Assembly (NCBI RefSeq): GCF_022846255.1
Contig: NZ_AP025682.1
Source of the DNA: Escherichia coli
Lineage (GTDB): Bacteria; Pseudomonadota; Gammaproteobacteria; Enterobacterales; Enterobacteriaceae
DNA length: 64,000 nt
Reading direction: 5' to 3' (one strand)
In this document: one piece after another, positions 1 through 64,000 of the stretch
How positions within the stretch are numbered: position 1 is the stretch's first letter
Layout of the letters: each line of letters starts with the position of its first letter
The notes under the pieces: generated by a model
Databases searched by the model: none
The model's input: only the letters and a program-made list of their open reading frames with translations
Told to the model about the DNA's origin: nothing
Program-made: the position numbers and the translations under genes

Positions 1-3000
1 ATTGCCAAAGGCCAGCATATACATCATTTACAGAATTTAATGATAATACTAAGCAGTATAATAATGCCTTTTGTCTCGGATTGAATAATACGTATGAGAA
101 ACAATCAAGCATCTGATGTAAGTTTGCCTTGCCAGTAGATTTACAAATAAAATCAAAAGGTAAAGAAAAACACATACCTGAATGTTCAAGTAACAGATTC
201 TGTGAGCTATAGCAGTAAGAACGTACTGCGTTCATGTGACTTATTTCTGGCGGATAAATAGCACTAATTAGTGTACGTTCCCCCGATTGAGCCAACATGG
301 CTCTGATAGCTAAGCGATAATAATCTGTTACCTTCTTCGGTTCATCTTCAGCCAGTTCAGTCCATGTAACGCATGGAGTACGTTTGGCATACTCCTGTGC
401 ATCACATGCCGGAATATAGTTAGTGCGCGGCAGATAGTCATCAGGCAGAGTTAGCAAGTCGAGGTTATCGTATGCTTTATTCGTGTCGCAGATCTCTTTG
501 GGTGTGTTATAGAAAGGATTGCCGACAAAGAAATGTGGACCAGATACAACCCATTGTGAAGGATTTTTTGGAAACTGTGTTTTTCGCAAAATTGTGCCGT
601 CATTTTGTGCATTAACTTCATTCCAATGCTGGGTTGCATAATAGCTGTTTGTAAAATCATTTAATCTCTTAGGTTGACGAGCAAACTTCTCAAGCACCGC
701 TACCAATTGTTTAGAATGTAATGCAGGAAGACGAGCTTGTAGGGCCGGCGTGTCGTCAGAATCATAGAGACGAGCAAATAGTCCTAATTTTATAAAATCA
801 ATAGTCACAATTCGATCTAAATGTCCCTGAAAATTCCATTTAGCTTTGGCCTTTCCATCAATCTCAGCTTCTTCTTTAATGCCTGGAACGTTACCATCAC
901 CTTTATGTTCGAAACATGCATCAATTGTTTGAGGAATAAACAAATTTACTATGTTCGAAAATACTGGCATTTGAGAAAATGGACCATAGATATTGATGCT
1001 GAATCTAGTGTGATTATCCACCTCAGCAAATAGTTTTATTTCATTCGCAAACTGAAAATGAGCCCTCAACCTCGGATAAACTGATGCACGCATCTGCCCA
1101 CCAGTAGGATCATCATAAATCCCTTCCGGGTGCAGGAGTCCTGTCACACCTCTTTCCGCCCCCAAACGCCACGCCTGCGGCAGGAAGCATTTATACAAAT
1201 TCGCTTTTTGACCTGCTAGTACCGGGTAGTTCTGCTGCGCATTGAGGAAGTTTTGCATCCCTTCACAGCCTTCATACTCGCTGCGCCAGGCCGCTTCCAG
1301 CGCCGGGATCTGGTTAAAGGTATCAATACGCAACGTGGCCAGCTTCGATGCACTCAGCTTACGCAGCACAAATTCCGGCTCGTAATCACCCAGCACGCCC
1401 GCTTCCTGCCATTCCACTTTCAGCCACGGCGGGTTTCCGAGCATCAGGTCAAAACCGCCGCGCTCGGCAAACAAGTCGCAGAACTCCAGATCCCAGTGGA
1501 AGAAACGGTACTGCTTTCTCAGGGCATCGACAATCGCCAGACGCGGCAAATGACGGAACAACACCTCGGTTTTCAGACGACCTGCGCCGGAAAACAGTGA
1601 AGACTCTTCTCGCAGCAGACCTTCTTCGGCAAACAGATCGCCGGTGGTGTGCTCCGCAACTTCAGTGACTTTTTCCGTGATTACAATCCCGTCGAGCAGG
1701 GTTTCAATCTCAAACAACCAGGTGCCGCGATCCGGTAGCTCATCGGCTTTGTCGATCGGCCAGAACCACAGCGCGCACCAGTAGTCCATTACCCAACGCA
1801 GCTTCTGGTAGGCACTGTTATCTTCAAGACGACCACTGAAGGTTTCATCTTTACTGCTCAGCGAAGAACGCGTCTGCTCGCTGTTTTCTGCCGGCCACAC
1901 CGGGTAGCTGTCGGCGGTTTTCAGACGTTCTGCTTTAAGTTGCTGGCGATAGGTGTTCCACAGAGCTTCCACCTTTTCGCTGATACGCTGCACATCAGCA
2001 ATCTCATGCCCGGCAAAGCTTTTAATAAACTCTTTGCGCCAGCTGTCCAGGGCTTTGAAGTCATCCGGATAACGCTGCTTAACAGTTTTATCGCTGTAGT
2101 TAGCCATACCGCCGTCGGGCAGCAGGAAGTGAAAAATCTGCGTCTCTTCACGCGGCGTGTTCATCGCCAGTTCAACCGGCTCGCTGTTAAGCCAGCTCGG
2201 ATCTTTGGCTTTTTTGTAGGTCAGTTCACTCTTGTTAAATACCTGACGGCGCGCGCCCACCAGCGAGTTACCGCAGTGCAGCTGGTAACCAAACCACGGT
2301 ACAAACGCATCGCCACTAATGGCGTTCAGCCACAGTGACACTTCCGCCAGTTCCACCGCCACCGGGTTTAAGTCCACGCCGAAAACGTTGTTGTCGGCAA
2401 TGTACATTTTCACCCGCTGTAACTCCTGGGTGTAACGATCCTGCGGAATACGGCGACCTTCCGCCTGCTGCTTATGGAACAGATACGCTTCCGCCAGCTG
2501 GTTGATGGCTTCGTTAAGGAACGCCGCGCTGCCCATCGCCGGTTCGCACACGGTGAGGTTTAAGATGGCATCAGCTTTGGCGTGCGGATCGGTAATCGGA
2601 TCAATTTGCTCTTTAAACAGCTCTTTCAGGGCATATTTAACCAAGGAGCGGGTCAGCACTTCCGGGGTGTAATAAGAGGCAGATTTCTCACGGTCGCGCC
2701 CGGCCATACGGTAGATAAAACTGCCTTTGCGGTGAATGCGCAGACTGCCGTCTTTCTCGTAGACCTTCTCGTCTTCGTGGTATTTGCCAATCTCATCCTT
2801 ACTGACGAAGTAACCCGTCTCCAGCTCGTTAAACTCTTCCCCGGCTTTCTTCACCTCGTAGAGATCTTCACTGGCGAAGAATCCGCGATAGGAAAGCAGC
2901 GCCTCATACACCGCACCTAACTGGTTGATACCCAACTGGCGATAAGAAATACGTCCGCGGCGGTTAAAGCGCCCTTTGCCCGGGCGGCTTAACGACATCG

Positions 3001-4345
3001 CCTGGATAATCTGTTGCAGGGTTTCGTTACGGAATACCACGCGGTTAAGAATGCGGGTGTTGTTGGCATCGAAAAGATGACTTTCCAGACGCGGGACGCT
3101 GAACTGATGACTATGGATGGTGATCCGGTCGCCGCTCTCCAGGTCACTCTGTATTTTCACGCCGCCGTTGTAGCCTTCGCGCACCAGTTTAAACAGCATA
3201 TTCAGACTGTCGTGGAAGTAGCGCCCGTTGCGATCTTCTTCGCTGGTCAGCGGGATCATCTCCAGATCGCGCAACGTTTCCAGGCTGTAACCTTGCAGAT
3301 AGGTTTTGGCGGTCATTGGCGCATAACCCAGCTCCGGGCGCGCTTCAATGTAGAACAGGAACAGCAGGCGGTACATGTAACGCAGACATTCGCGGCTCAG
3401 TTCATCCGGGTCCACCGCACGGTTACCGGTATAGTTTGCCAGGCCACGGTCGATCAGATAATGCATCGCTTCGTTGCCCAACAACTCTATGCTTTCGCGC
3501 AGGGCATATTTCAGATCTTCCGAAACACCAAACGCATGTTTGTGCGAATTGTCATCCAGCGAGTCAAGATATGGTGCCCCACTGCCCGGCAGCAGCGAAT
3601 CTTTATGTAGCAACACTGCCGTCGCTTTCAGCGTATCCGTTTCACGACGACTTAAAATCTCTTCAAAATCAAAACGTAGCAGACGGTTTTGCGCCCACTT
3701 AGTACGGTCCAACAACAATAGCTGACGGTTACCGAGCAGCAGCACAAAACGCGGCGGTTCATTTTGGGTGAAGACCGCCGTAGAGAGCAGATCCTGCCAG
3801 CTGCGATATTCACCGTTGGCTTTTTTGCGCAGGCTGTCGCGCTTATGTTTGTCGGTATCCGCCGGGAATTGCGCGGTCAGTAAGGAGAGCGCCAGCGGAT
3901 CCAGCGTTCCTTCTTCCTGATCGTGTGCTTCAACAATCCACAGCCACGGGCTACCGTCAGTGCTGTTGTAACGCGCCAGTACCGGCAGTGGTGTATCGTC
4001 ATCCAGCATTTGGATCTGCGGCGTAATTTCGTAGCCCAGCGCCTTTAACAATGGCTGCCAGCGATTACGTTGATCGGCCAGACGCTGCGGGATCTGACGC
4101 TGTTTTTCGTGCTCGGCAAGTTTGCGGAAAAACTCAGTCGCCAGACTGTTAAACTGGTTCCACGGAGCGCGGTATCCCGGCTCTACGTCTTTGCCCTGTT
4201 CACGAGCGGCACGCTCCGCTTCACGCGCGGCATTTTCCTGGGCTATCCAGGGTTCCAGCACATCGCGGATATCACTGGTGAAAACCTCACCCAAATAATG
4301 GTTAGAGTAAAATTCATTTTCGTTATTAATACCGACCAGCGCCAT
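1..4345 (-). CDS. Large N6-adenine DNA methyltransferase, PglX/DrmMI-like (partial: 3-prime end lies beyond window start)
   Basis: Minus-strand frame opens with ATG at 4345-4343 and has no stop before position 1, so it is absent from the ORF track (which lists only closed ORFs). In-frame motif I-like EPAMGSAAF (approx 2519-2545) and motif IV NPPW (1424-1435). Start lies 2 nt after the stop of the SNF2 gene. Plus-strand ORFs across this span are short and overlapping. Confidence 0.7.
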   Translation of the reverse strand, partial: MALVGINNENEFYSNHYLGEVFTSDIRDVLEPWIAQENAAREAERAAREQGKDVEPGYRAPWNQFNSLATEFFRKLAEHEKQRQIPQRLADQRNRWQPLLKALGYEITPQIQMLDDDTPLPVLARYNSTDGSPWLWIVEAHDQEEGTLDPLALSLLTAQFPADTDKHKRDSLRKKANGEYRSWQDLLSTAVFTQNEPPRFVLLLGNRQLLLLDRTKWAQNRLLRFDFEEILSRRETDTLKATAVLLHKDSLLPGSGAPYLDSLDDNSHKHAFGVSEDLKYALRESIELLGNEAMHYLIDRGLANYTGNRAVDPDELSRECLRYMYRLLFLFYIEARPELGYAPMTAKTYLQGYSLETLRDLEMIPLTSEEDRNGRYFHDSLNMLFKLVREGYNGGVKIQSDLESGDRITIHSHQFSVPRLESHLFDANNTRILNRVVFRNETLQQIIQAMSLSRPGKGRFNRRGRISYRQLGINQLGAVYEALLSYRGFFASEDLYEVKKAGEEFNELETGYFVSKDEIGKYHEDEKVYEKDGSLRIHRKGSFIYRMAGRDREKSASYYTPEVLTRSLVKYALKELFKEQIDPITDPHAKADAILNLTVCEPAMGSAAFLNEAINQLAEAYLFHKQQAEGRRIPQDRYTQELQRVKMYIADNNVFGVDLNPVAVELAEVSLWLNAISGDAFVPWFGYQLHCGNSLVGARRQVFNKSELTYKKAKDPSWLNSEPVELAMNTPREETQIFHFLLPDGGMANYSDKTVKQRYPDDFKALDSWRKEFIKSFAGHEIADVQRISEKVEALWNTYRQQLKAERLKTADSYPVWPAENSEQTRSSLSSKDETFSGRLEDNSAYQKLRWVMDYWCALWFWPIDKADELPDRGTWLFEIETLLDGIVITEKVTEVAEHTTGDLFAEEGLLREESSLFSGAGRLKTEVLFRHLPRLAIVDALRKQYRFFHWDLEFCDLFAERGGFDLMLGNPPWLKVEWQEAGVLGDYEPEFVLRKLSASKLATLRIDTFNQIPALEAAWRSEYEGCEGMQNFLNAQQNYPVLAGQKANLYKCFLPQAWRLGAERGVTGLLHPEGIYDDPTGGQMRASVYPRLRAHFQFANEIKLFAEVDNHTRFSINIYGPFSQMPVFSNIVNLFIPQTIDACFEHKGDGNVPGIKEEAEIDGKAKAKWNFQGHLDRIVTIDFIKLGLFARLYDSDDTPALQARLPALHSKQLVAVLEKFARQPKRLNDFTNSYYATQHWNEVNAQNDGTILRKTQFPKNPSQWVVSGPHFFVGNPFYNTPKEICDTNKAYDNLDLLTLPDDYLPRTNYIPACDAQEYAKRTPCVTWTELAEDEPKKVTDYYRLAIRAMLAQSGERTLISAIYPPEISHMNAVRSYCYSSQNLLLEHSGMCFSLPFDFICKSTGKANLHQMLDCFSYVLFNPRQKALLYCLVLSLNSVNDVYAGLWQ

Positions 4346-4347
4346 GA

Positions 4348-7206
4348 TTAACCCTCCGCTCCGGTGATAACAGCAATTACCTGAATGTAGGGTTCTTTTT
4401 CAGTCGTCATGGTGTCCTCAATCCATTCAATATAGCTGTCAAAATTGTGTTCTATTTCGCGTTGTCTCTGCTCTTTACGGCTCTGCTTAACTGACAATTG
4501 CTGTTTGTTATCGGCAAAATCCAGCTCAAGTTGGCTCAACTGCCGCCCACGCAAAACGTCCAGCTTTTGCAGATGCTCATTCAGTTGCTGGTTAATGTGC
4601 GTTTCAAACGCATTCCGATCATGGATGAATACCTCCCGGGCATGAGCAATAGCCGCTTCCAGTAAATCCTGCTGGCGCTGGTGATTACGATCTTTACCGC
4701 CGCTGTTAGTCAGCTTGTTACTCAACTGCGGATGACGTTGTAAAAACTCAGCAAATGGCTGACTGCCGATTAGCGATTCACGGTTAAAGCTCACCACTAT
4801 CCACGGGTTAACCATCGGATGTGATTTACGGTTCGGGAATAACCCGGAAAGAATGAAGTGATCTTCATCGGGTTCAAGCAAGTATGGCAGACGGATAACC
4901 GGTGCCTGATGACGACCAAAAGCCGAAGAGATTTTATCGTCCAGCCACTGCACTACCGGGTTGATTTGCCAGAGATACTGCACATCGGGCCAGGCATGTT
5001 GCTCACCGCGAGCGCGTGCAATCGCGTCGGTGATGACGGTTTTATCCTGACTTAAATAGAGCTGCCAGTTCTCCGGCGCGATTTCAGGCGGTAGCTGGTT
5101 GAAGCGGCGGCGTAACTCCTCCGGTGCCACCAGCGACAAGGTATTATCAGGCAAGGTTTCATACTGGATAGTTTGACCACTGGCTTTCAGGTAACCCAAT
5201 GCTCTTTCACAGTACGCCTGTTCGCTGGCAAACAAGCTGGTGTCTGTTTCGGTAACCATTGAGGCATCGCTGGAAACCGCACTGCATATTTCGCCAAACA
5301 GATCATGTTCGGCGCTTTCCGAGACGTTGCTGTTCAGCAGTTGATCAAACAGGCTGGCACCATCATCCTGCATCATGAACTCTGCAACCTGCTCTTCTTC
5401 CTCTTCCTGGGTAAATTTGCCGGTAAACTCCGAACTGTCCCCAATGTTCTTCTGCGCCTGTTCGTCTTTGTTGATCAACACTTCCAGTACGCGCATATCG
5501 CCATTGATCTGTGGTTCGCTGGCCTCGGTAAGCAGATAGCGGATTTGAGGCTGATGTTTTTGCCCATAGCGGTCAATACGCCCGTTACGTTGCTGGAATA
5601 CCATCAACGACCACGGAATATCAAAGTGAATCATTTTGTGGCTAAGGTGATGCAAGTTGATCCCTTCAGATGCCACATCCGAACAAACCAGAAGACGCAA
5701 CGGAGACTGCGTTTTACCAAAGGCTTCTACGGTTTCCATCAACACCGTATCGCCCTGATCGCCGCGCAGCGTGGCGATCTGGTCATCTTTCAATTTCAGA
5801 TCCGCTCGCAGTTGCTGTTCGAGGAACTCCAGCGTTTTAATGCTTTCGGTGAAGATCACCAGGCGATCTTCCGTGTTATTGGCTTTCCAGGCGAGGTCTT
5901 TTCGGATGGTGTCGAGCAGCAACTGGTATTTGCTAAACTGGCTGGCATCAATGTTATTCAGCGCCAACAGCAATGACTCCAGTTCGTTGATCTGGCTCTG
6001 GCTATTATGATCTTTACGGCTCTCAAGACGCTTCAGACGATTCGCCACTACGCTGGCACACGCCATCGGGCTGGAAAATAGCGCTTTTTCGAGGGTTATC
6101 TTGAACAGACGACCTTTGTTAGACTGGGCCTGTTCATCGTCATCATCACGGAACTGACTCTCAACCAGGCGACGGTATGCTTCTTCTTCGGCACCGGATG
6201 CCAGGCGAGTCAGTTTGACAATATTGCGCTCGGGGAACTCGCCAGACATCTGATCTTTCACGTCTTTTTTGAAGCGACGGACAACCAGATTTTTATCGGC
6301 AAAGTCGGCGTATTCATACTCTTTCGGGTTGGCGATCGCCGTCGGGTCAAGCATGTTCATCAGGCTGGCAAAACTTTCAGCTTTACCATCATGCGGCGTT
6401 GCTGAAAGCATAATCAGCGTATCGCTGCGCCCGGCGAGCAGCTTTGCCAGTTTACTGCGTAACGAACTGGTTCCACGTTCTGCGACGTTATGGGCCTCAT
6501 CAATGACAATAATATCCCACCAGGCATTTTCCAGATGGTGACGATATTCAATGTCTTGTTTCAGCGTATCGATGGAGATAATGGTCTTGTCAAAATAGTG
6601 AAACGGGTTGTGGTTGGTAGGGATGCGGTTACGCACCTTTTGTAAACCAGCAGAATCCAGGCGGGTCAATGGGATCGCAAAACGGCTCCAGAACTCCTTC
6701 TGGAATTGTGTCAGCATCGATTTAACCGCCAGAACCAGAATACGTTTTCCGCGCCCACGACGGATCAGTTCCGAAACCAGAATACCGGCTTCCAGCGTTT
6801 TACCCAGACCGACAGCGTCGGCAATGAGTATCCGCTGGCGCGGCTGTGCCAGCGCCATCCGCGTAGGGTCGAGCTGAAACGGCATGGAATCCATCGCCGC
6901 CAGATGACCAAAATGGACTTTACTGTCTGTCGGTACGCGTTGGCGTAACTGACTTTCGATATACAACTGCGCCGCCTGATAATTGGCGGATTCATCTTCC
7001 ACCAAATGCGTTTTTGCGGGATCCAGGATCTCTACTTTTTGTTCCAGTTTGGTCAGAAATAACCCTTCTTTACCGCGCACAAGCTCTGAAATACCATCGC
7101 AGGTCAGCAAATACCCACCATCACCACTGTCATCCGCCCGGCGAATACGCCATTCGGCATCACGAATAACCACCCGCATACCAGGTGCATAATTTTGCTT
7201 ATTCAT
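4348..7206 (-). CDS. SNF2/Rad54-family helicase-like ATPase (BrxHII/DrmD-like)
   Basis: 952-aa ORF; Walker A (ADAVGLGKT), DEAH box (VIDEAH), C-terminal helicase lobe motifs; tightly coupled to downstream methyltransferase. Confidence 0.8.
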   Translation of the reverse strand: MNKQNYAPGMRVVIRDAEWRIRRADDSGDGGYLLTCDGISELVRGKEGLFLTKLEQKVEILDPAKTHLVEDESANYQAAQLYIESQLRQRVPTDSKVHFGHLAAMDSMPFQLDPTRMALAQPRQRILIADAVGLGKTLEAGILVSELIRRGRGKRILVLAVKSMLTQFQKEFWSRFAIPLTRLDSAGLQKVRNRIPTNHNPFHYFDKTIISIDTLKQDIEYRHHLENAWWDIIVIDEAHNVAERGTSSLRSKLAKLLAGRSDTLIMLSATPHDGKAESFASLMNMLDPTAIANPKEYEYADFADKNLVVRRFKKDVKDQMSGEFPERNIVKLTRLASGAEEEAYRRLVESQFRDDDDEQAQSNKGRLFKITLEKALFSSPMACASVVANRLKRLESRKDHNSQSQINELESLLLALNNIDASQFSKYQLLLDTIRKDLAWKANNTEDRLVIFTESIKTLEFLEQQLRADLKLKDDQIATLRGDQGDTVLMETVEAFGKTQSPLRLLVCSDVASEGINLHHLSHKMIHFDIPWSLMVFQQRNGRIDRYGQKHQPQIRYLLTEASEPQINGDMRVLEVLINKDEQAQKNIGDSSEFTGKFTQEEEEEQVAEFMMQDDGASLFDQLLNSNVSESAEHDLFGEICSAVSSDASMVTETDTSLFASEQAYCERALGYLKASGQTIQYETLPDNTLSLVAPEELRRRFNQLPPEIAPENWQLYLSQDKTVITDAIARARGEQHAWPDVQYLWQINPVVQWLDDKISSAFGRHQAPVIRLPYLLEPDEDHFILSGLFPNRKSHPMVNPWIVVSFNRESLIGSQPFAEFLQRHPQLSNKLTNSGGKDRNHQRQQDLLEAAIAHAREVFIHDRNAFETHINQQLNEHLQKLDVLRGRQLSQLELDFADNKQQLSVKQSRKEQRQREIEHNFDSYIEWIEDTMTTEKEPYIQVIAVITGAEG

Positions 7207-7429
7207 CGGTTTTTCTGTCTATTTGGGGCAGTGGCGGTAACGTCATCCTGAAAAATGTGGCGCGGCACACTGCGATAAAAAAGAGGGCCTTAAAGATATC
7301 ATGAAGGCCCCCGGCAAAGTGACAAAATGGGAGGGAATGCGCATAATTTGCGCATGATTTTCAAACAAAAATTATTAAAAAGTGAGCTGGGTCAACTCCC
7401 CTGGAAGATATCCCCAGGGGAGCAATTAT

Positions 7430-10400
7430 TTATCCAGCGATAATATAACTCCTAAGGTCATTACCCGGGGCAACAGCTCGCGCTCGCGTGTTTGCCAGCA
7501 GTTCAACTTGCTGCGGTACTCGCAGGGAAAAATCAAAGAAGGTATCTTCAATACAGCGCCAGTAGCTAAGCCCCATGTCGAGCAGGACATAATGCTGACT
7601 GCCATCGCTGAAGGTGACTGTCAGTTCTCGTCCATGCTCCGTACTCTGGTTATCCCCCGTTAACCAGCTAATTGCTCCCGGCCACGCTGGCCCCAGATAT
7701 CCTTCTTCAAGTAAAGTGGTCACAACCTGCTGACGATCTTCCTCATTAAGCCACGCGTTATAGAGAGCGTCGTGTTGGCGAGAGTTGTAATCCAATTTTT
7801 TGACGCAAACAGTGAGGCTGGCGCGTTCCGCCATTCCCTGTCCAACCAGCTCGGTTAAGATTTCACCTAACAAACGCGCCGTGAATGGGCTATTAAGATA
7901 ACGATCGCTGTACTCAACATGCGTTATCTCTTTGTGGCGGGTAAATGCCTGCTTCCAGCCAGCGTGCTGTTGCGTGACTAACGACCAGAAACGCGAACCA
8001 AAACCTTCCAGCGGCCCGTCCAGTTGCTCGCAGAGGTTGATGCGCACCGCCCCGGTGGGTAAGGCGGGCAGTAAATCTTCTGCACTTAAGGTCTGACCCG
8101 AGAAGGTTTTTCCGGACGTTCCTTTAAGTGTCACTACTGGTGAGGACGCACTTTGTCCCCATAATTCACCAGGTGCAACGGTAGCGCTGTCGTCTGCGGC
8201 CCACTGTTGGCTTTGCCCTTCGCGAGTCACCTGCGCAAGCCAGCGTCCCTTTCCTTGCATGAGTTGCGCAGTGGCAATGGATTTCACTTGTAAGCGTCCT
8301 CCCGGCATCGCCGCCAACGCGGAAAGCTGATGTCTGGAGCTATCTGTTAAGTTTGCCAACGGCGTGGCCACCAGCAACTCAACATGCCCACCGGAGGAGG
8401 CAAACTGGAGCAACTCTTTAAATAATGGCCATTGGGCAAAATCCCACTGTTCCTGCGGCCCCGCAAGAACCAGCGAGCAGGAGTCATAAATCTCGCTGTT
8501 CAGGCATTGCGCAATACGTAAACTCAGCGGGTTAGTTTCAACCCGGCTACCATCGCCGAAGTACTGATATTCTGGCGCGAGGTTAAGTCGCTGCAACCGT
8601 ACATTGGTAAGCAGGGTTAATGCATGGTGACGATCTAATCTGTTGACATAATGCTGACTGTCGTAGCTGAGCAAGCAGTGGTGACAGAATTTATCGCAAC
8701 TGCAATCGAGCAATTTTCTGGCGTAATTAAAGACATCAGCCCAATGGTCGATCAATTGCACTGCATAACCTGCACCACCCGCATTATTGTCGTAAATGAA
8801 GATGGAATATCCGGTATAGCCATTGATATCGCGCGCTTGCTGCGTCGTCACGCCCAGCTCAGTATTTTCGATACCCAATTTATGCGCTAACCCTTCACGC
8901 AAAGCGACCGCAAGGGATCGCGCGGCAACCTCATCACGGATCAACAGGCCATTATCATCATTGAGTTGCAGCTCAACCATATCTGTACGACTGCTATACC
9001 CCAACCAAAGATCTTTATGCACATGACCGTGGCACAATTTATTGCTCCCCTGACGATCGTTACTGCCCCCTCGCAACAGGTAATGCGTATTTTCCCTCTC
9101 TGGGTTCTTAAGATTTTCAGGGGTACGCTGGGGTTGATTTTGAGATTCTGCCCGACCACATGAGAGGCAAATTGCGTAGCCGTGCCCAAATTCCCCTTCA
9201 CTGAAGTGGAACAATTCCCCACTATGGCTAAAACGGTAACGTCCTAACCCAGCATCGGGTAAAGAAACCCACACCGAAGACGGTACAAGAACACGTGGAT
9301 CTTTCCAGGGAAGTTGTGCAGGCATGGATACATCATTATGCGCCTGATAACGGATATCTGTCGCAAAACCAACAGGCTGTAAATAACGCTTCACATCAAG
9401 TTGCTGTATATCCGCTTTGCAGTGACTACATTCGACAGGACGGGTAGTACTGGTTGCCCCCGCACCACATTTACGACAATGCCAGAACCACGGAATATGA
9501 TGATCGCCTGACAGCTCCTGCCCGCTGGCAAGTACCTTGCCAAGCATAATGCCCGAGGAACGATATACTTTTCCGCCCAATACCACATCTGCACCTGGAG
9601 CATACTCGCGTAATGCTGTAGGCAAATCACGGCTGGGCAATTTTTCAATACGACGAGAAAAGCTTTCTCCCCCTTCATTAGGGTCAGCCTGAGTAGCTTT
9701 TATTGCGCGACGTTTTTCCAGCTCATCTGCCGTCAGATAATTGAAATTGACGACGCCAACCGGGAAACCATGCCCCGGCAGGAACGCTTCACTAATGAGT
9801 TTAGAAAACAGATATGCACCGCGATAATCACGAAGCTGATAAGCGATGGCTTTACCTGCTGGCGTTTCTTCCCACGCGCTGTTATCCGCCTTCAACGCTT
9901 CGATATTTTCCAACAGTATCGCAAGTTGGCTTCTCCAGCGGATATCAACCTGCTGCATCATTGCTTGTGTGCGGGTCAAGAGCTGGGTTGCCGTCAATGA
10001 CATCAGGACGGTTCCCTGAGTAAGGCGTTTAAGTTTATCCGCCAGCTGATCGGCCTGGTTATTTAACCAATGGAGAAAACGAAGACACTGGCTCTCATCA
10101 CCTTCAAAGAACCATTTGCAACTCAGTTTTGTCGCATCAGGAACTTCAGCTCGTAAAAACAGACCTAAAACCAGGGCATTAACATGTCGTTGAACAATAC
10201 TGCTGCTCCCAAAACGAACCCGTGGCGCACTGGCAGTAGTGTTGAACGCCCAGAGGGGGGCTTTGAATACCTCCATTCCATGCGCCGTGTTTTTACATAA
10301 CGTAATGGCAGCAGATGCACTCTCTCCACGTCGACCCGCGCGGCCTGCACGCTGCAAATAATTTGCCGGAGCTGGAGGAACGTTGTTCATTGCCACCAAA

Positions 10401-13400
10401 CTCATACCACCAATGTCCACCCCCATCTCCATGGTCGTGGAGCAGTTCAGCACATTAACTTTGCCTGACTTAAATTGTTTTTCATTAAACTGGTTCTGCT
10501 CAGGCGTTCTCTGCGCAGAGTGTTCCTCCAGACGATACCAGCTATCTTTCAGGGCCAGTCGGTCGCTGCGAGTAGACCATAATCCTTCCTCGCGGGCATG
10601 TTGAATCAGCGCATTACTTTCCAGCCACTCCAGACGTTCTTCTCGGGCGATTTCTCCACCACCAGACAAACGCCAGTGACGTACAGGAAGCTCAGGCATT
10701 TCAATCAACACTGCTTTTTCAGGTGCAATTTCTTTGCTACCCGGCAAATACGGAGAGTATCCCAGTAACGTGACGTCTAACGCACGTCGAGTATAGGGGC
10801 AACGCCACACTTGCTTTGGACTGTAAAATTCAGCTTGTTGTTTAATATCCAGCTGATAACCCGACTCAAACTGACGTAAGCAGGGTCGAATTGCATCCCA
10901 GACCTCAATCATTAAGTGGTTAACTAACGATTTCCAGTGAGCCTGCTCAGGTTGTATTGCCGGAAAGACTGCAATTAATAGCTTAATGACCCGGTTATAA
11001 TGGCGATCGCGTATTTGTGGCCAAAGTTGATCACGTTTCTGCCCTTTGTTTTTTTTATCTGGACCCTGGAGCATTTTTACCGGGAAACGAGCCCCCATCC
11101 AGCGAGGGTATTGCTCGTTTTCGTAAAAAACGGCACTGTTTTCACGTATAAAGAAATCAAGAGTAATCTTCAATAAATTACGCCATTCCGCTAATTGCTT
11201 ATCGGGATCGGGTAATAATGTCTTCCAGTCCTGCGGGCAGGTTGTAACTTTATCAATAAATGGATAGTGAATGGCTACCAGACCCAGACTTTCGAGGGTC
11301 CAGGCATTTTTAGGGCGGCGACCAAACTCACTGTATAAACAAAAATCTGCAAACTGTTGTTTAGTAAGATCAAGCCCAGACAATTCTTTAAAACTGCCTC
11401 TCATTCTATCGGCAAGGTCCACACTGCCAACCAGCTGTTCAGACAGTGTTTGCCATGACATGGTTTTCTTCTGCTGATTGCCAGAGTTAGCCTGGAGTAT
11501 TTGCATCGCTTCAGCATGATCCGGGCTTAAGGAACTCACCATCGGCTCGATAATTTTAAGTGCCTGAATGTCCGCCGGGCTAAGCTCTTCATTAGCAACC
11601 ATCGCTTTTTTCAGCGCGTCAATAGAGTTTTTTAAAGGAAGGATAGAAAACTGGGTAATAAAACTCTCTAACAATGCGCAGTGTGCCGGGCTGAGCTTTG
11701 CTGATGGCTCATTAATATTGGCCAACTCCTGGTAACAAAGAGCTCGCAACGTCGCTTTATCGGCATCCTGCTGTAAGCGGGCAGAAATGCGGGCAGTGCC
11801 CTGACGTGAATCCGTAAAGGTGAGCAGACGTCGACCATTAAACGGTCCTAACTGCTCTTCTCTTGTCTGCGGTAATGGTGAAAACTCCAGCAGAGTAGGA
11901 ATAATTTCATTTAAAAAAAAGGGCGCGCCAAGTCGAAGCGGACGGAATAAAGGATTATTTTTTCGTTGGGTGTCACCACAGCAAACACAAGCAAAGGAAT
12001 TATTACGTCCCTCACCTCGAGATTCCGGTCTTAACAGGTTTATTTCATAGTGCTTTTGCGCTTCACTATCAATTTTCCCCGCCGTCGTTTCTTCCAGAGA
12101 AATGATATATTTTTCACCATCGATCGCAATCAGACGATCAAATTGAGAGTTATTGTCTAATTCGTCGTTGTCTTCATCTTCAGAATAAACATCTACATCA
12201 AGAGCAAATTCATCCACTTCGGCAGCGGCGGGTTGCGCTACCAACCAGTTCGTTCCATCACCGCGCACCTCCTCTTTGGCAGACAAATAAGCTGAACCAC
12301 ACCCGGAGCAACGTAAAACTTCAAATACCGGCGCACCACAGTCACAATATTGGCGCTGCTCAAACCATACCTGACCAAATGGCCAGTCACTCTGATTTAA
12401 TTCATGCGCTTTATGTGAGCATTGTTTGTTTGAACATGCCCATAGACCCGCCAGTGTTCTGATAAACCCATGCATACGTAATGGCGTAAAAGCCAGTTCA
12501 CCTTCTCGCGATCTCGCCATTAGGTCGAGGAGTTGCAGTAACTCACGGTGATTAATATCTGGCCAGGTTCTTCTGGCAACATTGAGCAACTCACTCAAAC
12601 GTACTGCCTGCCGTCCGGGATGAGTTAACGCCTGACGCAATTGCTGGGCCACACGGTAATGACAAAGCTGTTGGTAAAGATCCTGAGGGCTCAAAGATTT
12701 AAGAGAAGTTAAAGATGTGGGATATTCATGACGAATCAGCGACTCCGATACCCGCGGTATTTGTCGATAGCCGCGAACCACTTTGACATCACGTTCTGTA
12801 ACGCCCGCAAGATCAGCGACAAATTTAGCAAGCTCCTTATTACCTTCAGGAGAGTCTTCACCAATAGTGGCAGAGGTCGCGATAATCTGCACAGGTTTAT
12901 CTGTGCCAGGTCCAACATTGAAAGCCTGCATAACACGACGTAAAAGCAGCGCTAACTCAGCAGCCTGAGAACCAATATAACTATGGGCTTCATCCAGGAC
13001 GATATACTTTAACATCCCCTGAGACTTTTCGATGATTGGGGCATCTTTACGACGAATCAGCATATATTCCAGCATGGTGGTATTCGTCACCATGATGGAA
13101 GGTGGTGCTTCGTAAATGGCTTCCCGACTCAAAGCTTGTTCAGGTACTTTCAACTGATCTTCCTGAACTTCGTATTTGGTATGCCGGGTTTCGCCATTAT
13201 ATAGCGCGAAGCGTATTTTCCCCTTAAATCCGCGCGTCCATTCGCGAAGCCGCTCCTGTTGGCTGTTAATTAATGCATTTAACGGATACAAGAAAATAGC
13301 TTGTGTCCCTGTTAGTGACTGACGGGTCGATTTTTGCTGACGAATAAGATCTTCCAGAACCGGTACCATAAAGCATTCTGTTTTCCCGGATCCCGTACCG

Positions 13401-13753
13401 CTGCTCACTAACAAGGATTTTTTGTCTTCCAGAATCGTTCGCCACGCCGTAAGTTGATGACGAAATGGCACCGGCGCTTTGCTCAATGCATCAACCAGCG
13501 GGCTGGAAATTAGCTTGTCCCGCAAATCCTCCATTGTTTCATCCGCAGGCATCCAGCCGAACGTGCTTTCGAATACCGGGTCTGCAAGCAGTGACCCCTC
13601 CTGACCGGGAGGCTGGAAATATTGTGATTCCAGATAATGAGTCAACGACTTGCTCCGCAATGCCAACTGACTTACCACCGACCTCACCGCGCGCTGATGA
13701 AGCTGATTTAGAAGTGGCGCATAATGCAGTTGCTGAACGTCCATCAATGACAT
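7430..13753 (-). CDS. druE: Giant DEAH-box helicase with multiple Cys4 zinc-ribbon clusters (DUF1998-like); DruE-like
   Basis: 2107-aa ORF; Walker A SSGTGSGKTE, DEAH box (VLDEAH), helicase motif VI QRAGRAGRRG about 1000 residues downstream; CxxC...CxxC clusters (CSNKQC...CDCG...CSGCG; HCRKCG...CSHCK; CLSCG; CSCDKFCHHC). Size and domain content match the hallmark Druantia helicase; DrmA/DrmB-type fusion not excluded. Confidence 0.55.
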   Translation of the reverse strand: MSLMDVQQLHYAPLLNQLHQRAVRSVVSQLALRSKSLTHYLESQYFQPPGQEGSLLADPVFESTFGWMPADETMEDLRDKLISSPLVDALSKAPVPFRHQLTAWRTILEDKKSLLVSSGTGSGKTECFMVPVLEDLIRQQKSTRQSLTGTQAIFLYPLNALINSQQERLREWTRGFKGKIRFALYNGETRHTKYEVQEDQLKVPEQALSREAIYEAPPSIMVTNTTMLEYMLIRRKDAPIIEKSQGMLKYIVLDEAHSYIGSQAAELALLLRRVMQAFNVGPGTDKPVQIIATSATIGEDSPEGNKELAKFVADLAGVTERDVKVVRGYRQIPRVSESLIRHEYPTSLTSLKSLSPQDLYQQLCHYRVAQQLRQALTHPGRQAVRLSELLNVARRTWPDINHRELLQLLDLMARSREGELAFTPLRMHGFIRTLAGLWACSNKQCSHKAHELNQSDWPFGQVWFEQRQYCDCGAPVFEVLRCSGCGSAYLSAKEEVRGDGTNWLVAQPAAAEVDEFALDVDVYSEDEDNDELDNNSQFDRLIAIDGEKYIISLEETTAGKIDSEAQKHYEINLLRPESRGEGRNNSFACVCCGDTQRKNNPLFRPLRLGAPFFLNEIIPTLLEFSPLPQTREEQLGPFNGRRLLTFTDSRQGTARISARLQQDADKATLRALCYQELANINEPSAKLSPAHCALLESFITQFSILPLKNSIDALKKAMVANEELSPADIQALKIIEPMVSSLSPDHAEAMQILQANSGNQQKKTMSWQTLSEQLVGSVDLADRMRGSFKELSGLDLTKQQFADFCLYSEFGRRPKNAWTLESLGLVAIHYPFIDKVTTCPQDWKTLLPDPDKQLAEWRNLLKITLDFFIRENSAVFYENEQYPRWMGARFPVKMLQGPDKKNKGQKRDQLWPQIRDRHYNRVIKLLIAVFPAIQPEQAHWKSLVNHLMIEVWDAIRPCLRQFESGYQLDIKQQAEFYSPKQVWRCPYTRRALDVTLLGYSPYLPGSKEIAPEKAVLIEMPELPVRHWRLSGGGEIAREERLEWLESNALIQHAREEGLWSTRSDRLALKDSWYRLEEHSAQRTPEQNQFNEKQFKSGKVNVLNCSTTMEMGVDIGGMSLVAMNNVPPAPANYLQRAGRAGRRGESASAAITLCKNTAHGMEVFKAPLWAFNTTASAPRVRFGSSSIVQRHVNALVLGLFLRAEVPDATKLSCKWFFEGDESQCLRFLHWLNNQADQLADKLKRLTQGTVLMSLTATQLLTRTQAMMQQVDIRWRSQLAILLENIEALKADNSAWEETPAGKAIAYQLRDYRGAYLFSKLISEAFLPGHGFPVGVVNFNYLTADELEKRRAIKATQADPNEGGESFSRRIEKLPSRDLPTALREYAPGADVVLGGKVYRSSGIMLGKVLASGQELSGDHHIPWFWHCRKCGAGATSTTRPVECSHCKADIQQLDVKRYLQPVGFATDIRYQAHNDVSMPAQLPWKDPRVLVPSSVWVSLPDAGLGRYRFSHSGELFHFSEGEFGHGYAICLSCGRAESQNQPQRTPENLKNPERENTHYLLRGGSNDRQGSNKLCHGHVHKDLWLGYSSRTDMVELQLNDDNGLLIRDEVAARSLAVALREGLAHKLGIENTELGVTTQQARDINGYTGYSIFIYDNNAGGAGYAVQLIDHWADVFNYARKLLDCSCDKFCHHCLLSYDSQHYVNRLDRHHALTLLTNVRLQRLNLAPEYQYFGDGSRVETNPLSLRIAQCLNSEIYDSCSLVLAGPQEQWDFAQWPLFKELLQFASSGGHVELLVATPLANLTDSSRHQLSALAAMPGGRLQVKSIATAQLMQGKGRWLAQVTREGQSQQWAADDSATVAPGELWGQSASSPVVTLKGTSGKTFSGQTLSAEDLLPALPTGAVRINLCEQLDGPLEGFGSRFWSLVTQQHAGWKQAFTRHKEITHVEYSDRYLNSPFTARLLGEILTELVGQGMAERASLTVCVKKLDYNSRQHDALYNAWLNEEDRQQVVTTLLEEGYLGPAWPGAISWLTGDNQSTEHGRELTVTFSDGSQHYVLLDMGLSYWRCIEDTFFDFSLRVPQQVELLANTRARAVAPGNDLRSYIIAG

Positions 13754-16700
13754 ACTCCTGCTTGTTCAAAATAATATTGATAGATTACCCCTAATTGCTG
13801 CGGGGCTTGCTGATAGTGGAATTCAAAAAGCGCAGACAGTTGATGTATCAAGTTATTATCTTTTTGGGTTAACAGCGCTGCGACTAACATCAAATTAAAA
13901 CGTTTTTCAAGCCGTGAGTGATATTTATCTTCAATCCAAAGCTTATTAAAAACAGATTTTAACTCTGGAGTAATAGCACTAGACCAAAGTTCTTTAGGGA
14001 AGATACTGATACGCCCAAAGCTGTCGGGGTTCCTTAATAGCATCTGTTTAGCTTCATTAAACTGCTCACGACTAACAGTTGGCAAGACATTACAACCGGC
14101 TGGTAGGAGTTCGCCATATGTAAGTAACATATTCGCAATGGGAGCCAGACGACGATCGATATGTGCACGATGGTTCATAAAAGCAATAAAGGGTTGCAAT
14201 ATATGTAATGCTAATGTTTTATCGTTAATCTGTTTTTCCAGATAAGCCCAACACTTTTGAAAAACATCTTTCCAGATTGAAACGGGAATCCATCCCCATG
14301 AAAAGGGTAATTCTTCCTGTATATCATAAATCGTATCGCTATCACCAGAAAGACATGATGATATTAACAACTGAACAACTACGCGGTAATTACTCGAAAT
14401 ACCTCTGAACAAATCCAGATCCAGCAAGGATAAGCCATTATTCATTTTGTATTTCTTAATATACTCCGTTAATAAACAGCAATAATTTTGCAAAGGATTG
14501 TTATCTATTTCAAAAATTAGCTCATTAAAATATTTTTTTCGCTGTTCGGAATCCGCTTCGCATAGAGCATTAAGTAATAAATCATTTGTCTGTAATACAG
14601 GTAGCCCCCATTTAATTACTGGTGCAATGCGAGCTGTACCATCAAGTTTCCCCACAATTAACCATGGGCTATCCTGAACATTCAGAGCTGAAAGATCATA
14701 AGCAAATTCATCTTTTTTTAGCAACGATATGTGTAAGCCAGGATCCTTAAGAGAAATAGCATCAACAACCAGCTCGTCTATTCTATTTGCAGGAAAAACA
14801 ACAGAATTTTTTATATCAACCAGTAACCCTTGATCGTGTTCAATAAAACTACCATCGTAGCGTTTAATACTGAGTGTTGCTTTATCCTTTCCAAATCTGT
14901 CAGAGTAAAAATCAACACATAATGTACTATTGCTGTTCCATGCACATGCCAGCATAGCATTTAGCAAATTATAGTTCTCATAAAGTGAAATTTGTTTTAA
15001 TTTGTCATTGCATCCTGATAAAAGAGGAAGGTCGGCATGTAAATAACGGAATTTTTCAGCTACTGGATTTTCATCCAACAACTCGATATTAAGATATCCT
15101 CTTCCAGCACAAGATATGGTTAACAACTCAGCATCTATTCCATGCAAATGCGCTATAGATGCCACACCATCAAAATGAACAGAACCATCATGAGTTACAA
15201 ATCGGCCACCGCTAACCGGCTTAGGTAATAATAGTTTAAGATTAGAACCATCTTTCCAGGAGACCCGTAAATCAACGGTATTTTCCAGCATCTCCGATGA
15301 ATTATAATAAATAGCACACTCGTTTTGTGAATAATCGGACTTAAGTGTTACTTTTTCATTATTTGAATATTTGTCAATTCTAGTATCCGTTATACCAGAA
15401 AGCATTATGATGCCTTGCTGAGCACTCTCAGGTATAATATTAATATCGAAGTCTGTTGGTAAAACTACAACTTTACCGCTAAATAAAACCTCATCATTAA
15501 CTATTCGTCTGACTTCTATCTGTCCTTTTGGCATTTCTGATGCGACAGAATACCAGGCATTGTTACCTGAACGAATGGAACGCCAAAAAAGTTCTTTCTC
15601 CGGTACAATGCCATATTGCAGATCCTTTTTCCAACCGATCTTCGGCCAGGCTCGATGGACAGGATAATCCGATTTAACCAGTTCAACTTCTGTCGATTTA
15701 ATATAATATTCAATCGCAGAATCATAAAGTTGCTGGGTGCGAATTGTACAAACTGCACCATCATGTAAAACAACGCTAAATACTCCACTTATTTTAGTTA
15801 AGCTGCGTTCACTGTTTTTCAGCAACCTTGGGATATCAAACTCACCTTCTCCACTAATATCTAAATGGCTATTTTTCGGTAGCGAAATAAACAGAGCATT
15901 TAGCCTGGAACTCACAGACCCCATACCGACAAGTTTTAGCTGCGATTCACTCTCATTCATCGCTTCAAAAACCCAGGGGAGTTCTTCAGTAAGTTCATAA
16001 CCGCCTTTTGGAATTGTGTGGCCTAACAGAATTGGACCTTCATGAAGCGACAACGAGATTTCGGCCATTGCATCTGCACCAGAGAGCTTTTGCATCGCAA
16101 TAGGTAATAACTCGACCCGCCAATCTTGCTGCTCATAACGGCTTAGCATTGCCAACCTTGCCCCGCCATTTCTCCATTTTCCTGAAATGATGAGTCGGGT
16201 CTGCTCCGGCTGAATATTGCATTCAAACAAAGAGGTTAACTGTTCTGTACGCATTATGGCCGGGAATCGGAACCGGGCATCACAATACCAACTGTCATCA
16301 ACATCGACCCAGATTCTTTCAACCTGAAGACTACTTGCACTGCGTATTTCAGAAGATTGAGAAAGTAATCGCCTTACAATCTCTGCAGCATTCGCTTCGG
16401 GGAGAACGAGTGGAAGTTGAAGATGCCAGTCTGGAGAGAGCTTACGTAATGCAGAAACGGGATCACTGCTTTGAGGTGGATGCTCACTAAGTAATCGGCA
16501 GAGAGTCTCGCAGAATTCACCGGCTATTTCATAGACCAGTTCGTTTTGCATTGTGACAGGAATCGTATCGCCTAATTCTTGTGCAATTTTAGCGGCAGGA
16601 TATTGAGATGCTTGCCCACGAAGCGCCTGATATATCCTTCTGAAATAGGTAATCAAATAACCGCTCTCATTTTCAATCATGCGGATAGGTAAACCACCTT

Positions 16701-17103
16701 CACAAGCCAGTGTATGCAGATAACCCGAAGCTTGCCCCAGGTTTCTTATCTTTCTTTTCCAGTAGCGAATGCCATCATTAACCAGCTTCTGTTGATGAAC
16801 ATACGGAACTTTCCAGTCAATAGAATCTAAAATTGTGTCCCATTTAGGGTGTCCGACCGTATGAGTCCGGCGGATAAACTCTGCGGCATATATGCTAAAT
16901 AGAACATCGCTATAGGAAATGAATATCGTTCTTGGATAACTACGGGGGGCATATGTACGCAGTAGTTCTGCCAAACTTTCGTACTCTGTATCAGTACAAC
17001 GGTAAGCATATAACGCCCGTCCATCAGCTCCGGATAATGAACGGCGACTAAAAAACATGTTAAGCCATTGCAAAAGTGGGTTAACTGGAGTTTTCACAAG
17101 CAA
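13744..17103 (-). CDS. druH: 1119-aa protein without recognisable motifs, translationally coupled to the giant helicase (DruH-like position)
   Basis: Long uninterrupted ORF; stop overlaps helicase start by 10 nt; no catalytic motif recognised by eye; position and size fit the DruH partner of type III Druantia, but the assignment is by context only. Confidence 0.45.
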   Translation of the reverse strand: MLVKTPVNPLLQWLNMFFSRRSLSGADGRALYAYRCTDTEYESLAELLRTYAPRSYPRTIFISYSDVLFSIYAAEFIRRTHTVGHPKWDTILDSIDWKVPYVHQQKLVNDGIRYWKRKIRNLGQASGYLHTLACEGGLPIRMIENESGYLITYFRRIYQALRGQASQYPAAKIAQELGDTIPVTMQNELVYEIAGEFCETLCRLLSEHPPQSSDPVSALRKLSPDWHLQLPLVLPEANAAEIVRRLLSQSSEIRSASSLQVERIWVDVDDSWYCDARFRFPAIMRTEQLTSLFECNIQPEQTRLIISGKWRNGGARLAMLSRYEQQDWRVELLPIAMQKLSGADAMAEISLSLHEGPILLGHTIPKGGYELTEELPWVFEAMNESESQLKLVGMGSVSSRLNALFISLPKNSHLDISGEGEFDIPRLLKNSERSLTKISGVFSVVLHDGAVCTIRTQQLYDSAIEYYIKSTEVELVKSDYPVHRAWPKIGWKKDLQYGIVPEKELFWRSIRSGNNAWYSVASEMPKGQIEVRRIVNDEVLFSGKVVVLPTDFDINIIPESAQQGIIMLSGITDTRIDKYSNNEKVTLKSDYSQNECAIYYNSSEMLENTVDLRVSWKDGSNLKLLLPKPVSGGRFVTHDGSVHFDGVASIAHLHGIDAELLTISCAGRGYLNIELLDENPVAEKFRYLHADLPLLSGCNDKLKQISLYENYNLLNAMLACAWNSNSTLCVDFYSDRFGKDKATLSIKRYDGSFIEHDQGLLVDIKNSVVFPANRIDELVVDAISLKDPGLHISLLKKDEFAYDLSALNVQDSPWLIVGKLDGTARIAPVIKWGLPVLQTNDLLLNALCEADSEQRKKYFNELIFEIDNNPLQNYCCLLTEYIKKYKMNNGLSLLDLDLFRGISSNYRVVVQLLISSCLSGDSDTIYDIQEELPFSWGWIPVSIWKDVFQKCWAYLEKQINDKTLALHILQPFIAFMNHRAHIDRRLAPIANMLLTYGELLPAGCNVLPTVSREQFNEAKQMLLRNPDSFGRISIFPKELWSSAITPELKSVFNKLWIEDKYHSRLEKRFNLMLVAALLTQKDNNLIHQLSALFEFHYQQAPQQLGVIYQYYFEQAGVCH

Positions 17104-17314
17104 CCTGCCTTCCTTTGATACAATTCGTAACAGGTTACTATCATCATAAAAAAGCTCAACCCGATGAACTCGCTAAAAATGAGACAAATCATTTATATCT
17201 CGAAAAAACTTGTTACAATCATGAGCGCTACACCGAACTTAACCATATAAATTATGTGTGTTTTGTTTATTTTTTAAACAATTACAACTATCCATTATTT
17301 ACACAGGTATCAAA

Positions 17315-18967
17315 ATGTTAGCGCAGCTTTTTGAGCAGTTGTTTCAATCGATAGACTCTACACTGATCACCAATATTTTCATCTGGGCTGTTATATTCGT
17401 ATTTTTATCAGCGTGGTGGTGTGACAAAAAAAATATACATAGTAAGTTTAGAGAATATGCTCCAACCTTAATGGGGGCATTAGGTATTCTGGGTACTTTC
17501 ATTGGTATTATTATTGGGTTACTCAATTTTAATACTGAAAGTATTGATACCAGCATCCCCGTATTATTAGGCGGCCTAAAAACAGCATTCATTACAAGCA
17601 TTGTAGGTATGTTTTTTGCCATTTTATTTAATGGAATGGATGCTTTCTTTTTTGCCAATAAACGAAGTGCGTTAGCAGAAAATAACCCTGAATCTGTTAC
17701 ACCTGAACATATCTATCATGAATTAAAAGAGCAGAACCAGACTCTGACTAAATTAGTCTCGGGTATTAACGGTGATAGTGAAGGTTCTCTTATTGCTCAA
17801 ATAAAATTACTACGTACTGAGATTAGCGATTCCTCGCAGGCACAATTAGCTAATCACACTCATTTCAGTAATAAGCTTTGGGAACAACTTGAACAATTTG
17901 CAGATCTAATGGCAAAAGGTGCTACAGAACAAATTATTGATGCTTTACGACAAGTCATTATTGATTTTAATGAAAATTTAACTGAACAGTTTGGTGAAAA
18001 CTTTAAAGCACTTGATGCCTCTGTAAAAAAACTTGTTGAGTGGCAGGAAAATTATAAAACGCAAGTTGAGCTGATGTCAGAACAATATCAACAAAGTGTC
18101 GAGTCTCTGGTTGAAACAAAAACTGCGGTTGCCGGGATTTGGGAAGAATGTAAAGAAATTCCTCTGGCTATGTCTGAACTGCGTGAAGTGCTTCAGGTGA
18201 ACCAACATCAAATCAGCGAACTCTCCCGCCATTTAGAAACCTTTGTCGCCATCCGCGATAAAGCTACAACCGTATTACCTGAAATACAGAACAAAATGGC
18301 TGAAGTGGGTGAACTGCTGAAATCCGGAGCTGCAAATGTTAGTGCATCTCTTGAGCAAACCAGCCAGCAAATACTTCTTAATGCAGATTCAATGCGCGTG
18401 GCCCTGGATGAAGGTACCGAAGGATTCAGACAATCGGTTACCCAAACACAACAAGCATTTGCCTCGATGGCACATGATGTCAGCAATTCCTCCGAAACTC
18501 TAACCAGCACGTTAGGTGAAACAATTACTGAAATGAAACAAAGTGGTGAAGAATTCCTGAAGTCACTAGAGTCGCACTCGAAAGAATTGCATAGAAATAT
18601 GGAACAAAATACGACTAATGTAATTGATATGTTCAGTAAGACTGGTGAAAAGATTAACCATCAACTATCCAGTAATGCCGATAATATGTTTGATTCAATC
18701 CAGACATCATTTGATAAGGCAAGTGCAGGGCTGACTTCTCAAGTCAGAGAATCAATTGAAAAATTTGCTCTATCCATCAACGAGCAGTTACATGCTTTTG
18801 AGCAAGCAACTGAACGTGAGATGAACCGTGAAATGCAATCATTAGGTAATGCTCTGCTTTCAATCAGCAAAGGTTTTGTCGGTAACTATGAAAAACTTAT
18901 TAAAGATTACCAAATAATTATGGGGCAGTTACAAGCATTAATTTCTGCTAATAAACATCGAGGGTAA
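17315..18967 (+). CDS. zorA: ZorA-like MotA/TolQ/ExbB-family membrane protein with long coiled-coil tail
   Basis: Hydrophobic N-terminal helices (LITNIFIWAVIFVFLSAWW; LMGALGILGTFIGIIIGL; FITSIVGMFFAILF) followed by ~350 aa of heptad-rich sequence. Likely start at ATG 17315 (ORF track starts at 17258); first gene of a three-gene operon. Confidence 0.7.
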   Translation: MLAQLFEQLFQSIDSTLITNIFIWAVIFVFLSAWWCDKKNIHSKFREYAPTLMGALGILGTFIGIIIGLLNFNTESIDTSIPVLLGGLKTAFITSIVGMFFAILFNGMDAFFFANKRSALAENNPESVTPEHIYHELKEQNQTLTKLVSGINGDSEGSLIAQIKLLRTEISDSSQAQLANHTHFSNKLWEQLEQFADLMAKGATEQIIDALRQVIIDFNENLTEQFGENFKALDASVKKLVEWQENYKTQVELMSEQYQQSVESLVETKTAVAGIWEECKEIPLAMSELREVLQVNQHQISELSRHLETFVAIRDKATTVLPEIQNKMAEVGELLKSGAANVSASLEQTSQQILLNADSMRVALDEGTEGFRQSVTQTQQAFASMAHDVSNSSETLTSTLGETITEMKQSGEEFLKSLESHSKELHRNMEQNTTNVIDMFSKTGEKINHQLSSNADNMFDSIQTSFDKASAGLTSQVRESIEKFALSINEQLHAFEQATEREMNREMQSLGNALLSISKGFVGNYEKLIKDYQIIMGQLQALISANKHRG

Positions 18968-18973
18968 TCGATC

Positions 18974-19681
18974 ATGGATAAGATTATAGGGAAACAATTA
19001 CCTAAAAAAGATCAAGATAATGAACACTGGGTATCCATGTCAGACCTAATGGCAGGGCTGATGATGGTTTTTATGTTCATATCTATTGCTTATATGCACT
19101 ACGTACGTATTGAAAAAGAAAAAATTAAAGAAGTTGCCGTAGCCTACGAGAATGCTCAGTTACAGCTTTATAATGCTCTGGATATTGAGTTTGCAAAGGA
19201 TTTGCAAGACTGGGATGCAGAGATCGATAAGCAGACTCTGGAGGTTCGATTTAAATCACCGGATGTTTTATTTGGCTTAGGAAGCATAGAGCTTAAACCA
19301 AAGTTTAAACTCATTCTTGACGACTTCTTTCCTCGCTACCTAAAAGTTCTTGATAATTATCAAGAACATATTACTGAAGTCCGCATTGAAGGTCACACAA
19401 GTACTGACTGGACTGGAACAACGAATCCTGATATTGCTTATTTTAATAATATGGCACTATCACAAGGTCGTACACGTGCAGTATTACAATACGTTTATGA
19501 TATAAAAAATATCGCGACACACCAACAATGGGTTAAAAGTAAATTTGCCGCAGTAGGTTATTCATCTGCACATCCCATTCTTGATAAAACCGGCAAGGAG
19601 GATCCTAATCGCTCTCGTCGTGTCACCTTCAAAGTTGTAACAAATGCCGAGTTGCAGATTAGAAAGATTATTCAGGAGTAA
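18974..19681 (+). CDS. zorB: ZorB-like MotB/OmpA-family protein (single TM plus peptidoglycan-binding domain)
   Basis: N-terminal TM helix (LMAGLMMVFMFISIAYM) and OmpA_C-like motifs (IEGHTSTD, NMALSQGRTRAVLQY, NRSRRVTFKV); 7-nt gap after zorA. Confidence 0.7.
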   Translation: MDKIIGKQLPKKDQDNEHWVSMSDLMAGLMMVFMFISIAYMHYVRIEKEKIKEVAVAYENAQLQLYNALDIEFAKDLQDWDAEIDKQTLEVRFKSPDVLFGLGSIELKPKFKLILDDFFPRYLKVLDNYQEHITEVRIEGHTSTDWTGTTNPDIAYFNNMALSQGRTRAVLQYVYDIKNIATHQQWVKSKFAAVGYSSAHPILDKTGKEDPNRSRRVTFKVVTNAELQIRKIIQE

Positions 19682-19684
19682 GAG

Positions 19685-20788
19685 ATGAAATTATCTATCG
19701 ACATTTCAGAACTTATTCAATTAGGGAAGAAAATGTTACCAGAAGGAGTCGATTTTTTTCTGGATGAATCCCCTATTGACTTTGATCCTATAGATATTGA
19801 GTTATCCACGGGTAAAGAAGTTAGTATCGAAGATCTTGACCCTGGTAGCGGGCTTATCTCTTATCATGGCCGCCAGGTTCTTTTATATATTAGGGACCAT
19901 TCAGGGCGTTATGATGCGGCTATCATCGATGGCGAAAAAGGAAAACGTTTTCATATTGCCTGGTGCAGAACTCTTGATGAAATGCGCCATAAAAATCGAT
20001 TTGAAAGGTATCATGCAACTAACCGCATAGATGGTTTATTCGAAATTGATGATGGTTCAGGTCGGAGCCAGGATGTTGATTTACGGGTATGTATGAATTG
20101 TCTGGAACGACTTAATTACAAAGGAAGTATTGATAAACAAAGGAAAAGAGAGATTTTTAAATCATTCTCATTAAATGAGTTTTTTTCAGATTATAGTACC
20201 TGTTTTCGTCATATGCCTAAGGGTATCTATGACAAAACAAATAGTGGGTATGTCGAAAACTGGAAAGATATATCAAAATCAATACGAGAAAAGGCCAAGT
20301 ATACTTGTAATGATTGTGGTGTGAATTTATCAACCGCCAAAAACTTGTGCCATGTCCATCATAAAAATGGCATCAAATATGATAATCACCATGAAAACCT
20401 TCTTGTTCTGTGTAAGGATTGCCATCGTAAACAGCCCCTCCATGAAGGTATATTCGTTACCCAAGCTGAGATGGCTATCATTCAACGTTTACGTTCCCAA
20501 CAAGGGTTATTAAAAGCCGAATCCTGGAATGAAATATATGACCTGACTGATCCATCAGTACATGGTGATATTAATATGATGCAACATAAAGGCTTTCAAC
20601 CTCCTGTTCCTGGGTTAGATCTTCAAAACTCAGAACATGAAATTATTGCAACCGTAGAAGCAGCATGGCCAGGCCTTAAAATTGCAGTTAACCTTACTCC
20701 CGCCGAAGTCGAAGGATGGAGAATATATACCGTGGGTGAGCTGGTTAAAGAAATACAAACAGGAGCCTTTACGTCAGCAACGTTGTAA
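19685..20788 (+). CDS. zorE: ZorE-like HNH endonuclease
   Basis: HNH motif CNDCG...CHVHHKNG...NHHENLLVLCKDCH; immediately follows zorB (4-nt gap); MotA/MotB/HNH trio matches Zorya type II gene content. Confidence 0.7.
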   Translation: MKLSIDISELIQLGKKMLPEGVDFFLDESPIDFDPIDIELSTGKEVSIEDLDPGSGLISYHGRQVLLYIRDHSGRYDAAIIDGEKGKRFHIAWCRTLDEMRHKNRFERYHATNRIDGLFEIDDGSGRSQDVDLRVCMNCLERLNYKGSIDKQRKREIFKSFSLNEFFSDYSTCFRHMPKGIYDKTNSGYVENWKDISKSIREKAKYTCNDCGVNLSTAKNLCHVHHKNGIKYDNHHENLLVLCKDCHRKQPLHEGIFVTQAEMAIIQRLRSQQGLLKAESWNEIYDLTDPSVHGDINMMQHKGFQPPVPGLDLQNSEHEIIATVEAAWPGLKIAVNLTPAEVEGWRIYTVGELVKEIQTGAFTSATL

Positions 20789-20798
20789 ATTCCGAAAC

Positions 20799-20824
20799 TC
20801 CGTGAAAGTTAAGGCTTTCACGGA
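20799..20824 (+). terminator. Hairpin downstream of zorE (candidate intrinsic terminator)
   Basis: Perfect 10-bp inverted repeat tccgtgaaag / ctttcacgga with 6-nt loop, 11 nt after the zorE stop; T-run not immediately adjacent. Confidence 0.4.
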
Positions 20825-20998
20825 AGATAAATATAATTTTCCTGATTTGTGACTCAAATTACAAAAGTCGTTTATGGCATAACTTGTCTGTTTTTTTTGG
20901 TGTAATAGGTATAAAGGCATATGCTATGGTTAGCCTTATATTTAAAACTTTCCTCATACGGGTGAAGGTTAAAGATTGGTAGATAGGTTACAGTCACA

Positions 20999-21496
20999 AT
21001 GAATAAAGCAATAACGGTGCTTGCTATAATGATGGCTTCATTTTCCGTAAATGCGTATGTATTACCGGAAACGCCTGTGCCATTTAAAAGTGGTACCGGA
21101 GCAATTGATAACAACACTGTCTACATTGGTTTAGGTAGCGCAGGTACGGCATGGTACAAGCTGGAGAAACAGACCAAAGATAAAAAATGGACAGCGTTAG
21201 CTGCATTTCCTGGTGGACCGAGAGATCAAGCAACTTCTGCATTTATTGATGGCAATCTGTATGTGTTTGACGGCATTGGCAAAAACAGTGAGGGCTTGAC
21301 TCAGGTATTTAATGACGTTCACAAATACAACCTCAAAACCAATAGCTGGGTTAAATTGATGTCGCACGCGCCGATGGGCATGGCGGGTCATGTGACATTT
21401 GTACACAACGGCAAGGCTTATGTTACTGGCGGTGTTAACCAGAATATCTTCAATGGCTATTTTGAAGATCTTAACGAAGCTGGAAAAGATTCAACA
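20999..21496 (+). pseudogene. nanM: nanM (yjhT) N-acetylneuraminate mutarotase, 3-prime truncated (first ~166 codons only)
   Basis: Translation matches my recollection of E. coli NanM from the signal peptide through ...EDLNEAGKDST, then diverges into an unrelated 36-codon tail before a stop at 21607; full-length NanM is about twice this length. Confidence 0.8.
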
Positions 21497-21614
21497 TACC
21501 GAACGCCGGAGAACTGGACGACGACACCACGAAGCAGTCATTTCAGTCGGGGGATGATTGTAGACAAATTTGTTGACGCTATTTTGCGGTTTTGGCGTGA
21601 AGGGTGAGCATTCA

Positions 21615-22193
21615 TTAATTTGATTTATTTGCATCCATCAACGCTTTTAACTGCTCCGGCGAAAACGGTGGTTTGCGTCGGTGCAACATCGCATGGCAAT
21701 TAGGGCACACAGGAAGCAAATCATTAACTGGATCCAGCTGGTAATTCTCTTTAATGGCTGAAAGCGGCACCAGGTGATGCACATGGATAAAGCCTTCAGC
21801 GATATCACCATAGATCTTCACCAGATCAACGCCGCATACGTTGCACTGGCATCCATGATGTTCGACCGCTTTATCTCGGGCCTTTTTATCGCGTTCATAG
21901 CGGTTTACTGTCACCTTTATCGCCGCACTTTCAACGTATGTCTCCTGCGACGGCAACTCATCCGGGAACAGAACGTCGGCTATGGGAGCCGCAGCGGCTT
22001 TATCCAGATGAATATGAAATCCCTGCTCTATGAGTAGCTTGAGACATTTAGATTTTATTCCGCCGGTGAAATCCGCAGGGGTAAATTGCGTCCCCGTCAT
22101 CAATGTCGCTGCGATGCCAGCAATCGCCTTCGAGGGGTAACGTCGGCCATGAATACAACCGCGCAGGCTGGAACTGATGAGTTTCTCCCGCAT
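21615..22193 (-). CDS. HNH endonuclease (192 aa)
   Basis: C-terminal HNH signature HHGCQCNVCG...HVHHLVPLS...NDLLPVCPNCH; N-terminal ~100 aa unassigned. Confidence 0.65.
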   Translation of the reverse strand: MREKLISSSLRGCIHGRRYPSKAIAGIAATLMTGTQFTPADFTGGIKSKCLKLLIEQGFHIHLDKAAAAPIADVLFPDELPSQETYVESAAIKVTVNRYERDKKARDKAVEHHGCQCNVCGVDLVKIYGDIAEGFIHVHHLVPLSAIKENYQLDPVNDLLPVCPNCHAMLHRRKPPFSPEQLKALMDANKSN

Positions 22194-22333
22194 CCCATAA
22201 ATGGATAGCTTCGATGATATACCGCCGCGGAAGATGATCGGGGAGTTTATTCATGGAGAATGTCCTTATACGTTCTCAGAACAGGCAGCAAAAAAACAAA
22301 TGAGATCAAGGTAATATATCTTCACTTGCAGGC

Positions 22334-23263
22334 TTGAACAGCAGAAAATTTGCGAGCATGATCGCAATTATTTCACTGCCAGGGATATCAATGGCTTCCA
22401 GTAAATCGCTACAGCAGGCAATTGCCAATATAAAAATCTGGCACAAGGGTGAACAGCGCGCGCCGCATAAGCCATTGTTATTGCTATATATATTAGCGGG
22501 ATACCTGAATGGACATCCGCGCCTTTTCGATTATGGCTCGGAAATCTACGAACCTCTGCACAGTTTACTGGAACGTTTTGGGCCACAGCGTTCACAGTAC
22601 CGACCTGATATGCCGTTCTGGCGATTACAAGGCGACGGATTCTGGCAATTACACAATGCCGAGCTTTGCTCAACAGCAGGGAGCAGCCGACAACCACCAG
22701 TGAAGGAACTGACTGAATACCACGTTGCAGGCGGTTTCGATGAACAGCACTACGCCCTGGTAACTGGCAATAAAAAACTCATCAATACTCTGGCGCAACA
22801 GATACTCGAAGCGCACTTCACCGAGAGTATTCAGGAAGAAATTGCTGACGAGCTGGGTTTTGATCTCCAGCAAATCCGTAAACAGCGCGACCCGTTATTT
22901 CGCAAAAATGTATTACGCGCTTATAACTACCAGTGCGCGATATGTGGCTTTAATATGCGCCACGACGACACCACCGTCGCGCTGGAAGCGGCGCATATAA
23001 AATGGAAACAGCACGGCGGTCCTTGTGAAATTCCTAATGGCCTGGCGCTTTGCGCAATTCACCATAAAGCCTTTGATAAAGGATCGATTGGCCTGGATGA
23101 AAATATGCGGGTACTGGTATCAGATGCGGTAAACGGCGGAGGGATCGTTGAGAAACTATTCTGGGATTTTGACGGGAAAACTATTGCTTTGCCGCAGGTA
23201 CGTAAAAATTACCCTTATGAGGGATTTGTGGAGTGGCATCGAAAAGAGGTTTTTAGGGGGTGA
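22334..23263 (+). CDS. Two-domain HNH endonuclease (309 aa), N-terminal putative DNA-recognition domain; candidate modification-dependent restriction enzyme
   Basis: C-terminal HNH signature YQCAICGF...AAHIKWKQHGG...NGLALCAIHHKAFD; ~200-aa N-terminal domain (HKPLLLLYILAGY...) unassigned; divergent from the 192-aa HNH gene. Confidence 0.6.
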   Translation: MNSRKFASMIAIISLPGISMASSKSLQQAIANIKIWHKGEQRAPHKPLLLLYILAGYLNGHPRLFDYGSEIYEPLHSLLERFGPQRSQYRPDMPFWRLQGDGFWQLHNAELCSTAGSSRQPPVKELTEYHVAGGFDEQHYALVTGNKKLINTLAQQILEAHFTESIQEEIADELGFDLQQIRKQRDPLFRKNVLRAYNYQCAICGFNMRHDDTTVALEAAHIKWKQHGGPCEIPNGLALCAIHHKAFDKGSIGLDENMRVLVSDAVNGGGIVEKLFWDFDGKTIALPQVRKNYPYEGFVEWHRKEVFRG

Positions 23264-23373
23264 GGTTGATAATACCGCGCCCCTATAATCTTGCCATCTC
23301 GTGCATTGAGATGTTAAAAGCTACAAATGTTCTCCCTATTTTTCAATGTAGACATTTATAGCAATATCAAAAT

Positions 23374-24372
23374 TTATTGTTCAGCTTTTTCAACAACAAA
23401 ACCATTTTGCCGTACAAACTCAATCAAGAGTTCAATATTAACAATGCCCCATTGATTAGAAATAGCAACAATTTCACCAGAGGGAAGTGTAATCAACGCA
23501 TCTTCATTAATATGATAGCGACTTTTTTGCTTCTCTGGTATCTGATCGATAAGCATAACCGTACGTTTTTTAAAGTCATCACTTAATCCATTTATTAAAT
23601 CATTATAACTTGCAGGATTAAATTGTCTTATCCAATCACGTAATAATTCAAGCGCTAATTTACGTTTATTAAGTTCTTTATCTTTATATATATACCACGT
23701 ATAGTCCTTCTCTTTTTTCTGACTGCTAATTAGCTGTTCATCACGTTTTTCACGAAATTTAACTTGATATTCTTCCAATTCAGGAACCGGTATGATTTGC
23801 TCTGCATTGATTAGAACATCATCATTAAATCTATAAGGCGTCAGACGAACACATCGAATGTCTACCCCCTTATCTCTTAACCAAATCGCAGTGGTAGTCA
23901 GTTCCTTGCTAAAATCCGATGATGCCAAAACAATTCTGATATCTTTTCCGAAATCAACAAGCTCAGTTTCATCCAATTCAACAAATTCAAGTATTTTTTC
24001 TTTCGCATCGGCATCGCAGTTTTGTTTTTTCAAATACGTCTGGAAATATTCACATGCTTTCGCAAAACTCATTGTGGAAATCATCGCCGCATATCGTAGT
24101 GCCTGTAACTCCATATGCGCCCCCGTTTCATCACGTTTTAATTCGATAACCACTAAATTTGCCTGTTTATCGATTGCCAATAAATCAATTCGCCGACGGC
24201 TATCTTCCCAGTCAGAAAACTCTTCGGAAATCACCAGACAATCAGGAGCAATAATATCTATATTTTTTTTGATTGCTTCCTGTAAATCATAACGTTCCTG
24301 TAATCCTTCCAGAGTAAATGTCGTTTTTTCTAAAGCATGTAGTTCTTTATTTGCGATATTGTACAGCGCCAC
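23374..24372 (-). CDS. PD-(D/E)xK nuclease, NucS/DUF91-like N-terminal domain plus unassigned C-terminal domain
   Basis: Motif RIDLLAIDKQANLVVIELKRDE (D...ExK with the typical DUF91 spacing) near residue 60-80; monocistronic-looking gene between the HNH pair and jetD. Confidence 0.5.
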   Translation of the reverse strand: MALYNIANKELHALEKTTFTLEGLQERYDLQEAIKKNIDIIAPDCLVISEEFSDWEDSRRRIDLLAIDKQANLVVIELKRDETGAHMELQALRYAAMISTMSFAKACEYFQTYLKKQNCDADAKEKILEFVELDETELVDFGKDIRIVLASSDFSKELTTTAIWLRDKGVDIRCVRLTPYRFNDDVLINAEQIIPVPELEEYQVKFREKRDEQLISSQKKEKDYTWYIYKDKELNKRKLALELLRDWIRQFNPASYNDLINGLSDDFKKRTVMLIDQIPEKQKSRYHINEDALITLPSGEIVAISNQWGIVNIELLIEFVRQNGFVVEKAEQ

Positions 24373-24498
24373 GTTTATCTTCCTTTTTTAACTGATTTTA
24401 CAGGGACTTTAACACAGTAAAAATTTTATTTCCTGAGCTGTAATCGATTAAGCTGATGCATTCAATGGGAATGATATCACCTAAAAAGCACATTATGA

Positions 24499-25554
24499 CT
24501 ATATAAATAAACCTAAAGAAGCCACACCTTCTTGGGGTAGACGCTGGTGGATCGCCAGAAGAGTCTTCATTTCTCGTAAAACAAACTTTGGCATCCAGCC
24601 ACACTGTAACTCGAAATCAAACCGTTCGTTGTTGGCGTTCCCTTCCGCTGTCATCAGGCCATTTAAGATCAGTTTATTATAAAGCCATTCATCTAAATGC
24701 AAGCTGATACCGTAATCATTAAGCAACTTACAACGCAACTGATGAGCGATTTTTAAGCCCGCAACATCCAGATCGCCAAAATAAAGTAGTTGTTCTACCT
24801 GTTCGACCTCAAGGAGTTGTGACACGCACTCCGCCTGACCGGAAACTTTGTTACCTGCGCCATAAATGACCAGTGACCAGCGAGTCTGTGCTCGATTAAG
24901 TTGGCATAGCCGATAATACACATCGGAGTTTTCAACAATGATAGCCGGAAGATCATGGCAACGAGATGACTCATACGGTAAAGGCGGCGCACGTCGAAAC
25001 GCGCCCATATCAGCCAAAGTCAGAGTGACATGCTTCCAGCCATCAGGTGGCAAGGAGTCCAGAGCTTTTTCGTCACCAAATATAAGCAGAGACCGCTCAC
25101 GATGTCCAAGCAAGCCCGGGAATAGCGACTTGTCGCCCCCGGTTTGGCGAAAAAGATATGTATTCAGCTGTTGTAAGCGTGCCTTGATTGGCTGGGTAAG
25201 TTGTCCTGTAATACGTCGGGCCAACCAGGGATGCCAGGCTATTTCTGATGTTGTCTTCGTAGGAACGATGGCACCTTCGTAAACAAAAGTACTTGGCAGG
25301 CTCATACCCCGCCAGTAACGCTGCCAACTCGCTTTGTGCTTAGGTTGAGCCCGCCAGTCCCTTTCAAGCAGTTGCGTAACAGCCTGACTCAGCAAATCAG
25401 GCACCTCCTGGCTCAAGGCCTCTTGATTGTGTGCGCGTAATACCTCATCCAGCACCGCATTAGCTTTCACTGTACGCACGGCCTTACCAGCGGCAAGACG
25501 ATGTTTATTGGCTGTCGACTCCAGTCGGGATAGCCAGATCATTACGCTACTCAT
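24499..25554 (-). CDS. jetD: JetD-like Toprim-domain protein (Wadjet)
   Basis: C-terminal Toprim-like acidic motifs (AIIVENSDVYY; LYFGDLDVAGLKIA); last gene of a four-gene minus-strand operon following an SMC-like ATPase. Confidence 0.65.
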   Translation of the reverse strand: MSSVMIWLSRLESTANKHRLAAGKAVRTVKANAVLDEVLRAHNQEALSQEVPDLLSQAVTQLLERDWRAQPKHKASWQRYWRGMSLPSTFVYEGAIVPTKTTSEIAWHPWLARRITGQLTQPIKARLQQLNTYLFRQTGGDKSLFPGLLGHRERSLLIFGDEKALDSLPPDGWKHVTLTLADMGAFRRAPPLPYESSRCHDLPAIIVENSDVYYRLCQLNRAQTRWSLVIYGAGNKVSGQAECVSQLLEVEQVEQLLYFGDLDVAGLKIAHQLRCKLLNDYGISLHLDEWLYNKLILNGLMTAEGNANNERFDFELQCGWMPKFVLREMKTLLAIHQRLPQEGVASLGLFI

Positions 25555-25566
25555 CTCATATCAACC

Positions 25567-28500
25567 TTAAATGACTGGATCGAACTGTGGCTTAGCAGCC
25601 AGAGAAGCCGCCCACAGGGCATGGCGTTCTTTATCAACGGTTACCAAATCGCGCCGCCTCAGTTTTTGAACTTTATTCAGGAAGAGATGGTTATCAAACA
25701 TTGATTGGGCGTTTTCATCCGAAATACCAGTCAGGTAGATGAGCTGGATTTTATAGGCTTTGGCCATTTGGGTTTGAATGCGCATTAGATCATTGGCATT
25801 CGATTTACCCAGCGGGTTATCGGCTAACAAGAATCCTGCACTTGAAATACCCGTATCGTACTCTCGTACTTTACCAACCGTCACAAACAGTAAAAAGGCA
25901 GATGTAAGGCGCTGTCCACCCGAACCTTCAAGTCGGGTGACAGGAGTCCATTGTGGACGGCTGGCATTCGTCTTCAGCAAACGCACCTCCAGTTCCCCTT
26001 CGCCAAATACCGACTGAACCAAATCAGCTGTCAAGGCGTCCCGATTGGGCGCTCGGGGTATCTGTCCCCTGGCTATCCACTGCTGCAAGCGGCTGCTGGC
26101 AAAACCCCTGATATCAGCGGCAACATCATTCAACCGGTCGGTCATTTTAATAATGGGCCGACCAGGCAGTACGGGGCAATCCTCAGGAATTTTGACCGAC
26201 ATCGCGCGCCTGAGAAGCTTAATCGCCCCTTCCAGATGAGCAGTCAGATGGGTGACAGTCAGATCAATCGAACGTTGGAATTGCTCGAGGCTGTCCTGCA
26301 CAGCTTCGAATACCTGCGAGATCCCTGTACCGACCCTCTCCAAATCGCCCAGCACTTCATGATAAGTTGCGATTGAGTCCAACGGCCGTAAGTATTCCTG
26401 ACTGGCTCGGGCGTCTGGATCCTTGGCCAACTCTTCTTCGATGCGTTTGCGGAATTTTCCCCAGACCGTAGAGACGCGCATATTTTGCTGTTTTAGCGTT
26501 TCATTTAAACCGGCATACACTTGGCATTGTGCAGCCAGATCGTCAGCATATTCTGTGATGCTCAGGATCCTACCAGGTAGACCTGCGGCAGAGCTCGGCG
26601 TAATGGGCTGGATCATCGCTTGAGCTGTTTTGGCGTTCTGTAGCCGCTCTTTCACATTTTCAATCTTTCTCAACAGCAGTGTCTTTTGTTCCAGTAGGAA
26701 CTTGATCTGGTGTTCAATCGCATAAAGGTTATTGACGATTTCAGCCAGAGACGTTTGGATTGCCTCTATCTCAATGGGCTTCTCTTCCCAGACAAAATCC
26801 TCGTCAAGTGCTTTACTAGCCTCCTCACAGCTTTGGGAAAATTTTTGCAGAGTTACCTGAGAGCTAATTAGATTTTGCGTGAATTGCTTTTGCTGTTCTT
26901 TGAGGCGTACGATGCTGTTATTAATTACCGTTAGCTCATTGATGGCCGCAGCTTTTACCTCATCCGGATATGTATTGTAGGTGGGTTGAGCGGTCAAACG
27001 ATCAGAGGCGTAACGTTGTGCCTGTTCAGCATCTTTCAGTTGTTGCTTGAGAACGGTCACTTGATCACCGTTGGCTGCTTCGAGCAATTTTTTGTGCGCC
27101 TGAGCAGCCATCTCATGGGCATATTCAGGGCTTCGTCCTTCCATACCTTCAGTCGCCGTAATCTCTGAATAGAACGGTTCGTTACACAGATTACTCCAGC
27201 TACCTATCTGGATAATTAAAAGGGTTTTCTCGGAGCGTTTGTTCTTCTCGAGCTCGCTCAGCCGTTCCAGCCTCTCTCTCTGGGTGTAAAGAGTGTTCTT
27301 GCTTCGCTGAATCTGTGCAGCTAACTGCTCCAGTTTCATTATCGCCGTTTCACGCTTCGCCCATTCTTTTTCTACAAAAAGACTCACTTTATCATGTGCT
27401 TTTTCTGCCTGAATTTTCTGCTGTTGGGCGTTGTTTAAACGCACCTGGACATCTCTCTTCTCGTCACGCAGTGTTTGCTCATCATGCTCAGCTTGCTTAA
27501 GTGCTGCATCAGCATTTTCCAGTATTAATAGAGCCAGCTCCCGTTGGTCAAGCAGTCCCGCCCAATGCTTACCATACTGTTCGTAATGCCGACTCCAGTC
27601 ATTCCTGAAAGATTCCAGTACTTTAAGGGCGCTCTCCGCAGCCTTCACACTGACTTCCTGCGACGCTACGGTATTCTCCAGGTCTTGCAGCCGGGTTTCG
27701 TAAGCGGCCTGGCTATATCCGTGCTTATCGGGGTTTGAGAGGACAACCTGTACTAATTCAGACGTTTCTCGGCGGAGATCTTGTGCTTCATCCAGCAAGT
27801 AAATAGCAATAGGTGCCTTCTTCCAGGGTAGGATCTCACTAATTTTATGGACCTGTTCAAACGTTACATTGTCGAGTGCGACCAGGCTCAGGTAGCGGCC
27901 AGGGTTCTGATCGATCACCGCTGCAATCTTTTGTGCATCATCGTTGTGAGCAGAGGCCAAATAGTGTGGAAATGTCCATAGCTTATCCCGTGCAATGCCC
28001 GCAGCATAAAACGCTTCAAGTGCCTCATTGACCTGCTTAGCAACCAGTTCATGTCCCGTCACCCTCAACTCGTCCAGTTCGTGCCGGGCTTGCAGTAAAC
28101 GCTCTTTCATTCCATTCAGCGTTTGAGCGTTCGCATTCAATACTTTGTCGAGCTGCAATCCACACAGCTCGCTGTGCCAACTCGTGTCTTCAATATCCAG
28201 ATCATGTCGCGTTGACGATGGCAGTTTTTGATAGGTTTTTGCTAAAAGTAAGGCACTATCCACAGCTGACTGGTGTTTTTGTTTAGCCAGAATGAGTTTT
28301 TGCTGGGCCTCACTTTTCTCAATTGATGCCTCCCGCACAACATTCAGCTGTGCTTCCAGCGCCTGCTCTTTCTGATGAAGAATTGTATTAGCCAGTTCTT
28401 CACTCTGCTTTGCATCGCGTAAGGTTAATTCCAGTCGGTATTGGGCTGCTACTGGTGTTTCATCCTTCTGGATCAACCCAGCTTCACATAATTCATTCCG

Positions 28501-30003
28501 TTGCGATTCGCCCTGAAATTTGTCTCTTTTATATCCGTCACGCTCCGTTTCCAGACCACCCAACGTCTTTTGTAGTTTATCGTATGACTGTCTGAGGACA
28601 TGGCTTTCCCTGTCCATCTGCCCTAATTCTTCCTCAAGCGTAGCCTCCTGCTGGCGATGTCTGTCGATTGCCCACTCTAATGTGCCCAAGGCTTCGCCAG
28701 CAGTACGCTCGAAAATCACCTGTAGCGGCCTTTCCGTTTCACTTTGGAATACCTTCAGATCTTCATCTGCCTGGCGGTACTCATTCAGGGCCTTAGCATA
28801 GGCTTTGTAGTCTATAGCAGCGTGAGTAATCTCAATCTGGTGCTGATTGGTATCGGCTTCGTCTTGAAGCGCATCGACTATCGCTTTTTGTTTGTCGAAC
28901 TGATGCTGCACGAGATCATATTCAAGCAGTGCTCTGCGCTTACCTAACTGCTCACGCAGAGACATCGCCTGGCCAATATGTGTTTGCAAACTATCCATGT
29001 TATCTTCAAGCTGCGTCTGTTCAACCTGAGCATCCCCGACAAAGGCTGCGAGATCGCGCATTGCTTCTCGGAAGCCATCATCCAGCAGTTGCTGCTGTGC
29101 CTGGATGCTTTCCAGCTGTTTAGCCGGATCAAGAAACGCCAGCCAGTTAGCCAGCACATCCTTCAGGAAGGACTCGTTACGACGAATCCCCTCTAACTCT
29201 CCCTGACGCTCAACTTCATGCGCTACCAGTTCCCGCAGCCGCTCAGCCGCATCTTTAGACATGGTGCAGGCGAAGAACGCGCCAAGGAAATCATGTTCAG
29301 TTTTGTATTCGATAAAACGGGTCAGGCCACCTTCTTCGGAGTTGAAGGTCACCATTGTTTTGATAAGATCAACGTTAATTTGTTGTTCCAGTAAAAATGC
29401 GCGCCACTCGTTCTGTCTGGTGGTTTTACGCCAATGCATACCGCCTTCACTACCGGCCTTGAGATTAAGCCAGCTATCAAAACTGCGCAGGCTATTGGCA
29501 TAGGGGCGCAGCTCAGAATTGCGTTCCGCGCGGGAATAAGAAGGGACTTCATCAAACGGCGCGCCCATCAGGGAGTCGGGCGCATCACAAATAAACAGTG
29601 TCCGGTCAACATCATCTCCATTACGCTGATGAGCATGTCCTAGTAATAACGTTTGTCCTGATTCATTGACCATCTCAACCAAAACAACAGAGAGTTCTTT
29701 ATAGAAGTAATTGCGGTAGTGGTATTCACTCTGGCGATGATTTGCCAGATATTGGGTGAAGTCACTAACGGACGGCTCAAAAATCGATAACAGCAGCGCG
29801 ATGTAGGTCGACTTACCACCCCCATTCACAAGCTGCTGATAAGTACTGGTCACCACCTTCGCATTCCTGACGGGCGAGCGCAGACCTTCAACAACAGGGC
29901 TACTGACCGCTTGAGACAGGCCAATATAGTCCAGTGTGAGGTCCTTGTAGAAAGCTTCTTCATGGCCTGCACCATCCATATAAACCCGTTTAATCAGCCA
30001 CAT
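25567..30003 (-). CDS. jetC: JetC-like SMC/MukB-family ATPase (Wadjet)
   Basis: 1478 aa; N-terminal P-loop (VNGGGKSTY), very long coiled-coil middle, C-terminal signature/Walker B region (LLADNPLGKSNANDL...IQLIYLTGISDE). Confidence 0.7.
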   Translation of the reverse strand: MWLIKRVYMDGAGHEEAFYKDLTLDYIGLSQAVSSPVVEGLRSPVRNAKVVTSTYQQLVNGGGKSTYIALLLSIFEPSVSDFTQYLANHRQSEYHYRNYFYKELSVVLVEMVNESGQTLLLGHAHQRNGDDVDRTLFICDAPDSLMGAPFDEVPSYSRAERNSELRPYANSLRSFDSWLNLKAGSEGGMHWRKTTRQNEWRAFLLEQQINVDLIKTMVTFNSEEGGLTRFIEYKTEHDFLGAFFACTMSKDAAERLRELVAHEVERQGELEGIRRNESFLKDVLANWLAFLDPAKQLESIQAQQQLLDDGFREAMRDLAAFVGDAQVEQTQLEDNMDSLQTHIGQAMSLREQLGKRRALLEYDLVQHQFDKQKAIVDALQDEADTNQHQIEITHAAIDYKAYAKALNEYRQADEDLKVFQSETERPLQVIFERTAGEALGTLEWAIDRHRQQEATLEEELGQMDRESHVLRQSYDKLQKTLGGLETERDGYKRDKFQGESQRNELCEAGLIQKDETPVAAQYRLELTLRDAKQSEELANTILHQKEQALEAQLNVVREASIEKSEAQQKLILAKQKHQSAVDSALLLAKTYQKLPSSTRHDLDIEDTSWHSELCGLQLDKVLNANAQTLNGMKERLLQARHELDELRVTGHELVAKQVNEALEAFYAAGIARDKLWTFPHYLASAHNDDAQKIAAVIDQNPGRYLSLVALDNVTFEQVHKISEILPWKKAPIAIYLLDEAQDLRRETSELVQVVLSNPDKHGYSQAAYETRLQDLENTVASQEVSVKAAESALKVLESFRNDWSRHYEQYGKHWAGLLDQRELALLILENADAALKQAEHDEQTLRDEKRDVQVRLNNAQQQKIQAEKAHDKVSLFVEKEWAKRETAIMKLEQLAAQIQRSKNTLYTQRERLERLSELEKNKRSEKTLLIIQIGSWSNLCNEPFYSEITATEGMEGRSPEYAHEMAAQAHKKLLEAANGDQVTVLKQQLKDAEQAQRYASDRLTAQPTYNTYPDEVKAAAINELTVINNSIVRLKEQQKQFTQNLISSQVTLQKFSQSCEEASKALDEDFVWEEKPIEIEAIQTSLAEIVNNLYAIEHQIKFLLEQKTLLLRKIENVKERLQNAKTAQAMIQPITPSSAAGLPGRILSITEYADDLAAQCQVYAGLNETLKQQNMRVSTVWGKFRKRIEEELAKDPDARASQEYLRPLDSIATYHEVLGDLERVGTGISQVFEAVQDSLEQFQRSIDLTVTHLTAHLEGAIKLLRRAMSVKIPEDCPVLPGRPIIKMTDRLNDVAADIRGFASSRLQQWIARGQIPRAPNRDALTADLVQSVFGEGELEVRLLKTNASRPQWTPVTRLEGSGGQRLTSAFLLFVTVGKVREYDTGISSAGFLLADNPLGKSNANDLMRIQTQMAKAYKIQLIYLTGISDENAQSMFDNHLFLNKVQKLRRRDLVTVDKERHALWAASLAAKPQFDPVI

Positions 30004-30005
30004 AC

Positions 30006-30902
30006 TTAAATCTCCGTCAAGCGTTGCGTTTCTGTGGTTCCAGTTGTAACTGGACGTTCATTGAGCGAAGGAAACTCCAGGGTATCTGCTAATGCTGCAA
30101 GATCGCTTTCAGCTAAATCGGACGACCGTTCTTCTACGGCTGGACTGATGCTCATGACAAAGCGCACCGTCTCTTCGATGCCAGTATGGCGCAGATAATG
30201 TTTGAGTTTTTGGGTCGGATACCAGTCGGACTCTCCCGACAAACTGCTGTCTTCGGCCAGAAAGCCTTCCTCCTGCAGCAGTTGTATCCAGCGCGTTGCC
30301 ATTTCTGTTTGCGAGCGAATACTTGAGACACGCCCTACCTTTTCGTCGTGAATACGGGGAATACGTTCTTCCTGCACAAACCTGGCCGCCATAAGTAGGC
30401 CATCTACGGTATCGTCACCCTCGGCCTTGCGCTGGGCAATCACCTGGTCGGCAACATTATTGAGCCTGGCTACCACCGAGGCTGCATTAATGGCGTTACT
30501 CTGACCGAACTCGACACGAACGGTGTCTGGAGTTGGAAACAAATCAGCCAGCAACGCAATCAGAGTTAAGCCTGCAAACAGGCGCTGTTCTTTCCGTTCC
30601 TTACCCTGTTGCTCAGCCATTGTTTCAGGTAGCAAGCGTTTGTTCAGCCAACCCAAAGATGGGGAAAACGGACCTCGGCCATCTGCAGCCAGTAATACCC
30701 CGTAGGTCTCATGAATCCCGAGATACCGCAATTTCATACCTGTCGCGACGCCACGGATAATCTCTGTGAACAGGGCATCACCTTGCAGATCAAGAGCACG
30801 TTGAATCAGCTCATCCCCCATTTTATATCCCAGTGAATTCATAATTGCCTGCGTGGCAATCTCGGCGTAGCGTTTAGTTTGTTGATGCGCGTTGTCGTAC
30901 AT
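30006..30902 (-). CDS. jetB: JetB-like (MksE-like) subunit (Wadjet)
   Basis: 298-aa ORF translationally coupled between jetA (4-nt overlap) and jetC (3-nt gap); assignment by size and operon position. Confidence 0.55.
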   Translation of the reverse strand: MYDNAHQQTKRYAEIATQAIMNSLGYKMGDELIQRALDLQGDALFTEIIRGVATGMKLRYLGIHETYGVLLAADGRGPFSPSLGWLNKRLLPETMAEQQGKERKEQRLFAGLTLIALLADLFPTPDTVRVEFGQSNAINAASVVARLNNVADQVIAQRKAEGDDTVDGLLMAARFVQEERIPRIHDEKVGRVSSIRSQTEMATRWIQLLQEEGFLAEDSSLSGESDWYPTQKLKHYLRHTGIEETVRFVMSISPAVEERSSDLAESDLAALADTLEFPSLNERPVTTGTTETQRLTEI

Positions 30903-30904
30903 AA

Positions 30905-32371
30905 CTACTCCTCAAAGGGGTATAAGGGAGCAACCGTTAACAGTTTGATATTGTTAGCCCGCCAGAGCGTTGTTTCGATAGCGCCGTCTATCTCCACTTC
31001 TATTGCGGGATCGCTGTTAGCTGCCAGGCTGCCAATATGGAGTAAACAAACCTGTTGCTCTTGTTCGGATAATTCTTCGCCCTCATAGGCGTCAAAAACA
31101 TCTCTAAAGCTCACATGCCCCCAATTCTTCAATCGGTCACTAACCCAATCGCTGCATTTTTTAATGACAGATTCAGGGATACCTCGCAGGTTGGTTTCAA
31201 TAGCTACAGGCTGATCGGTGAGGTCCTGTATCTCATGTGGAAGCGCCTGTTCAAATCTATCGAGATAAAGGTTCAGCAGCGCCTCAAGGTCAAACAGAAT
31301 GTGCCGATCATCATCCTGTCTTCGGGGAGCCAACAGGCGTGCGGTGAGATCATCGATTTCCTTTTCGACAGTGTCGGGGGAATGAGACAGCAAGGGCTTG
31401 AGTGCACCTTTTTCCAGTGTTTCCCGAAAGAGGGTATTATCTCTGGGAATAATGAGTTTCAGACGAGCTCGCTCAAAATCTTTATTCACATCCAGTAAGC
31501 AGTCTTGATAGCGCTGCGTAAAAGCGCAGACCTCAGCAAAAATCTCCTGTGCTCTACGTAGCTTATTTAATTTGTCGGGATTTAATTTCGAAATTCCTTC
31601 AACCAGCATTTCGGTAATGGCCGACATTGAGTTCTGGATATGTTCCAAAACCTCTCGGGTTTTATCAAAGGAATCATTGAGTACGGGACGGATATCGTGT
31701 GCATAAGATGCACTCAAATCACCAGACTGGGCGGCACGCACTTTCATCCGCATTCCAATCAGATATTGCTCCAGTTGCCGCTGTGTTGATTGGATTTGGT
31801 GTACTGCCTTGTCGATCTCTCCGCGACGGATCGTTTTAAGCGTGCGCCAGGCCAGAATCGCAGCGCGTTCTATCGGCGTTTCATCCAAGCGCAGGGTATA
31901 GAACAACATTCCTTCATCAGTCAGCGACCAGAGAATATCATCTGAGCCGGATAGCTGGTCATAGCGTACCAGACGGACTATCTGCTCTTCGGAATGCGTT
32001 CGTTGCGAGAAATCATAATAACGGAGGCGGAAAGGATCTTTGATCGCCACAAAAATCTTGCTGGCCACTTGTGCGTAGTCGGGTTCTTCTTGTCCCGGAT
32101 AGGCTTCATTGAGGTGCCCAACCAGACATAACTCCGCTTCCTTACGCGTCATTCCAGGCCGGCGCTCGCGGTCAGCATAATAAAGCATGGCGTCAAAGAG
32201 ATACATGATTGCCGCCAGCGCATCAAGCTCAACACCATCGAACGGATTTCGCTGAAGGGCGCTATATATTGAATCCAGCGTCCGCACGACCAGCAAGGCG
32301 TGAGACTGAATAGACAGCTCACGACGTGCCATTGATTCATTACGAGCCTGCTCCAAAAACCCTAGCGACAT
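30905..32371 (-). CDS. jetA: JetA-like (MksF/kleisin-like) subunit (Wadjet)
   Basis: 488-aa ORF, first gene of the operon; assignment by size and position upstream of JetB/JetC/JetD. Confidence 0.55.
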   Translation of the reverse strand: MSLGFLEQARNESMARRELSIQSHALLVVRTLDSIYSALQRNPFDGVELDALAAIMYLFDAMLYYADRERRPGMTRKEAELCLVGHLNEAYPGQEEPDYAQVASKIFVAIKDPFRLRYYDFSQRTHSEEQIVRLVRYDQLSGSDDILWSLTDEGMLFYTLRLDETPIERAAILAWRTLKTIRRGEIDKAVHQIQSTQRQLEQYLIGMRMKVRAAQSGDLSASYAHDIRPVLNDSFDKTREVLEHIQNSMSAITEMLVEGISKLNPDKLNKLRRAQEIFAEVCAFTQRYQDCLLDVNKDFERARLKLIIPRDNTLFRETLEKGALKPLLSHSPDTVEKEIDDLTARLLAPRRQDDDRHILFDLEALLNLYLDRFEQALPHEIQDLTDQPVAIETNLRGIPESVIKKCSDWVSDRLKNWGHVSFRDVFDAYEGEELSEQEQQVCLLHIGSLAANSDPAIEVEIDGAIETTLWRANNIKLLTVAPLYPFEE

Positions 32372-32417
32372 AACATTCTCCCTCTGAGACGGAAGCCACT
32401 ATAGTACTCCCCTGCCA

Positions 32418-32440
32418 ATTAAGCAAAGAAACTTTGCTTA
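32418..32440. promoter_or_regulatory. Perfect palindrome in the jetA/regulator divergent promoter region (candidate operator)
   Basis: ttaagcaaag-aaa-ctttgcttaa (10-bp arms, 3-bp spacer) followed by a T9 run; lies 47 bp upstream of jetA and ~105 bp upstream of the divergent regulator gene. Confidence 0.4.
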
Positions 32441-32546
32441 ATTTTTTTTTATAGCAATGTTATTTGTTTTGATGTCATTCGCCTTCTATACTCAGTCGGT
32501 ATATCAAACCGCAATTGATTAACCTGCAAATAAGAATAAAACTGAT

Positions 32547-33440
32547 ATGTACTACTCAAAGTTTCTTGAGAAACACAAATCCCCCCTCAGCCACGCACAA
32601 TGGTTGCGCTTGCGCTATATTGAGCGCCAGCTACTGTGGGAACGAAAAGTCACTTCGCGCATGATTGCTGAAGAGTTTGGCGTCTCGGCGCAACAAGCTC
32701 GTACTGATGTAAGAACCTATATGGAGGTCGCTCCAGGCAATGCTATTGAGAAGGGGGCCGGCCGAAAAGGGTATTTCCCCAGTACGACGTTTACGCCTGT
32801 TTTGCTGGGAGACAACGATCTGGTCTGGCGTGCGACGGTAGAATTTCAACCGCCGCAAGCGGCCCACGCGCAGGAAATCCCGCTCATCCATCGCGCCGTG
32901 CATAGCCGCACGCTGGCAATTTTTTTGTCAGCAATCGAACAGAAAGGACAAGTAAAAGTGACTTATGCGTCAATGGAAAACCCGGAAGGCATATCTCGTA
33001 CACTAAGCCCTACGGTAATTATCACCGTTAACGGGCGTCAGCATGTGCGAGCCTATGACTGGGGAAGTTCGGCGTTTAAGGACTTTGTTTTGGCGCGATT
33101 TCTGGACTCGCCGGAACTGATTGTTCCTGCACCCGCCCCGCCACGCAAAGATACCGCGTGGGAGGTCATAATCCCCGTGCGTTTTATCGCAAATCCAACA
33201 CTAAACAAAGCGCAACAAGAGGTAATTAAGCGGGACTATTTACTTGAACCCTCTGAATTCAACATTCGTGCACCAATGATTTTTTATTTATGCCCTGAAA
33301 ACAATCTGCCTAAAACAGATGATGAATATGCACAAGCTACTGACGCCAGCAGCCACGGCCCCTTTATCTACCCTGTTCTAGCTGTGCACGCCCAAACAGG
33401 GGAGCCTATTCATAAGTACCGCCATGCAGGTGAGAGATAG
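32547..33440 (+). CDS. HTH transcriptional regulator with WYL-like domain (BrxR/CapW-like)
   Basis: HTH segment (SRMIAEEFGVSAQQARTDVRTYM) followed by WYL-like core (VRAYDWGSSAFKDFVLARF); divergent from jetA. Confidence 0.45.
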   Translation: MYYSKFLEKHKSPLSHAQWLRLRYIERQLLWERKVTSRMIAEEFGVSAQQARTDVRTYMEVAPGNAIEKGAGRKGYFPSTTFTPVLLGDNDLVWRATVEFQPPQAAHAQEIPLIHRAVHSRTLAIFLSAIEQKGQVKVTYASMENPEGISRTLSPTVIITVNGRQHVRAYDWGSSAFKDFVLARFLDSPELIVPAPAPPRKDTAWEVIIPVRFIANPTLNKAQQEVIKRDYLLEPSEFNIRAPMIFYLCPENNLPKTDDEYAQATDASSHGPFIYPVLAVHAQTGEPIHKYRHAGER

Positions 33441-33559
33441 ACATTCTGTTTACTAATAATTTATAGCCATTTTCTGCTCCTGCATCAGAGATATGATGCA
33501 GGAATATTAAATACCAGCCACCTATAAATTATGATTTATTAATTTCTGATTCAGTTAAA

Positions 33560-33850
33560 TCCCTCTGAAAATAGACCCGTTTTAGTTCCATGCATCTTTA
33601 GAAATTCCGACCAAATAATGGGGTCGGCAAACATCTATTTGAGACGTTGGTTCTCATCCTCAAGATCCTTGATTATTTTAATATCAGAAGATTCCATACC
33701 GCCGTATCTGGACTTGCAGTTGTAGTAAGTGGCTTAAGATAAGCCGGCCTCCCGGCAGACATCTTTAACAGTTTGCCCGTATTCAAGCGATTTAATCACG
33801 GCGATAATCTGATTCTCAGTAAAAGGGACTTTACGCATAGCGATCTCCTT
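33560..33850 (-). mobile_element. Degenerate IS3-family transposase OrfA fragment
   Basis: Minus-strand ATG at 33838 with AGGAG RBS encodes MRKVPFTENQIIAVIKSLEYGQTVKDVCREAGLS then a stop; a shifted frame continues with a leucine-zipper-like ...KDLEDENQRLK...; no OrfB follows. Confidence 0.4.
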
Positions 33851-33948
33851 CATTGGCAGATTGATTATGCCGGAGGATCTCTAAATGTTAATGGCACGAT
33901 TATGCGGGATATTTACAATACCAGTCCAACCCTCAGCTTACTGCAATG

Positions 33949-34818
33949 TCAATCAAGAGGGATGGTCCACATTGACGTATCAAAATCGATCTCTGACCAG
34001 CGAGCAAAACGTAGCTCACTGGAGCGAATAAAGATAAGCAGAGTGAGTTCCGTTGCCCAGCGGGTTAGCGGCCTGCCGGTATAGCCGTCTATTTTCTCAA
34101 GTAACTCAGGGATGCGCTTTAACTCCAGCGCCGGACGATGCTGTCGATTACTGGAAGCAACCGCCCCCGCCATCTCTTGTGCCGGGTTATAATCAATTAA
34201 TCCACTTTGCACTGCATAACGCATGATGGCCGTGGTGCGCTGTTGAAGGCGGGAAGCCACTTCAAAACGTCCAGATTTCTCCACGGCTTTAATGGGAATT
34301 AACAGATCGCGGGTGCCCAGTTCAGCAATATTGCGAGCAACAATTGTTGGGAAGATATTGTCCTCCAGGCTCTTTTTTCCACGATTAGCATGATCTTCCG
34401 ACCATTTTTGGTTGGTTACGAGCCACTCTCTGGCAACCTTCTCGAAAGTAATAATCTCTTTCGCCTGCTCTTCTTTCACAGCACGTTTATGCTCACGAGG
34501 ATCGATACCAGCAGCGACCAGCTTTCTGGCCTCTTCCCTTTTCTTCCGCGCATCCGCCAGCGAAACATCCGGGTAAACGCCGAACGCCATCAAATGTTGT
34601 TTACCACCAAAACGGAAACGAAATCGCCAATACTTTGAACCGCCAGGTTTTACAAGTAAAGACATGCCGTCGCCGTCAACAAGTGAATACTCTTTCTCCT
34701 CAGGTTTTGCAGGACGAACTTTAGTATACGTTAGGGCTATAGTGGTCTTCCTTCCATTGGTATCTCGTGAGTATACAAGCAATATCGAATCGGCAAATAT
34801 ACTTATAAGTATACTCAC
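33949..34818 (-). pseudogene. P4-type tyrosine integrase, C-terminally truncated (intB-like remnant)
   Basis: Residues align with the N-terminal two thirds of the intact integrase at 51593-52840 (GSKYWRFRFRFGGKQ..., RLQQRTTAIMRYAVQSGLIDYNPAQ, LTLLIFIRSSELRFARWSEIDF) but end at ...WTIPLD before the catalytic region. Confidence 0.75.
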
Positions 34819-34903
34819 AAGCCTGTTGATGTGGGTTGAGTCAGGTTGACTTCAGTTGAGGAGAAAAGCTGGAAAAGCCTTGCGTAGCGCGGATTTCAGG
34901 CAT

Positions 34904-34927
34904 AAAAAAAGACCTCAGTTGAGGTCT
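34904..34927 (-). terminator. Intrinsic terminator (ancestral leuX terminator relic)
   Basis: Hairpin agacctca-gt-tgaggtct flanked by A7 on the plus strand, i.e. stem plus T7 on the minus strand; lies just downstream (minus sense) of the partial tRNA copy. Confidence 0.6.
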
Positions 34928-34940
34928 ATTTACATACTTT

Positions 34941-34963
34941 TGGTGCGAAGGCCGGACTCGAAC
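34941..34963 (-). repeat. 23-bp direct repeat of the leuX 3-prime end (att site / island junction)
   Basis: tggtgcgaaggccggactcgaac matches the 3-prime end of the tRNA at 53030-53054 except for one deleted base. Confidence 0.8.
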
Positions 34964-35685
34964 ATATTAATTATCCCGTTGTATTTAAGGCTATTTTATC
35001 AAAATCATTATTGAAGTACCATCATTAATACCATCATAGGTATTGTTCTCCTTTGGCAACAGTTCTTTGATATCGAAATACTTTAACGAACTTTTTATGA
35101 CATCATACTTTGAAGAAAAAATCACATACTGATTTTCATCCAGTACATCTTGCAAGACAAGGTATAAAACAGGGACTACGATTAAAAATAGCAAAGTCAT
35201 TCACTAAATGAATTCAAAATCAGTGATGTTCTTATCTGCAAGAATATAATATATTTAAAAGATTATAAGCAATATATAAATAATAATATAGCTTTAAAAA
35301 AACACACATGAATTAGAAGTTAAATACATTAATTAAAGAAACAAATAAGTAAGAATTTTGTTTTTAAATAACTCATGCAAACGCATCGTTTATTTATATT
35401 AAAGGAAAATGATGAAATCCAATCTAAATTTAAATAGCTACATTACAAACGAATAGAAAAAGAAGCATTTTCCATGTTAAACTACTATCTTGGTGAAGAC
35501 AGGGGGTATAGCCTTCTGCGGTAGCCTACGCTCTTCGAATGCAAAGCAAGAAAATAACCTTTATAATCAAATTGTTATGCAATGCGCTTGTAGAGCAAAG
35601 GTATCTTAAACGAATAGGTTTAACAGTTAAAGCCTCTTTACATAGGCTGAACAAGGGCAGTACTTGAAAATGATAAAATTGGGGT

Positions 35686-37371
35686 ATGTTTAAAATTATG
35701 AATGCCCATAGTTTAGAGATGAGAAAAGAGTTAGGAGCATATTATACTCCAAGTGCTCTTAGTCAAGTGATGTCAGATTGGGCAATTAGAAGACCAACTG
35801 ATAAAATACTTGAGCCAAGTTTTGGAGGCTGTGGCTTTTTAGAAAGCTGTGAAAAGAGCCTCATGGAGATAGGCTGCATAAACCCAATGGAAAATTTATT
35901 TGGGGTTGATGTAGACCAAAAAGCCTTTGATACTCTCAAAAAAAAATATGGGCATTTATTAATAAAAAAACATTTCATTTTAAGTGATTTCATTAACGTA
36001 TTTCCAAAAGATTTTGGCATTGAAGATTTTGAGGTTATCATTGGGAACCCTCCTTATATCTCTATGCATAATATGAGTTATGAACAAAGGAAGTCCTGTG
36101 AAAAAGTTTTTGCTGACTCACCTTTTAAAACAAAAACATTAGGACGCAATGCAAGTCTTTGGGGGTTTTTCTTACTCCATGCATTAAGCTTCATTCGAGA
36201 AAATGGACGAATAGCGTGGGTATTACCGAGTAGTTTTTTAAATGCCTATTATGCGAAAGAGCTTATAAGAATTTACAAAAATCATTTTAACCATCTAAAA
36301 ATAATAAAGATAAATGAAAGACTTTTCAAAAATGAAGGTGCCGATGAAATGTCAGTACTTTTTTTATGCGATGAGTTTCACAGGACACCTATCAATAATG
36401 GATACGTTTCAATTGGATTTGCTGACACATTAAATGAACTAACCAGCATAATGACTGGAACTAAAGAAAACAAATTAAATAGCTCTGAAAATTACAAATA
36501 TAATATATTAGATATTGACACATTAAATGTGATATCGTCTATAACAGAACATAAGTACAGTTTAAAAATACAGGATATTGCTGATATAAAGATTGGGATG
36601 GTAACCGGCATGAACAACTTCTTTATATTGGATCAAAATCAAATTTTAAAACATAATTTAGACAATAAACATTTTAGACCAGTTATTTCACGATTTTCAC
36701 ATTTGAAGGGAATTCACCACACATTAAAAAGACATACGAAGTTAATTGCAGACAATAAAAAAGGATTGCTATTACACGTCAGTCCAGATGATTTATATGA
36801 AAAACATAGTCCGTTGAGAAAATATTTATCACAAGTTGATAGAAAAGAACGAGTCAAAAACCGCACATTCAAAAAACGAAAAAAGTGGTTTCAACCAGAT
36901 GATGGTATTTACCCAGACGCATTTTTTTCATATATGGTTCATGAGTTTCCCAGAATGATATTAAATAAAGGGAAAGTTAACTGCACTAACTCAATACATC
37001 GTATCTTTTTCAAAGATATAGCATCTAATAAATTAAAAAAAGCATGTTGCATATCTCTTTTATCAACATTTTCACAACTTTCTGCCGAACTTGAAGGTCG
37101 GTCATATGGCTCAGGTGTGCTAAAAATAGAGCCTACCGCAGGAAAGAACATATCATTCTTAATTAAAGATGATTTAATACACGAGTTAAGCAACTTAAGT
37201 AAAGAAATAGATCAATTGCTTTTAAATAATGAAACAAGCAATGCCACTGCTTTAGTTGATAAGTTTTTTGTTGATAAGGGACTAATTAGCTTAGATGAAT
37301 TGAAAAGTCTTAAAAAAGGGTTATTCAGATTAAGAAAAGATCGATATAAAGGGGTCAAAAATTATGAGTGA
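35686..37371 (+). CDS. N6-adenine DNA methyltransferase (Eco57I-like gamma-class) with C-terminal extension
   Basis: Motifs GAYYTP, ILEPSFGGCGFL (motif I-like) and IIGNPPYIS (motif IV, approx 36044-36060); 561 aa; first gene of a tightly overlapping four-gene operon. Confidence 0.8.
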   Translation: MFKIMNAHSLEMRKELGAYYTPSALSQVMSDWAIRRPTDKILEPSFGGCGFLESCEKSLMEIGCINPMENLFGVDVDQKAFDTLKKKYGHLLIKKHFILSDFINVFPKDFGIEDFEVIIGNPPYISMHNMSYEQRKSCEKVFADSPFKTKTLGRNASLWGFFLLHALSFIRENGRIAWVLPSSFLNAYYAKELIRIYKNHFNHLKIIKINERLFKNEGADEMSVLFLCDEFHRTPINNGYVSIGFADTLNELTSIMTGTKENKLNSSENYKYNILDIDTLNVISSITEHKYSLKIQDIADIKIGMVTGMNNFFILDQNQILKHNLDNKHFRPVISRFSHLKGIHHTLKRHTKLIADNKKGLLLHVSPDDLYEKHSPLRKYLSQVDRKERVKNRTFKKRKKWFQPDDGIYPDAFFSYMVHEFPRMILNKGKVNCTNSIHRIFFKDIASNKLKKACCISLLSTFSQLSAELEGRSYGSGVLKIEPTAGKNISFLIKDDLIHELSNLSKEIDQLLLNNETSNATALVDKFFVDKGLISLDELKSLKKGLFRLRKDRYKGVKNYE

Positions 37372-39673
37372 AGATATTCTTTTTTTGAAGGATAAGATGA
37401 AAGCCCTCCTGGATAATGAGGCTCTCGATTATGATAAAGTATTAGAAACAGCAGTAAAAATCACCGAAAAAGACAACAACAATATTAGATTTTCTGTAGA
37501 TGCGAATTTAGTTAGAAGATTAGGTGAGCAGTTAGTCGCTAAAAAAACTACTGCTGTCAGTGAATTGGTGAAAAATGCTTATGACGCAGATTCGACATTA
37601 GTAAATGTATATTTCGAATTGAACGAAGCAAATCCTCGAATAGTCATATTCGATGACGGCACAGGTATGTCAAAGGAAGATATTATCAATGGATTCATGC
37701 GAATAAGCACAAGTGAAAAAGAAGATAACTCTGTTTCAGAACGATATCAGAGACTAAGAGCAGGTAGAAAAGGTATTGGGCGTTTTTCTACACAGCGATT
37801 AGGAAATTATTTAAAAATAATTACCAAGCAAGAAAATGAAGAGTTAGGATATTTAATAGAAATTAACTGGCAGCAGTTTTCAAAAAAGAAAAATATATCC
37901 TTCATTGCTAACACTATCTCAAAAATCGATGTGGATTTCATTCATGGAACAAAAATAATAATAGAAGATCTGAATGATAAAGATTGGTCTGATGGGAACA
38001 TAAAAACGGCTTATAAATATATTAAGAGCATTATAAATATTGCCCCAAGCGAGACAGATCCAGGTTTCCAAGTAAAGTTCTATTATAAAAATGCCAATGG
38101 CTATGAATTAGTTGCAGATGAGAAAACTGAAATTTTTTCTGATAGTGATGCTCATATTACAGCAACACTTGAAAATGGAAATGCTGTAGTGAGAGTTAGC
38201 AGTGAAACCCTTGGCATAAAAAATGAAAGCATAGATGTATGGTATGATGAAAAAAATAACATACGAAAATTCTCACATATAAACTCTCCAGTAAAGCTTG
38301 ATGCATACTATTTCTCATTAGCAACAGTTAACTCCAGAAAACAAGCGGCATATTTACGTGAAAATGGCGGAATAAAAATCTATCGAAATGGATTCAAGGT
38401 TTCTCCTTATGGAGAGCAGTATGATGACTGGACGGCTCTTGATGACTCGGTTCGAAGGAGAAAGATATTACCCCCTCATGGTAATCAAAACTTCTTTGGA
38501 CACGTCAAAGTTGAAGACCTAAATGGAATAGACTTTGAAGAAACGTCCTCAAGGGAAGGTCTGATTCATACCGATGCCTTTCAAGAACTTCGCCTCTTTG
38601 TATATAAAGCACTGACGGCTGCGGTAATAAGAATTAGTGAAGCCAGAAATATAAAAATAAATCCAAATGACCGTAGCTATGTTAAAGAAACTAAACCAAC
38701 AATATCAGTCAAAGATAAATTAAATATTGTATCTGAAACGATAAGCTCGGTTAGTAAATTGGTAGATGCAGCAACATCTGTTGATGACGTTTCAAGTGAT
38801 GGTGTCATTAATAACATTGAAGATAAAAGTATAAGAAACAAAATTATTGAAGATCTCCATGAAGCCGCAGATGAGCTAAAACAAGCGAGTGTGATATCTC
38901 AATCTTTAATCGATGAAATTGAGCTTCTTAGAGTGCTTGGCGCTATGGGCCTTGCTATTGGTGAGTTTACACACGAAATAAATTTATCAATAACAAGTTT
39001 GAGTATTAACGTTCAAAACCTTAAACAGTCTAAATTATTAGAGGAAGATAGAGACTCTGCTCTAAATAGCCTTGAAAATAATATTGCAACATTAAAATCA
39101 TTTACTAAATTTTTTGACAGTACTATACGTGAGAATGTAAACAGAAATAAGAAAGTTATTGAGATAAGAGACTCTATTGAGCCATTTTATGAATCGATGA
39201 AACCAATAATAGAACGCAAAGGAATTCAGTTTGCAATACATTATGAAGGTTATGAACTTTTTACGAAGCCGATTCATGTTTCAGAGCTATATTCTGTATT
39301 TATAAATCTCTTTACGAATGCATATAAAGCAATACTTCGTTCTGGAACAAATCCACGAAAAATGTCTTTAACTGCGAAAAAAGATAGTGAAGATATAATT
39401 ATCCGATTCGAAGATAGCGGTGATGGAATTGAACCTGCAAATAGAGAAAGAGTTTTTGAGCCTTTCTATACAACAAGTACACCATCAGGACCTTTTGAAA
39501 GTGATGATTTATCATTAAAAGGAATGGGATTGGGGTTATCAATCGTACGTGATCTCGTTGAATCCATGTCTGCAGAAATATCTATAGTTGATGCATCCGA
39601 TGGTTTTACAACGTGCTTTGAGTTGAGAATTCCAAAAGCTGATGATAAGGAAATACCAGATGACATCTATTAA
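37364..39673 (+). CDS. Dual Bergerat-fold ATPase: N-terminal MutL/HSP90/MORC-like GHKL module plus C-terminal histidine-kinase core (HisKA-like H-box + HATPase_c)
   Basis: N-terminal motifs ELVKNAYDAD (approx 37562-37591), DDGTGMS, GRKGIGRF; C-terminal H-box GEFTHEINLSITSL (approx 38961-39000), N-box LFTNAYKAIL, G1 EDSGDGIE, F-box FEPFYTT, G2 GMGLGLSIV; no obvious TM segment; start overlaps MTase stop by 8 nt. Confidence 0.7.
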   Translation: MSEDILFLKDKMKALLDNEALDYDKVLETAVKITEKDNNNIRFSVDANLVRRLGEQLVAKKTTAVSELVKNAYDADSTLVNVYFELNEANPRIVIFDDGTGMSKEDIINGFMRISTSEKEDNSVSERYQRLRAGRKGIGRFSTQRLGNYLKIITKQENEELGYLIEINWQQFSKKKNISFIANTISKIDVDFIHGTKIIIEDLNDKDWSDGNIKTAYKYIKSIINIAPSETDPGFQVKFYYKNANGYELVADEKTEIFSDSDAHITATLENGNAVVRVSSETLGIKNESIDVWYDEKNNIRKFSHINSPVKLDAYYFSLATVNSRKQAAYLRENGGIKIYRNGFKVSPYGEQYDDWTALDDSVRRRKILPPHGNQNFFGHVKVEDLNGIDFEETSSREGLIHTDAFQELRLFVYKALTAAVIRISEARNIKINPNDRSYVKETKPTISVKDKLNIVSETISSVSKLVDAATSVDDVSSDGVINNIEDKSIRNKIIEDLHEAADELKQASVISQSLIDEIELLRVLGAMGLAIGEFTHEINLSITSLSINVQNLKQSKLLEEDRDSALNSLENNIATLKSFTKFFDSTIRENVNRNKKVIEIRDSIEPFYESMKPIIERKGIQFAIHYEGYELFTKPIHVSELYSVFINLFTNAYKAILRSGTNPRKMSLTAKKDSEDIIIRFEDSGDGIEPANRERVFEPFYTTSTPSGPFESDDLSLKGMGLGLSIVRDLVESMSAEISIVDASDGFTTCFELRIPKADDKEIPDDIY

Positions 39674-40763
39674 CCTACTTTATATCGATGATGATCAGCC
39701 TCAGCAAGTAAAGGGTTTAATTGAAGCAATAATCAGTAAAGCGAGTTTTGATTTAAATATAACTCATAAACCGCCGACGAAAATGAGTGAAATAGCCATA
39801 GAGTTGAGACAAGGTTATGATGGTATCATCATAGATCAAAAACTTGACAGCTTTGTTGAGGGAGTAGAACCAGTTGATTACTTTGGTGCCGCGTTAGCAC
39901 AAAATTTGCGAACACTCATGGCGGGTAAGTCAGATAATATATCTTATAAGCCAATAATTTTACTCTCTCTCGAAAGCTTATTAATTGAATATTATAATCC
40001 CGATTCAAGCTCGCATGATCTATTTGATTTAGTTTTGAGTAAAAGCATATTAGAACAACCAGAATTGTTAGAAAAAAAAGTTCACTTAATAAAATCTATT
40101 GTGAATGCTTACAAACGTGCACATTCGGAAGACTCGTTATATCAATTGCTTTCTCTGAGCAGTAATTATTCATTGCTTGATAAAAGATTTGAAATATATA
40201 TTTCTCAGTATGATAAAGATATACATAAGCTCGTCACATCCATACACTCCACACTTCTGAGAAGTAGTGGCATGTTAGTTTCTGAGATAACTTTGGCAAC
40301 CAGACTGGGTATTAATATTGAAGAATCGCCAGACTGGCACCAAGTAATTGGGCACCTTGAGGAATATAAATACAATGGCATATTCTCTGATTATTATAAA
40401 AGATGGTGGTGGGCAGATGTAGAGTTGTGGATAAATAAAAAGCTTAACTGCCCAATAATTAAAGGATTAACCTCAGAAAAAAGAGTGGAGATCATCAAAG
40501 AAAAACTTGGCTTAGAACGATTGATGCCAATTCATAGCGTACATCCAGGCCAAAGCACCAAGTTTTGGGTTAATTGTATCATCAGTAAAGAACCTCTTGA
40601 TACAATAGATGCTCTTCGTGCATCATCTATGGAATTAAAACCTTGGGAAGATGATAAATACCTTTCAATTAAAACAGTGTTAGAGAGACGGGCCGAAAAA
40701 TATAAAGTACATCCAGAAGATAGAACAAAATTGGATCGAATTCGGGCGAGGTTTAAATTATAA
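39642..40763 (+). CDS. Receiver (REC)-like domain protein with unassigned ~250-aa C-terminal domain
   Basis: CheY-like pattern: LLYIDDD (beta1, acidic pocket), GIIIDQKL (candidate phospho-acceptor Asp), KPIILLSLES (beta4 Ser); divergent REC, so call is tentative; overlaps kinase gene stop. Confidence 0.5.
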   Translation: MIRKYQMTSINLLYIDDDQPQQVKGLIEAIISKASFDLNITHKPPTKMSEIAIELRQGYDGIIIDQKLDSFVEGVEPVDYFGAALAQNLRTLMAGKSDNISYKPIILLSLESLLIEYYNPDSSSHDLFDLVLSKSILEQPELLEKKVHLIKSIVNAYKRAHSEDSLYQLLSLSSNYSLLDKRFEIYISQYDKDIHKLVTSIHSTLLRSSGMLVSEITLATRLGINIEESPDWHQVIGHLEEYKYNGIFSDYYKRWWWADVELWINKKLNCPIIKGLTSEKRVEIIKEKLGLERLMPIHSVHPGQSTKFWVNCIISKEPLDTIDALRASSMELKPWEDDKYLSIKTVLERRAEKYKVHPEDRTKLDRIRARFKL

Positions 40764-41506
40764 TGAACAATAATACAACTTTGTTAGACGATATGTGTAG
40801 GCTCAGGGACTTTTTATATGATAGCCGCATATGCCCAGATATTAATCCTCTCAACCGTTTAATCAGTAAACTTAATGCAAATCTCCACTCCGAAACAGGG
40901 GAGGACTTTGAATACTCTTTAGACGATTTAGTATTTTATCTTAGCGAAAAATCTGGAACAATTTGTCCGACCCAAATTACACCCAAAGAAAACCCTATTG
41001 AAATACATTTGGAACTTATATTAAAAAGTGAAGGCCCTTATGAATTTTCGAAGATTAAAGAACTTTCAGGGCAATTACGACTTAAAGCTGAGTGGATCAA
41101 TGACACAACAGAAAAAATTGAGATAAAAACATCACATAGTGCTTGGCATTTTGATTATCATGTTCCTCAAATGGGGGATGGCGTAAATTCATTTACTCAT
41201 CCTCAATTCCATTTACAAAATGGAGGAAACAGGCTGACTGATAATTTAAATGACTATGGAGAGTTAATGATTCTTGATGCTCCAAGACTACCTTTACCTC
41301 CTATGGATGTGATATTAGCCATTGACTTTATTATTTCAAATTTCTTTGGTTCTATTTGGCAACAAGCATTATGTGATTCAGAATACATTGATGTAGTTAA
41401 AAGAGCACAAAAAGCATGGTGGAAACCTTATTATGAAGGTATAAGTCAACACTGGTCTGGCAATGGCTCAGGAATATCCAATATCCTAATTCCAAACCTT
41501 CTGTAG
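40763..41506 (+). CDS. Hypothetical protein (247 aa), fourth gene of the operon; possible effector
   Basis: ATG overlaps preceding stop (ATAATG); His-rich segment HFDYHVPQMGDGVNSFTHPQFH; no confident motif. Confidence 0.6.
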   Translation: MNNNTTLLDDMCRLRDFLYDSRICPDINPLNRLISKLNANLHSETGEDFEYSLDDLVFYLSEKSGTICPTQITPKENPIEIHLELILKSEGPYEFSKIKELSGQLRLKAEWINDTTEKIEIKTSHSAWHFDYHVPQMGDGVNSFTHPQFHLQNGGNRLTDNLNDYGELMILDAPRLPLPPMDVILAIDFIISNFFGSIWQQALCDSEYIDVVKRAQKAWWKPYYEGISQHWSGNGSGISNILIPNLL

Positions 41507-41771
41507 TGTATCAAAATCTGTTAACCATCTCCAATTACGAATAGCAATATTTATATAAAACTAATTTTTTATTTTAAACAACTTCAGCAAGGGCTAACTC
41601 TCAGCATCTCCTTCGGTGATACTTTGAGTTGCTCCTTGTTTTTTCGCCCTTTGGTTGAAAAAATTAAAAGCAAAACCAACCCTATACATTGACTTTTTCA
41701 GCATCTATCATATAAATAAAATAAGCATAATGGACATGCTTATTTTACTTTACTATATGAAAGGAGTTCAT

Positions 41772-42185
41772 ATGAATGATAGGAATCATACTTTTAATAA
41801 GTTCGAGCCATTCAGAAGTTGTAGCTATGAAAATTTTACTTCTGCTAAAACACTCTCCCAGCAGACACGTTCTCATTGTATTAGTATCAGATTAAATGAT
41901 GCCGAGTTATCTTACGTTGATGGCTTACGAGAAGATCTCAACCGTGCTGTTTGGATACGTATGTCAGCATTGAATCGTCTCCCTTCCAAAATTCCTGAAA
42001 TAAATCTAATTGTCTGGAAAGACCTTGCCAAAGCATCTCAGAATCTGAATAACCTCGTTCAGCATCTCAACACTAAATCACACGATAGTCCTTTTACTAT
42101 CACCGAAATTTATACGGTACAAAAAAGAATAAAAGCACTAAGAGATGCCCTTCTGTCAGCAAATCGATCTGTCAGTGATAAATAA
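41772..42185 (+). CDS. MobC-like mobilization accessory protein
   Basis: Strong RBS aaggag 5 nt upstream of ATG 41772; small basic protein with ribbon-helix-helix-like segment (CISIRLNDAELSYVDGLRED); stop overlaps relaxase start (TAATG). Confidence 0.55.
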   Translation: MNDRNHTFNKFEPFRSCSYENFTSAKTLSQQTRSHCISIRLNDAELSYVDGLREDLNRAVWIRMSALNRLPSKIPEINLIVWKDLAKASQNLNNLVQHLNTKSHDSPFTITEIYTVQKRIKALRDALLSANRSVSDK

Positions 42186-43372
42186 TGAAAGGGATGCAAA
42201 AAATCCGCAGAGGAAAGAGTTTTGCTGGTGTCGTCCTCTATGCGTTAAAGCCCGGTTCTCATCATAAAAAAGACCCTATCGTGATCGGTGGAAATATAAC
42301 GATAGTTGGCAATGCCGCTAAAGATCTGATCGCTGAATTTGATAGCACCAAACAGCTTCGCCCTGACGTGCAAAAGGCTGTTTGGCACAACTCGCTTCGC
42401 TTACCTAAAGGTGAATCACTAACGGCTAAACAGTGGTCTGAAATAGCAGATGATTACATGTCCCGCATGGGCTTCTCTGAAACGCATCTCAGATGCTACG
42501 TCCTACATGACGACGAAGATGGCCAGCACATCCATATCATCGCCAGCAGAGTGTCTCTTGATGCCGGAAAGCTCTACCTCGGCAGGAATGAGAACCTGGC
42601 AAGCACGAGAATAATTCAGCAACTTGAAAGAAATTACAATCTGACAAGAACCAAAGGGCCAGGAGCTAAAGCATCTACATCTTCTCTTTCCTCTAAACCG
42701 AAACATAAAAAATCACGTAATGAGGCTATGTTAGAGGAGAGAACTGGTGAACCATGCCCTAAATCCATCATCCAAAGGGCTATAGATTCGATAACATTAA
42801 ATCCTATAGCAATTGATGACTTCGTTGAAAAGCTGAATAGCATAGGGATTACGGCGAAAAGCAATATTTCTTCAACTGGCAAGATGAATGGATTTTCCTT
42901 TGAATGCAAAGGTGTTGTGTTCAAAGCTTCCCAGCTTGGCAAGAAGTATAGTTGGAAGAACCTGGAATCAATGATTTCAATGAATTACAACTCACACATT
43001 GGTGATGAAAAACCTGTCATCCCTGAACCTGCTGCCCATCGCAGCAACGAAGCTGTCATACCTATAGTGGAAGACTATTCTGATGAAAAGATTTACCCTG
43101 AGATAAGGGTACCCTTACCAAGACCTGACACAGCGCCCACAAAACCTACAAGCATGACAATGCGTTGGATCGCAACCATACCTTATCTTGTGAGTGTTAT
43201 TAGCGCACTTAAAACGATGCGTATCCCCTTTCTAAAGGCGTTCAATGGCCCAAGGAAGTTCTTTTCCGTGTCCATGATTCACCTGTCCTCTGTAAGCCTG
43301 AAACAGACCAAAACGAATAATTTCAAACCAAAAAGTTCCCACCAAAAGGCCCACAAGCCCCTTCTCCCCTGA
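42185..43372 (+). CDS. Mobilization relaxase (MobA/VirD2-like)
   Basis: Relaxase histidine triad region HDDEDGQHIHIIASRV (HxH motif), N-terminal nickase-like domain; coupled to the MobC-like gene. Confidence 0.65.
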   Translation: MKGMQKIRRGKSFAGVVLYALKPGSHHKKDPIVIGGNITIVGNAAKDLIAEFDSTKQLRPDVQKAVWHNSLRLPKGESLTAKQWSEIADDYMSRMGFSETHLRCYVLHDDEDGQHIHIIASRVSLDAGKLYLGRNENLASTRIIQQLERNYNLTRTKGPGAKASTSSLSSKPKHKKSRNEAMLEERTGEPCPKSIIQRAIDSITLNPIAIDDFVEKLNSIGITAKSNISSTGKMNGFSFECKGVVFKASQLGKKYSWKNLESMISMNYNSHIGDEKPVIPEPAAHRSNEAVIPIVEDYSDEKIYPEIRVPLPRPDTAPTKPTSMTMRWIATIPYLVSVISALKTMRIPFLKAFNGPRKFFSVSMIHLSSVSLKQTKTNNFKPKSSHQKAHKPLLP

Positions 43373-43580
43373 TTTCTCCACAGATAAACGATCGTTATAA
43401 TCGATCGATTTATTTATATTGATAGTCAATAACAATCAATAGGTAAATAATCGATCGGTACAAGCAATTTGCTATGTCCTTAGAAGTGTTCAAAATGTAC
43501 TTTCATGCATAAATCGGATAATAGGTTGATTTTACTAGCCTATTTTTCTATCCACGTATCGAACATGCAGGGACTGAAGT

Positions 43581-44171
43581 ATGAGATATCTCATGATGAA
43601 GCGTGTAATGTTAGCAATCCTTCTTCCGTTTATTGTTGGATGTTTATTTGGTGCTAAAGCATTATCAGAGTATTGGGTTGTGTGGTTTTTTGTTTGTGCA
43701 ATGTTGATGATCACAGCCTGGGGCGTGTGGTTAAAAAATAAAAACAGAGGTTCCAGCTTCAGCTACCTGAATGATAATGAAGATGGTGTATTTATCTACA
43801 AATTTCATAATCAAGAGATGCGTTTAGATAAAGCCAAAAAAGAGCTTTATTTAAAAGATGGGTTAAACGAAAAAACCTACACTTTTTCCGATGTTGAAAG
43901 CTGGGAATATAAAATTAGCACAGGTGGTCAGATCCTCACTTCAGGTCTTAACCCTACAACTAACTTGATTAACAATAAGATTCTTGGTGAAAACATTAAT
44001 GACACCGGCTTCTTTATCAAAGTTAAAGACATCAGAAACCCTGAGTGGCATATTCGATTCTTCCCTCAAGAAGGATCTTATAAAGATCAGAGGGGATTAA
44101 TTAGCTTAAAAAAACAGATGATGCAGTGGATGACCGTTTTTGACTTAATCGTAAATGCTGATACAAAGTAA
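43581..44171 (+). CDS. Hypothetical inner-membrane protein (two predicted TM helices)
   Basis: N-terminal hydrophobic segments (VMLAILLPFIVGCLFGA; WVVWFFVCAMLMITAWGVWL) then soluble domain; function unknown. Confidence 0.6.
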   Translation: MRYLMMKRVMLAILLPFIVGCLFGAKALSEYWVVWFFVCAMLMITAWGVWLKNKNRGSSFSYLNDNEDGVFIYKFHNQEMRLDKAKKELYLKDGLNEKTYTFSDVESWEYKISTGGQILTSGLNPTTNLINNKILGENINDTGFFIKVKDIRNPEWHIRFFPQEGSYKDQRGLISLKKQMMQWMTVFDLIVNADTK

Positions 44172-44182
44172 GGAAAACAAGA

Positions 44183-44473
44183 ATGAAAAAAACCATGCTA
44201 CTATTATTAGCTTCAATGTCGCTGACAGGTTGCAACAGTGAACCATCCGATGCAGATATTTCAAAAGCCATGCAGAGCTTTATGAGTGAGATGCATGGTA
44301 CCCTGAACTCGTCTAAAAAACTTGCGTGTAAAGATATAGAGAGTGATGGCAGTTATCTCTGCTCTGTAGAGTTCGATGCTAAACTTCCAATCGTGGGCCA
44401 TAGAGAATCGACGCTAGAATTAAAGTTTATTAAATCCGATGACTCCTGGAAAGCAATGGCTCCATCTAAATAA
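44183..44473 (+). CDS. Small lipoprotein (96 aa)
   Basis: Signal peptide with lipobox (LLLASMSLTGC); 11 nt downstream of the membrane protein gene. Confidence 0.6.
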   Translation: MKKTMLLLLASMSLTGCNSEPSDADISKAMQSFMSEMHGTLNSSKKLACKDIESDGSYLCSVEFDAKLPIVGHRESTLELKFIKSDDSWKAMAPSK

Positions 44474-44566
44474 ACTTAATTATATTTGACAATAGAAAAA
44501 TAGTACGTCATAGATAGTAAATTGATAACAACCAGTGGGTTGAGCCACTGGCTGTTATCCCAATGG

Positions 44567-44644
44567 TTAATACACGGATGTACTAACCACCATTAAAAGG
44601 ATAAACAACATCACCTTTAATGCACGGGAGCGTTTTTTAGACAT
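44567..44644 (-). CDS. Unannotated 25-aa hydrophobic peptide (MSKKRSRALKVMLFILLMVVSTSVY); type I toxin-like small ORF
   Basis: Minus-strand ATG with GGAG 6 nt upstream; basic N-terminus then a single hydrophobic helix; a 14-bp imperfect hairpin (approx 44524-44558) lies just downstream. Below the ORF-track length cutoff. Confidence 0.3.
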   Translation of the reverse strand: MSKKRSRALKVMLFILLMVVSTSVY

Positions 44645-44730
44645 ACGCCACTCCTTCTTTTTCATCATCAACCTTATTGTTGGTGATGTTGCCTCTTTGG
44701 GCTGATGCAGATTATCATTTTAGAATACTA

Positions 44731-44756
44731 AAAGCATCCTTTCGGATGCTTTTTTT
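44731..44756. terminator. Bidirectional intrinsic terminator
   Basis: aaagcatcc-tttc-ggatgcttt hairpin flanked by an A-run upstream and T-run downstream, between convergent/adjacent transcription units. Confidence 0.6.
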
Positions 44757-44850
44757 CGCCTTGAAAATATTAGCAAGATAATAATCCATAAAGGATAATA
44801 TAAAAACCAAAATAATATGCTACGGTAGTTGTTATAAAAATCACATAAAA

Positions 44851-45273
44851 CTACAGTCCATATTTTTTCCTTTTATCCTTCATCAATAATTCTCTTTTTA
44901 GGGTAGAAGCCTCATGTTTCCTTCTCTCATTAATATAGACTTTTTCGGTTCTACTACCATTGCTCACAATGAAATTGATAAGTGAAGAGCATACGTTTTT
45001 CATACGCTCTTTATCGAGCATGTCATTTTCAATATTATTGATATTGCAGTAATAAGAAAGTAGTAAAAAATTCAACACTACTTCCCTGTTTGAGAACGTT
45101 AGTTTTTCTATTTCAGGCTGGTATTTAATGTAGAACCCGGCACAAAACAGGTATGATTGTTCGATAATTTGTTGCTCTGAGAAGTCTGATTCAGAGAGTT
45201 TATCAACGAATCGATCAAGTAGAAGAAGATACCTTTCCATCAAATGAATATTTATTTTTTCCATAACATGCAT
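44851..45273 (-). CDS. Hypothetical protein (140 aa)
   Basis: ORF in AT-rich island cargo downstream of the recombinase operon; no motif recognised. Confidence 0.5.
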   Translation of the reverse strand: MHVMEKINIHLMERYLLLLDRFVDKLSESDFSEQQIIEQSYLFCAGFYIKYQPEIEKLTFSNREVVLNFLLLSYYCNINNIENDMLDKERMKNVCSSLINFIVSNGSRTEKVYINERRKHEASTLKRELLMKDKRKKYGL

Positions 45274-45357
45274 CCTTGCAATTTATTTTGCCATCCTGAC
45301 AATTAAATAAATACCATAATTATTAATCACGTCAATAGTTAAAACCTATCTATTTTA

Positions 45358-45756
45358 TTAAAGGTATTTTGCAGGTAACGGATTATTAAGTTCTTCAATC
45401 GTTATTTGTTTAAGGTGAGCATTATAAAGCCATACTTTGAACTGCTCTAAATAGCGTTCATTTAATGCCTTCAAAGCCTCATTTTCTGCTTCAAGTCTTC
45501 TAATTCGTTGAGAAGCCACTTTTAAATTAGCAGGTTTTACAGTATGTATTGCACCAGATTTGATAGTGGCCTTTTTCACACTGAAGCTTTCTGCAATCCT
45601 TACATGACTACTTAAGGATTGTCTTGATGGTCTTTTCCCAATAATCCTTACTAACCTGTCGCACAAAGCATCCCAGGTTAGTTTTTCATCTATAGACCAT
45701 GTGTTAATAACATCTACAATCTTCTTCTCATGATAACCATTTATATGCTTAGCCAT
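45358..45756 (-). CDS. Small basic coiled-coil protein (132 aa), accessory gene of the recombinase operon
   Basis: Starts 1 nt after the stop of the 543-aa recombinase; heptad segment RIRRLEAENEALKALNERYLEQ. Confidence 0.55.
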   Translation of the reverse strand: MAKHINGYHEKKIVDVINTWSIDEKLTWDALCDRLVRIIGKRPSRQSLSSHVRIAESFSVKKATIKSGAIHTVKPANLKVASQRIRRLEAENEALKALNERYLEQFKVWLYNAHLKQITIEELNNPLPAKYL

Positions 45757-47388
45757 TTATTCTCCTTTTTTTATTCTCTTATGGAATTCATACCATCTAT
45801 CAGCATTTATGTTCCCATCATTTTTATCATACAGTGTTCTTTTTGAAATTTTATCGTGAATTTTTGAAATCGTTTCGTTATCTAAACCAGAATTCTCAAT
45901 CGGATAATGTTCACACGGCTTAAACGCATATGAGTGCTTGCAGTAGCCATGTTTTGATACCAGTACTGCACCACTACTAAGTGAATCAAACTCATTAAGA
46001 ACCACCACTGGAATATCCTTTATTCTGTGCTCATTAACACACACTGATAACTTTTGTTCTCTTATTGCTTTAGACATTTGAAGATGCGATCTGTGGTCAT
46101 AAGAAAAATTTTGAGAAATAAGCTTACGTCCAGACCAGCGAGCAATACTAAACTCATCCATACCATTTATTTGAGCAAAAGTGTTGAGAAGATGCCTCAG
46201 TTGATGTGTTCTTAGCAAATATGGGCTACCATCATCATTTATATAACCATGTCTTTTAAATACATTTAAATATCCTTTTATATAATCAGAATCAACGATA
46301 TCAGTTTTAAAAAAATTCGTTGTAGGTCTGAATAACTTATCTAACATTTCCTTTTTATTTTGATTTAACTGTCCTTCAGTTAACAAGCAAAGCGCATTAG
46401 AATATTTGATTTTCTTCTCTCTATCATACCAAAAGAGATCTGGAGGTATATTTTCTTTAAGGGTTCCCATCGTTGAATTAGAGTAATTCTTTTGAATTTC
46501 AGCAGCCAATAATCTCGCTTGACTTGATAATTCTTTTAATCTGCTAATAGCCTTTTTTGCTACAGGTATCATTAAAGTTGGAATCCATTTTATATTGCCT
46601 TCATACCCTTTTGCTGAAAAAAATCTTAAACCGTATCTTTGAATGCCCTTTCCATCACATTCTGTAATTTCACAATCCACTGGCAAAGCTAAAATTTCCG
46701 ATATCCTACTCGGTGCACACATAAGTAAAGCAAGCACAGATGTAGTAAATATATCTCTTGACGATAATTGTTCATCCCGCTTTGAAAAAATCTCAGCAAT
46801 CGCAATAACTGATTTGATATCAGGCAATCTAGAATGGCCTTCCAGTGAAGAATCATAACCAGTCCAAGACTGAGTAATCCTATACCTAATTGGACTTATC
46901 CAAAATAAATAAGATGAGTTAGTCATCCTATTATCATTTAAAAATGAACTCAATTTCTCAAGTTCTTTCCCAATAGCAAATGCATGTGCTTTAGAATACT
47001 TTTCAGAGGCTATCCTTATGCATTCATCAAAGATTGAATTGTTGCAATAGTTTACATTAGCTTCCATATTGATTTTAAGTAAAACGAATTCGACAATCTT
47101 CAACATTGATAATGTTGAGTGTTTCGTCTTAGATTTATTGAATGAATGCACATGCAACATATATGCTTTAGCAAAATTAATAAAGCTATCATCTAAGCAT
47201 TCTTTGCTGTTTAGGTTGTTTTTTGAGTTAAACTTAGTAAACCTATATAAACCTTTCCATTTATTGCTTTCCCAAGAAGTTGTTAAATTATTATTAGAAA
47301 TAGTACTCTTACAAAACTCGATGAACTTAATAACATTATCGTGAGGGTTGTTTTTATTGCTTGGTTCAAAAATAAATATATTGTTCAT
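45757..47388 (-). CDS. Tyrosine recombinase (543 aa), third of three tandem recombinases
   Basis: Catalytic-region motifs PSRISEIL (box I Arg), HQLRHLLNT (HxxR), downstream Tyr region; 4-nt overlap with the upstream recombinase gene. Confidence 0.65.
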   Translation of the reverse strand: MNNIFIFEPSNKNNPHDNVIKFIEFCKSTISNNNLTTSWESNKWKGLYRFTKFNSKNNLNSKECLDDSFINFAKAYMLHVHSFNKSKTKHSTLSMLKIVEFVLLKINMEANVNYCNNSIFDECIRIASEKYSKAHAFAIGKELEKLSSFLNDNRMTNSSYLFWISPIRYRITQSWTGYDSSLEGHSRLPDIKSVIAIAEIFSKRDEQLSSRDIFTTSVLALLMCAPSRISEILALPVDCEITECDGKGIQRYGLRFFSAKGYEGNIKWIPTLMIPVAKKAISRLKELSSQARLLAAEIQKNYSNSTMGTLKENIPPDLFWYDREKKIKYSNALCLLTEGQLNQNKKEMLDKLFRPTTNFFKTDIVDSDYIKGYLNVFKRHGYINDDGSPYLLRTHQLRHLLNTFAQINGMDEFSIARWSGRKLISQNFSYDHRSHLQMSKAIREQKLSVCVNEHRIKDIPVVVLNEFDSLSSGAVLVSKHGYCKHSYAFKPCEHYPIENSGLDNETISKIHDKISKRTLYDKNDGNINADRWYEFHKRIKKGE

Positions 47389-48710
47389 AATGCTCTCCAG
47401 GGATTGAATTTTTTACACGTTAAGCATTTCAAATCCTCTTTCGTATCTTCTAATAAGAAAAATGCATCTGAAACATACTTGATAAAAAAGTTCTTGTTTT
47501 CTTCAATCTCTATGCCCATAAGTATATTAGATAAGGGGTTAAAAAACGCACTTAGTCTCTTATCGATGTCATAAACGTTGTCAGGATTGTTTTTTATATA
47601 TATCATAGAAGAGTTTACTGATTTATGATCTAAGGCTTTAGCAATCACCTCAATTGAGGCTCCTTCGTTAGCCAGTCGACTTCCTAACGTATATCTGAAT
47701 CTTCTAGCATTAAGTTCTATATAGCTGTTAGTCCTTTCTGACCTAACATCGAATTTTGACGGAAAGTGTTTTAATAGTTTTGACATAACTGAATTTTTCA
47801 TATGGAAAAAATCTGTTGTTAAATCAGATAAAAAATCCTCAATCCTTTTTGTTTCCGTAATCTTATCTAAATTCATGAAGATTGGTAATTCGCCTCTATA
47901 GTTATTAATCCCAACACTGAATTTATCTTCAACAAACGCCTGATTTTGATTAATTAGCATTGATAAACTGTCATATAAGAACGGTTCTATCATTACCATA
48001 TTAAATTCTTTTCTGAAACATTTTCTTTGTTTTACTTTTGGTACATTCAAAAAGCACCCTCTCTCATTTTTAATGAGATCTTTAGCTTTTAGAGATATCA
48101 ATTGTAATGGCCTTCTTCCTGTTATTGCCAGCAAAAGGATATAACAATACAAAAAGCATTGAATTTTCTTCTCATGATAAAATTTTCCAACGGCGTTAAT
48201 AATGTTATTGAATTCCGTTTCAGTTAAAGGTCCTTTATTTGGATCTCGTCTTTTAACTGCATCTCCTGTTTGGTTTGGAATGATTTTTATTTTCTCCAGC
48301 ATTCTAATGGCAGTCGCATCTACCCCAGGGTAATTGAGATTTTTCCATTTAGTGATGAAAGCCTTAATTGAGTTTAGTTTGTAGTTTCTTTCTGAACCTA
48401 AATAAACATTCAATTGATATATTGCTTTGTCATCAATAGTATCGATGGTCATTGCACCAAACCACTTATAAAATAGATTGTTAATATTTTGTATATAAAA
48501 AGAACTATATTCAGACGCATAGTAAGCTAATGTTTTTAAGTAGCTAAGTTTCATTTTTGTAGGCATTCTATCTACAACTTTATGAGGGTATACGCAGTTT
48601 TCTTTATCAAGTTGCCATTTCTTATCTGACAGTTTGAAACTATATCTATTCATCTTAGCAAAAAAAATTTGCTCACTTTCAATACATTTTATTTCCACAT
48701 TAAACCCCAC
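47385..48710 (-). CDS. Tyrosine recombinase (441 aa), second of three
   Basis: Motifs ITGRRPLQLISLK (box I Arg), RFRYTLGSRL and LDHKSVNSSMIY (box II); overlaps neighbours at both ends. Confidence 0.65.
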   Translation of the reverse strand: MGFNVEIKCIESEQIFFAKMNRYSFKLSDKKWQLDKENCVYPHKVVDRMPTKMKLSYLKTLAYYASEYSSFYIQNINNLFYKWFGAMTIDTIDDKAIYQLNVYLGSERNYKLNSIKAFITKWKNLNYPGVDATAIRMLEKIKIIPNQTGDAVKRRDPNKGPLTETEFNNIINAVGKFYHEKKIQCFLYCYILLLAITGRRPLQLISLKAKDLIKNERGCFLNVPKVKQRKCFRKEFNMVMIEPFLYDSLSMLINQNQAFVEDKFSVGINNYRGELPIFMNLDKITETKRIEDFLSDLTTDFFHMKNSVMSKLLKHFPSKFDVRSERTNSYIELNARRFRYTLGSRLANEGASIEVIAKALDHKSVNSSMIYIKNNPDNVYDIDKRLSAFFNPLSNILMGIEIEENKNFFIKYVSDAFFLLEDTKEDLKCLTCKKFNPWRAL

Positions 48711-49905
48711 TAATTATTTTACTTACTGATTTATAGACCTTTAGGACGACATCCTTCTCTTGTTGGGATATATATTTAAAATTGTATCTATTACACATGA
48801 TTGACTCCTTTGACCAACCCATTAGATAATTCCTTAAATCTTTCCTTCTACTATATTCTAATTCAGCGCCTTCAATTCCTTTAGAATACATATAATTCCA
48901 AGAGTGCCTTAACCTATGACCTGAAAGATTATATAGCTTTGGACTTGCTCGTTTCAGTGTTGATATCACCTTCTCATAAGCTGAAATGCTTAAGGGTTCT
49001 CCTGCGTTTTTTCCGGTGCAATGAGCCACGAATAAGAAATTATGTTTTTTCCTTTTTGTCATTTTTTCCCTGCTATTGCTTATGTAATCAAAAATTTCAC
49101 TGGCTAACTCATCAGATAACGGAATAACCCTTTCTCCAGTCTTTACTAATGGCTGATAAGCTCTTCCATCTTCTTTTGAATCATGTCTTCTGACTACACT
49201 TAAAGTGTTGTCTCTGAGATCAAAATCATCTATTTTAAGATTGAGCAACTCTCCAGCCCTTAAACCTAAATTTAAGAGCAAGGTAAATATTAGTCTGTTC
49301 CTGACCTGTACTTCCTTATGAAAAGGGTTTTCAATCCCACCAATTTCCAATAGACGGAAAAGCACATTGATCTCTTCTTCATTTAACGATTTTTCAGATA
49401 TTTCATTCATATTCAATGAACTGTTTCTTGGAATATGTGCTCTGATACTTTCAATAAATACTTCTACTTCATACTTTGCATGAATCCCCTTTGACGAATG
49501 AACTAATCCACATAACCACTTAAGGTAGCGTGAAAAAACGTGTACTCTATAACTAAAGGTTCTCTTTGCAATAAACCTATTACTTGCTGATTTTATATTT
49601 ATAATTTTTTGTCTATCGAATCTTTGTTTCGCATATCTTACCAGATCATCTATTTCTGCAACGCTGAGATACTTTTTAAGCTCAATTCTCTCAACTATAT
49701 TAATTTTCCTACTATCTAAGAAATTACTAAAAATTAGTAAGTTAGTTGCAACTATTTCCATAGTTGAGGCGGTTGCGCCTCTATTTCTTATGTCTGTAGT
49801 AAGAAATAGATTTTGATAGTAAGCTGGTAGATTACTATTTTTATCAAGGATCAGGCATCCTCGCTCCCCATTACTCATGATGAATTTCTTTACTTTATAT
49901 CCCAT
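48700..49905 (-). CDS. Tyrosine recombinase (401 aa), first of three
   Basis: Motifs LGLRAGELLNLKIDD (box I Arg), GHRLRHSW (HxxR), LMGWSKESIMCNRY (box II Tyr). Confidence 0.65.
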   Translation of the reverse strand: MGYKVKKFIMSNGERGCLILDKNSNLPAYYQNLFLTTDIRNRGATASTMEIVATNLLIFSNFLDSRKINIVERIELKKYLSVAEIDDLVRYAKQRFDRQKIINIKSASNRFIAKRTFSYRVHVFSRYLKWLCGLVHSSKGIHAKYEVEVFIESIRAHIPRNSSLNMNEISEKSLNEEEINVLFRLLEIGGIENPFHKEVQVRNRLIFTLLLNLGLRAGELLNLKIDDFDLRDNTLSVVRRHDSKEDGRAYQPLVKTGERVIPLSDELASEIFDYISNSREKMTKRKKHNFLFVAHCTGKNAGEPLSISAYEKVISTLKRASPKLYNLSGHRLRHSWNYMYSKGIEGAELEYSRRKDLRNYLMGWSKESIMCNRYNFKYISQQEKDVVLKVYKSVSKIISGV

Positions 49906-50029
49906 TTTGACCTCATTCTTTACAAATTAATATCACTCTCACTTATTAAATATATTCCAATTCAAAATAATTCAAATTTTTTACAATGGCTTTAGTTTAT
50001 TTGGTATATATATTAATGGCTTGAAAAAA

Positions 50030-50049
50030 TTTATTTGACGTCAAATAAA
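50030..50049. repeat. 20-bp perfect palindrome upstream of the recombinase trio
   Basis: tttatttgacgtcaaataaa centred on GACGTC, ~125 bp upstream of the first recombinase start codon. Confidence 0.5.
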
Positions 50050-50287
50050 CAGGTACGGCTAGTATTGAGTATCCATACCCGATATTAAGAAAACCATCTT
50101 CAACCCTTATAGCAAAAGCTCTGCTAGAAAAAAGGTAAAGAATTACGTCAAATATACTTATTTTTCAGATACAAACTTTACAAAGCCTCTTTTTTTTCAA
50201 AGCCACTAAGTAAACTCAAAAGATCTCTAAATTCCTTTTTCTTAATACATTATCAAAAGTTAAAAAATCCATGAAGCAGCATTCCTG

Positions 50288-50491
50288 TTAAGCGACATGC
50301 TTTCTTGAATTTTCGATAATTAATTGAATCCATTCATCGATTTCGCTTTCTACAAAAGCGGTAGCACGAATACCGATCTTTACTGGCTGTGGGAACCGAT
50401 TTTGGCTGATAAGACGATAGATCCACGCTTTACCAAATCCAGTTTTCTTCATGACTTCTGGTAAACGGATGAGACGAGCTTGATTTTCCAT
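50288..50491 (-). CDS. alpA: AlpA-family phage/island transcriptional regulator (excisionase-like HTH)
   Basis: MENQARLIRLPEVMKKTGFGKAWIYRLISQNRFPQPVKIG... typical AlpA HTH; RBS agga 7 nt upstream of ATG 50491 (the ORF-track start at 50575 is probably too long); adjacent to the integrase module. Confidence 0.75.
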   Translation of the reverse strand: MENQARLIRLPEVMKKTGFGKAWIYRLISQNRFPQPVKIGIRATAFVESEIDEWIQLIIENSRKHVA

Positions 50492-50611
50492 ATGTATGTC
50501 CTCTGTTGTGTCTACAGGGCTACAGTACAAATGAATTTCGAATGGATGAAGCGAGATTACGAACATCAGAGCCATCCCTGGCTCGAAACTATGAGTCTCT
50601 GGAGATTCATA

Positions 50612-51523
50612 TCACTCAGAGTCTGAGAGTTTCATAACATCCGAAACCCTCATTTCTTTAACATGCTGATTTTTATTGATAAAAAAGTTAAATTGCCTTA
50701 AAAAATCAATTTCTACAGTTTTCATTGCGAAAGGCCGATCAGCATCTCTTATATGATATCCTTGGCGAATCGCCTTATCATCATCTTCATCCGTGTATAG
50801 CAATCGAGATAATCTGTCGTCTGACAGAAGTAATTTTTTTCTTTCTGACCATGCGAGCAAATCAAGCATAGGGATAATTCGATAGCTAATTAATTTTTTT
50901 ATTGCCCCATAACCAAATCTGACTGCATCAAGTGGTGCAGGTTTAACGCCTTTTACTTTTCGCCATTGTGGTAATGATACTCGCAGGGCCTCAGCTATCT
51001 CATCATCGCTTCCACCCGCAAGATCGATTTCTAACATAATCGTAGTAGGAAACTGTTCAGGAATTTTTTCGGAAATATATTCATTTTCAATAGTGGAATC
51101 AATTTTATATTGTTCTGTATTTGCTCTAATGAATAAAGCCTTTCTCATACAATCAAAACTGATATTTGCTATTCGATCAACAGTAGTAATAAAAAAGTAT
51201 GGGGGTTGATATAATTTATTTTCGGCATCCATATAATTTAAGTGCTTCTCTTTGATAAGAAAAGGATCACCATCCAATATCTGCATATAATTTTTCAATA
51301 CTGTTTTCTGCATTCCTTCTTCTATTACTGGTTTGAAAAAATAGGTTCTCGCCCATATTTCATGGTAAAGCATATTAATAGAAATGTTTTCAAACCCTCG
51401 ATATTTGTCCAAATCAAACCACGTTTTCACTGCTTTGGTGTCTTCTGATGTCCAACTATTCATTTTTACCCAAGATTTCATTAATGCCACTCCGTTGTAA
51501 AAAGTTTTACTTCGTAATAGCAC
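50612..51523 (-). CDS. Hypothetical protein (303 aa) of the integrase-alpA module
   Basis: ORF between integrase and alpA on the same strand; no motif recognised. Confidence 0.55.
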   Translation of the reverse strand: MLLRSKTFYNGVALMKSWVKMNSWTSEDTKAVKTWFDLDKYRGFENISINMLYHEIWARTYFFKPVIEEGMQKTVLKNYMQILDGDPFLIKEKHLNYMDAENKLYQPPYFFITTVDRIANISFDCMRKALFIRANTEQYKIDSTIENEYISEKIPEQFPTTIMLEIDLAGGSDDEIAEALRVSLPQWRKVKGVKPAPLDAVRFGYGAIKKLISYRIIPMLDLLAWSERKKLLLSDDRLSRLLYTDEDDDKAIRQGYHIRDADRPFAMKTVEIDFLRQFNFFINKNQHVKEMRVSDVMKLSDSE

Positions 51524-51592
51524 ATAAATCGCAAATAAAAAAATGGCGTCTCAATTGGTTATTGAATACGCCATTTTACTCATAAAAATCAG

Positions 51593-52840
51593 TTAGTTAT
51601 TAAAATCAAAAGGTGCAATTCTTCTCTTAGTTGTTTCATCAAGATAATCAGCCCACCACTGCAACATCAACCTACGCTCATCCAAATGCTCAGCTTTATG
51701 AATGTATGCGGCACGAACGGAGTTCCGCTCCTGATGGCTCATCTGCCTCTCAACAGCATCTCTCGACCACTTTCCTGACTCGATCAAAGCACTACAAGCC
51801 ATCGCTCTAAAACCATGCCCACATACCTCAACGGTTGTGTCATAACCCATCGCCCTGAGCGCCTTGTTCACTGTGTTTTCGCTCATAGGTTTTCTGAAAT
51901 CATGATCGCCAATGAATACCAGGTCGCATTCGCCGCTGATTTCTCTGATGGCTTTTAGAAGTTCTAAAGCCTGACGACTTAACGGCACGAGGTGTGGGGT
52001 CTTCATTTTTGAACCTCGATGGGAATGTTTGACTCCTGGCAATAGCTCGCGTTCTCCAGGGATAGTCCACATCGCATTTTCAAAGTCGATCTCCGACCAT
52101 CTTGCGAATCGGAGTTCAATGGAACGGATAAAAATGAGCAATGTCAGCTTCACAGCTAATTTAGTAAGTTTCCTACCTTTAAAGCTTTCAATGCGCTCTA
52201 AAAGCTCTGAGAACCTATCAAATGGTAAGGCTGGTCTGTGGGTTCGTTTCGCAACTGTAATTGCCCCAGACATATCTTGTGCTGGATTGTAGTCAATTAA
52301 GCCATTCTGGACGGCATATCGCATTACTGCCGTAGTCCTTTGCTGTAGTCGGGAAGCAACTTCCAGTCGTCCAGAAGCTTCAACGGCCTTGATAGGGGCG
52401 ATAAGATCTCTGGTATTAAGCTCGGATATTTTTCTTTTACCAATAGCAGTAAAGAGACCATCCTCCATGCTTTTTAGAACTCTTTCGCTGTGAGAATCTG
52501 ACCATTTCCTTTTACAGGCAGTATGCCAGTCCCTTGCAACAGCTTCGAATGTCAGGGCTTCGCTTTGCTCAATCTTATCTGCTTTTTTCTTTTCAGAAGG
52601 ATCGATACCATCAGATACCAACTTTTTGGCTTCATCTCGCTTCCTGCGGGCTTCACCAAGAGAGACCATTGGATAAACACCCAATGCTAAAACTTTCTGT
52701 TTGCCCCCGAAACGGTATTGGAGTCGCCAGTACTTTGAACCATTGGGGTTGATCAGCAGGTGCATACCCTGCCCATCTGTGAGTTTGAAAGGTTTATCGG
52801 AGGGCTTTGTTGTTCGAACTTTGATATCAGTGAGTGCCAT
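51593..52840 (-). CDS. P4-type tyrosine integrase (intact)
   Basis: 415 aa; N-terminal GSKYWRLQYRFGGKQ and C-terminal catalytic region (HGFRAMACSAL, conserved Tyr region AAYIHKAE); starts 190 bp from the tRNA 3-prime end. Confidence 0.85.
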   Translation of the reverse strand: MALTDIKVRTTKPSDKPFKLTDGQGMHLLINPNGSKYWRLQYRFGGKQKVLALGVYPMVSLGEARRKRDEAKKLVSDGIDPSEKKKADKIEQSEALTFEAVARDWHTACKRKWSDSHSERVLKSMEDGLFTAIGKRKISELNTRDLIAPIKAVEASGRLEVASRLQQRTTAVMRYAVQNGLIDYNPAQDMSGAITVAKRTHRPALPFDRFSELLERIESFKGRKLTKLAVKLTLLIFIRSIELRFARWSEIDFENAMWTIPGERELLPGVKHSHRGSKMKTPHLVPLSRQALELLKAIREISGECDLVFIGDHDFRKPMSENTVNKALRAMGYDTTVEVCGHGFRAMACSALIESGKWSRDAVERQMSHQERNSVRAAYIHKAEHLDERRLMLQWWADYLDETTKRRIAPFDFNN

Positions 52841-53029
52841 CAGTTGATACCTCCATTGTTGGTACCAAAATCAATCGAACCGAGAATACCATCAGTTATA
52901 CCATCATCGGTTGGTATATGTTCAAGGAATTGAGTAGACGTGAACAGACTAAGCCAAGTCAGAAACTCGCTTAACTTACTGTTTTTTTGGACTAAAGTAG
53001 ACGTTAGTAGACTTGAAAAAAGCTTTGTA

Positions 53030-53114
53030 TGGTGCCGAAGGCCGGACTCGAACCGGCACGTATTTCTACGGTTGATTTTGAATCAACTGCGTCTACCGAT
53101 TTCGCCACTTCGGC
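53030..53114 (-). tRNA. leuX: tRNA-Leu (leuX-like, 85 nt with long variable arm)
   Basis: Acceptor stem GCCGAAG/CUUCGGC, T-arm GGTTCGAGTCC and 3-prime CCA read on the minus strand; sits between ahr and a P4-type integrase as at the K-12 leuX locus. Confidence 0.9.
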
Positions 53115-53309
53115 ACTGAAGAGGTATGCGGAAAACGTTGTGAATTATACCTGTCACGCGCCACCATGCAAGCGCCAGCTTGCTCGCACCTCGCTAAGTG
53201 CTGAAATTTTCAGCATTGCATACCGCGATGTGTAACCTTTGTCACACTCCAGGCACCCCGCCCTGCCATGCTCTACACTTCCCAGACCACACCAGAGAAG
53301 GACCAAAAA

Positions 53310-54329
53310 ATGTCGATGATAAAAAGCTATGCCGCAAAAGAAGCGGGTGGCGAACTGGAAGTTTATGAGTACGATCCCGGTGAACTGAAGCCACAAGATG
53401 TTGAAGTGCAGGTGGATTACTGCGGGATCTGTCATTCCGATCTGTCAATGATCGATAATGAATGGGGATTTTCACAATATCCACTGGTTGCCGGGCATGA
53501 GGTGATTGGTCGCGTAGTGGCGCTCGGGAGTGCCGCGCAGGATAAAGGTTTGCAGGTCGGTCAGCGTGTCGGGATTGGCTGGACGGCGCGTAGCTGCGGG
53601 CATTGCGATGCCTGTATTAGCGGTAATCAGATCAACTGCGAGCAAGGTGCGGTGCCAACAATTATGAATCGCGGCGGTTTTGCCGAGAAGTTGCGTGCAG
53701 ACTGGCAATGGGTGATCCCACTGCCGGAAAATATCGATATCGAGTCCGCCGGGCCGCTGCTGTGTGGTGGTATCACGGTCTTTAAACCGCTGTTGATGCA
53801 CCATATCACTGCCACCAGCCGCGTTGGGGTAATTGGTATTGGCGGGCTGGGGCATATAGCTATAAAACTTCTGCACGCAATGGGATGCGAGGTGACAGCC
53901 TTTAGTTCTAATCCGGCGAAAGAGCAGGAAGTGCTGGCGATGGGTGCCGATAAAGTGGTGAATAGCCGCGATCCACAGGCACTGAAAGCACTGGCGGGGC
54001 AGTTTGATCTCATTATCAACACCGTCAACGTCAGCCTCGACTGGCAGCCCTATTTTGAGGCGCTGACCTATGGCGGTAATTTCCATACGGTCGGTGCGGT
54101 CCTCACGCCGCTGTCTGTTCCGGCCTTTACGTTAATTGCGGGCGACCGCAGCGTCTCTGGTTCAGCAACCGGTACACCTTATGAGTTGCGTAAGCTGATG
54201 CGCTTTGCCGCCCGCAGCAAGGTTGTGCCGACTACCGAACTGTTCCCGATGTCGAAAATTAACGACGCCATCCAGCATGTGCGCGATGGTAAAGCGCGCT
54301 ACCGCGTGGTGTTGAAAGCAGATTTTTGA
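53310..54329 (+). CDS. ahr: NADPH-dependent aldehyde reductase Ahr (YjgB), zinc-type alcohol dehydrogenase
   Basis: Translation [26 protein letters not shown]... with zinc-ADH motifs ([15 protein letters not shown]); RBS upstream of ATG 53310. Confidence 0.9.
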
Positions 54330-54332
54330 AAA

Positions 54333-54896
54333 TCATTCGCAGCGCTGATCTGAGGCGCTGCCCTCTTTCGCACATATTCTGTTTTGTCTTATCGCCAGCA
54401 CAGCCTGCCGACATTGTTCGGTGACATTGGCAATATCATGGTTGATATCAATGCGCACAATATCCTGCTCATCTTCTTGTGGACGCTCCAGTGCCTCAAA
54501 CTGACTTTTTAGTAACGCTACCGGCATAAAATGCCCAGCCCGACGCTGCATTCGCGCGAGAATAGTTTCATAGTCGCCATCTAACCAGAGGAAATGAACA
54601 TGGGGGCTACCCTTGCGTAAAATATCACGATACTGTTTTTTTAATGATGAACAGACAATAAATCCTGTTTCATTCTTTTTATAAAGACTGTATGAAGCAT
54701 CATTTAAGCGTTCCAGCCAGGGAAGTCGATCTTCATCAGATAATGGAATACCCTGCGACATTTTATCTATATTTTTGGCTGGATGAAGATCGTCACCATC
54801 AATAAATTTAGCAGATAATAACGCGGCAACCTTGCTACCAATTAATGTTTTACCACTCCCTGAAACACCCATCAAAATAAAGCTTTCACCCGCCAT
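54333..54896 (-). CDS. idnK: Gluconokinase (thermosensitive, IdnK)
   Basis: 187 aa with P-loop GVSGSGKT; divergent from idnD as in the E. coli idn locus. Confidence 0.9.
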   Translation of the reverse strand: MAGESFILMGVSGSGKTLIGSKVAALLSAKFIDGDDLHPAKNIDKMSQGIPLSDEDRLPWLERLNDASYSLYKKNETGFIVCSSLKKQYRDILRKGSPHVHFLWLDGDYETILARMQRRAGHFMPVALLKSQFEALERPQEDEQDIVRIDINHDIANVTEQCRQAVLAIRQNRICAKEGSASDQRCE

Positions 54897-55112
54897 TTAA
54901 AATCTCCTGAATCATCTTACCTGCGGCGATACTACGCCTGGTGGCATAATAATTTCACGTTTTTTTATTTCTGCTGATAAGAATTACAAGGCACATCACG
55001 TTATGCGTAACATAGTAATGTAACAATTTTCTGACGTGATCTTCATCACAAATAATGACAATTAAAACCGCTTAAATGCTTCCGAGGTGTCTACCTGACC
55101 AGTGAGGAATTT
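54897..55112. promoter_or_regulatory. Divergent idnK/idnD promoter region
   Basis: 216-bp AT-rich intergenic region between divergently oriented idnK and idnDOTR; operator positions not mapped here. Confidence 0.4.
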
Positions 55113-56144
55113 ATGCAAGTGAAAACACAGTCCTGCGTTGTTGCGGGCAAGAAAACTGTTGCCGTTACCGAGCAGACGATAGATTGGAATAATAATGGAA
55201 CATTAGTACAAATAACCCGAGGTGGAATTTGCGGTTCCGATTTACATTATTATCAGGAAGGAAAAGTAGGTAATTTCATGATAAAGGCACCGATGGTGTT
55301 AGGTCATGAAGTTATCGGTAAAGTTATTCATAGCGACTCATCAGAATTACATGAAGGGCAAACGGTAGCCATTAATCCGTCTAAACCGTGCGGTCACTGC
55401 AAATACTGCATTGAACATAACGAGAATCAGTGTACAGAGATGCGTTTTTTTGGCAGTGCCATGTATTTCCCTCATGTTGATGGTGGCTTTACCCGTTATA
55501 AAATGGTCGAAACGTCGCAATGTGTCCCTTATCCGGCCAAAGCTGACGAAAAGGTTATAGCTTTTGCCGAACCTTTAGCCGTCGCGATTCATGCCGCACA
55601 TCAGGCCGGCGAGTTACAGGGCAAGCGAGTATTTATTTCTGGTGTTGGGCCCATTGGCTGCCTGATTGTCAGTGCAGTGAAAACACTGGGGGCCGCGGAA
55701 ATTGTCTGTGCCGATGTGAGTCCCCGTTCCCTTTCGCTGGGCAAAGAGATGGGGGCGGATGTGCTCGTAAACCCACAAAACGACGACATGGATCACTGGA
55801 AAGCGGAAAAAGGCTATTTCGATGTCAGCTTTGAAGTGTCCGGTCATCCTTCATCAGTGAATACCTGTCTGGAGGTCACTCGTGCACGCGGCGTAATGGT
55901 GCAGGTAGGTATGGGAGGCGCGATGGCAGAATTCCCAATGATGACATTGATTGGTAAGGAGATTTCACTCAAAGGCTCTTTCCGTTTTACCAGCGAATTT
56001 AATACCGCAGTGTCATGGCTGGCGAATGGCGTTATTAATCCACTGCCTTTACTGAGTGCTGAATATCCCTTCACTGACCTGGAAGAGGCGCTACGTTTCG
56101 CCGGTGATAAAACCCAGGCAGCAAAAGTCCAGCTTGTTTTCTAA
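55113..56144 (+). CDS. idnD: L-idonate 5-dehydrogenase
   Basis: 343 aa zinc-ADH family (GICGSDLHY, GHEVIGKV); first gene of idnDOTR. Confidence 0.9.
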   Translation: MQVKTQSCVVAGKKTVAVTEQTIDWNNNGTLVQITRGGICGSDLHYYQEGKVGNFMIKAPMVLGHEVIGKVIHSDSSELHEGQTVAINPSKPCGHCKYCIEHNENQCTEMRFFGSAMYFPHVDGGFTRYKMVETSQCVPYPAKADEKVIAFAEPLAVAIHAAHQAGELQGKRVFISGVGPIGCLIVSAVKTLGAAEIVCADVSPRSLSLGKEMGADVLVNPQNDDMDHWKAEKGYFDVSFEVSGHPSSVNTCLEVTRARGVMVQVGMGGAMAEFPMMTLIGKEISLKGSFRFTSEFNTAVSWLANGVINPLPLLSAEYPFTDLEEALRFAGDKTQAAKVQLVF

Positions 56145-56167
56145 GAGATAAATAAAGGAATAATACA

Positions 56168-56932
56168 ATGAACGATCTATTTTCACTGGCAGGAAAAAAT
56201 ATCTTGATTACCGGTTCAGCACAGGGCATTGGCTTTTTACTGGCAACCGGCCTGGGTAAATATGGCGCACAAATAATTATTAATGATATTACTGCCGAAC
56301 GCGCAGAACTTGCTGTAGAAAAACTCCACCAGGAGGGTATTCAGGCCGTTGCCGCACCTTTTAATGTTACTCATAAACATGAAATTGATGCCGCCGTTGA
56401 ACATATCGAAAAGGACATCGGCCCCATTGATGTGCTGGTGAATAACGCCGGTATCCAGCGCCGTCATCCTTTTACTGAGTTCCCTGAACAAGAGTGGAAT
56501 GATGTGATCGCAGTAAACCAGACCGCCGTGTTCCTGGTGTCGCAAGCGGTAACTCGTCACATGGTTGAACGCAAGGCAGGTAAAGTTATTAATATTTGCT
56601 CGATGCAAAGCGAACTGGGACGTGACACCATCACCCCTTATGCCGCATCGAAAGGGGCGGTAAAAATGCTCACCCGCGGCATGTGCGTCGAGCTGGCGCG
56701 CCACAATATTCAGGTCAACGGTATTGCGCCGGGCTATTTCAAAACAGAAATGACTAAAGCACTGGTTGAGGACGAAGCCTTCACCGCCTGGTTGTGCAAA
56801 CGGACCCCCGCCGCACGCTGGGGAGATCCGCAGGAACTGATTGGTGCTGCGGTGTTCCTTTCTTCAAAAGCCTCTGATTTCGTAAACGGCCACCTGTTGT
56901 TTGTTGATGGCGGCATGTTAGTGGCTGTTTAA
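56168..56932 (+). CDS. idnO: 5-keto-D-gluconate 5-reductase (short-chain dehydrogenase)
   Basis: 254 aa SDR with TGSAQGIG Rossmann motif and YAASKGAV active-site region. Confidence 0.9.
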   Translation: MNDLFSLAGKNILITGSAQGIGFLLATGLGKYGAQIIINDITAERAELAVEKLHQEGIQAVAAPFNVTHKHEIDAAVEHIEKDIGPIDVLVNNAGIQRRHPFTEFPEQEWNDVIAVNQTAVFLVSQAVTRHMVERKAGKVINICSMQSELGRDTITPYAASKGAVKMLTRGMCVELARHNIQVNGIAPGYFKTEMTKALVEDEAFTAWLCKRTPAARWGDPQELIGAAVFLSSKASDFVNGHLLFVDGGMLVAV

Positions 56933-56996
56933 CAGCTACTACCCTACGTGCAGCGCGAAAGCGCTGCTTTTCTGGCACTAATAAGAGATAAAGACT

Positions 56997-58316
56997 ATGC
57001 CATTAATCATTATTGCGGCAGGCGTCGCGCTGCTTCTTATCCTGATGATCGGCTTTAAAGTTAACGGCTTTATTGCCCTCGTTCTGGTCGCTGCCGTCGT
57101 CGGATTTGCCGAAGGGATGGATGCACAGGCCGTCCTGCACTCTATACAAAATGGTATCGGCAGCACACTCGGCGGGCTGGCAATGATCCTCGGTTTCGGG
57201 GCCATGTTAGGCAAGCTGATTTCTGATACGGGCGCGGCACAACGTATCGCCACTACGCTGATTGCTACTTTTGGTAAAAAACGCGTGCAATGGGCGCTAG
57301 TGATCACCGGTCTGGTTGTGGGCCTCGCCATGTTTTTTGAAGTGGGTTTTGTCCTGCTGTTGCCGTTGGTATTTACCATCGTGGCATCATCTGGATTACC
57401 CCTGTTGTATGTTGGCGTACCGATGGTAGCAGCGCTCTCTGTAACCCACTGTTTTCTGCCGCCACATCCAGGGCCTACTGCCATCGCGACTATCTTTGAG
57501 GCTAATCTCGGAACGACTTTACTGTATGGATTTATCATTACCATTCCGACAGTTATTGTCGCAGGACCGCTGTTTTCTAAACTGCTAACTCGCTTTGAGA
57601 AAGCACCACCGGAAGGCTTATTTAATCCTCATCTGTTTAGCGAAGAGGAGATGCCCTCCTTCTGGAACAGTATTTTTGCTGCAGTGATCCCGGTCATCCT
57701 GATGGCTATCGCCGCCGTTTGTGAAATTACGTTACCGAAAACTAACACCGTGCGCCTCTTCTTTGAATTTGTCGGTAACCCTGCCGTTGCGCTGTTTATT
57801 GCCATTGTTATTGCGATTTTCACACTGGGCCGACGTAATGGACGCACCATCGAGCAAATCATGGATATCATTGGGGATTCTATAGGCGCTATCGCGATGA
57901 TTGTGTTTATTATCGCTGGCGGCGGCGCGTTTAAGCAGGTATTAGTAGATAGCGGTGTCGGGCAGTATATTTCACACTTAATGACCGGAACTACGCTTTC
58001 GCCGTTATTGATGTGCTGGACTGTCGCGGCGCTGTTGCGTATCGCTCTGGGCTCTGCCACCGTCGCGGCCATTACCACCGCGGGTGTGGTGTTGCCGATT
58101 ATCAACGTTACCCATGCCGATCCCGCTTTAATGGTACTGGCAACTGGTGCGGGCAGCGTGATCGCGTCACACGTAAACGACCCTGGCTTCTGGCTATTTA
58201 AAGGGTATTTTAATCTGACGGTTGGTGAAACGTTGCGTACCTGGACGGTGATGGAAACCCTTATTTCTATTATGGGTTTGCTGGGCGTGTTAGCCATTAA
58301 CGCCGTATTGCACTGA
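56997..58316 (+). CDS. idnT: L-idonate/5-ketogluconate/gluconate transporter (GntP family)
   Basis: 439 aa polytopic membrane protein; position in idn operon. Confidence 0.9.
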   Translation: MPLIIIAAGVALLLILMIGFKVNGFIALVLVAAVVGFAEGMDAQAVLHSIQNGIGSTLGGLAMILGFGAMLGKLISDTGAAQRIATTLIATFGKKRVQWALVITGLVVGLAMFFEVGFVLLLPLVFTIVASSGLPLLYVGVPMVAALSVTHCFLPPHPGPTAIATIFEANLGTTLLYGFIITIPTVIVAGPLFSKLLTRFEKAPPEGLFNPHLFSEEEMPSFWNSIFAAVIPVILMAIAAVCEITLPKTNTVRLFFEFVGNPAVALFIAIVIAIFTLGRRNGRTIEQIMDIIGDSIGAIAMIVFIIAGGGAFKQVLVDSGVGQYISHLMTGTTLSPLLMCWTVAALLRIALGSATVAAITTAGVVLPIINVTHADPALMVLATGAGSVIASHVNDPGFWLFKGYFNLTVGETLRTWTVMETLISIMGLLGVLAINAVLH

Positions 58317-58382
58317 AAGAATAAAATATTGTGATGTAGTTTCGGGGGAAGATTGAAGATTCCCCCGACGTTGGGAGAAGTT

Positions 58383-59381
58383 ATGCGCAATCACAGAATT
58401 TCTTTACAGGATATCGCTACGCTGGCTGGCGTAACAAAAATGACCGTGAGTCGTTATATCCGCTCGCCGAAAAAGGTGGCAAAGGAAACAGGCGAGCGCA
58501 TCGCCAAAATTATGGAAGAGATCAATTATATCCCTAATCGCGCTCCCGGCATGTTGTTGAATGCACAAAGTTATACCCTCGGTATCTTGATTCCGTCATT
58601 TCAAAATCAACTCTTCGCTGACATTCTCGCGGGAATAGAATCCGTCACCTCTGTGCATAATTATCAGACCATTATTGCTAATTACAATTACGATCGCGAT
58701 TCCGAAGAAGAGTCGGTGATTAACCTGCTCTCTTATAACATTGACGGGATTATTCTTTCGGAAAAATATCACACCATCAGGACGGTGAAATTTCTGCGTT
58801 CAGCCACCATTCCGGTCGTGGAATTGATGGATGTACAGGGAGAACGGCTGGATATGGAGGTCGGTTTTGATAATCGGCAGGCTGCTTTTGACATGGTGTG
58901 TACCATGCTGGATAAGCGAGTCAGGCGCAAAATTCTGTATCTCGGTTCCAAAGATGACACCCGCGATGAACAGCGTTATCAGGGGTATTGCGATGCGATG
59001 ATGCTGCATAATCTTTCCCCATTACGCATGAATCCACGCGCCATCTCATCCATTCATTTAGGAATGCAGTTAATGCGTGATGCCCTTAGCGCAAACCCGG
59101 ATTTAGACGGTGTATTTTGCACCAATGACGATATTGCGATGGGTGCGCTTCTGCTGTGCCGCGAGCGAAACCTCGCCGTGCCAGAACAAATTTCCATTGC
59201 GGGTTTTCATGGGCTGGAGATTGGCAGGCAAATGATCCCAAGCCTCGCCAGCGTAATTACTCCCCGTTTTGATATTGGTCGGATGGCCGCCCAAATGTTG
59301 CTGAGCAAAATTAAGAATAACGATCACAACCACAACACTGTTGACCTCGGGTATCAGATTTATCACGGTAACACGCTTTAG
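58383..59381 (+). CDS. idnR: LacI-family transcriptional regulator IdnR
   Basis: N-terminal HTH ([21 protein letters not shown]) and periplasmic-binding-like domain; likely start at ATG 58383 giving 332 aa (ORF track begins at 58353). Confidence 0.85.
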
Positions 59382-59458
59382 GTTATTTTCTCTGCATTAC
59401 ACATATTCTCTTTGCCGGACGTTGCCTATACTCCAGGCAGGAAACTGGAGGAAATCTC

Positions 59459-60961
59459 ATGAGCGAACCCCTGTTAATTGCCCGCACGCCGGACACAGAA
59501 CTGTTTTTACTGCCGGGAATGGCTAACCGCCATGGGCTGATTACCGGCGCAACGGGGACGGGTAAAACCGTTACGCTGCAAAAACTGGCGGAGTCATTGT
59601 CGGAAATCGGCGTGCCTGTGTTTATGGCTGATGTGAAAGGTGATTTAACGGGAGTTGCGGAGGAAGGTACATCTTCGGAAAAACTGCTCGCAAGGCTTAA
59701 AAATATCGGCGTAAATGACTGGCAACCTCATACTAATCCGGTGGTGGTGTGGGATATCTTTGGCGAGAAAGGCCATCCGGTGCGGGCGACGGTTTCGGAT
59801 CTGGGGCCGCTGTTGCTGGCACGACTGTTGAATCTCAACGATGTGCAATCTGGCGTGCTGAATATCATTTTCCGCATTGCTGACGATCAGGGATTGTTGC
59901 TGCTCGACTTTAAAGATCTGCGGGCAATTACCCAGTACATCGGCGATAACGCCAAATCCTTCCAGAATCAGTACGGTAATATCAGTAGTGCATCGGTTGG
60001 TGCCATCCAGCGCGGGCTGTTGTCGCTGGAACAGCAAGGCGCAGCACACTTCTTTGGTGAGCCGATGCTGGATATCAAAGACTGGATGCGCACCGATGCC
60101 AACGGTAAAGGCGTTATCAATATCCTCAGCGCCGAGAAGCTCTACCAGATGCCGAAACTGTACGCCGCCAGCCTGCTGTGGATGCTTTCAGAGTTGTATG
60201 AACAATTGCCGGAAGCGGGCGATCTGGAGAAACCAAAACTGGTGTTTTTCTTCGACGAAGCGCATCTGCTGTTTAACGATGCACCGCAGGTACTGCTGGA
60301 TAAGATTGAGCAGGTGATAAGGCTTATTCGCTCAAAAGGCGTGGGCGTCTGGTTCGTTTCGCAAAACCCGTCAGATATCCCGGATAACGTGCTCGGGCAG
60401 CTCGGTAATCGCGTTCAACACGCTTTGCGTGCTTTTACGCCTAAAGATCAGAAAGCAGTGAAGGCAGCGGCGCAAACCATGCGGGCCAATCCAACATTTG
60501 ATACCGAAAAGGCAATCCAGGAACTGGGGACGGGCGAAGCGTTAATCTCGTTTCTCGATGCGAAAGGAAGCCCTTCAGTGGTGGAACGGGCGATGGTGAT
60601 TGCCCCCTGTTCACGAATGGGGCCGGTGACGGAAGATGAGCGCAATGGCTTGATTAACCACTCCCCGGTGTATGGCAAGTACGAGGATGACGTGGACCGG
60701 GAATCCGCCTATGAGATGTTGCAAAAAGGCTTTCAGGCCAGTATCGAGCAGCAAAATAATCCTCCCGCGAAAGGGAAAGAGGTGGCGGTGGATGACGGTA
60801 TTCTCGGTGGATTGAAGGATATTTTGTTTGGCACTACCGGACCACGCGGCGGGAAGAAAGATGGTGTGGTGCAAACAATGGCAAAAAGCGCCGCCCGCCA
60901 GGTGACGAATCAGATTGTGCGCGGGATGTTGGGGAGTTTGCTGGGGGGGAGAAGAAGGTAA
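59459..60961 (+). CDS. yjgR: DUF853-family P-loop NTPase YjgR
   Basis: 500 aa with Walker A (GATGTGKT) and Walker B (VFFFDEAH). Confidence 0.85.
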
Positions 60962-60981
60962 GCCAGGTGCGATTTGTCTTT

Positions 60982-61016
60982 GCCTGATGCGACGCTGGCG
61001 CGCCGCATCAGGCCTA
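60982..61016. repeat. REP (repetitive extragenic palindromic) element
   Basis: Imperfect palindrome gcctgatgcgacgctggcgcgccgcatcaggc followed by ctac, typical enterobacterial REP architecture, in the yjgR-lptG intergenic region. Confidence 0.6.
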
Positions 61017-61085
61017 CACTACTGCAATATATTGAATTTTCATGATCTTTCAGGCATGAACGAAACACACTTTGCTAACAATAAT

Positions 61086-61107
61086 AAAGGGAGCTTTCGC
61101 TCCCTTT
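61086..61107. terminator. Bidirectional intrinsic terminator between convergent yjgR and lptG
   Basis: aaagggagc-tttc-gctcccttt hairpin with A-run 5-prime and T-run 3-prime. Confidence 0.7.
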
Positions 61108-61121
61108 ATTCGTTCATTCGG

Positions 61122-62207
61122 TTACGATTTTCTCATTAACAGCCACAGGCTGATTAAGAAGAAGCTGGCACTTGGCAACAGTGCGCCGATGATCGGTGGG
61201 ATGCCGTAAACCAACGTCAGCGGGCCGAAGATCTGGTCCAGTACGTAGAAGACAAAACCGAAGCTAATACCAGTGACCACACGCACGCCCATCGGTACGC
61301 TACGCAGTGGGCCAAAGATGAACGACAGCGCCATCAGCATCATCACCGCCACGGATAGCGGCTGGAAGATTTTGCTCCACATGTTGAGCTGATAACGTCC
61401 GGCATCCTGACCGCTCGACTTCAGATACTTCACATAGTTGTGCAAACCGCTGATAGAGAGTGCATCCGGGTCCAGCGCCACCACGCCCAGTTTGTCTGGC
61501 GTGAGGTTGGTTTTCCAGGTGCCGCTCACCGTCTGCGAACCGGTGATCTGTTTCGGATTGGTCAAATCAGATTCATCAACCTGCGACAGACGCCAGACTT
61601 TATGTTCCGGGTCAAACTTCGCGGTAGCGGCATAGCGTACGGATTGCAGACGACGATTCTCGTTAAAGGCATAAATACTGATGCCACCTAACTCTTCGTC
61701 ACCTTTAACCCGCTCAATGTAGACGAAGTTGTTGCCATCTTTCGCCCATAAACCTTGCTGGGTAGAGAGCAACGAGCCGCCGTACATCGCCTGCGCACGG
61801 TAGTTACGCGCCATCTGCTCGCCCTGCGGCGCGACCCATTCACCAATCGCCATCGTCAGCAAGACCAGCGGAATGGCGGTTTTCATCACCGACAGCGCCA
61901 CCTGCATACGGGTAAAACCAGAAGCCTGCATCACCACCAGTTCGCTGCGCTGCGCCAGCATCCCAAGACCAAGCAACGCCCCAAGCAGAGCCGCCATCGG
62001 GAAGAAGATTTGCACATCTTTCGGCACGCTCAGCAAGGTATACATTCCTGCGCCTAACGCGTCGTAACTCCCCTGCCCGGCTTTTTTCAGCTGATCGACA
62101 AACTTGATAATGCCGGACAGCGACACCAGCATGAACAGCGTCATCATGATGGTGGTGAAAATAGTTTTACCGATATAGCGGTCAAGTACGCCAAAAGGTT
62201 GCATCAC
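61122..62207 (-). CDS. lptG: LPS export ABC transporter permease LptG
   Basis: 361 aa polytopic membrane protein; overlaps lptF stop by 4 nt. Confidence 0.9.
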   Translation of the reverse strand: MMQPFGVLDRYIGKTIFTTIMMTLFMLVSLSGIIKFVDQLKKAGQGSYDALGAGMYTLLSVPKDVQIFFPMAALLGALLGLGMLAQRSELVVMQASGFTRMQVALSVMKTAIPLVLLTMAIGEWVAPQGEQMARNYRAQAMYGGSLLSTQQGLWAKDGNNFVYIERVKGDEELGGISIYAFNENRRLQSVRYAATAKFDPEHKVWRLSQVDESDLTNPKQITGSQTVSGTWKTNLTPDKLGVVALDPDALSISGLHNYVKYLKSSGQDAGRYQLNMWSKIFQPLSVAVMMLMALSFIFGPLRSVPMGVRVVTGISFGFVFYVLDQIFGPLTLVYGIPPIIGALLPSASFFLISLWLLMRKS

Positions 62208-63304
62208 ACCGCTCCTTTACGCGAAAAACTGGCGCGCAGGCGGCGGACCGGCACGGTGTCCCAAAGGTTGAGAACAATCGCCAAAGCCAGATAAATCAGG
62301 TTAACGGTCCACATCCACAGCGTCGGGTCCAGCTTACCTTTACCGCCGTTCGATTTCAGGGAGGTCTGGATCAGGAAGAACAACAGATACAGCAGCATGG
62401 CTGGCAGCATCGACAGTACGCGCCCCTGACGCGGGTTAACCACGCTCAGCGGTACGACCATAAGTGCCATCATAAACACGGTGAACACCAACGTGATACG
62501 CCAGTTCAGTTCTGCGCGAGCACGATCGGTGTCAGTGTTCCACAATGTGCGCATGTCCATCTGGTCGGTATCGTTCGGGTCGAGCGCCACCGCCTGGTGA
62601 CCAATGATCGCCTGATAATCCTGGAAATCCGTAATGCGGAAATCACGTAACAGTGCAGTGCCTTCGAAGCGCGTTCCCTGGTTGAGAGTGACGACCTGGG
62701 AGCCGTCGCGCAGCTGGGTTAAATGTCCGGAATCGGCCACCACCACAGAAGGTCGTGCATTACCTTTTGGTCGAATTTGCGCGAGGAACACATCTTTGAA
62801 ATCGCTGCCGTCAACGCTTTCGATGAACAGCACCGAGCTGCCATTAGTCGCTTGCTGGAATTGCCCTTGCGCCAGCGCCGCCATGCCAGGGTTCGCTTTC
62901 GCTTCTGCTAACACTTCATCCTGATGACGCGATGACCATGGTCCCGCCCACATCACGTTAACCGCCGCGACGATTGCCGTGAACACCGCAAGGATCATTG
63001 CCGCTTTCACCAGCACCGCTTTGCTCAGACCGCAGGCATGCATTACCGTAATTTCACTTTCGGTATACAGTTTGCCCAGCGTCATCAGCAGCCCGAGGAA
63101 CAGGCTTAATGGCAGGATAAGCTGCGCCATTTCCGGCACGCCCAACCCGAGAAGGGAGAGCACCAGGTTCGCCGGAATATCGCCGTCAACCGCTGCGCCG
63201 AGGATCCTCACTAACTTTTGACAGAAGAAGATCAAAAGCAAGATGAAGAGTATCGCCAGCTGGCTTTTGAGCGTCTCCCGCACCAGATATCTTATGATTA
63301 TCAC
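62204..63304 (-). CDS. lptF: LPS export ABC transporter permease LptF
   Basis: 366 aa polytopic membrane protein divergent from pepA. Confidence 0.9.
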   Translation of the reverse strand: MIIIRYLVRETLKSQLAILFILLLIFFCQKLVRILGAAVDGDIPANLVLSLLGLGVPEMAQLILPLSLFLGLLMTLGKLYTESEITVMHACGLSKAVLVKAAMILAVFTAIVAAVNVMWAGPWSSRHQDEVLAEAKANPGMAALAQGQFQQATNGSSVLFIESVDGSDFKDVFLAQIRPKGNARPSVVVADSGHLTQLRDGSQVVTLNQGTRFEGTALLRDFRITDFQDYQAIIGHQAVALDPNDTDQMDMRTLWNTDTDRARAELNWRITLVFTVFMMALMVVPLSVVNPRQGRVLSMLPAMLLYLLFFLIQTSLKSNGGKGKLDPTLWMWTVNLIYLALAIVLNLWDTVPVRRLRASFSRKGAV

Positions 63305-63567
63305 TTTAAATACGCCCGTAAAAACTCGTCTTTTGCAGGATTTTAGCTTGTTTCATGGCTTAAACGTCATTTATTCTCTTGAGTCGTCGAAATCGTCGCT
63401 AAGATAATTATACTCAACGGATTCACCTCTCAGATTTTGTTCTGACGTGCCAATGCCGTAATAACGTTAAGATTAACACGAAGTCATCGCAACAGCGGAC
63501 ATGAGTTACGAAAGCTTGCAATTCTATCTGTAGCCACCGCCGTTGTCTTTAAGATTCAGGAGCGTAG

Positions 63568-64000
<433 letters not shown>

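Follow-up and report, generated by a model that had tools for sequence, protein, structure and literature searches.

We found that the gene beside the type III Wadjet operon jetA3-B-C3-D3 in the analysed 64-kb stretch of E. coli DNA (hereafter the window) encodes a member of the BrxR/CapW family of wHTH-WYL-WCX repressors and that, in the loci examined, this regulator is the fifth, constant member of a type III Wadjet module that is mobile. The region between the regulator and jetA contains a perfect palindrome that may serve as its operator. We consider it likely that the regulator is a homodimeric repressor of jetABCD, which would act through this palindrome in the shared promoter region and would be released by a ligand of its WYL domain.

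The gene adjacent to Wadjet encodes a BrxR/CapW family protein

The 297-aa regulator is encoded by an open reading frame that extends from an ATG through the stop codon, and the start codon is kept in the orthologues. The initial annotation had described the gene product as an HTH protein with a WYL core like that of BrxR/CapW, and this description was borne out by the Pfam WYL match, alignments to PDB sequences, a Foldseek search and the domain architecture of the homologues. The gene and its domains are arranged as follows:

32547 to 33440, + strand: BrxR/CapW-family regulator gene, 297 aa, wHTH-WYL-WCX (open reading frame, phmmer, Foldseek and RefSeq name)
32592 to 32780, + strand: winged helix-turn-helix (wHTH) domain, approximately aa 16-78, with the recognition-helix motif S47-A48-Q49-Q50 (AlphaFold2 model and alignment to BrxR(Acin))
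32910 to 33107, + strand: WYL domain, aa 122-187, with an RQHVR motif at aa 164-168 versus the canonical RWHVR (Pfam PF13280)
33114 to 33437, + strand: C-terminal WCX / BrxR_CTD domain, approximately aa 190-297 (PF26107 on homologues, Foldseek alignment, pLDDT 72-93)

When compared to all PDB sequences using phmmer, the regulator yielded exactly five matches, each of which is a BrxR or a CapW protein, with E-values from 1.5e-28 to 1.7e-13 and alignments that together span aa 10-262. The best sequence match was BrxR from Acinetobacter (7T8K, E 1.5e-28, aa 10-239), followed by the CapW proteins of P. aeruginosa (7TB5, E 2.5e-23), R. leguminosarum (9C5G, E 3e-17) and S. maltophilia (7TB6, E 5e-17) and by BrxR of E. 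fergusonii (7QFZ, E 1.7e-13). PafBC and DriD were absent from this search of PDB sequences even at E<=10. We further employed AlphaFold2 with an alignment of 24 sequences as input and obtained a model of the regulator with a pLDDT of 79 and a pTM of 0.72, in which the linker comprising aa 92-115 is disordered (pLDDT <50). A Foldseek search of the PDB with this model returned BrxR/CapW chains at all of the top 15 positions (E 2e-18 to 8e-14, 257-305 columns), whereas PafBC and DriD were recovered at E-values of 1e-6 to 1e-4 with TM scores of 0.23-0.31. The domain architecture of relatives is in line with these matches: PF26109 (WHD_BrxR), PF13280 (WYL) and PF26107 (BrxR_CTD) are precomputed on all homologues retrieved from the protein database (38/38), and a cluster representative that is 97% identical to the regulator carries the same three domains. 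The RefSeq/PGAP product name of the identical E. coli protein WP_032172247.1 is "BrxR family helix-turn-helix transcriptional regulator", older annotations of this accession read "WYL domain-containing protein", and a local NCBIfam profile search gave no match for the regulator despite the PGAP name. Since the sequence, profile and fold evidence agree, membership of the regulator in the BrxR/CapW wHTH-WYL-WCX repressor family is confirmed.

The individual domains were detected with different ease. A Pfam scan for WYL and HTH_11 had been proposed as a check of the initial annotation, and only its WYL half was positive: PF13280 matched aa 122-187 with 29.1 bits versus a gathering cut-off of 21.8, while HTH_11 remained below threshold (E 0.14), as did HTH_10 (E 0.11), both of them at aa 21-57. 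Because neither these generic HTH models nor NCBIfam gave a match, we base the identity of the HTH on the alignments to PDB sequences, on Foldseek and on the presence of PF26109 in the homologues. From aa 10-19 onward, the N-terminus can be aligned to the wHTH domains of BrxR and CapW, and the AlphaFold2 model places helices at aa 16-32, 37-44 and 48-61, followed by the two strands of the wing at aa 66-69 and 75-78. A CRISPR-associated WYL model of PADLOC (PDLC01457) matched aa 25-224 with 56 bits and another PADLOC WYL model reached 30 bits. The C-terminal domain is included in the Foldseek alignments to BrxR and CapW.

The regulator is a constant part of the intact type III Wadjet modules examined

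The regulator gene is divergent from an apparently complete type III Wadjet operon, from which it is separated by an intergenic gap of 175 bp. The operon comprises the following genes:

30905 to 32371, - strand: jetA, type III Wadjet, 488 aa (PADLOC JetA3 PDLC00564, 1130 bits, full length)
30006 to 30902, - strand: gene in the jetB position, 298 aa (position, size and sequence conserved in all orthologous modules)
25567 to 30003, - strand: jetC, SMC-like ATPase, 1478 aa (PADLOC JetC3 PDLC00587, 3371 bits)
24499 to 25554, - strand: jetD, Toprim nuclease subunit, 351 aa (PADLOC JetD3 PDLC00593, 806 bits)

JetA3, the SMC-like JetC3 and the Toprim/DUF2220 protein JetD3 thus co-occur in one operon, and the earlier claim that the regulator adjoins Wadjet holds, with the JetA3, JetC3 and JetD3 profile matches lying on the minus strand and starting 175 bp from the regulator start codon. 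The 298-aa product of the jetB-position gene gave no match to Pfam, PADLOC or NCBIfam profiles; it is 72-93% identical across the orthologous modules. JetD bears the RefSeq name 'JetD domain-containing protein', and its orthologues contain PF09983 (JetD_C). The locus is chromosomal in E. coli and is situated within an island adjoining tRNA-Leu(CAA), in which a type II Zorya system, HNH and phosphorothioate-dependent endonucleases and a PDC-S11/PDDEXK nuclease are also found.

Among 5426 complete E. coli genomes, 65 harbor the regulator and 64-66 harbor jetA3, and the two genes are always side by side. We then compared loci from other organisms that were gathered by an exact-peptide-pattern scan of genome contigs (four loci) and by exact-protein look-ups, both anchored on the regulator. 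All ten close-clade loci obtained in this way, which derive from Zobellella, Carnimonas, Oceanimonas, Endozoicomonas, Photorhabdus, Aeromonas, Brenneria, Serratia, Halomonas and a TARA metagenome contig, show the divergent jetA3-B-C-D arrangement with a gap of approximately 140-185 bp, and their regulators are 76-90% identical to the one studied here. This divergence parallels that of JetA (74-92%) and that of JetD. The genes located beyond jetD and beyond the regulator differ at each locus and include IS elements, integrases, BREX genes, housekeeping genes and toxin-antitoxin genes.

As loci collected via the regulator are subject to ascertainment bias, a reciprocal search anchored on JetA3 was added, which covered JetA3 homologues down to 74% identity. 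It recovered an intact module with regulator in Pectobacterium, a Cobetia locus that lacks both the regulator and the palindrome and in which jetB and jetC are frameshifted, and a third locus at which a 5'-truncated jetA stands alone, flanked by a T6SS gene and an IS element. The latter two loci, which do not carry the regulator, are decayed remnants. Taken together, the regulator is present in 12 of the 12 intact modules of this Wadjet lineage that were examined, i.e. the one in the window and those of 11 other gammaproteobacterial genera or metagenomes. Since every intact copy among these 12 loci possesses the regulator, we regard the module as one of five genes.

In Brenneria, the regulator is also located directly upstream of, and co-directional with, the BREX genes brxA-brxB-brxC-pglX-pglZ. 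The targets of the regulator may hence extend beyond Wadjet, and in this organism it could serve two systems. More distant relatives occur in other contexts. A clade of about 39% identity with the motif 'RLHVR' is found among housekeeping genes beside an ABC transporter; being linked neither to Wadjet nor to defence, it was dropped as evidence on the regulatory model. A relative of about 22-31% identity (P0038) is a classic CapW that is divergent from a CBASS operon.

A covarying palindrome overlaps the putative jetA promoter

An alignment of 11 orthologous intergenic regions revealed four conserved blocks. These are ACTATAG (containing TATAGT on the jetA strand), the palindrome core CAAAG-N3-CTTTG, the box GCAATGTTATTTG and TATACT. 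In the window, the corresponding elements are:

32398 to 32403, - strand: putative jetA -10 hexamer TATAGT (ACTATA(G) intact in 9 of 11 aligned regions and altered at one position in each of the remaining two)
32417 to 32443, no strand assigned: candidate operator, perfect palindrome AATTAAGCAAAG-AAA-CTTTGCTTAATT, 12+3+12 bp (symmetry conserved in orthologous regions)
32421 to 32426, - strand: putative jetA -35 hexamer TTGCTT (in the left palindrome arm, with 17-nt spacing to TATAGT)
32454 to 32466, no strand assigned: conserved box GCAATGTTATTTG (preserved as GCAATnTTATTT in 10 of 11 regions, the exception being Carnimonas)
32464 to 32469, + strand: putative weak regulator -35 hexamer TTGTTT (17-nt spacing to the conserved TATACT)
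32487 to 32492, + strand: putative regulator -10 hexamer TATACT (5 of 6 positions invariant in 11 of 11 regions)

The palindrome is conserved in its symmetry. Across the 11 regions, 81.7% of the paired cells are complementary versus 29-54% when the partners are slid by 1-3 columns. Six of the 12 pairs have changed on both sides, and none of 500 shuffles attained the observed covariation score. The outer arms vary from organism to organism with the symmetry kept, reading AATTAAG/CTTAATT in E. coli, CATCAGG/TCTGATG in Carnimonas, ATGCAAAG/CTTTGCAT in Aeromonas and TATACAAAG/CTTTGTATA in Pectobacterium. When we searched the 64-kb window for a wider regulon, no second copy of the palindrome was found.

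Since a scan with the generic sigma-70 consensus detected no promoter in the intergenic region, both promoters were deduced from the conserved hexamers only. On the jetA side, TATAGT sits 26 nt upstream of the ATG and is preceded by a weak putative -35 hexamer, TTGCTT, which matches the consensus at 3 of 6 positions. With these assignments the palindrome would overlap the -35 hexamer of jetA, spanning approximately -52 to -26 with its centre at about -39. On the other side, a distance of about 20 bp separates the palindrome from the putative -35 hexamer of the regulator gene. Because the putative regulator promoter is located downstream of the palindrome, autoregulation through this element is not obvious, and if it occurs at all it may involve the GCAATGTTATTTG box. 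The latter may represent an additional binding site or belong to the promoter of the regulator gene; matches to it in the window were not above chance.

The ssDNA-contact residues are conserved but the RWHVR tryptophan is replaced

CapW binds ssDNA through residues S144, R164, R168 and R184 of its WYL domain and thereby leaves dsDNA, and it has been proposed that all repressors of the family, which share a "highly conserved RWHVR motif", respond to ssDNA likewise (Blankenchip et al. 2024). The ssDNA contacts of the R. leguminosarum protein (Rl CapW) align to S142, R164, R168 and R184 of the regulator. All four residues are invariant in the orthologue set of the regulator (A1) and are present in 140-146 of 146 family representatives.

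The motif itself differs, as the regulator carries RQHVR at aa 164-168 with Gln165 replacing the tryptophan of RWHVR. Among 146 full-length family representatives this position is occupied by Trp in 113 (77%) and by other, mostly hydrophobic residues in the remaining 33. Since a considerable number of representatives (33/146) do without it, the tryptophan does not appear to be strictly family-defining. Gln at this position is confined to the Wadjet-linked cluster, the nearest relatives of which are all non-Trp. In CapW, the RWHVR tryptophan packs on the signal-transmitting linker helix and so couples ligand binding to the linker (Blankenchip et al. 2024). As the residue contacting this helix in CapW is Gln165 here, the allosteric relay of the regulator may differ or be impaired. 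The regulator possesses a clade-specific Trp172, and it is a matter of speculation that this residue could compensate for the lost tryptophan.

Comparison with characterized family members

The closest solved relative is BrxR of Acinetobacter sp. NEB394 (7T8K/7T8L), which was the best Foldseek match (E 2e-18, 29% identity) and has the same wHTH-WYL-WCX architecture. The operator of BrxR(Acin) is a pseudo-palindrome of about 25 bp that is situated at -51 to -27 and overlaps the -35 element (Luyten et al. 2022, PMC9122589), so that this proven site and the palindrome described here, at about -52 to -26 of the putative jetA promoter, have nearly the same position. The two loci differ in that BrxR(Acin) controls a type I BREX operon, of which it is the co-directional first gene, whereas the present regulator is divergent from Wadjet. 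They further differ in the half-sites, which measure 10 bp with a 5-bp spacer for BrxR(Acin) and 12 bp with a 3-bp spacer here, and in the WYL motif (RWHVR versus RQHVR). The operator sequences are unrelated, and the base-contacting motif S37-R38-Q39-Q40 of BrxR(Acin) corresponds to SAQQ in the regulator (R38 to A48), a substitution that fits a different operator sequence.

The CapW proteins of E. coli upec-117, S. maltophilia, P. aeruginosa and R. leguminosarum (7TB5, 7TB6, 9C5G) are similar to the regulator over the full length (E 2.5e-23 to 5e-17). CapW is divergent from the CBASS operon that it represses and binds palindromes in the shared promoter region (PMC9122588, PMC11662680). These palindromes are 19-24 bp long and lie over the -10 element, in contrast to the position over the putative -35 hexamer observed here, and CapW controls an abortive infection system, CBASS, whereas the present regulator adjoins Wadjet. 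The S, R, R and R contacts of CapW to ssDNA are conserved in the regulator, but its relay tryptophan is not, and the CBASS-linked CapW P0038 is only 22-31% identical to it. The most distant solved relative is BrxR of E. fergusonii pEFER (7QFZ; Foldseek E 1.5e-15, 23-26% identity). Its operator consists of an 11-bp inverted repeat with a 5-bp spacer and has a total length of 27 bp (Picton et al. 2022, PMC9122601), which equals the total length of the palindrome at the regulator locus. Unlike the site described here, it is located downstream of the promoter, and the protein regulates a BREX/BrxU island. PafBC and DriD share the domain classes and the sensing of ssDNA by a WYL domain with the regulator; they are activators and only weak fold matches to it.

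Proposed mode of regulation and alternative explanations

On this basis we propose the following sequence of events, for which we infer DNA binding, the direction of regulation (repression), the ligand and the promoter positions. In the unliganded state, a dimer of the regulator would place its two wHTH domains on the 27-bp dyad site at 32417-32443, within the non-transcribed spacer between the divergent promoters. The occupied palindrome would cover the -35 hexamer of jetA and exclude RNA polymerase, whereby expression of jetABCD would be kept low. Binding of a ligand in the WYL domain would then rotate the wHTH domains off the DNA, and Wadjet would be de-repressed. By analogy to the family, this ligand might be ssDNA arising from DNA damage or from invading DNA. 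The linkage to Wadjet, the covarying palindrome over the putative jetA -35 hexamer and the invariant ssDNA-contact residues all support repression of this kind.

The same region could be read in the opposite direction, with the regulator acting as a ligand-dependent activator like PafBC or DriD that, in its ssDNA-bound form at the palindrome near -39, recruits RNA polymerase to a weak jetA promoter. The putative -35 hexamer indeed matches the consensus at only half of its positions, and the centre of the palindrome is near the position of a class II activator. Moreover, activators of wHTH-WYL-WCX architecture are known, in which ssDNA is bound by the same face (Blankenchip et al. 2024), and Foldseek does recover PafBC and DriD with the regulator model. 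However, the similarity of the regulator to the repressors is stronger by at least 10 orders of magnitude in sequence and fold alike, not a single activator was retrieved from the PDB sequences even at the most permissive E-value, and the putative operator is placed just as in the repressor BrxR(Acin). We hold activation to be distinctly unlikely. A different objection is that the regulator acts solely on itself or on other genes of the island, such as BREX or restriction genes, and that Wadjet is constitutive and merely shares a mobile island with it. BrxR homologues are known from the edges of mosaic defence islands beside many systems (Picton et al. 2022, PMC9122601), the Brenneria regulator immediately precedes a BREX operon and Wadjet is expected to be most effective if constitutive (Blankenchip et al. 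2024). Against this stands that each genome has a different gene downstream of the regulator but the same divergent jetA and the same intergenic elements, that the palindrome overlaps the putative promoter on the jetA side and not that on the regulator side, and that the 64-kb window holds no further copy of the operator. We therefore judge an unrelated neighbourhood to be unlikely.

Two further explanations concern the nature of the palindrome and the integrity of the protein. The palindrome might be a transcribed hairpin, i.e. an intrinsic terminator or leader, with the regulator binding elsewhere. A terminator scan flags it on the + strand as a 12-bp stem followed by a T run, and the corresponding RNA has a folding energy of -11.3 kcal/mol (z = -3.4). 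Yet there is no + strand gene upstream that could be terminated, since the palindrome is enclosed by two divergent start codons and by the two conserved -10 boxes; the orthologues retain the dyad but not the T run; the stem contains only 3 G-C pairs; and an Rfam search gave no match. The divergent context and the non-conserved T run led us to reject the terminator, and a hairpin function in general appears highly improbable. Lastly, the regulator itself could be a decaying or ligand-blind relic, in which the exchange of W for Q uncouples sensing and leaves a constitutive repressor or a non-functional protein. In favour of decay, Gln165 is unique among the 146 family representatives (77% Trp, the rest mostly hydrophobic) and the linker of aa 92-115 was modelled with low confidence. 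But RQHVR and the whole protein are conserved in about ten genera with 76-97% identity and intact open reading frames, which is indicative of purifying selection on the regulator, the ligand-contact residues are invariant, and about a quarter of the representatives lack the tryptophan, which is thus not indispensable. We hold a relic of this kind to be very unlikely, and repression of jetABCD through the palindrome is the explanation that we favour.

Implications for the regulation of Wadjet

Wadjet is generally viewed as a constitutive surveillance system. In the literature, it has been argued that, for its effectiveness, Wadjet "should be constitutively expressed" and that the occasional adjacency of CapW/BrxR is puzzling (Blankenchip et al. 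2024). Picton et al. (2022, PMC9122601) had already named Wadjet as one of the systems that co-localise with BrxR homologues. Our literature searches found no experimental test of the regulation of Wadjet by a WYL protein. As the gene is correctly named in RefSeq and the mechanism of the family is established, the identification of the regulator is confirmatory and was largely expected. What is new is the fixed five-gene module in this type III lineage, the candidate operator with its promoter layout and the RQHVR variant.

It is tempting to extend repression by the regulator to the notion that this type III Wadjet lineage is an obligately inducible anti-plasmid system, in that a dedicated repressor with RQHVR and Trp172 senses a signal tied to a substrate or product of Wadjet itself and that loss of the regulator is toxic and causes the operon to decay, for which the Cobetia locus might be a hint. 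We regard this extension as tentative and rather unlikely. If true, ssDNA from a cleaved and resected plasmid, as an example of such a signal, would give rise to a feed-forward loop.

In one widespread gammaproteobacterial lineage of type III Wadjet, the regulator belongs to the mobile five-gene module as a constant element, rather than being found beside it only occasionally. The candidate operator and promoter layout makes the transcriptional gating of Wadjet, together with the signal behind it, directly testable in E. coli. The module is carried by approximately 1% of E. coli strains, in which loss of the regulator or de-repression could alter plasmid uptake.

Genomic surroundings of the Wadjet module

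The Wadjet module, comprising the type III jetABCD genes on the minus strand and the divergently oriented gene of the BrxR/CapW-family regulator, is not the only defence locus of its island. Additional defence genes are located upstream of it in the same island, at 13744-24372.

Other defence genes of the Wadjet island
17258-20788, type II Zorya (zorA2, zorB2 and zorE)
22334-23263, phosphorothioate-dependent SBD-HNH endonuclease
23374-24372, PDC-S11/PDDEXK nuclease
within 13744-24372, STY4851/ECs_5259 family gene
within 13744-24372, HNH endonuclease

The window also contains a second island, which spans about 18 kb (34940-53114), has a low GC content of 32-40% and is absent from a reference strain. 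It is bordered by tRNA-Leu(CAA) and a near-copy of the 3′ end of this tRNA gene, and it harbors an intact integrase of its own, while the integrase of the older Wadjet island is truncated.

Borders, integrases and restriction-modification genes
33949-34818, truncated integrase of the older Wadjet island
34940-34963, 24-nt near-copy of the tRNA-Leu(CAA) 3′ end, one border of the second island
35686-39673, type II methyltransferase and restriction enzyme pair of the second island
51593-52840, intact integrase of the second island
53030-53114, tRNA-Leu(CAA), the other border of the second island

Loss of the Wadjet module in O157:H7 E. coli

In approximately 309 E. coli genomes, most of them O157:H7, window position 23231 is joined directly to position 33429. 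Comparison with E. coli O157:H7 EDL933 (L017) demonstrates that the 10,197 bp in between (23232-33428) are missing at this junction, and with them the PDC-S11/PDDEXK gene, jetDCBA and the regulator gene. The phosphorothioate-dependent endonuclease gene of these genomes ends in '...EGFV-GER*', in which the last three codons and the stop codon are those of the regulator. The 23231/33429 junction is a deletion scar, from which it follows that the Wadjet module was formerly present in this lineage and was subsequently lost. A different junction is found in E. coli O157:H7 TR01 only (L016, 5926-6058, corresponding to 23186|33383 of the window), where a 45-bp block from the 3′ end of the regulator gene takes the place of the 45-bp block at the 3′ end of the endonuclease gene. 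This exchange is in frame and leaves the total length equal to that of the EDL933-type junction, so that two junctions of identical length occur within one clonal lineage. The two exchanged blocks share only about 33% identity.

jetA3 loci lacking the regulator

Two jetA3 loci, the sole ones found to lack the regulator, are both degenerate. The locus of Cobetia marina (L019, 1062-9476) is devoid of the palindrome and carries frameshifts in jetB and jetC, while the other (L020, 4001-5473) consists of a solitary truncated jetA adjoining an IS element. Both cases, albeit only two in number, are compatible with decay of the operon following loss of the regulator. Separately, jetC of a regulator-bearing module from a TARA metagenome (L014, 3008-7449) was called as two ORFs of 591 and 883 amino acids, a split explained by a frameshift or pseudogene or else by faulty assembly.

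Sequence elements and alternative neighbors of the regulator

Between the palindrome and the inferred -35 element of the regulator gene lies a box, GCAATGTTATTTG (32454-32466), which is kept in ten of eleven orthologous regions and may act as an additional binding site or as part of a promoter. At the other end of the gene, 39 nt past its stop codon, a hairpin with a 9-bp stem (CCTGCATCA-GAGATA-TGATGCAGG, 33479-33502) is followed by AT-rich sequence and could be the terminator of the regulator gene; the terminator scan did not flag this hairpin.

In Brenneria goodwinii (L012, 8356-20894), a regulator of 86% identity is flanked on one side by a divergent Wadjet operon. On the other side, a type I BREX operon, complete with brxA, brxB, brxC, pglX and pglZ, starts 130 bp downstream of the regulator gene on the same strand. 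Given this placement, a single BrxR-type protein may serve two defence systems. A sister clade, with about 39% identity and the motif RLHVR, is represented on marine Oceanospirillaceae-type contigs (L004/L005, 10001-10855). There, the gene is surrounded by housekeeping genes, with a divergent ABC transporter gene 625 bp away, and no recognisable defence system adjoins it. This setting suggests that non-defence targets also exist for BrxR-like repressors.

Follow-up and report, generated by a model that had tools for sequence, protein, structure and literature searches.

With a probability of about 90%, leuX in the 64-kb window (the whole stretch of Escherichia coli DNA analysed, 64,000 nt) is the site of a tandem, serially built array of islands, in which an older P4-type relic has been displaced from the tRNA gene by a newer 18-kb element. 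The structure is of a known kind and the window provides a clean example of a known process; the sole new fact is the pairing of this element with this relic. The array leaves the current understanding of such loci unchanged, and its value lies in the exact borders of an 18-kb mobilisable element and in the relative order of arrival at one of the busiest integration hot spots of E. coli.

The only tRNA gene found by ARAGORN in the window is leuX, encoding tRNA-Leu(CAA) on the minus strand (53030–53114). This intact 85-nt gene is identical to leuX of K-12 and CFSAN061771, and the gene beside it at 53268–54329 matches ahr, its neighbour in annotated E. coli genomes as well. The 3′-terminal 24 nt of leuX, GTTCGAGTCCGGCCTTCGGCACCA (53030–53053, minus strand), represent the proximal repeat (attL core). 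The partial tRNA copy proposed in the initial annotation is indeed present in the same orientation at 34941–34963: this displaced leuX 3′ fragment (attR core, minus strand) is 23 nt long and reads GTTCGAGTCCGGCCTTCG-CACCA. Compared with the last 24 nt of leuX, one G is absent from it (TTCG-CACCA) in the 3′ strand of the acceptor stem, and the exact direct repeat is 18 nt long (34946–34963 and 53036–53053). The pair thus comprises a tRNA gene and a co-oriented 3′ fragment of it, the kind of displaced tDNA on which the Islander method is built (PMC4383910). No third leuX fragment, which could have marked the far end of the older island, was found in the 64-kb window when up to three mismatches were allowed. 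Consequently, the older island is not delimitable here; its far end may have disappeared or be located beyond the window.

The sequence that follows the displaced fragment is that expected downstream of leuX. From the CACCA of the fragment, the next approximately 57 nt through the terminator are the K-12 leuX–intB intergenic sequence, and this stretch includes the hairpin and T7 tract that had been noticed beside the tRNA copy. The terminator scan placed this relic leuX intrinsic terminator, identical to that of K-12, at 34903–34927 on the minus strand: a 7-bp stem with a 4-nt loop (AGACCTC-AACT-GAGGTCT, 34910–34927) is followed by T7 at 34903–34909. Its predicted fold has an energy of −17.2 kcal/mol (z −2.4), and it has the characteristics of a Rho-independent terminator. 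Beyond it lies the upstream (arm) region of the relic integrase, about 160 nt (34741–34902, minus strand), which is specific to the lineage of this integrase and departs from K-12 after ...CTGAAATCC.

These flanks bear on the suggestion that the 23-nt match arose by chance or through a local leuX–integrase duplication, for which only the shortness of the repeat could be brought up. Searching 100 shuffles of the window with the leuX 24-mer at ≤3 mismatches gave no match at all, and the fragment is flanked by genuine leuX-downstream sequence, a point on which the displaced-copy interpretation had been made to depend: besides the K-12-identical flank, the relic abuts a full leuX in 357 other genomes (see below). 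In strain TUM11353, which carries a near-identical copy of the 18-kb element, homology stops exactly at the repeat. The relic and the intact integrase are only 61% identical in their DNA and their flanks are unrelated, which argues against duplication. Chance or duplication can therefore be practically discounted, and the 23-nt match is treated below as the displaced end of leuX.

The relic integrase is a P4-family pseudogene of 263 codons (33953–34740, minus strand), truncated after the box-I Arg. It is 63% identical in amino acid sequence to residues 1–261 of the intact 415-aa integrase located at 51593–52840, so that the two are clear paralogues, as the tandem interpretation had supposed. 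According to Pfam, its arm-binding and central domains are intact, while the catalytic domain is represented only by positions 6–58 of 172. The statement that the gene was truncated before its catalytic residues needs a small correction: the Lys, His-x-x-Arg, His, and Tyr are gone, but the box-I Arg (R239 in IRSSELR) is retained. A complete R-K-H-R-H-Y catalytic domain is in any case absent. The breakpoint at 33953 was set against the full-length (frameshifted) homologue of BS-04, which is 95% identical up to this position. The start codon is ATA in the window, ATG in CFSAN061771, and ATT in XDL; the window has nine private substitutions, of which this change is one. RefSeq genomes already list the relic integrase and the transposase fragments among their pseudogenes.

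The nucleotide identity of the relic to K-12 intB is only 72%; it therefore belongs to a sister lineage and is not an orthologue. Thus, the ancestral leuX–terminator–intB arrangement recognised in the initial annotation holds for the terminator and for the order of the parts, but not for the identity of the integrase. Among the 5,426 complete E. coli genomes used for the population comparison, the best match of the relic segment (33300–34963) is 96.4% identical, and that of the adjacent Wadjet region 99.6%. The mismatches of the relic form a mosaic, in which the left part resembles CFSAN061771 and the middle part 702/18; this points to homologous recombination among relic alleles rather than to local decay. 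Two other sources of this pattern were considered and rejected. Gene conversion between the tandem integrases does not account for the 3.6% divergence, as just one of the nine private sites matches the new integrase, and an origin of the window from another Escherichia species is at odds with its core genes, which are 99.9% identical to those of NU14-type E. coli.

Downstream of the breakpoint, the debris first described as an IS3-family OrfA fragment proved to belong to that family, but it is an internally deleted element with both ends rather than a piece of orfA alone. This 352-bp remnant (33566–33917, minus strand) keeps both terminal repeats, beginning with TGTAAATATCCC... at 33917 and finishing with ...GGGTCTATTTTCA at 33566. 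Its first 296 nt, comprising the left end and orfA, are fused at 33621/33622 to its final 56 nt, which contain the right end. With orfB deleted and two in-frame stops in orfA, the remnant represents a dead member of the IS3 family; its identity to an annotated element of that family is 84–88%. Its flanks, CTC and ATA, give no target-site duplication. A 35-nt spacer (33918–33952) separates it from the integrase breakpoint and has no homology to the full-length integrase or to the IS. Truncation of the integrase by a single IS insertion was not supported, because the target duplication and the remainder of the integrase are absent and 35 nt intervene. The missing duplication together with the missing 3′ part of the integrase implies that the truncation involved more than a simple insertion.

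The newer island, 18,066 bp between the two leuX repeats (34964–53029), has its own intact integrase, as had been claimed. This P4-family tyrosine integrase of 415 aa (51593–52840, minus strand; NCBIfam PRK09692) possesses all three Pfam domains (Arm-DNA-bind_3, Phage_int_M, and Phage_integrase) and the motifs R239, K~278-280, H342-x-x-R345, H369, and Y379. It lies 190 nt from leuX and so stands beside the tRNA gene as the Islander scheme expects. A scan of the minus strand between leuX and the new integrase gene (52841–53029) recognised no intrinsic terminator, and the 94-nt RNA downstream of the resident leuX folds worse than its shuffles; leuX transcription may read through into the new integrase gene.

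Further mobility functions are encoded within the element. An AlpA-like protein of 67 aa (50288–50491, minus strand) matches PHROG 66 and 2790 (E about 1e-10), labelled ‘excisionase and transcriptional regulator’. A MobP-type relaxase is encoded on the plus strand at 42185–43372; its match to NCBIfam TraI_MobP_relax (E 1e-19) is below the curated cut-off, and its counterpart in TUM11353 is annotated as a relaxase. The annotation of the TUM11353 copy, which is 99.8% identical, lists no type IV secretion genes. The integrase, the AlpA-like excisionase, and the relaxase domain, with no annotated mating-pore genes, together have the composition of an integrative mobilisable element, and judged from these genes the 18-kb element may be mobile at present. 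Three consecutive recombinase-type genes are located at 45757–49905 (minus strand): two tyrosine recombinases and a 543-aa ‘DNA-binding protein’, with weak matches to GmtY of the gamma-mobile-trio. In other E. coli, the stretch spanning the relaxase and this trio (about 42316–50476) is also seen elsewhere in the chromosome, which suggests that it may be a separate, nested mobile unit.

The cargo of the element was first described as a methyltransferase and a two-component system. The methyltransferase was confirmed as a type II N6-adenine enzyme (35686–37371), but the presumed two-component gene (37364–39673) encodes a 769-aa fusion of restriction-like and histidine-kinase-type ATPase parts. 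Residues 42–206 of this protein match restriction enzymes of the BbrUII/HgiDII family and residues 525–760 match HisKA/HATPase_c, and RefSeq labels it ‘sensor histidine kinase’. On these domain matches, the pair more likely forms a restriction-modification-like module than a two-component system, and the fusion may belong to an ATPase-coupled restriction-like system. Two further cargo ORFs (39642–40763 and 40763–41506) have no family match, and the element also encodes a DUF6387 gene.

Comparison with other leuX loci revealed the state preceding the insertion, as the tandem interpretation predicts. Of the 5,426 genomes, 734 have the leader of the relic lineage, which immediately adjoins a full leuX in 357 of these carriers and is displaced in about 377; the tandem state is therefore about as common as the simple one. 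CFSAN061771, one of the 357, shows the order leuX, terminator, truncated integrase, transposase fragment, BrxR, and Wadjet without the 18-kb element, and the Wadjet/BrxR region is 99.6% identical in this and other strains lacking that element. The slot between leuX and the relic is occupied by other islands elsewhere: by a P4-like satellite with SIR2 cargo in XDL, by the radC-yeeU-cbtA end of a larger, PAI-like island in O157:H7 86-24 and clone D i14, and by yet another element in O157:H7 TR01. On the other side, the leuX insert of TUM11353 is 99.8% identical to the 18-kb element over its full length and ends at the same base, but its distal flank is a type I restriction system and its repeat is a perfect 24 nt. 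Variants with other cargo are found in A42 and many other strains. The TUM11353 copy with its different flank and the existence of the relic alone indicate that the 18-kb segment is a discrete element, one that has been inserted into chromosomes of different background. The proposal that the methyltransferase island arrived more recently than the relic region is therefore supported: the relic occurs alone elsewhere, its slot receives different islands, and the same element is seen in TUM11353 beside another flank.

These data also weigh on the idea that the 18-kb element, the relic, and the defence genes came to leuX as one composite island, in which case the internal tRNA fragment would be a scar inherited with it and no sign of a second insertion in this lineage. 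Tandem islands can move together in principle, and the exact junction of this element with this relic was found in no other of the 5,426 complete genomes, so that a local event is not directly observable. On the other hand, the relic with Wadjet stands alone beside leuX at 99.6% identity in many genomes, the 18-kb element stands alone with another flank in TUM11353, no outer repeat bounding a composite was seen in the window, and the relic integrase is dead. Joint arrival is thus very improbable, and serial accretion is the reading retained here.

Behind the relic, a stack of defence genes fills the left part of the window. Next to the IS remnant is a BrxR/WYL regulator (32547–33440, plus strand), followed by type III Wadjet JetABCD (24499–32371, minus), a PDDEXK nuclease (23374–24372, minus), a phosphorothioate-DNA-binding restriction enzyme (22334–23263, plus), an HNH nuclease (21615–22193, minus), a truncated nanM (20999–21607), Zorya II ZorA2/B2/E (17258–20788, plus), Druantia III DruH (13744–17103, minus) and DruE (7430–13753, minus), and a SNF2 DrmD/BrxH-like helicase (4348–7206, minus). 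Upstream of the helicase, positions 1–4300 contain no convincing long ORF; the ORFs listed there look spurious, with low-complexity translations. Only homologous recombination would still move this stack with its Wadjet, Zorya II, Druantia III, and other systems, because the integrase that anchors it is dead. Its composition differs between strains, and in O157 Wadjet is missing and the phosphorothioate-DNA restriction enzyme comes directly after the relic. This variable gene content beside the relic marks the older region as a mosaic and not as one insertion. The view of the Wadjet/HNH island as older and probably immobilised is accordingly upheld by the comparative data and the dead integrase, but it does not follow from the geometry of the locus alone, as the O157 strains without Wadjet illustrate.

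The following order of events would account for the present structure. An earlier P4-type island would have entered the 3′ end of leuX, producing the arrangement leuX–terminator–integrase. IS3-family-associated events would then have cut the integrase at codon 263, after which the IS itself decayed, and the remnant would have been left immobile, attached to the stack of defence genes. Later, the 18-kb element would have recombined with leuX inside the 18-nt GTTCGAGTCCGGCCTTCG, which extends from the T-loop to the acceptor stem, and supplied a new intact 3′ end for the gene, so that the previous 3′ end, the terminator, and the dead integrase came to lie 18 kb away. In this account, the anatomy, the homologies, and the distribution among genomes were observed, whereas the order of events is proposed, and so is the position of the crossover, which was taken from the literature on PAI II536 and P4; excision and restoration in PAI II536 place it within the 18 nt. 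The attP of an excised circle would accordingly read intact ...TTCGGCACCA and then the integrase-side flank of the element.

The closest known parallel is PAI II536, whose 18-bp flanking repeats are used in excision and whose P4-like integrase acts on leuX only (PMC9686529). Excision of this island leaves leuX incomplete, whereas its return to the deletion mutant ‘restor[es] the complete tRNA gene’ (PMC3202238); a junction primer for the island in that paper is CGAAGGCCGGACTCGAACA. The window shares with it the leuX target, the same 18-nt repeat, the leuX-specific P4-like integrase, and a lesion after nt 18. The distal copy of PAI II536 in the 536 genome reads GTTCGAGTCCGGCCTTCG-ACCA. The two differ in cargo, 102 kb of virulence genes in PAI II536 against 18 kb with the methyltransferase/restriction-like module, the recombinase trio, and the relaxase in the window, and in the lesion: strain 536 lacks two nucleotides (GC) on a different flank, while the window lacks one G on a K-12-type flank followed by the relic integrase. 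The K-12 locus (leuX–intB, the end of the cryptic prophage PR-Y/KpLE2) resembles the window in having leuX, the terminator, a P4-family integrase pseudogene, and an IS, with the tRNA end and approximately 57 nt identical. However, its intB is full-length, has the 72% DNA identity to the relic given above, and still adjoins leuX, and the IS, downstream of intB, is an IS2, whereas the window has its IS3-family remnant at the site where the integrase is truncated.

Phage P4 itself has a 20-bp attP core, GAGTCCGGCCTTCGGCACCA, that lies inside the window repeat, and its integrase has the same family and domain layout; integrases of the P4 type use T-loop/junction subsites (PMC4383910). Both the core and these subsites are consistent with a crossover inside the 18-nt repeat. 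Unlike P4, the window element has no replication or capsid-size genes of P4 but possesses a relaxase, and its repeat reaches 4 nt further in the 5′ direction (24 nt). When the distal end of the P4-like island of XDL was used to look for its attP in a phage collection, no match was obtained. The locus also resembles the 125 tandem arrays reported with the Islander method (PMC4383910), with a regenerated tRNA gene and a displaced 3′ fragment as island ends and with repeated use of one tRNA gene. It deviates from them in that only the newer member has both an integrase beside the tRNA gene and a displaced fragment, whereas the older has an integrase pseudogene and no distal leuX fragment in the window. 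Besides these parallels, leuX is a classic integration hot spot (PMC7545054).

Small deletions recur at exactly one position in displaced leuX fragments, and among the present observations this alone is of mild interest. The one-G deletion was found in 134 E. coli records, in only two of which it affects the resident leuX. When eight displaced copies were read base by base, five had lost the one G, one (strain 536) had lost GC, and two were intact. The fragment of 536 (1091–1113 of the extracted locus) lacks the GC exactly where the window and 133 other records lack the G. Island ends of at least four kinds and downstream flanks of two kinds are found beside the lesions. The 18-nt core is unaltered in the displaced copies with the exception of XDL, where, as in P4, the repeat begins 4 nt further on. 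A one-G deletion inherited from a single origin does not easily explain this pattern: whether it is linked to the flank or to the element, neither version fits all seven junctions sampled. Given the recombinational mosaic of the relic region, some of the spread of the deletion may be due to homologous exchange.

The two exceptional records are 702/18 and BS-04, in which an 84-nt leuX with the one-G deletion is resident (2940–3023 of each extracted locus) and adjoins the relic integrase lineage, a state seen in 2 of the 5,426 genomes. ARAGORN calls this gene only by shifting its acceptor stem. Since the deletion lies 3′ of the proposed crossover, precise excision of the 18-kb element would leave such a damaged 84-nt leuX, and from its sequence the locus of these two strains is what would be expected as the product of excision.

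The deletion could alternatively have been carried in by the attP of the element, with a crossover 3′ of it, and this would explain simply why the lesion accompanies at least four island ends and two flanks. However, the attP of phage P4 has the G, and the 24-nt copy left by the near-identical element of TUM11353 is intact, which makes it unlikely that the lesion was brought by the element. Moreover, there are only about 5 nt of identity 3′ of the lesion, the excision and re-integration of PAI II536 put the crossover 5′ of it (PMC3202238), and resident leuX genes with the deletion do exist. We therefore consider delivery by the attP improbable, and take the lesion to have been present in the 3′ end of leuX that was displaced.

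The lesions after nt 18 might also be scars of integrase cleavage or selected ‘excision traps’ instead of random decay, a speculative suggestion of low probability. If it were true, precise loss of an island would yield a defective tRNA-Leu(CAA); the resident island would thereby be stabilised, and any element bringing a good leuX 3′ end would be favoured in re-occupying the site. The relic would then be a passive addiction and turnover device for the defence-island slot at leuX. As for the window itself, loss of the newer element is predicted to damage leuX, whose tRNA is known to affect fimbriae and virulence in uropathogenic strains.

Follow-up and report, generated by a model that had tools for sequence, protein, structure and literature searches.

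A probable integrative mobilizable element with a GInt-type ginABCD operon, inserted at leuX of Escherichia coli

Within the 64,000-nucleotide stretch of DNA that was analysed (the window), positions 34941-53053 are best explained as an integrative mobilizable element (IME) belonging to a modular family of Enterobacterales islands, and we regard this reading as probable. The assignment is well supported in silico, as it follows from an intact integrase with arm sites and an AlpA protein, from a relaxase, a MobC protein and a candidate oriT, and from the lack of a type IV secretion system (T4SS) or coupling protein. An earlier reading made from the letters alone (the sequence-only reading) had also suggested an IME, which is supported by the precise insertion, the repeat, the arm sites, the relaxase motifs, the candidate oriT and the plasmid relatives described below.

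The empty insertion site is present in E. coli CFSAN061771, where window 12000-34940 is found at 99.4% identity and is joined straight to leuX. The island is therefore a precise insertion of 18,089 bp at the 3' end of leuX, as shown by comparison of the junctions at the nucleotide level. These junctions agree exactly with the limits of 34941 and 53114 proposed previously, the right coordinate taking in the host tRNA gene. The 3' end of leuX, TGGTGC(C)GAAGGCCGGACTCGAAC, occurs a second time at the distal boundary, minus one C, which gives direct repeats of 23 nt (distal) and 24 nt (proximal). In four related leuX islands, too, the far end is marked by this repeat.

Table 1. Positions of the island's features in the window.
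Feature	Position	Strand	Basis and remarks
Distal direct repeat	34941..34963	.	Partial tRNA-Leu 3'-end copy, TGGTGCGAAGGCCGGACTCGAAC; marks far island boundary
Candidate integrase arm-type sites, distal arm	35017..35036	+	Two TACCATCA, 12 nt apart
Cargo gene 1, N6-adenine type II-like DNA methyltransferase	35686..37371	+	561 aa; PADLOC MTase_II PDLC03267, E 2.3e-89
Cargo gene 2, GHKL ATPase/histidine-kinase fusion	37364..39673	+	769 aa; Pfam and NCBIfam
Cargo gene 3, response regulator	39642..40763	+	373 aa (RefSeq start: 367 aa); receiver and uncharacterised C-terminal domain
Cargo gene 4, His-rich protein	40763..41506	+	247 aa; invariant His and Asp residues
Candidate oriT	41586..41665	+	Nested hairpin then TTTTTTCGCCCTTTGG; conservation across islands
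Putative mob promoter	41689..41750	+	TTGACT-17 nt-TATCAT and 15-nt operator-like inverted repeat
MobC-family relaxosome accessory protein	41772..42185	+	137 aa; hhalign vs pWES-1 MobC
MOBP-like HUH relaxase	42185..43372	+	395 aa; Pfam Relaxase PF03432, 1.6e-25
Variable slot, DUF4755 membrane protein and 96-aa lipoprotein	43581..44473	+	43581-44171 and 44183-44473
Backbone gene p140	44851-45273	-	Own promoter; region 44851..45338
p140 promoter and palindrome	45288-45338	-	Palindrome TTGTCAGGATGGCAA; both conserved
GInt-type ginABCD operon	45358..49905	-	Pfam matches, gene order, overlapping genes
ginD	45358-45756	-	132 aa; coiled-coil C-terminus (by eye)
ginC	45757-47388	-	No Pfam match
ginB	47385-48710	-	Pfam Phage_integrase
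ginA	48700-49905	-	Pfam Phage_integrase
Core-type recombination site	50030..50083	-	Arms 50069-50083 and 50050-50063, spacer 50064-50068
Palindrome adjoining core-type site	50030-50049	-	Symmetry conserved
AlpA-family regulator	50288..50491	-	Pfam Phage_AlpA PF05930, E 2e-18
DUF6387 protein, backbone gene	50612..51523	-	Pfam DUF6387, 1e-76
P4-like tyrosine integrase, leuX-specific	51593..52840	-	415 aa; NF007246, 5e-72, residues 3-403, full length
Candidate integrase arm-type sites, proximal arm	52887..52906	+	Two TACCATCA, 12 nt apart, upstream of int
leuX, tRNA-Leu(CAA)	53030-53114	-	3' 24 nt (53030-53053) = proximal direct repeat

The integrase, AlpA, MobC and relaxase named in the sequence-only reading are all present, as shown by profile matches and, for MobC, by hhalign. 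Reading by eye located the R, HxxR and Y motifs of the integrase. The AlpA protein is a candidate excision activator or directionality factor; its gene is always paired with that for the DUF6387 protein, and the synteny is kept in all relatives examined. The pairs of candidate arm-type motifs start at 35017/35029 and 52887/52899, with equal spacing on both arms, and the motif matched 12 times across the window compared with 1.9 expected. Three other islands (L002, L015 and L023) have related motifs in their distal arms. The predicted attP junction had no match in metagenome contigs, where excised forms are rare.

MobC returned no match in sequence searches of Pfam, NCBIfam and PDB. It is a homologue of the protein annotated as MobC on pWES-1, a mobilizable plasmid typed MOBP (hhalign probability 98.9%, E 3.6e-17). 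The stop codon of mobC overlaps the start of the relaxase gene. The match of the relaxase to PF03432 spans model positions 1-132 of 132, the NCBIfam TraI/MobA(P) model is matched at 1e-19, and the catalytic motifs Y19 and HDDEDGQHIH are present. The sequence-only reading had left room for a truncated relaxase; the protein is full length and colinear with five full-length homologues from islands, conserved C-terminus included. Its relatives are found mostly on small mobilizable plasmids (128 of 239 typed mobilizable). Profile searches matched no island ORF to a T4SS or coupling-protein family, as had been noted before, and no helper conjugative element was visible within the 64-kb window.

Upstream of mobC, a nested hairpin is a candidate oriT on the evidence of its conservation. 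Homology among islands with unrelated cargo begins sharply at GCAAGGGCTAAC, the first base of the hairpin. The hairpin is retained by 18 loci, and each of its three stems shows compensatory changes. As the hairpin ends in a T-run, it could also be a terminator of the cargo operon, either instead of or besides an oriT.

How might such an element move? Int, aided or switched on by AlpA, would recombine the two repeats to release a circle. Nicking of the candidate oriT (41586-41665) would fall to MobC and the relaxase, a co-resident conjugative plasmid or ICE would contribute the coupling protein and T4SS, and Int would then re-integrate the circle at the leuX of the recipient.

The island is AT-rich throughout. 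Its GC fraction was 0.30-0.42 in all 1-kb bins of 35001-52000, compared to 0.44-0.54 for 25001-35000 and 53001-64000, and overall GC was 34.7% for the island versus 50.3% for the right side and 49.5% for window 1-13000. The cargo is indeed low in GC (31-35%), as the sequence-only reading had it, but this is not specific to the cargo: the backbone is AT-rich to the same degree (gin 31-35%, DUF6387 34%), and the gin operon has 32-36% GC in its Pantoea, Pectobacterium, Citrobacter and Kosakonia relatives. Thus the low-GC donor postulated earlier is not implied, at least not a recent one. The left neighbour, previously taken for flanking core genes, is an earlier defence island at leuX whose integrase is truncated.

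The backbone of the family runs int / DUF6387 / AlpA / ginABCD / p140 / relaxase-MobC / variable cargo, and a literature search found no published description of it. The same backbone with other cargo is present at leuX, and also at thrW, proL and the ssrA-ypjA region, where the integrases differ. The synteny recurs in 28 metagenome loci and in Klebsiella, Enterobacter, Pantoea, Pectobacterium, Citrobacter and Kosakonia; one Pantoea island is 96% identical to this one in Int and 89-98% in Gin. The p140 gene, for which no family match was found, is present in every relative whose locus extends that far, including a Rep-type island. The slot that holds the DUF4755 membrane protein (Pfam DUF4755, 6e-35) and the lipoprotein is filled in other islands by an unrelated gene of ~220 aa, and some relatives have DUF4755 or lipoprotein homologues.

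The three recombinase genes that had been counted as cargo form, together with the 132-aa gene, a GInt-type ginABCD operon, a second module for recombination, which is conserved. Neighbouring genes overlap in the manner of an operon, and their order and sizes agree with those given by Bardaji et al. 2017 (PMC5385486). GinD has exactly the sequence of WP_001052044.1, listed as a GInt ginC-ginD block by Idola et al. 2023 (PMC10214605, Additional file 10). The operon is part of the conserved backbone in 17/17 Enterobacterales and 28/28 metagenome relatives of the same gin lineage examined.

The core-type site lies ~160 bp upstream of ginA and is present once per island. Its imperfectly inverted arms are invariant, whereas its 5-nt spacer is hypervariable: one set of 15 loci had 14 different spacers and one of 43 loci had 31. 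The spacer is constant throughout the O157:H7 clone and so is not rapidly mutating. In the other gin lineage, the symmetry of the adjoining palindrome is kept through compensatory changes. The int/DUF6387/AlpA block and the gin block reassort exactly at this site, with mosaic breakpoints at the spacer. At the DNA level one breakpoint falls near 50050-50100 and the other at the ginD stop, and the gin operon is exchanged between islands as a single cassette. For example, island L015 is 96-100% identical to this island in Int, DUF6387 and AlpA and 54-70% in Gin, while island L003 is 97-99% identical in Gin and 39% in Int. We propose that the Gin proteins catalyse site-specific recombination at 50050-50083, most likely joining copies of the site on different elements, and that this would shuffle integration modules against the remaining parts of the islands.

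These mosaics also bear on a different reading, in which the element is really a GInt, nested or circularly permuted, with a ginABCD unit that includes p140, the mob module and the cargo, and the island has two alternative integration systems. Gin recombination could have inserted this unit into a leuX island that held only int, DUF6387 and AlpA, or 50050-50083 could be the attI joined-ends junction of a GInt circle that entered the chromosome via Int and attP. The core-type site is upstream of ginA, where GInts have attL, and its single copy per element is what an unsplit attI would give. Its inverted arms and short variable spacer resemble the circle junctions of SEs, the spacer likewise resembles GInt att sites, whose 6-nt overlap changes upon recombination, and two independent mosaics broke at the spacer. 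The second breakpoint is at the ginD stop, where GInt cargo starts. However, no attR-like partner or imperfect repeat of 10-17 nt was found at a consistent position in 15 loci, and there were no split (integrated) half-sites of the core-type site in 363 E. coli genomes. Past ~45 nt, the distal end of the island shares only the Int arm-type motifs, which a Rep-type island without gin also has. This Rep-type sibling, despite its missing gin operon, retains p140 and the degraded remains of a mob module, in which MobC and the relaxase are fused, and every copy of the site sits in an Int-type tRNA/tmRNA context. We therefore consider a GInt origin of the whole unit unlikely.

Some of the data would also fit a fixed defence island whose mobility genes are relics, with its presence in two strains explained by homologous recombination of the leuX region. 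The exact island is rare (1/5,426 complete E. coli genomes) and was found whole in one other E. coli, TUM11353, at 99.4% identity. Its distal repeat has a 1-nt deletion, leuX was already occupied by the older island with its dead integrase, and decayed relatives exist: MSI001 has IS-disrupted relaxases, JNEC-KY179 has a MobC::relaxase fusion, and the O157 version is truncated. In contrast, 16/16 ORFs of this island are intact, with full-length int, alpA, mobC and relaxase genes, both arms have arm sites, and the insertion is nucleotide-precise. Moreover, different genera share nearly identical backbones, which are inserted at the tRNA that matches each type of integrase. A fixed island is thus improbable. 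Least credible is a phage satellite (PICI or P4-like) spread by helper-phage hijack rather than conjugation: an integrase with AlpA is a hallmark of Gram-negative PICIs, int and alpA here adjoin a tRNA and a sibling island has a Replicase/PriCT gene, but this island lacks primase-replicase, capsid-redirection, terminase-small and cos/pac-associated genes, a PHROGs search gave no structural or packaging matches, and the MobC-relaxase module is complete and has plasmid relatives.

What would the IME carry? Based on gene neighbourhoods only, the four-gene cargo operon, which fills a slot distal to mobC, is a candidate methylation-linked, phosphorelay-controlled anti-phage system. The PADLOC match of the methyltransferase is full length, and RefSeq annotates it as an N-6 DNA methylase. 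The kinase has an N-terminal MORC/HgiDII-type GHKL ATPase (Pfam HATPase_c_3, residues 63-187, 6e-22) and a C-terminal histidine-kinase core (HATPase_c, 641-759, 3e-17; HEF_HK, 528-585, marginal at E 0.012). In NCBIfam it matched the N-terminus of BbrUII/HgiDII restriction enzymes (2e-27) and many histidine-kinase models, and its H, N, G1, F and G2 boxes were identified by eye. In PADLOC, the response regulator and His-rich protein had no match, and the kinase had three, none convincing. The kinase, response regulator and His-rich trio is conserved in distant bacteria, usually, though not always, with the methyltransferase attached. The family is very rare (20 clusters among 5.8 billion proteins). 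A P2-like prophage of Serratia fonticola has all four genes between its gpA and portal genes, a position that has reportedly been described as a defence hotspot. In sibling islands the same cargo slot holds restriction-modification, ABC-three-component, TIR and SIR2 genes. The cargo is a candidate for a rare, unnamed defence system, in which the output domain of the response regulator may be novel.

Two comparisons offer leads on this cargo. Two-component anti-phage systems such as Detocs have reportedly been described; like the cargo, they combine a histidine kinase with a receiver-domain protein, a non-DNA-binding output and a defence-island context. GHKL (MORC/MutL-like) ATPases are also said to be linked to restriction-modification, and there, as here, a HATPase_c_3-type GHKL ATPase is encoded beside a DNA methyltransferase. 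Unlike in either, the GHKL domain and the kinase of the cargo are in one polypeptide.

The integration end of the island has its own counterparts. The CP4-57 intA-alpA module of E. coli K-12 also pairs a tRNA/tmRNA-linked P4-like integrase with an AlpA-family regulator. The same holds for EARL/ROD21-like islands such as ICEKp258.2 (PMC10763509), which has a DUF6387 gene beside AlpA at the island end as well. EARL islands differ from this one in having a MOBQ relaxase, TraD, type IV pilus genes and tRNA-Asn integration, and in lacking gin. Among IMEs, the PIME family (bioRxiv 10.64898/2026.01.12.698999) is recognised by its int, alpA, replicase and trbJ/trbL genes, whereas this island has neither replicase nor trb genes and instead has a MOBP-like MobC-relaxase pair, the DUF6387 gene and the ginABCD operon.

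The gin module resembles two kinds of multi-recombinase element. SEs (PMC10214605) have a multi-recombinase operon with a small accessory protein, and imperfect inverted repeats that flank a spacer of roughly 6 bp with no fixed sequence, as at the core-type site. Their gene order is intA-tfp-intB-srap and their sequence clusters are separate from the GInt genes, while the order here is that of GInts. GInts are genomic islands with three integrases (Bardaji et al. 2017, PMC5385486), named the Tn6571 family in Hochhauser et al. 2023. They have this operon in order, with two Pfam-integrase recombinases, a larger third protein without a Pfam match and a small coiled-coil protein. Further likenesses are the switch in downstream sequence at the ginD stop and the att-like site upstream of ginA with its short, variable overlap. 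In GInts, however, the operon is at the extreme 5' end, abutting attL, and the other end is formed by an imperfectly repeated attR. In this island AlpA, DUF6387, a P4-like integrase and the tRNA repeat lie beyond the core-type site, an attR was not found, and the ends are Int-type att sites. The island also has a conjugative mob module, something that goes unmentioned in the text and in one of the supplementary files of the GInt paper by Bardaji et al. 2017 (PMC5385486).

IMEs that combine a tyrosine integrase and AlpA with a MOB module of their own have been reviewed by Guedon et al. 2017 (PMC5704250). Like this island, they have int and alpA and integrate into the chromosome next to tRNA genes; they encode their own relaxase, accessory protein and oriT (here a candidate) with no mating pore, and they have a large variable region that houses defence systems.

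The island lies in the E. coli chromosome at leuX, with ahr and the idn genes to the right of the tRNA gene. The 3' end of tRNA-Leu(CAA), TGGTGC(C)GAAGGCCGGACTCGAAC, was repeated at the distal end of the island with one C fewer, giving a 23/24-nt direct repeat. The E. coli strain CFSAN061771 carries the empty site: it matched window positions 12000-34940 at 99.4% identity and then continued directly into leuX, and all three junction sequences agreed base for base between the island and this strain. Thus, the island is a precise 18,089-bp insertion, which the sequence-only reading had delimited exactly. An Rfam search of the island returned the tRNA as its sole match. A very AT-rich, non-coding stretch of 720 bp (34964-35685), without an Rfam match, separates the distal repeat from the methyltransferase gene, and one 69-aa minus-strand ORF (34991-35200) in it overlaps arm-type motifs; an attP arm is the sole role that we assign to this stretch.

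Features of the leuX island, with their positions in the window and the basis of each assignment
Feature	Position	Strand	Match or basis
Distal direct repeat	34941-34963		copy of tRNA 3' end
Distal TACCATCA pair	35017/35029		12 nt apart
N6 DNA methyltransferase	35686-37371	+	PADLOC MTase_II, 2e-89
GHKL ATPase/histidine kinase fusion, 769 aa	37364-39673	+	Pfam HATPase_c_3, HATPase_c; NCBIfam
Response regulator	39642-40763	+	
His-rich protein, 247 aa	40763-41506	+	no family or fold match
Candidate oriT	41586-41665		conserved hairpin
MobC homologue, 137 aa	41772-42185	+	hhalign probability 98.9% against pWES-1 MobC
Relaxase, 395 aa	42185-43372	+	Pfam PF03432, full model
DUF4755 membrane protein	43581-44171	+	Pfam, 6e-35
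Lipoprotein, 96 aa	44183-44473	+	signal peptide and Cys, read by eye
p140	44851-45273	-	no family match
gin operon, four overlapping genes (132, 543, 441 and 401 aa)	45358-49905	-	Pfam integrase in the 401- and 441-aa proteins
Perfect 20-nt palindrome	50030-50049		
Core-type site	50050-50083		AlpA-ginA spacer alignment
AlpA	50288-50491	-	Pfam PF05930, 2e-18
DUF6387 protein	50612-51523	-	Pfam, 1e-76
P4-like integrase, 415 aa	51593-52840	-	NF007246, residues 3-403
TACCATCA pair upstream of int	52887/52899		
tRNA-Leu(CAA), leuX	53030-53114	-	

The sequence-only reading classed the island as an integrative mobilizable element (IME), and judged by sequence this call appears correct, if in itself ordinary. 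Integrase, AlpA, MobC and relaxase were all confirmed, by matches to NF007246 and PF05930, by hhalign and by PF03432, respectively. Site-specific integration at a defined position is indicated by the integrase, the direct repeat, the precise insertion and the arm motifs described below; the island has its own relaxase with its motifs, a MobC homologue and a conserved candidate oriT hairpin; and no complete mating-pair formation system or coupling protein is present. As the sequence-only reading had it, none of the island ORFs matched a type IV secretion or coupling-protein family in NCBIfam or Pfam.

Just inward of the distal repeat is a pair of TACCATCA motifs, and a matching pair in equal orientation is found upstream of int. 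The window contains 12 matches to this motif, against 1.9 expected, and the distal arms of other leuX islands carry related arm motifs. This layout is the one expected for the arm-type integrase sites of an attP and, with the integrase full length, the integration module looks functional. The predicted attP junction had no match in metagenome contigs, an indirect test that is uninformative because excised forms are rare. Two other classes of element were considered and rejected. PIMEs are defined by the co-occurrence of int, alpA, replicase, trbJ and trbL (bioRxiv 10.64898/2026.01.12.698999), and the island has int and alpA but no replicase, trbJ or trbL. Nor is it a phage satellite of the PICI or P4-like kind, having no primase/replicase or helper-packaging genes (PHROGs, NCBIfam, Pfam).

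The mobilization module also looks functional from its sequence. A truncated relaxase was the finding that the sequence-only reading would have held against a mobilizable element; the relaxase is full length, so this objection falls away. It matches the complete PF03432 model and is colinear end to end with five full-length island homologues, including the conserved C-terminal block, its only difference in length being a shorter variable linker. The N-terminal Tyr and the histidine motif (HDDEDGQHIH) are both kept. Relatives of the relaxase were found by tblastn on 239 plasmids, mostly small, 128 of which were typed as mobilizable and 23 as conjugative. The MobC candidate had no match in Pfam, NCBIfam or PDB sequences and profiles, and was identified by profile-profile comparison of its family with the MobC annotated on pWES-1, a mobilizable plasmid typed as MOBP (E 3.6e-17). 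Among islands with unrelated cargo, homology starts sharply at GCAAGGGCTAAC (41587) and takes in a nested hairpin and then, in order, TTTTTTCGCCCTTTGG, a TTGACT-17 nt-TATCAT promoter, a 15-nt inverted repeat and the mobC ribosome-binding site. Across 18 loci, compensatory changes preserve each of the three hairpin stems, and we regard this stretch as a candidate oriT; the hairpin may alternatively serve as a terminator. Relaxase, MobC and the candidate oriT occur in most of the relatives inspected, but not in O157.

The island is AT-rich relative to its surroundings. Its GC content was 0.30-0.42 in each 1-kb bin from 35001 to 52000, compared to 0.44-0.54 in the adjoining bins, and 34.7% overall, compared to 50.3% on the right side. 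The sequence-only reading was therefore right that the cargo has a low GC content, but this is not specific to the cargo: the cargo genes and the gin genes both have 31-35% GC and DUF6387 has 34%, with the relaxase at 44% and int at 45%. The low-GC donor that it proposed for the cargo is unsupported, since the gin operon is equally AT-rich in other genera (32-36%). Low GC is a trait of this element family in hosts of 50-57% GC and gives no evidence for a recent low-GC donor.

The left flank, which had been read as core genes, is an older leuX-linked defence island ending in a truncated P4-like integrase (33949-34818), and the new island was inserted next to it, in tandem, on the side of the tRNA gene. 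The older island spans approximately 7400-34818 of the window; its gene names are from the annotation of the identical CFSAN061771 region, with coordinates mapped approximately. It encodes a large DEAH-box helicase, a STY4851/ECs_5259 family protein, the type II Zorya genes zorA2, zorB2 and zorE, and a nanM fragment, and also encodes an HNH endonuclease, a phosphorothioate-dependent restriction enzyme, a PDDEXK nuclease and a JetD-domain protein. We read the ORFs at 25567-30003, 30006-30902 and 30905-32371, named in RefSeq as a coiled-coil protein and two hypotheticals, as the Wadjet partners JetC, JetB and JetA. This Wadjet-like operon is followed by BrxR (32547-33440), a transposase fragment and the truncated integrase. 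To the right of ahr, idnK-idnD-idnO-idnT(-idnR) is present in the window (54333-58316) and in strain A42, and is missing between ahr and yjgR in TUM11353, MSI001 and IAI1 (comparison of the window with L001 21427-24078). The idn cluster is a separate presence/absence polymorphism beside leuX.

Among the 5,426 complete E. coli genomes searched, the whole island recurs in a single further strain, TUM11353 (99.4% identity). The right-hand 12 kb is common to many genomes, in which the left-hand genes differ and include restriction-modification systems, ABC-three-component systems with TIR or SIR2, and others. With other integrases the same backbone is also found at thrW and at proL, where DUF6387 adjoins a partial copy of tRNA-Pro and the integrase has moved to the other end. 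It also lies beside ypjA, at the far end of an island that opens with an integrase; from the K-12 map we take this to be the ssrA locus. Once the island is circularised by excision, DUF6387 and the cargo would in every case flank the int-attP unit, whichever way round that unit is oriented. The constant order (DUF6387, AlpA, gin operon, p140, variable slot, relaxase, MobC, variable cargo) was seen in Klebsiella, Enterobacter, Pantoea, Pectobacterium, Citrobacter and Kosakonia, and in 28 metagenome loci. One Pantoea island was 96% identical to that of the window in Int and 89-98% identical in the gin operon, which points to recent exchange between genera.

The intervals between int and DUF6387 and between DUF6387 and AlpA are further variable slots. 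In IAI1 (L008 4715-6866), the first of these holds a hypothetical gene and one for a DNA cytosine methyltransferase, and in ZH177 (L005 15065-17379) sce7725/sce7726-family genes lie between DUF6387 and AlpA. The leuX island of JNEC-KY179 (L023, NZ_AP045176.1, 7865-10000) has the same backbone, with a Replicase and an 84-aa ORF instead of the gin cassette. This Replicase is plasmid-type (PF03090, with a marginal PriCT_1 match), the variant occurs in only 4 of 5,426 genomes, and the 'relaxase' of JNEC-KY179 is a MobC::relaxase C-terminal fusion without a nuclease domain. The family has at least four variable slots and acts, throughout Enterobacterales, as a modular vehicle for anti-phage systems. 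Our library searches found no literature linking GInt genes to a relaxase or describing the island backbone; among the carriers of defence systems in E. coli, GInts and IMEs are entered separately by Hochhauser et al. 2023.

The cargo operon of the window consists of four mutually overlapping genes. A classical type II restriction-modification system would pair a methyltransferase with a recognisable restriction endonuclease. The methyltransferase here has a strong PADLOC match; of the BbrUII/HgiDII-type enzymes, the neighbouring kinase matches only the N-terminal ATPase domain (residues 42-206), and none of the three partner proteins of the methyltransferase showed a recognisable nuclease domain. 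The response regulator and the His-rich protein were both without a PADLOC match. Invariant His and Asp residues mark the His-rich protein, which matched no fold. Two of the cargo protein families are very rare, forming 20 and 6 clusters in a set of 5.8 billion proteins. The trio of kinase, response regulator and His-rich protein recurs in three other settings. In L025 (4684-10728), from a metagenome-assembled genome (MAG) labelled Saccharimonadaceae, it accompanies a methyltransferase in surroundings that resemble a Bacteroidota-type conjugative element (DUF4133, DUF4134, TraG), and the label may be a binning artefact. In L026 (4758-8819, a JGI metagenome), it lies without a methyltransferase in defence-like surroundings. 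In L028 (5000-10882, a Serratia fonticola MAG), a methyltransferase precedes the trio between the gpA and portal genes of a P2-like prophage, a position known as a defence hotspot. From gene context, we infer that the operon encodes a methylation-linked, phosphorelay-controlled defence system; this rare four-gene methylase-phosphorelay is a candidate new system.

The 'recombinase trio' that the sequence-only reading counted as cargo is part of the backbone. It is a GInt-type ginABCD operon, and it occupies a constant position across Enterobacterales and in the 28 metagenome loci. The operon encodes two tyrosine recombinases, a larger third protein without a Pfam integrase match, and a small protein with a coiled-coil C-terminus, an organisation like that described for GInts (Bardaji et al. 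2017, PMC5385486; Idola et al. 2023, PMC10214605). The ginD product of the window is identical to WP_001052044.1, which the PSI-BLAST survey of Idola et al. 2023 lists as ginD, together with the O157 Sakai pair ECs_3509/3510 and the IAI1 leuX copy. We found the module in 385 of 5,426 complete E. coli genomes (7.1%), O157:H7 included, in agreement with the 7.5% reported for Escherichia in that survey. GinC had no significant match among PDB sequences. That the trio might include a tyrosine-recombinase-like relaxase of the MOB_M type (bioRxiv 10.64898/2026.01.13.699239) is unlikely, because the island has a conventional HUH relaxase and the GInt genes are required for recombination. A GinB with 98.6% identity to that of E. 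coli is encoded on a 1760-bp contig (L021) of a MAG labelled uncultured Streptococcus sp.; this contig is most likely mis-binned enterobacterial DNA.

The gin module behaves as a swappable cassette. In L015, which carries a divergent gin operon, Int, DUF6387 and AlpA were 96-100% identical to those of the window and the Gin proteins 54-70%; in L003, identities were 39% for Int, 51% for DUF6387, 90% for AlpA and 97-99% for Gin. DNA identity profiles placed the breakpoints at ~50050-50100 and at the ginD stop. With distant Pseudomonas-type homologues, the four gin genes are all that is common.

The first of these breakpoints coincides with an invariant block in the AlpA-ginA spacer which, in the gin direction, reads ATCGGGTATGGATAC-NNNNN-ACTAGCCGTACCTG. 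Its arms are imperfect inverted repeats, and its 5-nt spacer lies ~160 nt upstream of the ginA start. The arms were invariant, while the spacer had 14 variants in 15 loci and 31 in 43 when metagenome loci were included; it was constant throughout the O157:H7 clone. Relative to the window, strain A42 differs at 3 of 5 spacer positions and 0 of 95 flanking positions, and MSI001 at 5 of 5 and 1 of 95, although the flanks are under selection and so are not a neutral yardstick; in both strains the adjoining AlpA and ginA are 97-100% identical to those of the window. The mosaic L015 breaks at the spacer, with 1/44 differences on the AlpA side and 9/51 on the gin side, and L003 breaks there with the reverse pattern. 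That exchange takes place at this core-type site is a robust reading of these alignments. Directly after the block is the perfect palindrome TTTATTTGACGTCAAATAAA, which in the second gin lineage becomes TTTCTTTCACGTGAAAGAAA, still perfect, both halves having changed together. This suggests a candidate binding site for a lineage-specific dimeric protein.

The ginD/p140 junction has no second site with a variable spacer; the interval (45288-45338) holds a conserved promoter and palindrome. The promoter-like stretch (-35 TTGACG/TTGACA, -10 TATGGT) is followed by the near-palindrome TTGTCAGGATGGCAA, TTGTCAGGATGACAA in relatives, and the interval is preserved even next to highly divergent gin operons.

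Is the island itself a GInt? Like GInts, it has co-oriented, overlapping ginABCD genes (three tyrosine-recombinase-like genes and a small gene), and its DNA becomes variable from the ginD stop codon, with an identity breakpoint at 45340-45358. However, the gin operon of a GInt lies at the 5' extremity, abutting attL and host DNA, and here AlpA, DUF6387 and int lie beyond the core site, within the tRNA-bounded insertion, at all 43 site-bearing loci of the window's gin lineage. GInts also have attL and attR as imperfect direct repeats of 10-17 nt, and a short AT-rich 3' end; here each island had one core site, and no such pair of repeats was found. A search of 15 loci for an attR-like second half-site (≤3-4 mismatches) gave chance-level matches, never at a consistent position and without arm similarity, although GInt 3' ends are poorly conserved and a degenerate attR could escape it. 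In the same 15 loci, 12-mers with each island's own spacer (≤2 mismatches) revealed no consistently placed repeat. A TCAAT match near the distal end was rejected as attR, as it is part of the Int arm-type repeats and L001 has the same distal sequence with a different spacer. The only conserved element end near the distal repeat consisted of the Int arm motifs, which are present in the Rep-type island too. Split gin half-sites were absent from 363 E. coli genomes, 360 of which had an intact core site, one copy each and always chromosomal. With the operon away from the extremity and no attL/attR pair, we do not file the island as a GInt; its ends are Int-type, not GInt-type.

What, then, does the gin operon do? 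Our preferred reading, which would account for the reassortment of modules, is that the Gin proteins recombine sites located on separate elements. A more specific proposal, which we put forward tentatively and think more doubtful than probable, is that the operon and its single site are an active GInt-type system domesticated inside a mobilizable island, recombining the site between elements or with secondary targets. If so, the segment carrying mobilization and defence genes would swap onto integration modules for other tRNA genes, rewriting the 5-nt overlap each time, and ginABCD would stand where a sibling island carries a plasmid-type replicase. It would also mean a route of horizontal transfer for GInts and a new dual-recombinase class of IME.

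As far as sequence comparison can indicate, what would be new here is a hybrid IME-GInt architecture, a reassortment site with a hypervariable spacer, alternative gin and replicase modules in one slot, and a rare cargo operon. The core-type site, with its invariant arms, hypervariable spacer and exact reassortment point, offers a defined substrate on which the workings of three-recombinase systems can be studied. Its behaviour can be likened to features of GInts, namely 6-nt staggered cuts, overlap variants after recombination and possibly replicative excision, although the match is only suggestive. EARL islands such as ICEKp258.2 (PMC10763509) have the AlpA-DUF6387 pair in common with the island. 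GInts have been shown to excise and integrate, but their transfer from cell to cell could not be demonstrated (Bardaji et al. 2017); in ~7% of complete E. coli genomes the GInt operon forms part of an island that integrates at a tRNA gene and, in most of the relatives inspected, has mobilization genes as well, which would provide a concrete route for such transfer.

What the first reader, a model, noticed from the sequence alone, without database searches (positions are those of the whole stretch)
35686..41506. AT-rich four-gene operon joining an adenine methyltransferase to a kinase/receiver pair: candidate phosphorelay-coupled methylation-associated defence system
Four ORFs on one strand overlap stop-to-start (37364/37371, 39642/39673, 40763), so they are almost certainly co-translated. 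Gene 1 is a gamma-class N6-adenine MTase (NPPY). Gene 2 carries two Bergerat-fold ATPase modules, one of them a complete histidine-kinase catalytic core. Gene 3 has a receiver-like domain plus an unassigned domain. Gene 4 is unassigned. No recognisable restriction nuclease, helicase or PglZ/BrxC-type partner is present, so this is not a conventional type I/II/III R-M, BREX or DISARM layout. The operon sits in the cargo of a mobilizable tRNA island beside other defence systems. Kinase-containing methylation-associated defence systems have been reported (I recall one named MADS), but I cannot verify from memory whether this compact composition matches any named system.
Basis: partly seen in the sequence, partly recalled or inferred. 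Interest (0 to 1): 0.85.

Follow-up and report, generated by a model that had tools for sequence, protein, structure and literature searches.

The report
Ambrosia-like methylase plus kinase-relay defence cassette
This four-gene block is a self-contained candidate anti-phage cassette that joins a DNA adenine methylase to a kinase-and-receiver signalling pair and an unknown effector; it is an untested sister of the recently described 'Ambrosia' system, and its three-gene core is also found attached to DNA phosphorothioation genes.

Summary
Four overlapping + strand genes lie at 35686-41506 in a 31-35% GC block of an E. coli leuX tRNA island that also carries Druantia III, Zorya II and Wadjet III.

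- **g1:** a full-length gamma-class N6-adenine methylase.
- **g2:** a paraMORC-type GHKL ATPase fused to a complete histidine kinase. Both ATP sites and the H-box His537 are at least 95% conserved.
- **g4:** no solved-structure relative. It has a conserved His/Asp cluster and weak links to DUF2290.

In about 50 loci from many phyla the trio g2-g3-g4 is always contiguous. Its partner varies: a g1-type methylase upstream, a different methylase downstream, or SspBCD phosphorothioation genes upstream. The cassette fills P2-type prophage hotspots on its own.

It is not MADS, BREX, Detocs or a type II R-M system. The closest validated relative is Ambrosia (2025 preprint). Only AbrB is clearly homologous to g2 (29% identity). 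The receiver protein, fourth gene and methylase differ, and there is no XRE gene.

Verdict: a new variant of a known kind, with function untested.

The parts
35200..35685 (+). AT-rich leader upstream of g1, presumed to hold the promoter. It contains no XRE/AbrR-like gene.
   Evidence: Promoter-like hits are no more frequent than in shuffled sequence. The only small ORFs are a 42-aa ORF at 35539-35667 (+) and a 69-aa ORF at 34991-35200 (-), and neither looks HTH-like.
35686..37371 (+). g1: gamma-class N6-adenine DNA methyltransferase with a C-terminal Eco57I-type target-recognition domain.
   Evidence: Pfam gives N6_Mtase 1.4e-15, Eco57I 2.7e-13 and M_Eco57I_C 6.6e-19. PADLOC MTase_II PDLC03267 matches at 2e-89 over the full length. 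The FGGCG and NPPY motifs are visible in the translation.
37364..39673 (+). g2: soluble paraMORC-type GHKL ATPase fused to a histidine kinase.
   Evidence: It is 29% identical to Ambrosia AbrB over residues 43-403, E 1e-36.
37487..37981 (+). g2 N-terminal GHKL (HATPase_c_3) ATPase domain, residues 42-206.
   Evidence: HATPase_c_3 scores 3e-22. It matches only the first 170 positions of the BbrUII/HgiDII restriction-enzyme model, 96 bits against a cut-off of 550. E67, N71, D74, D97, G99, G101 and G134-F141 are invariant in 29 homologues.
38945..39118 (+). g2 dimerisation/phosphotransfer helix pair with the H-box. The His537 codon is at 38972-38974.
   Evidence: HEF_HK (PF19191) matches residues 528-585 weakly, E 0.007. 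H537 and E538 are invariant.
39284..39640 (+). g2 C-terminal kinase catalytic (HATPase_c) domain, residues 641-759.
   Evidence: HATPase_c scores 1.4e-17. The N, G1, F and G2 box residues N648, N652, D684, G686, G688, F698 and G720-L725 are invariant.
39660..40055 (+). g3 receiver domain, residues 1-132. The acceptor Asp59 codon is at 39834-39836.
40056..40763 (+). g3 C-terminal part, residues 133-367: an HTH-like segment (LATRLGI...W) followed by an unassigned domain.
   Evidence: There is no Pfam, NCBIfam, PADLOC, PHROG or PDB sequence match. Invariant residues include L216, G217, S223, W226, R248, W303, C306 and D314. The HTH reading is an inference from the sequence pattern and the predicted helices.
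40763..41506 (+). g4: DUF2290-related protein, the presumed effector. Its conserved His/Asp cluster (H129, D131, H133, H146-P147, H150) is encoded at 41147-41212.

Best explanation
I read this as a self-contained, horizontally mobile anti-phage cassette of the Ambrosia kind.

**Parts.**
- g1 methylates adenines at its own recognition sequence.
- g2 is a cytoplasmic sensor. Its MORC/MutL-like N-terminal ATPase engages DNA or an infection cue, and this switches on the C-terminal histidine kinase, which autophosphorylates His537.
- The phosphoryl group passes to Asp59 of g3, a receiver protein with an HTH-like DNA-binding segment and an extra domain.
- Phospho-g3 then induces the operon, or licenses g4, or both. 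g4 is a DUF2290-related protein whose conserved His/Asp cluster I take to be a metal-dependent nuclease site.

**Role of the modification.** Across the family, the g2-g3-g4 trio is a portable module wired to a DNA-modification module. That module is one of two unrelated methylase families or SspBCD phosphorothioation. My favoured reading is that the modification marks resident DNA as self.

**Shown here:** domain identities, conservation of catalytic residues, strict synteny, partner swapping, location in defence hotspots, and homology of g2 to AbrB.

**Inferred:** sensing, phosphotransfer, the nuclease role of g4, and the meaning of the methyl mark.
For: **Gene order.** The trio is contiguous and in the same order in every locus whose contig reaches far enough. 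It pairs with a g1-type methylase upstream (13 loci), a second methylase family downstream (28 loci) or SspBCD upstream (6 distinct loci). In a g2 tree the three partner types form three coherent clades, so the trio tracks its modification module.

**Autonomy.** The four genes alone fill P2-type prophage hotspots in Serratia (L006) and V. cholerae (L050). They also sit in conjugative elements (L004, L051) and next to Shedu and Gabija-like genes (L049, L052).

**Island context.** The window is a defence island carrying Druantia III, Zorya II and Wadjet III.

**Validated relative.** g2 is homologous to Ambrosia AbrB at E 1e-36. In Ambrosia, mutating the GHKL Asn40, the receiver Asp60 or the nuclease abolishes phage defence.

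**g4.** It occupies the position of the Ambrosia nuclease. Its HPxxH core resembles DUF2290, which partners a helicase in a validated anti-T7 system.

**Decay pattern.** L047 has frameshifted g2 and g4 beside an intact methylase. This is the pattern expected when a toxic restriction arm is lost first.
Against: - No experiment exists for this cassette.
- g4 has no detectable nuclease fold, and its link to DUF2290 is weak: hhalign probability is 17% and 0 of 43 members match the Pfam model. The function of DUF2290 is itself unknown.
- In Ambrosia, phage grown on cells expressing the methylase alone stayed sensitive, and the operon was induced on infection. The authors therefore favour transcriptional control and a non-classical role for methylation.
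- In two of three informative Ssp-linked loci, PbeA/PbeC-like restriction genes lie right next to the trio. There the trio need not be the restriction partner.
- The system is rare in E. coli, present in 1 of 5426 complete genomes.
Confidence: 0.6

Rival explanations
1. Methylate-then-cut, the model its authors proposed for Ambrosia. The operon is silent until infection. The kinase/receiver pair then switches on transcription, g1 methylates incoming DNA, and the effector attacks DNA that carries that mark. On this reading the modification is the target, not a self label.
For: Ambrosia reporters are induced on infection, and methylase-exposed phage are not protected. g3 has an HTH-like segment that could act as a transcription factor.
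Against: - g4 is unrelated to the type IV-like HNH nuclease on which that model rests.
- SspBCD partners of the same trio belong to systems where the modification is a constitutive self mark.
- The Ambrosia test used the methylase alone, which may be inactive without its partners.
- In L047 the methylase survives while g2 and g4 decay.
Confidence: 0.15
2. Purely regulatory or epigenetic unit. The kinase and receiver are an ordinary two-component system that controls an orphan methylase, or neighbouring restriction genes, in response to a cellular signal. g4 is an accessory protein, and the unit has no direct antiviral effector.
For: - Earlier papers speculated that kinase genes next to Ssp genes regulate SspE (PMC7464106) or form part of an Ssp region that lacks its nuclease (PMC12421847).
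- Pbe-like restriction genes flank the trio in L002 and L021.
- g3 has an HTH-like segment.
Against: - The methylase-linked cassette stands alone in prophage hotspots with no other restriction gene to regulate.
- g2 carries a conserved MORC-like ATPase typical of R-M-associated proteins, not a ligand-binding sensor domain.
- g4 is as strictly conserved as the kinase.
- In Ambrosia, the gene in g4's position is essential for defence.
Confidence: 0.12
3. A conventional type II R-M pair in which g2 is the restriction endonuclease. This idea arises because its N-terminus matches the BbrUII/HgiDII family. On this reading g3 and g4 are unrelated passengers.
For: NCBIfam NF050001 (BbrUII/HgiDII) gives E 2e-27 and PADLOC REase_II PDLC03419 gives E 2.5e-15 on g2 residues 42-206.
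Against: - The match covers only the shared GHKL ATPase domain (model positions 2-170 of 659) and scores 96 bits against a cut-off of 550.
- The rest of g2 is a histidine kinase.
- g3 and g4 are co-conserved with g2 in every locus.
Confidence: 0.03
4. A member of MADS, the system the first reader recalled.
For: g1 has weak partial hits to mad2/MAD2 methylase models.
Against: The MAD2 model scores 24 bits against a cut-off of 720. The PADLOC mad2 hit covers only the catalytic core. No mad1 or mad3-8 model hits g2, g3 or g4.
Confidence: 0.01

Closest known systems
Ambrosia (AbrR-AbrA-AbrB-AbrC-AbrD) of Pseudomonas aeruginosa; van den Berg et al., bioRxiv 10.1101/2025.09.30.679545
   Same: - The gene logic and order match: N6-adenine methylase, then a GHKL(HATPase_c_3)+histidine-kinase protein, then a receiver protein with an acceptor Asp near position 60, then a fourth effector-position gene.
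- g2 and AbrB are homologous through the ATPase and the middle domain (29% identity, E 1e-36).
- Ambrosia is experimentally shown to block phages, and all of its genes are required.
   Different: - There is no XRE regulator gene here.
- The methylase is a different family. It is 561 aa with an Eco57I-type C-terminal domain, against 448 aa for AbrA, and is 23% identical over the catalytic core only.
- The receiver protein is 367 aa with an extra 230-residue part, against 209 aa for AbrC. Only about 43 columns align (E 1e-3).
- The fourth gene is DUF2290-like, not HNH.
- This trio also pairs with SspBCD, which is not mentioned in the parts of the Ambrosia preprint read here.
HEF_HK / Response_reg_2 'two-component-like elements' associated with R-M systems and paraMORC ATPases (Bellieny-Rabelo et al. 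2021, PMC8011034)
   Same: The kinase-like protein has the same HATPase_c_3 + H-box + HATPase_c architecture. It is soluble, lies adjacent to a receiver-like protein with no other known domain, and is linked to DNA methylases.
   Different: - That family is linked mainly to C5-cytosine methylases and Vsr or HNH_2 nucleases.
- Here the partners are N6-adenine methylases or SspBCD.
- g2 matches HEF_HK only weakly (E 0.007).
- None of 20 g3-family members matches Response_reg_2.
- The parts of that paper read here (the Results) mention no g4-type gene.
Helicase + DUF2290 anti-T7 system (Rousset et al. 2022, PMC9122126)
   Same: g4 shares the HPxxH...PR...NFFGxxW core with a genuine DUF2290 protein. 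Some g4-family members are named DUF2290 in UniProt. Both systems occur in P2/P4-type and Vibrio prophage hotspots.
   Different: There is no helicase here. Neither the Pfam nor the PADLOC DUF2290 models detect g4.
SspABCD-SspE / SspFGH and Dnd-Pbe phosphorothioate defence systems
   Same: Relatives of the trio sit directly downstream of sspBCD, where SspE or SspFGH would be expected. The logic is the same: a modification module plus an exchangeable partner module.
   Different: The window itself has a methylase and no Ssp genes. The trio shares no domains with SspE, SspFGH or PbeABCD. Pbe-like genes co-occur with the trio in L002 and L021.
Detocs (defensive two-component system)
   Same: A cytoplasmic histidine kinase and a receiver-domain effector are used for phage defence (my own knowledge of the system).
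   Different: There are no PADLOC hits to Detocs proteins. There is no buffer receiver, no nucleosidase effector, and Detocs has no DNA-modification gene.

Membership tests
Ambrosia | AbrB: an N-terminal GHKL ATPase plus a histidine-kinase protein of about 750 aa | tested here: met
   g2 against AbrB residues 1-399 gives 29% identity, E 1e-36, covering g2 43-403. The Pfam architecture is the same.
Ambrosia | AbrC: a short (209 aa) receiver protein with acceptor Asp60 | tested here: inconclusive
   The receiver fold and the acceptor Asp59 are present. However, the profile comparison aligns only 43 columns (E 1e-3, probability 21%), and g3 has an extra 230 residues.
Ambrosia | AbrD: an HNH endonuclease | tested here: not met
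   The g4 profile against AbrD gives probability 0.2%. No HNH model hits g4.
Ambrosia | AbrR: an XRE/HipB-like regulator gene at the head of the cluster | tested here: not met
   No such ORF lies in 34820-35720. XRE genes do precede the module in L002 and L004.
Ambrosia | AbrA: an N6-adenine methylase | tested here: inconclusive
   The enzyme class is the same, but identity is only 23% over the catalytic core (E 9e-5) and the C-terminal part differs.
HEF_HK/Response_reg_2 two-component-like elements (PMC8011034) | A kinase-like protein with HATPase_c_3 + HEF_HK (PF19191) + HATPase_c | tested here: inconclusive
   Both ATPase domains are clear. HEF_HK matches at E 0.007, score 17.3, over residues 528-585.
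HEF_HK/Response_reg_2 two-component-like elements (PMC8011034) | An adjacent protein carrying Response_reg_2 (PF19192) | tested here: not met
   The window g3 has no Pfam match at E<=10. None of 20 g3-family members reaches the listing limit of E<=0.1 for PF19192.
MADS (methylation-associated defence system) | The MAD2 methylase and the other mad genes | tested here: not met
   NF047738 scores 24 bits against a cut-off of 720. PADLOC mad2 gives a partial hit only. g2, g3 and g4 have no mad hits.
Type II R-M, BbrUII/HgiDII-type endonuclease | A full-length match to the restriction-enzyme model | tested here: not met
   The score is 96 bits against a cut-off of 550, and only model positions 2-170 of 659 (the GHKL domain) are matched.
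BREX / DISARM | PglZ, BrxC/PglY and BrxL; or DrmA/B/C helicase and PLD genes | tested here: not met
   Only a weak partial PglX hit on g1 (22.8 bits). Nothing hits g2-g4.
Detocs | The DtcA kinase, DtcB buffer receiver and DtcC receiver-effector | tested here: not met
   No PADLOC match at E<=0.01 for g2, g3 or g4 other than the generic GHKL hits.
DUF2290 (PF10053) superfamily, for g4 | A match to the DUF2290 profile | tested here: inconclusive
   - 0 of 43 members match Pfam.
- 0 of 8 members match PADLOC at E<=10.
- hhalign to a genuine DUF2290 protein gives E 1.4e-3 over the conserved core.
- 3 of 26 AFDB family hits are named DUF2290.
Two-component phosphorelay (functional class) | A conserved H-box His with a complete catalytic domain, and a receiver with the Asp/Asp/Ser-Thr/Lys set | tested here: met

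The most novel reading that the evidence does not exclude
The g2-g3-g4 trio may be a portable, modification-agnostic restriction module. On this reading a MORC-like ATPase clamp reads the modification state of DNA, whether adenine methylation from either of two methylase families or Ssp phosphorothioation. It reports this through a His-to-Asp phosphorelay to a new kind of nuclease, the DUF2290 superfamily, which has a fold not seen in solved structures. That would make it the first R-M-like system in which self/non-self discrimination is transmitted by protein phosphorylation. It would also give a function to DUF2290, and possibly to the nuclease-less Ssp loci of Acinetobacter baumannii global clone 2.
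Probability: 0.25. Interest if true: 0.8.

Novelty: new variant of a known kind. Interest (0 to 1): 0.55.

Why it matters
Defence systems that pair a DNA mark with a two-component phosphorelay have only just been shown to work (Ambrosia), and their mechanism is unresolved. This cassette is a widespread sister lineage. The g3 family has 482 clusters at 50% identity with E<=1e-30, and it occurs in P. aeruginosa, V. cholerae, K. pneumoniae, Aeromonas, Serratia and many Bacteroidota.

It keeps the sensor kinase but swaps the effector and the modification chemistry. Comparing the two lineages could show what the MORC-like kinase senses and whether the mark protects or targets DNA. It could also show what DUF2290 proteins do. 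A further question is whether phosphorothioate and methyl marks can feed the same read-out. Finally, the three core proteins are missing from the copies of PADLOC-DB v2.0.0, NCBIfam and Pfam searched here, so tools that rely on those releases will miss the system.

Tried and rejected
- **HMM libraries.** g3 and g4 gave no hit in Pfam, NCBIfam, PADLOC or PHROGs, even at E<=10 for Pfam and PADLOC.
- **PDB sequence search.** Profile searches with the g3 and g4 alignments found nothing meaningful.
- **SspFGH.** I considered it as a possible identity for the Ssp-linked trio and rejected it. Its proteins are Walker-A and FtsK-like, not GHKL/kinase.
- **paraMORC1-5 (Iyer 2008).** I found no mention of a kinase fusion in the passages searched.
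- **VcSduA/paraMORC3 Shedu.** It has a different architecture, GHKL plus a PD-(D/E)xK nuclease.
- **MADS.** The primary paper is not held, so membership was tested with the NCBIfam and PADLOC models instead.
- **tblastn of g3.** There was no match in phage records and one weak match on a Hymenobacter plasmid.
- **Preprint supplement.** I searched the Ambrosia preprint's candidate table for the P. aeruginosa version of this cassette by peptide strings. Nothing was found, but the stored file is truncated.
- **Promoter and terminator scan.** It was not informative, because hits were no more frequent than in shuffled sequence.
Full report
**1. What is in the sequence**

One search lists four + strand ORFs at 35686-37371, 37364-39673, 39642-40763 and 40763-41506. 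I prefer 39660 as the start of gene 3. That ATG follows an AAGGAAA site, it is the RefSeq start in the 99.8% identical copy in E. coli TUM11353, and homologues begin there. The overlaps are then 8, 14 and 1 nt.

The block has 31-35% GC, against about 44-50% in the 10 kb upstream.

The window is an E. coli leuX island:
- tRNA-Leu(CAA) lies at 53030-53114.
- The near-identical record annotates integrases and a relaxase.
- Druantia III (DruH3, DruE3), Zorya II (ZorA2, ZorB2, ZorE2), Wadjet III (JetA3, JetC3) and a WYL protein lie upstream.

Only 1 of 5426 complete E. coli genomes carries the operon.

**2. The four proteins**

*g1* is a full-length member of a REBASE-type gamma N6-adenine methylase family. 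PADLOC MTase_II gives 2e-89, and Pfam finds N6_Mtase, Eco57I and M_Eco57I_C.

*g2* has three recognisable parts:
- an N-terminal HATPase_c_3 domain (E 3e-22);
- a weak HEF_HK match over the H-box helices (E 0.007);
- a C-terminal HATPase_c domain (E 1e-17), with dozens of histidine-kinase models matching residues 525-760.

Its N-terminus also hits the BbrUII/HgiDII restriction-enzyme model. That hit covers only the shared ATPase domain and scores far below the cut-off (96 against 550 bits). In alignments of 42 and 29 homologues, the ATP-binding motifs of both modules and His537-Glu538 are invariant or nearly so. A middle region (YRNGF.V.PYG..DW, SREGL) is conserved as well.

I took a genuine DUF2290 protein from the supplement of the Ambrosia preprint. 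It aligns with the g4 profile over the conserved core HPxxH...PR...NFFGxxW at E 1.4e-3, but with low probability. The conserved residues H129, D131, H146-P147, H150 and R175 look like a metal site. H133 is invariant only in the smaller alignment. The metal-site reading is an inference.

**3. Comparative evidence**

A distant g3 homologue led to a metagenome locus with the same trio g2-g3-g4. Its upstream partner is SspB-SspC-SspD (PADLOC 2e-104, 0 and 2e-91).

A scan of one genome per species gave 42 more loci. Four further loci came from g2 homologues. Scoring all ORFs with the query proteins gave these results:
- The trio is contiguous, co-oriented and in the same order wherever the contig allows.
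- A g1-type methylase lies upstream in 13 loci, mostly Proteobacteria. These include P. aeruginosa, V. cholerae, K. pneumoniae, Aeromonas and Serratia.
- A different methylase family lies downstream in 28 loci, mostly Bacteroidota. It is 23% identical to g1 over the catalytic core only.
- SspBCD lies upstream in 6 distinct loci.
- In a g2 tree the three partner types form three clades.

The methylase-linked cassette alone fills the P2 hotspot between the replication gene and the portal gene in Serratia. It also fills the integrase-cI hotspot of a Vibrio prophage, a hotspot that Rousset et al. described.

The g3 family is large. Among 1.84 billion representatives it has 1070 hits at E<=1e-3 and 482 at E<=1e-30.

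One locus (L047) has frameshifted g2 and g4 beside an intact methylase.

There is a complication. In L002 and L021, PbeA and PbeC-like genes lie right after the trio on the other strand. In L015 a PLD nuclease, a MORC-like ATPase and a helicase do so. The trio therefore need not be the only partner of SspBCD.

**4. What is known**

- *MADS* is excluded by its own models.
- *Bellieny-Rabelo et al. 2021* described HATPase_c_3+HEF_HK+HATPase_c proteins next to receiver-like Response_reg_2 proteins, linked mainly to C5 methylases and Vsr. The g2 architecture matches, but none of 20 g3 relatives matches Response_reg_2.
- *Two papers* noted kinase genes beside Ssp genes in Acinetobacter without resolving them.
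- *Ambrosia* is the closest validated system. It consists of an XRE regulator, an N6 methylase, a GHKL/kinase protein, a 209-aa receiver protein (Asp60) and an HNH nuclease. All are required for defence in P. aeruginosa. The cluster is induced on infection, and the methylase alone does not protect phage.

Using the sequences in that preprint's Table S1, I compared the four proteins with their Ambrosia counterparts:

| This cassette | Ambrosia | Result |
|---|---|---|
| g2 | AbrB | 29% identity, E 1e-36 |
| g3 | AbrC | about 43 columns around the acceptor Asp |
| g4 | AbrD | unrelated |
| g1 | AbrA | catalytic core only |

No XRE gene precedes g1. This is therefore a sister variant of Ambrosia, not a member of it.

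**5. Mechanism**

I favour a defence cassette in which the MORC-like ATPase of g2 senses DNA or an infection cue and activates the kinase. His537 then passes phosphate to Asp59 of g3. Phospho-g3 induces the operon, or licenses g4 as the effector, or both. The linked modification marks self DNA.

The main rival is the methylate-then-cut reading proposed for Ambrosia. A purely regulatory role is less likely, because the cassette stands alone in hotspots and g4 is as conserved as the kinase. None of the functional steps has been tested.

**6. Verdict**

This is a new variant of a known kind, of moderate interest.

Noticed in passing
window 4348-20788 and 24499-33440: The same island carries Druantia type III (DruH3 at 13744-17103, DruE3 at 7430-13753, plus a DrmD/SNF2-like helicase at 4348-7206). 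It also carries Zorya type II (ZorA2/B2/E2 at 17258-20788), Wadjet type III (JetA3 at 30905-32371, JetC3 at 25567-30003) and a WYL-domain protein (32547-33440).
   Followed up: partly
window 33949-34818 (-): A 289-aa ORF resembling the N-terminal part of a P4-type integrase sits just before the GC drop at about 35 kb. It may mark an old insertion boundary of the AT-rich cassette. In E. coli TUM11353 the same cassette sits instead after a type I R-M system.
   Followed up: no
window 45757-49905 (-): Three consecutive overlapping genes lie here. The near-identical record annotates them as a DNA-binding protein and two tyrosine recombinases. The layout resembles a recombinase-in-trio element.
   Followed up: no
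L040 95-4921 (Leptospiraceae MAG): Here the g2 homologue is the C-terminal half of a 1608-aa protein. Its N-terminal 900 residues match the Tiamat protein TmtA (PADLOC PDLC03970, 2e-82). That part has no methylase motif, and no modification gene is visible on the contig.
   Followed up: partly
L047 7604-13687 (Spirosoma telluris): This copy is decayed. g2 is split into 717 and 138 aa, and g4 into 192 and 71 aa. The 647-aa methylase, on the opposite strand, is intact.
   Followed up: partly
L002 10920-16021; L021 12366-16983; L015 11840-16300: Next to the SspBCD-linked trio lie PbeA (E 0 and 4e-291) and PbeC-like genes in L002 and L021. In L015 the neighbours are a DrmC-like PLD nuclease, an MzaB-like GHKL ATPase and a helicase. 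Two partner modules may therefore share one phosphorothioation module.
   Followed up: partly
protein P0121: A full-length g2 homologue (38% identity) is labelled as coming from a Candidatus Hodarchaeota (Asgard archaeon) MAG, on a 4.1-kb contig. This could be horizontal transfer or a binning error.
   Followed up: no
literature: PMC7464106 and PMC12421847: Histidine-kinase genes are reported next to Ssp genes in 211 Acinetobacter strains. [quoted passage not shown] Whether that is the g2-g3-g4 trio could not be checked here.
   Followed up: no
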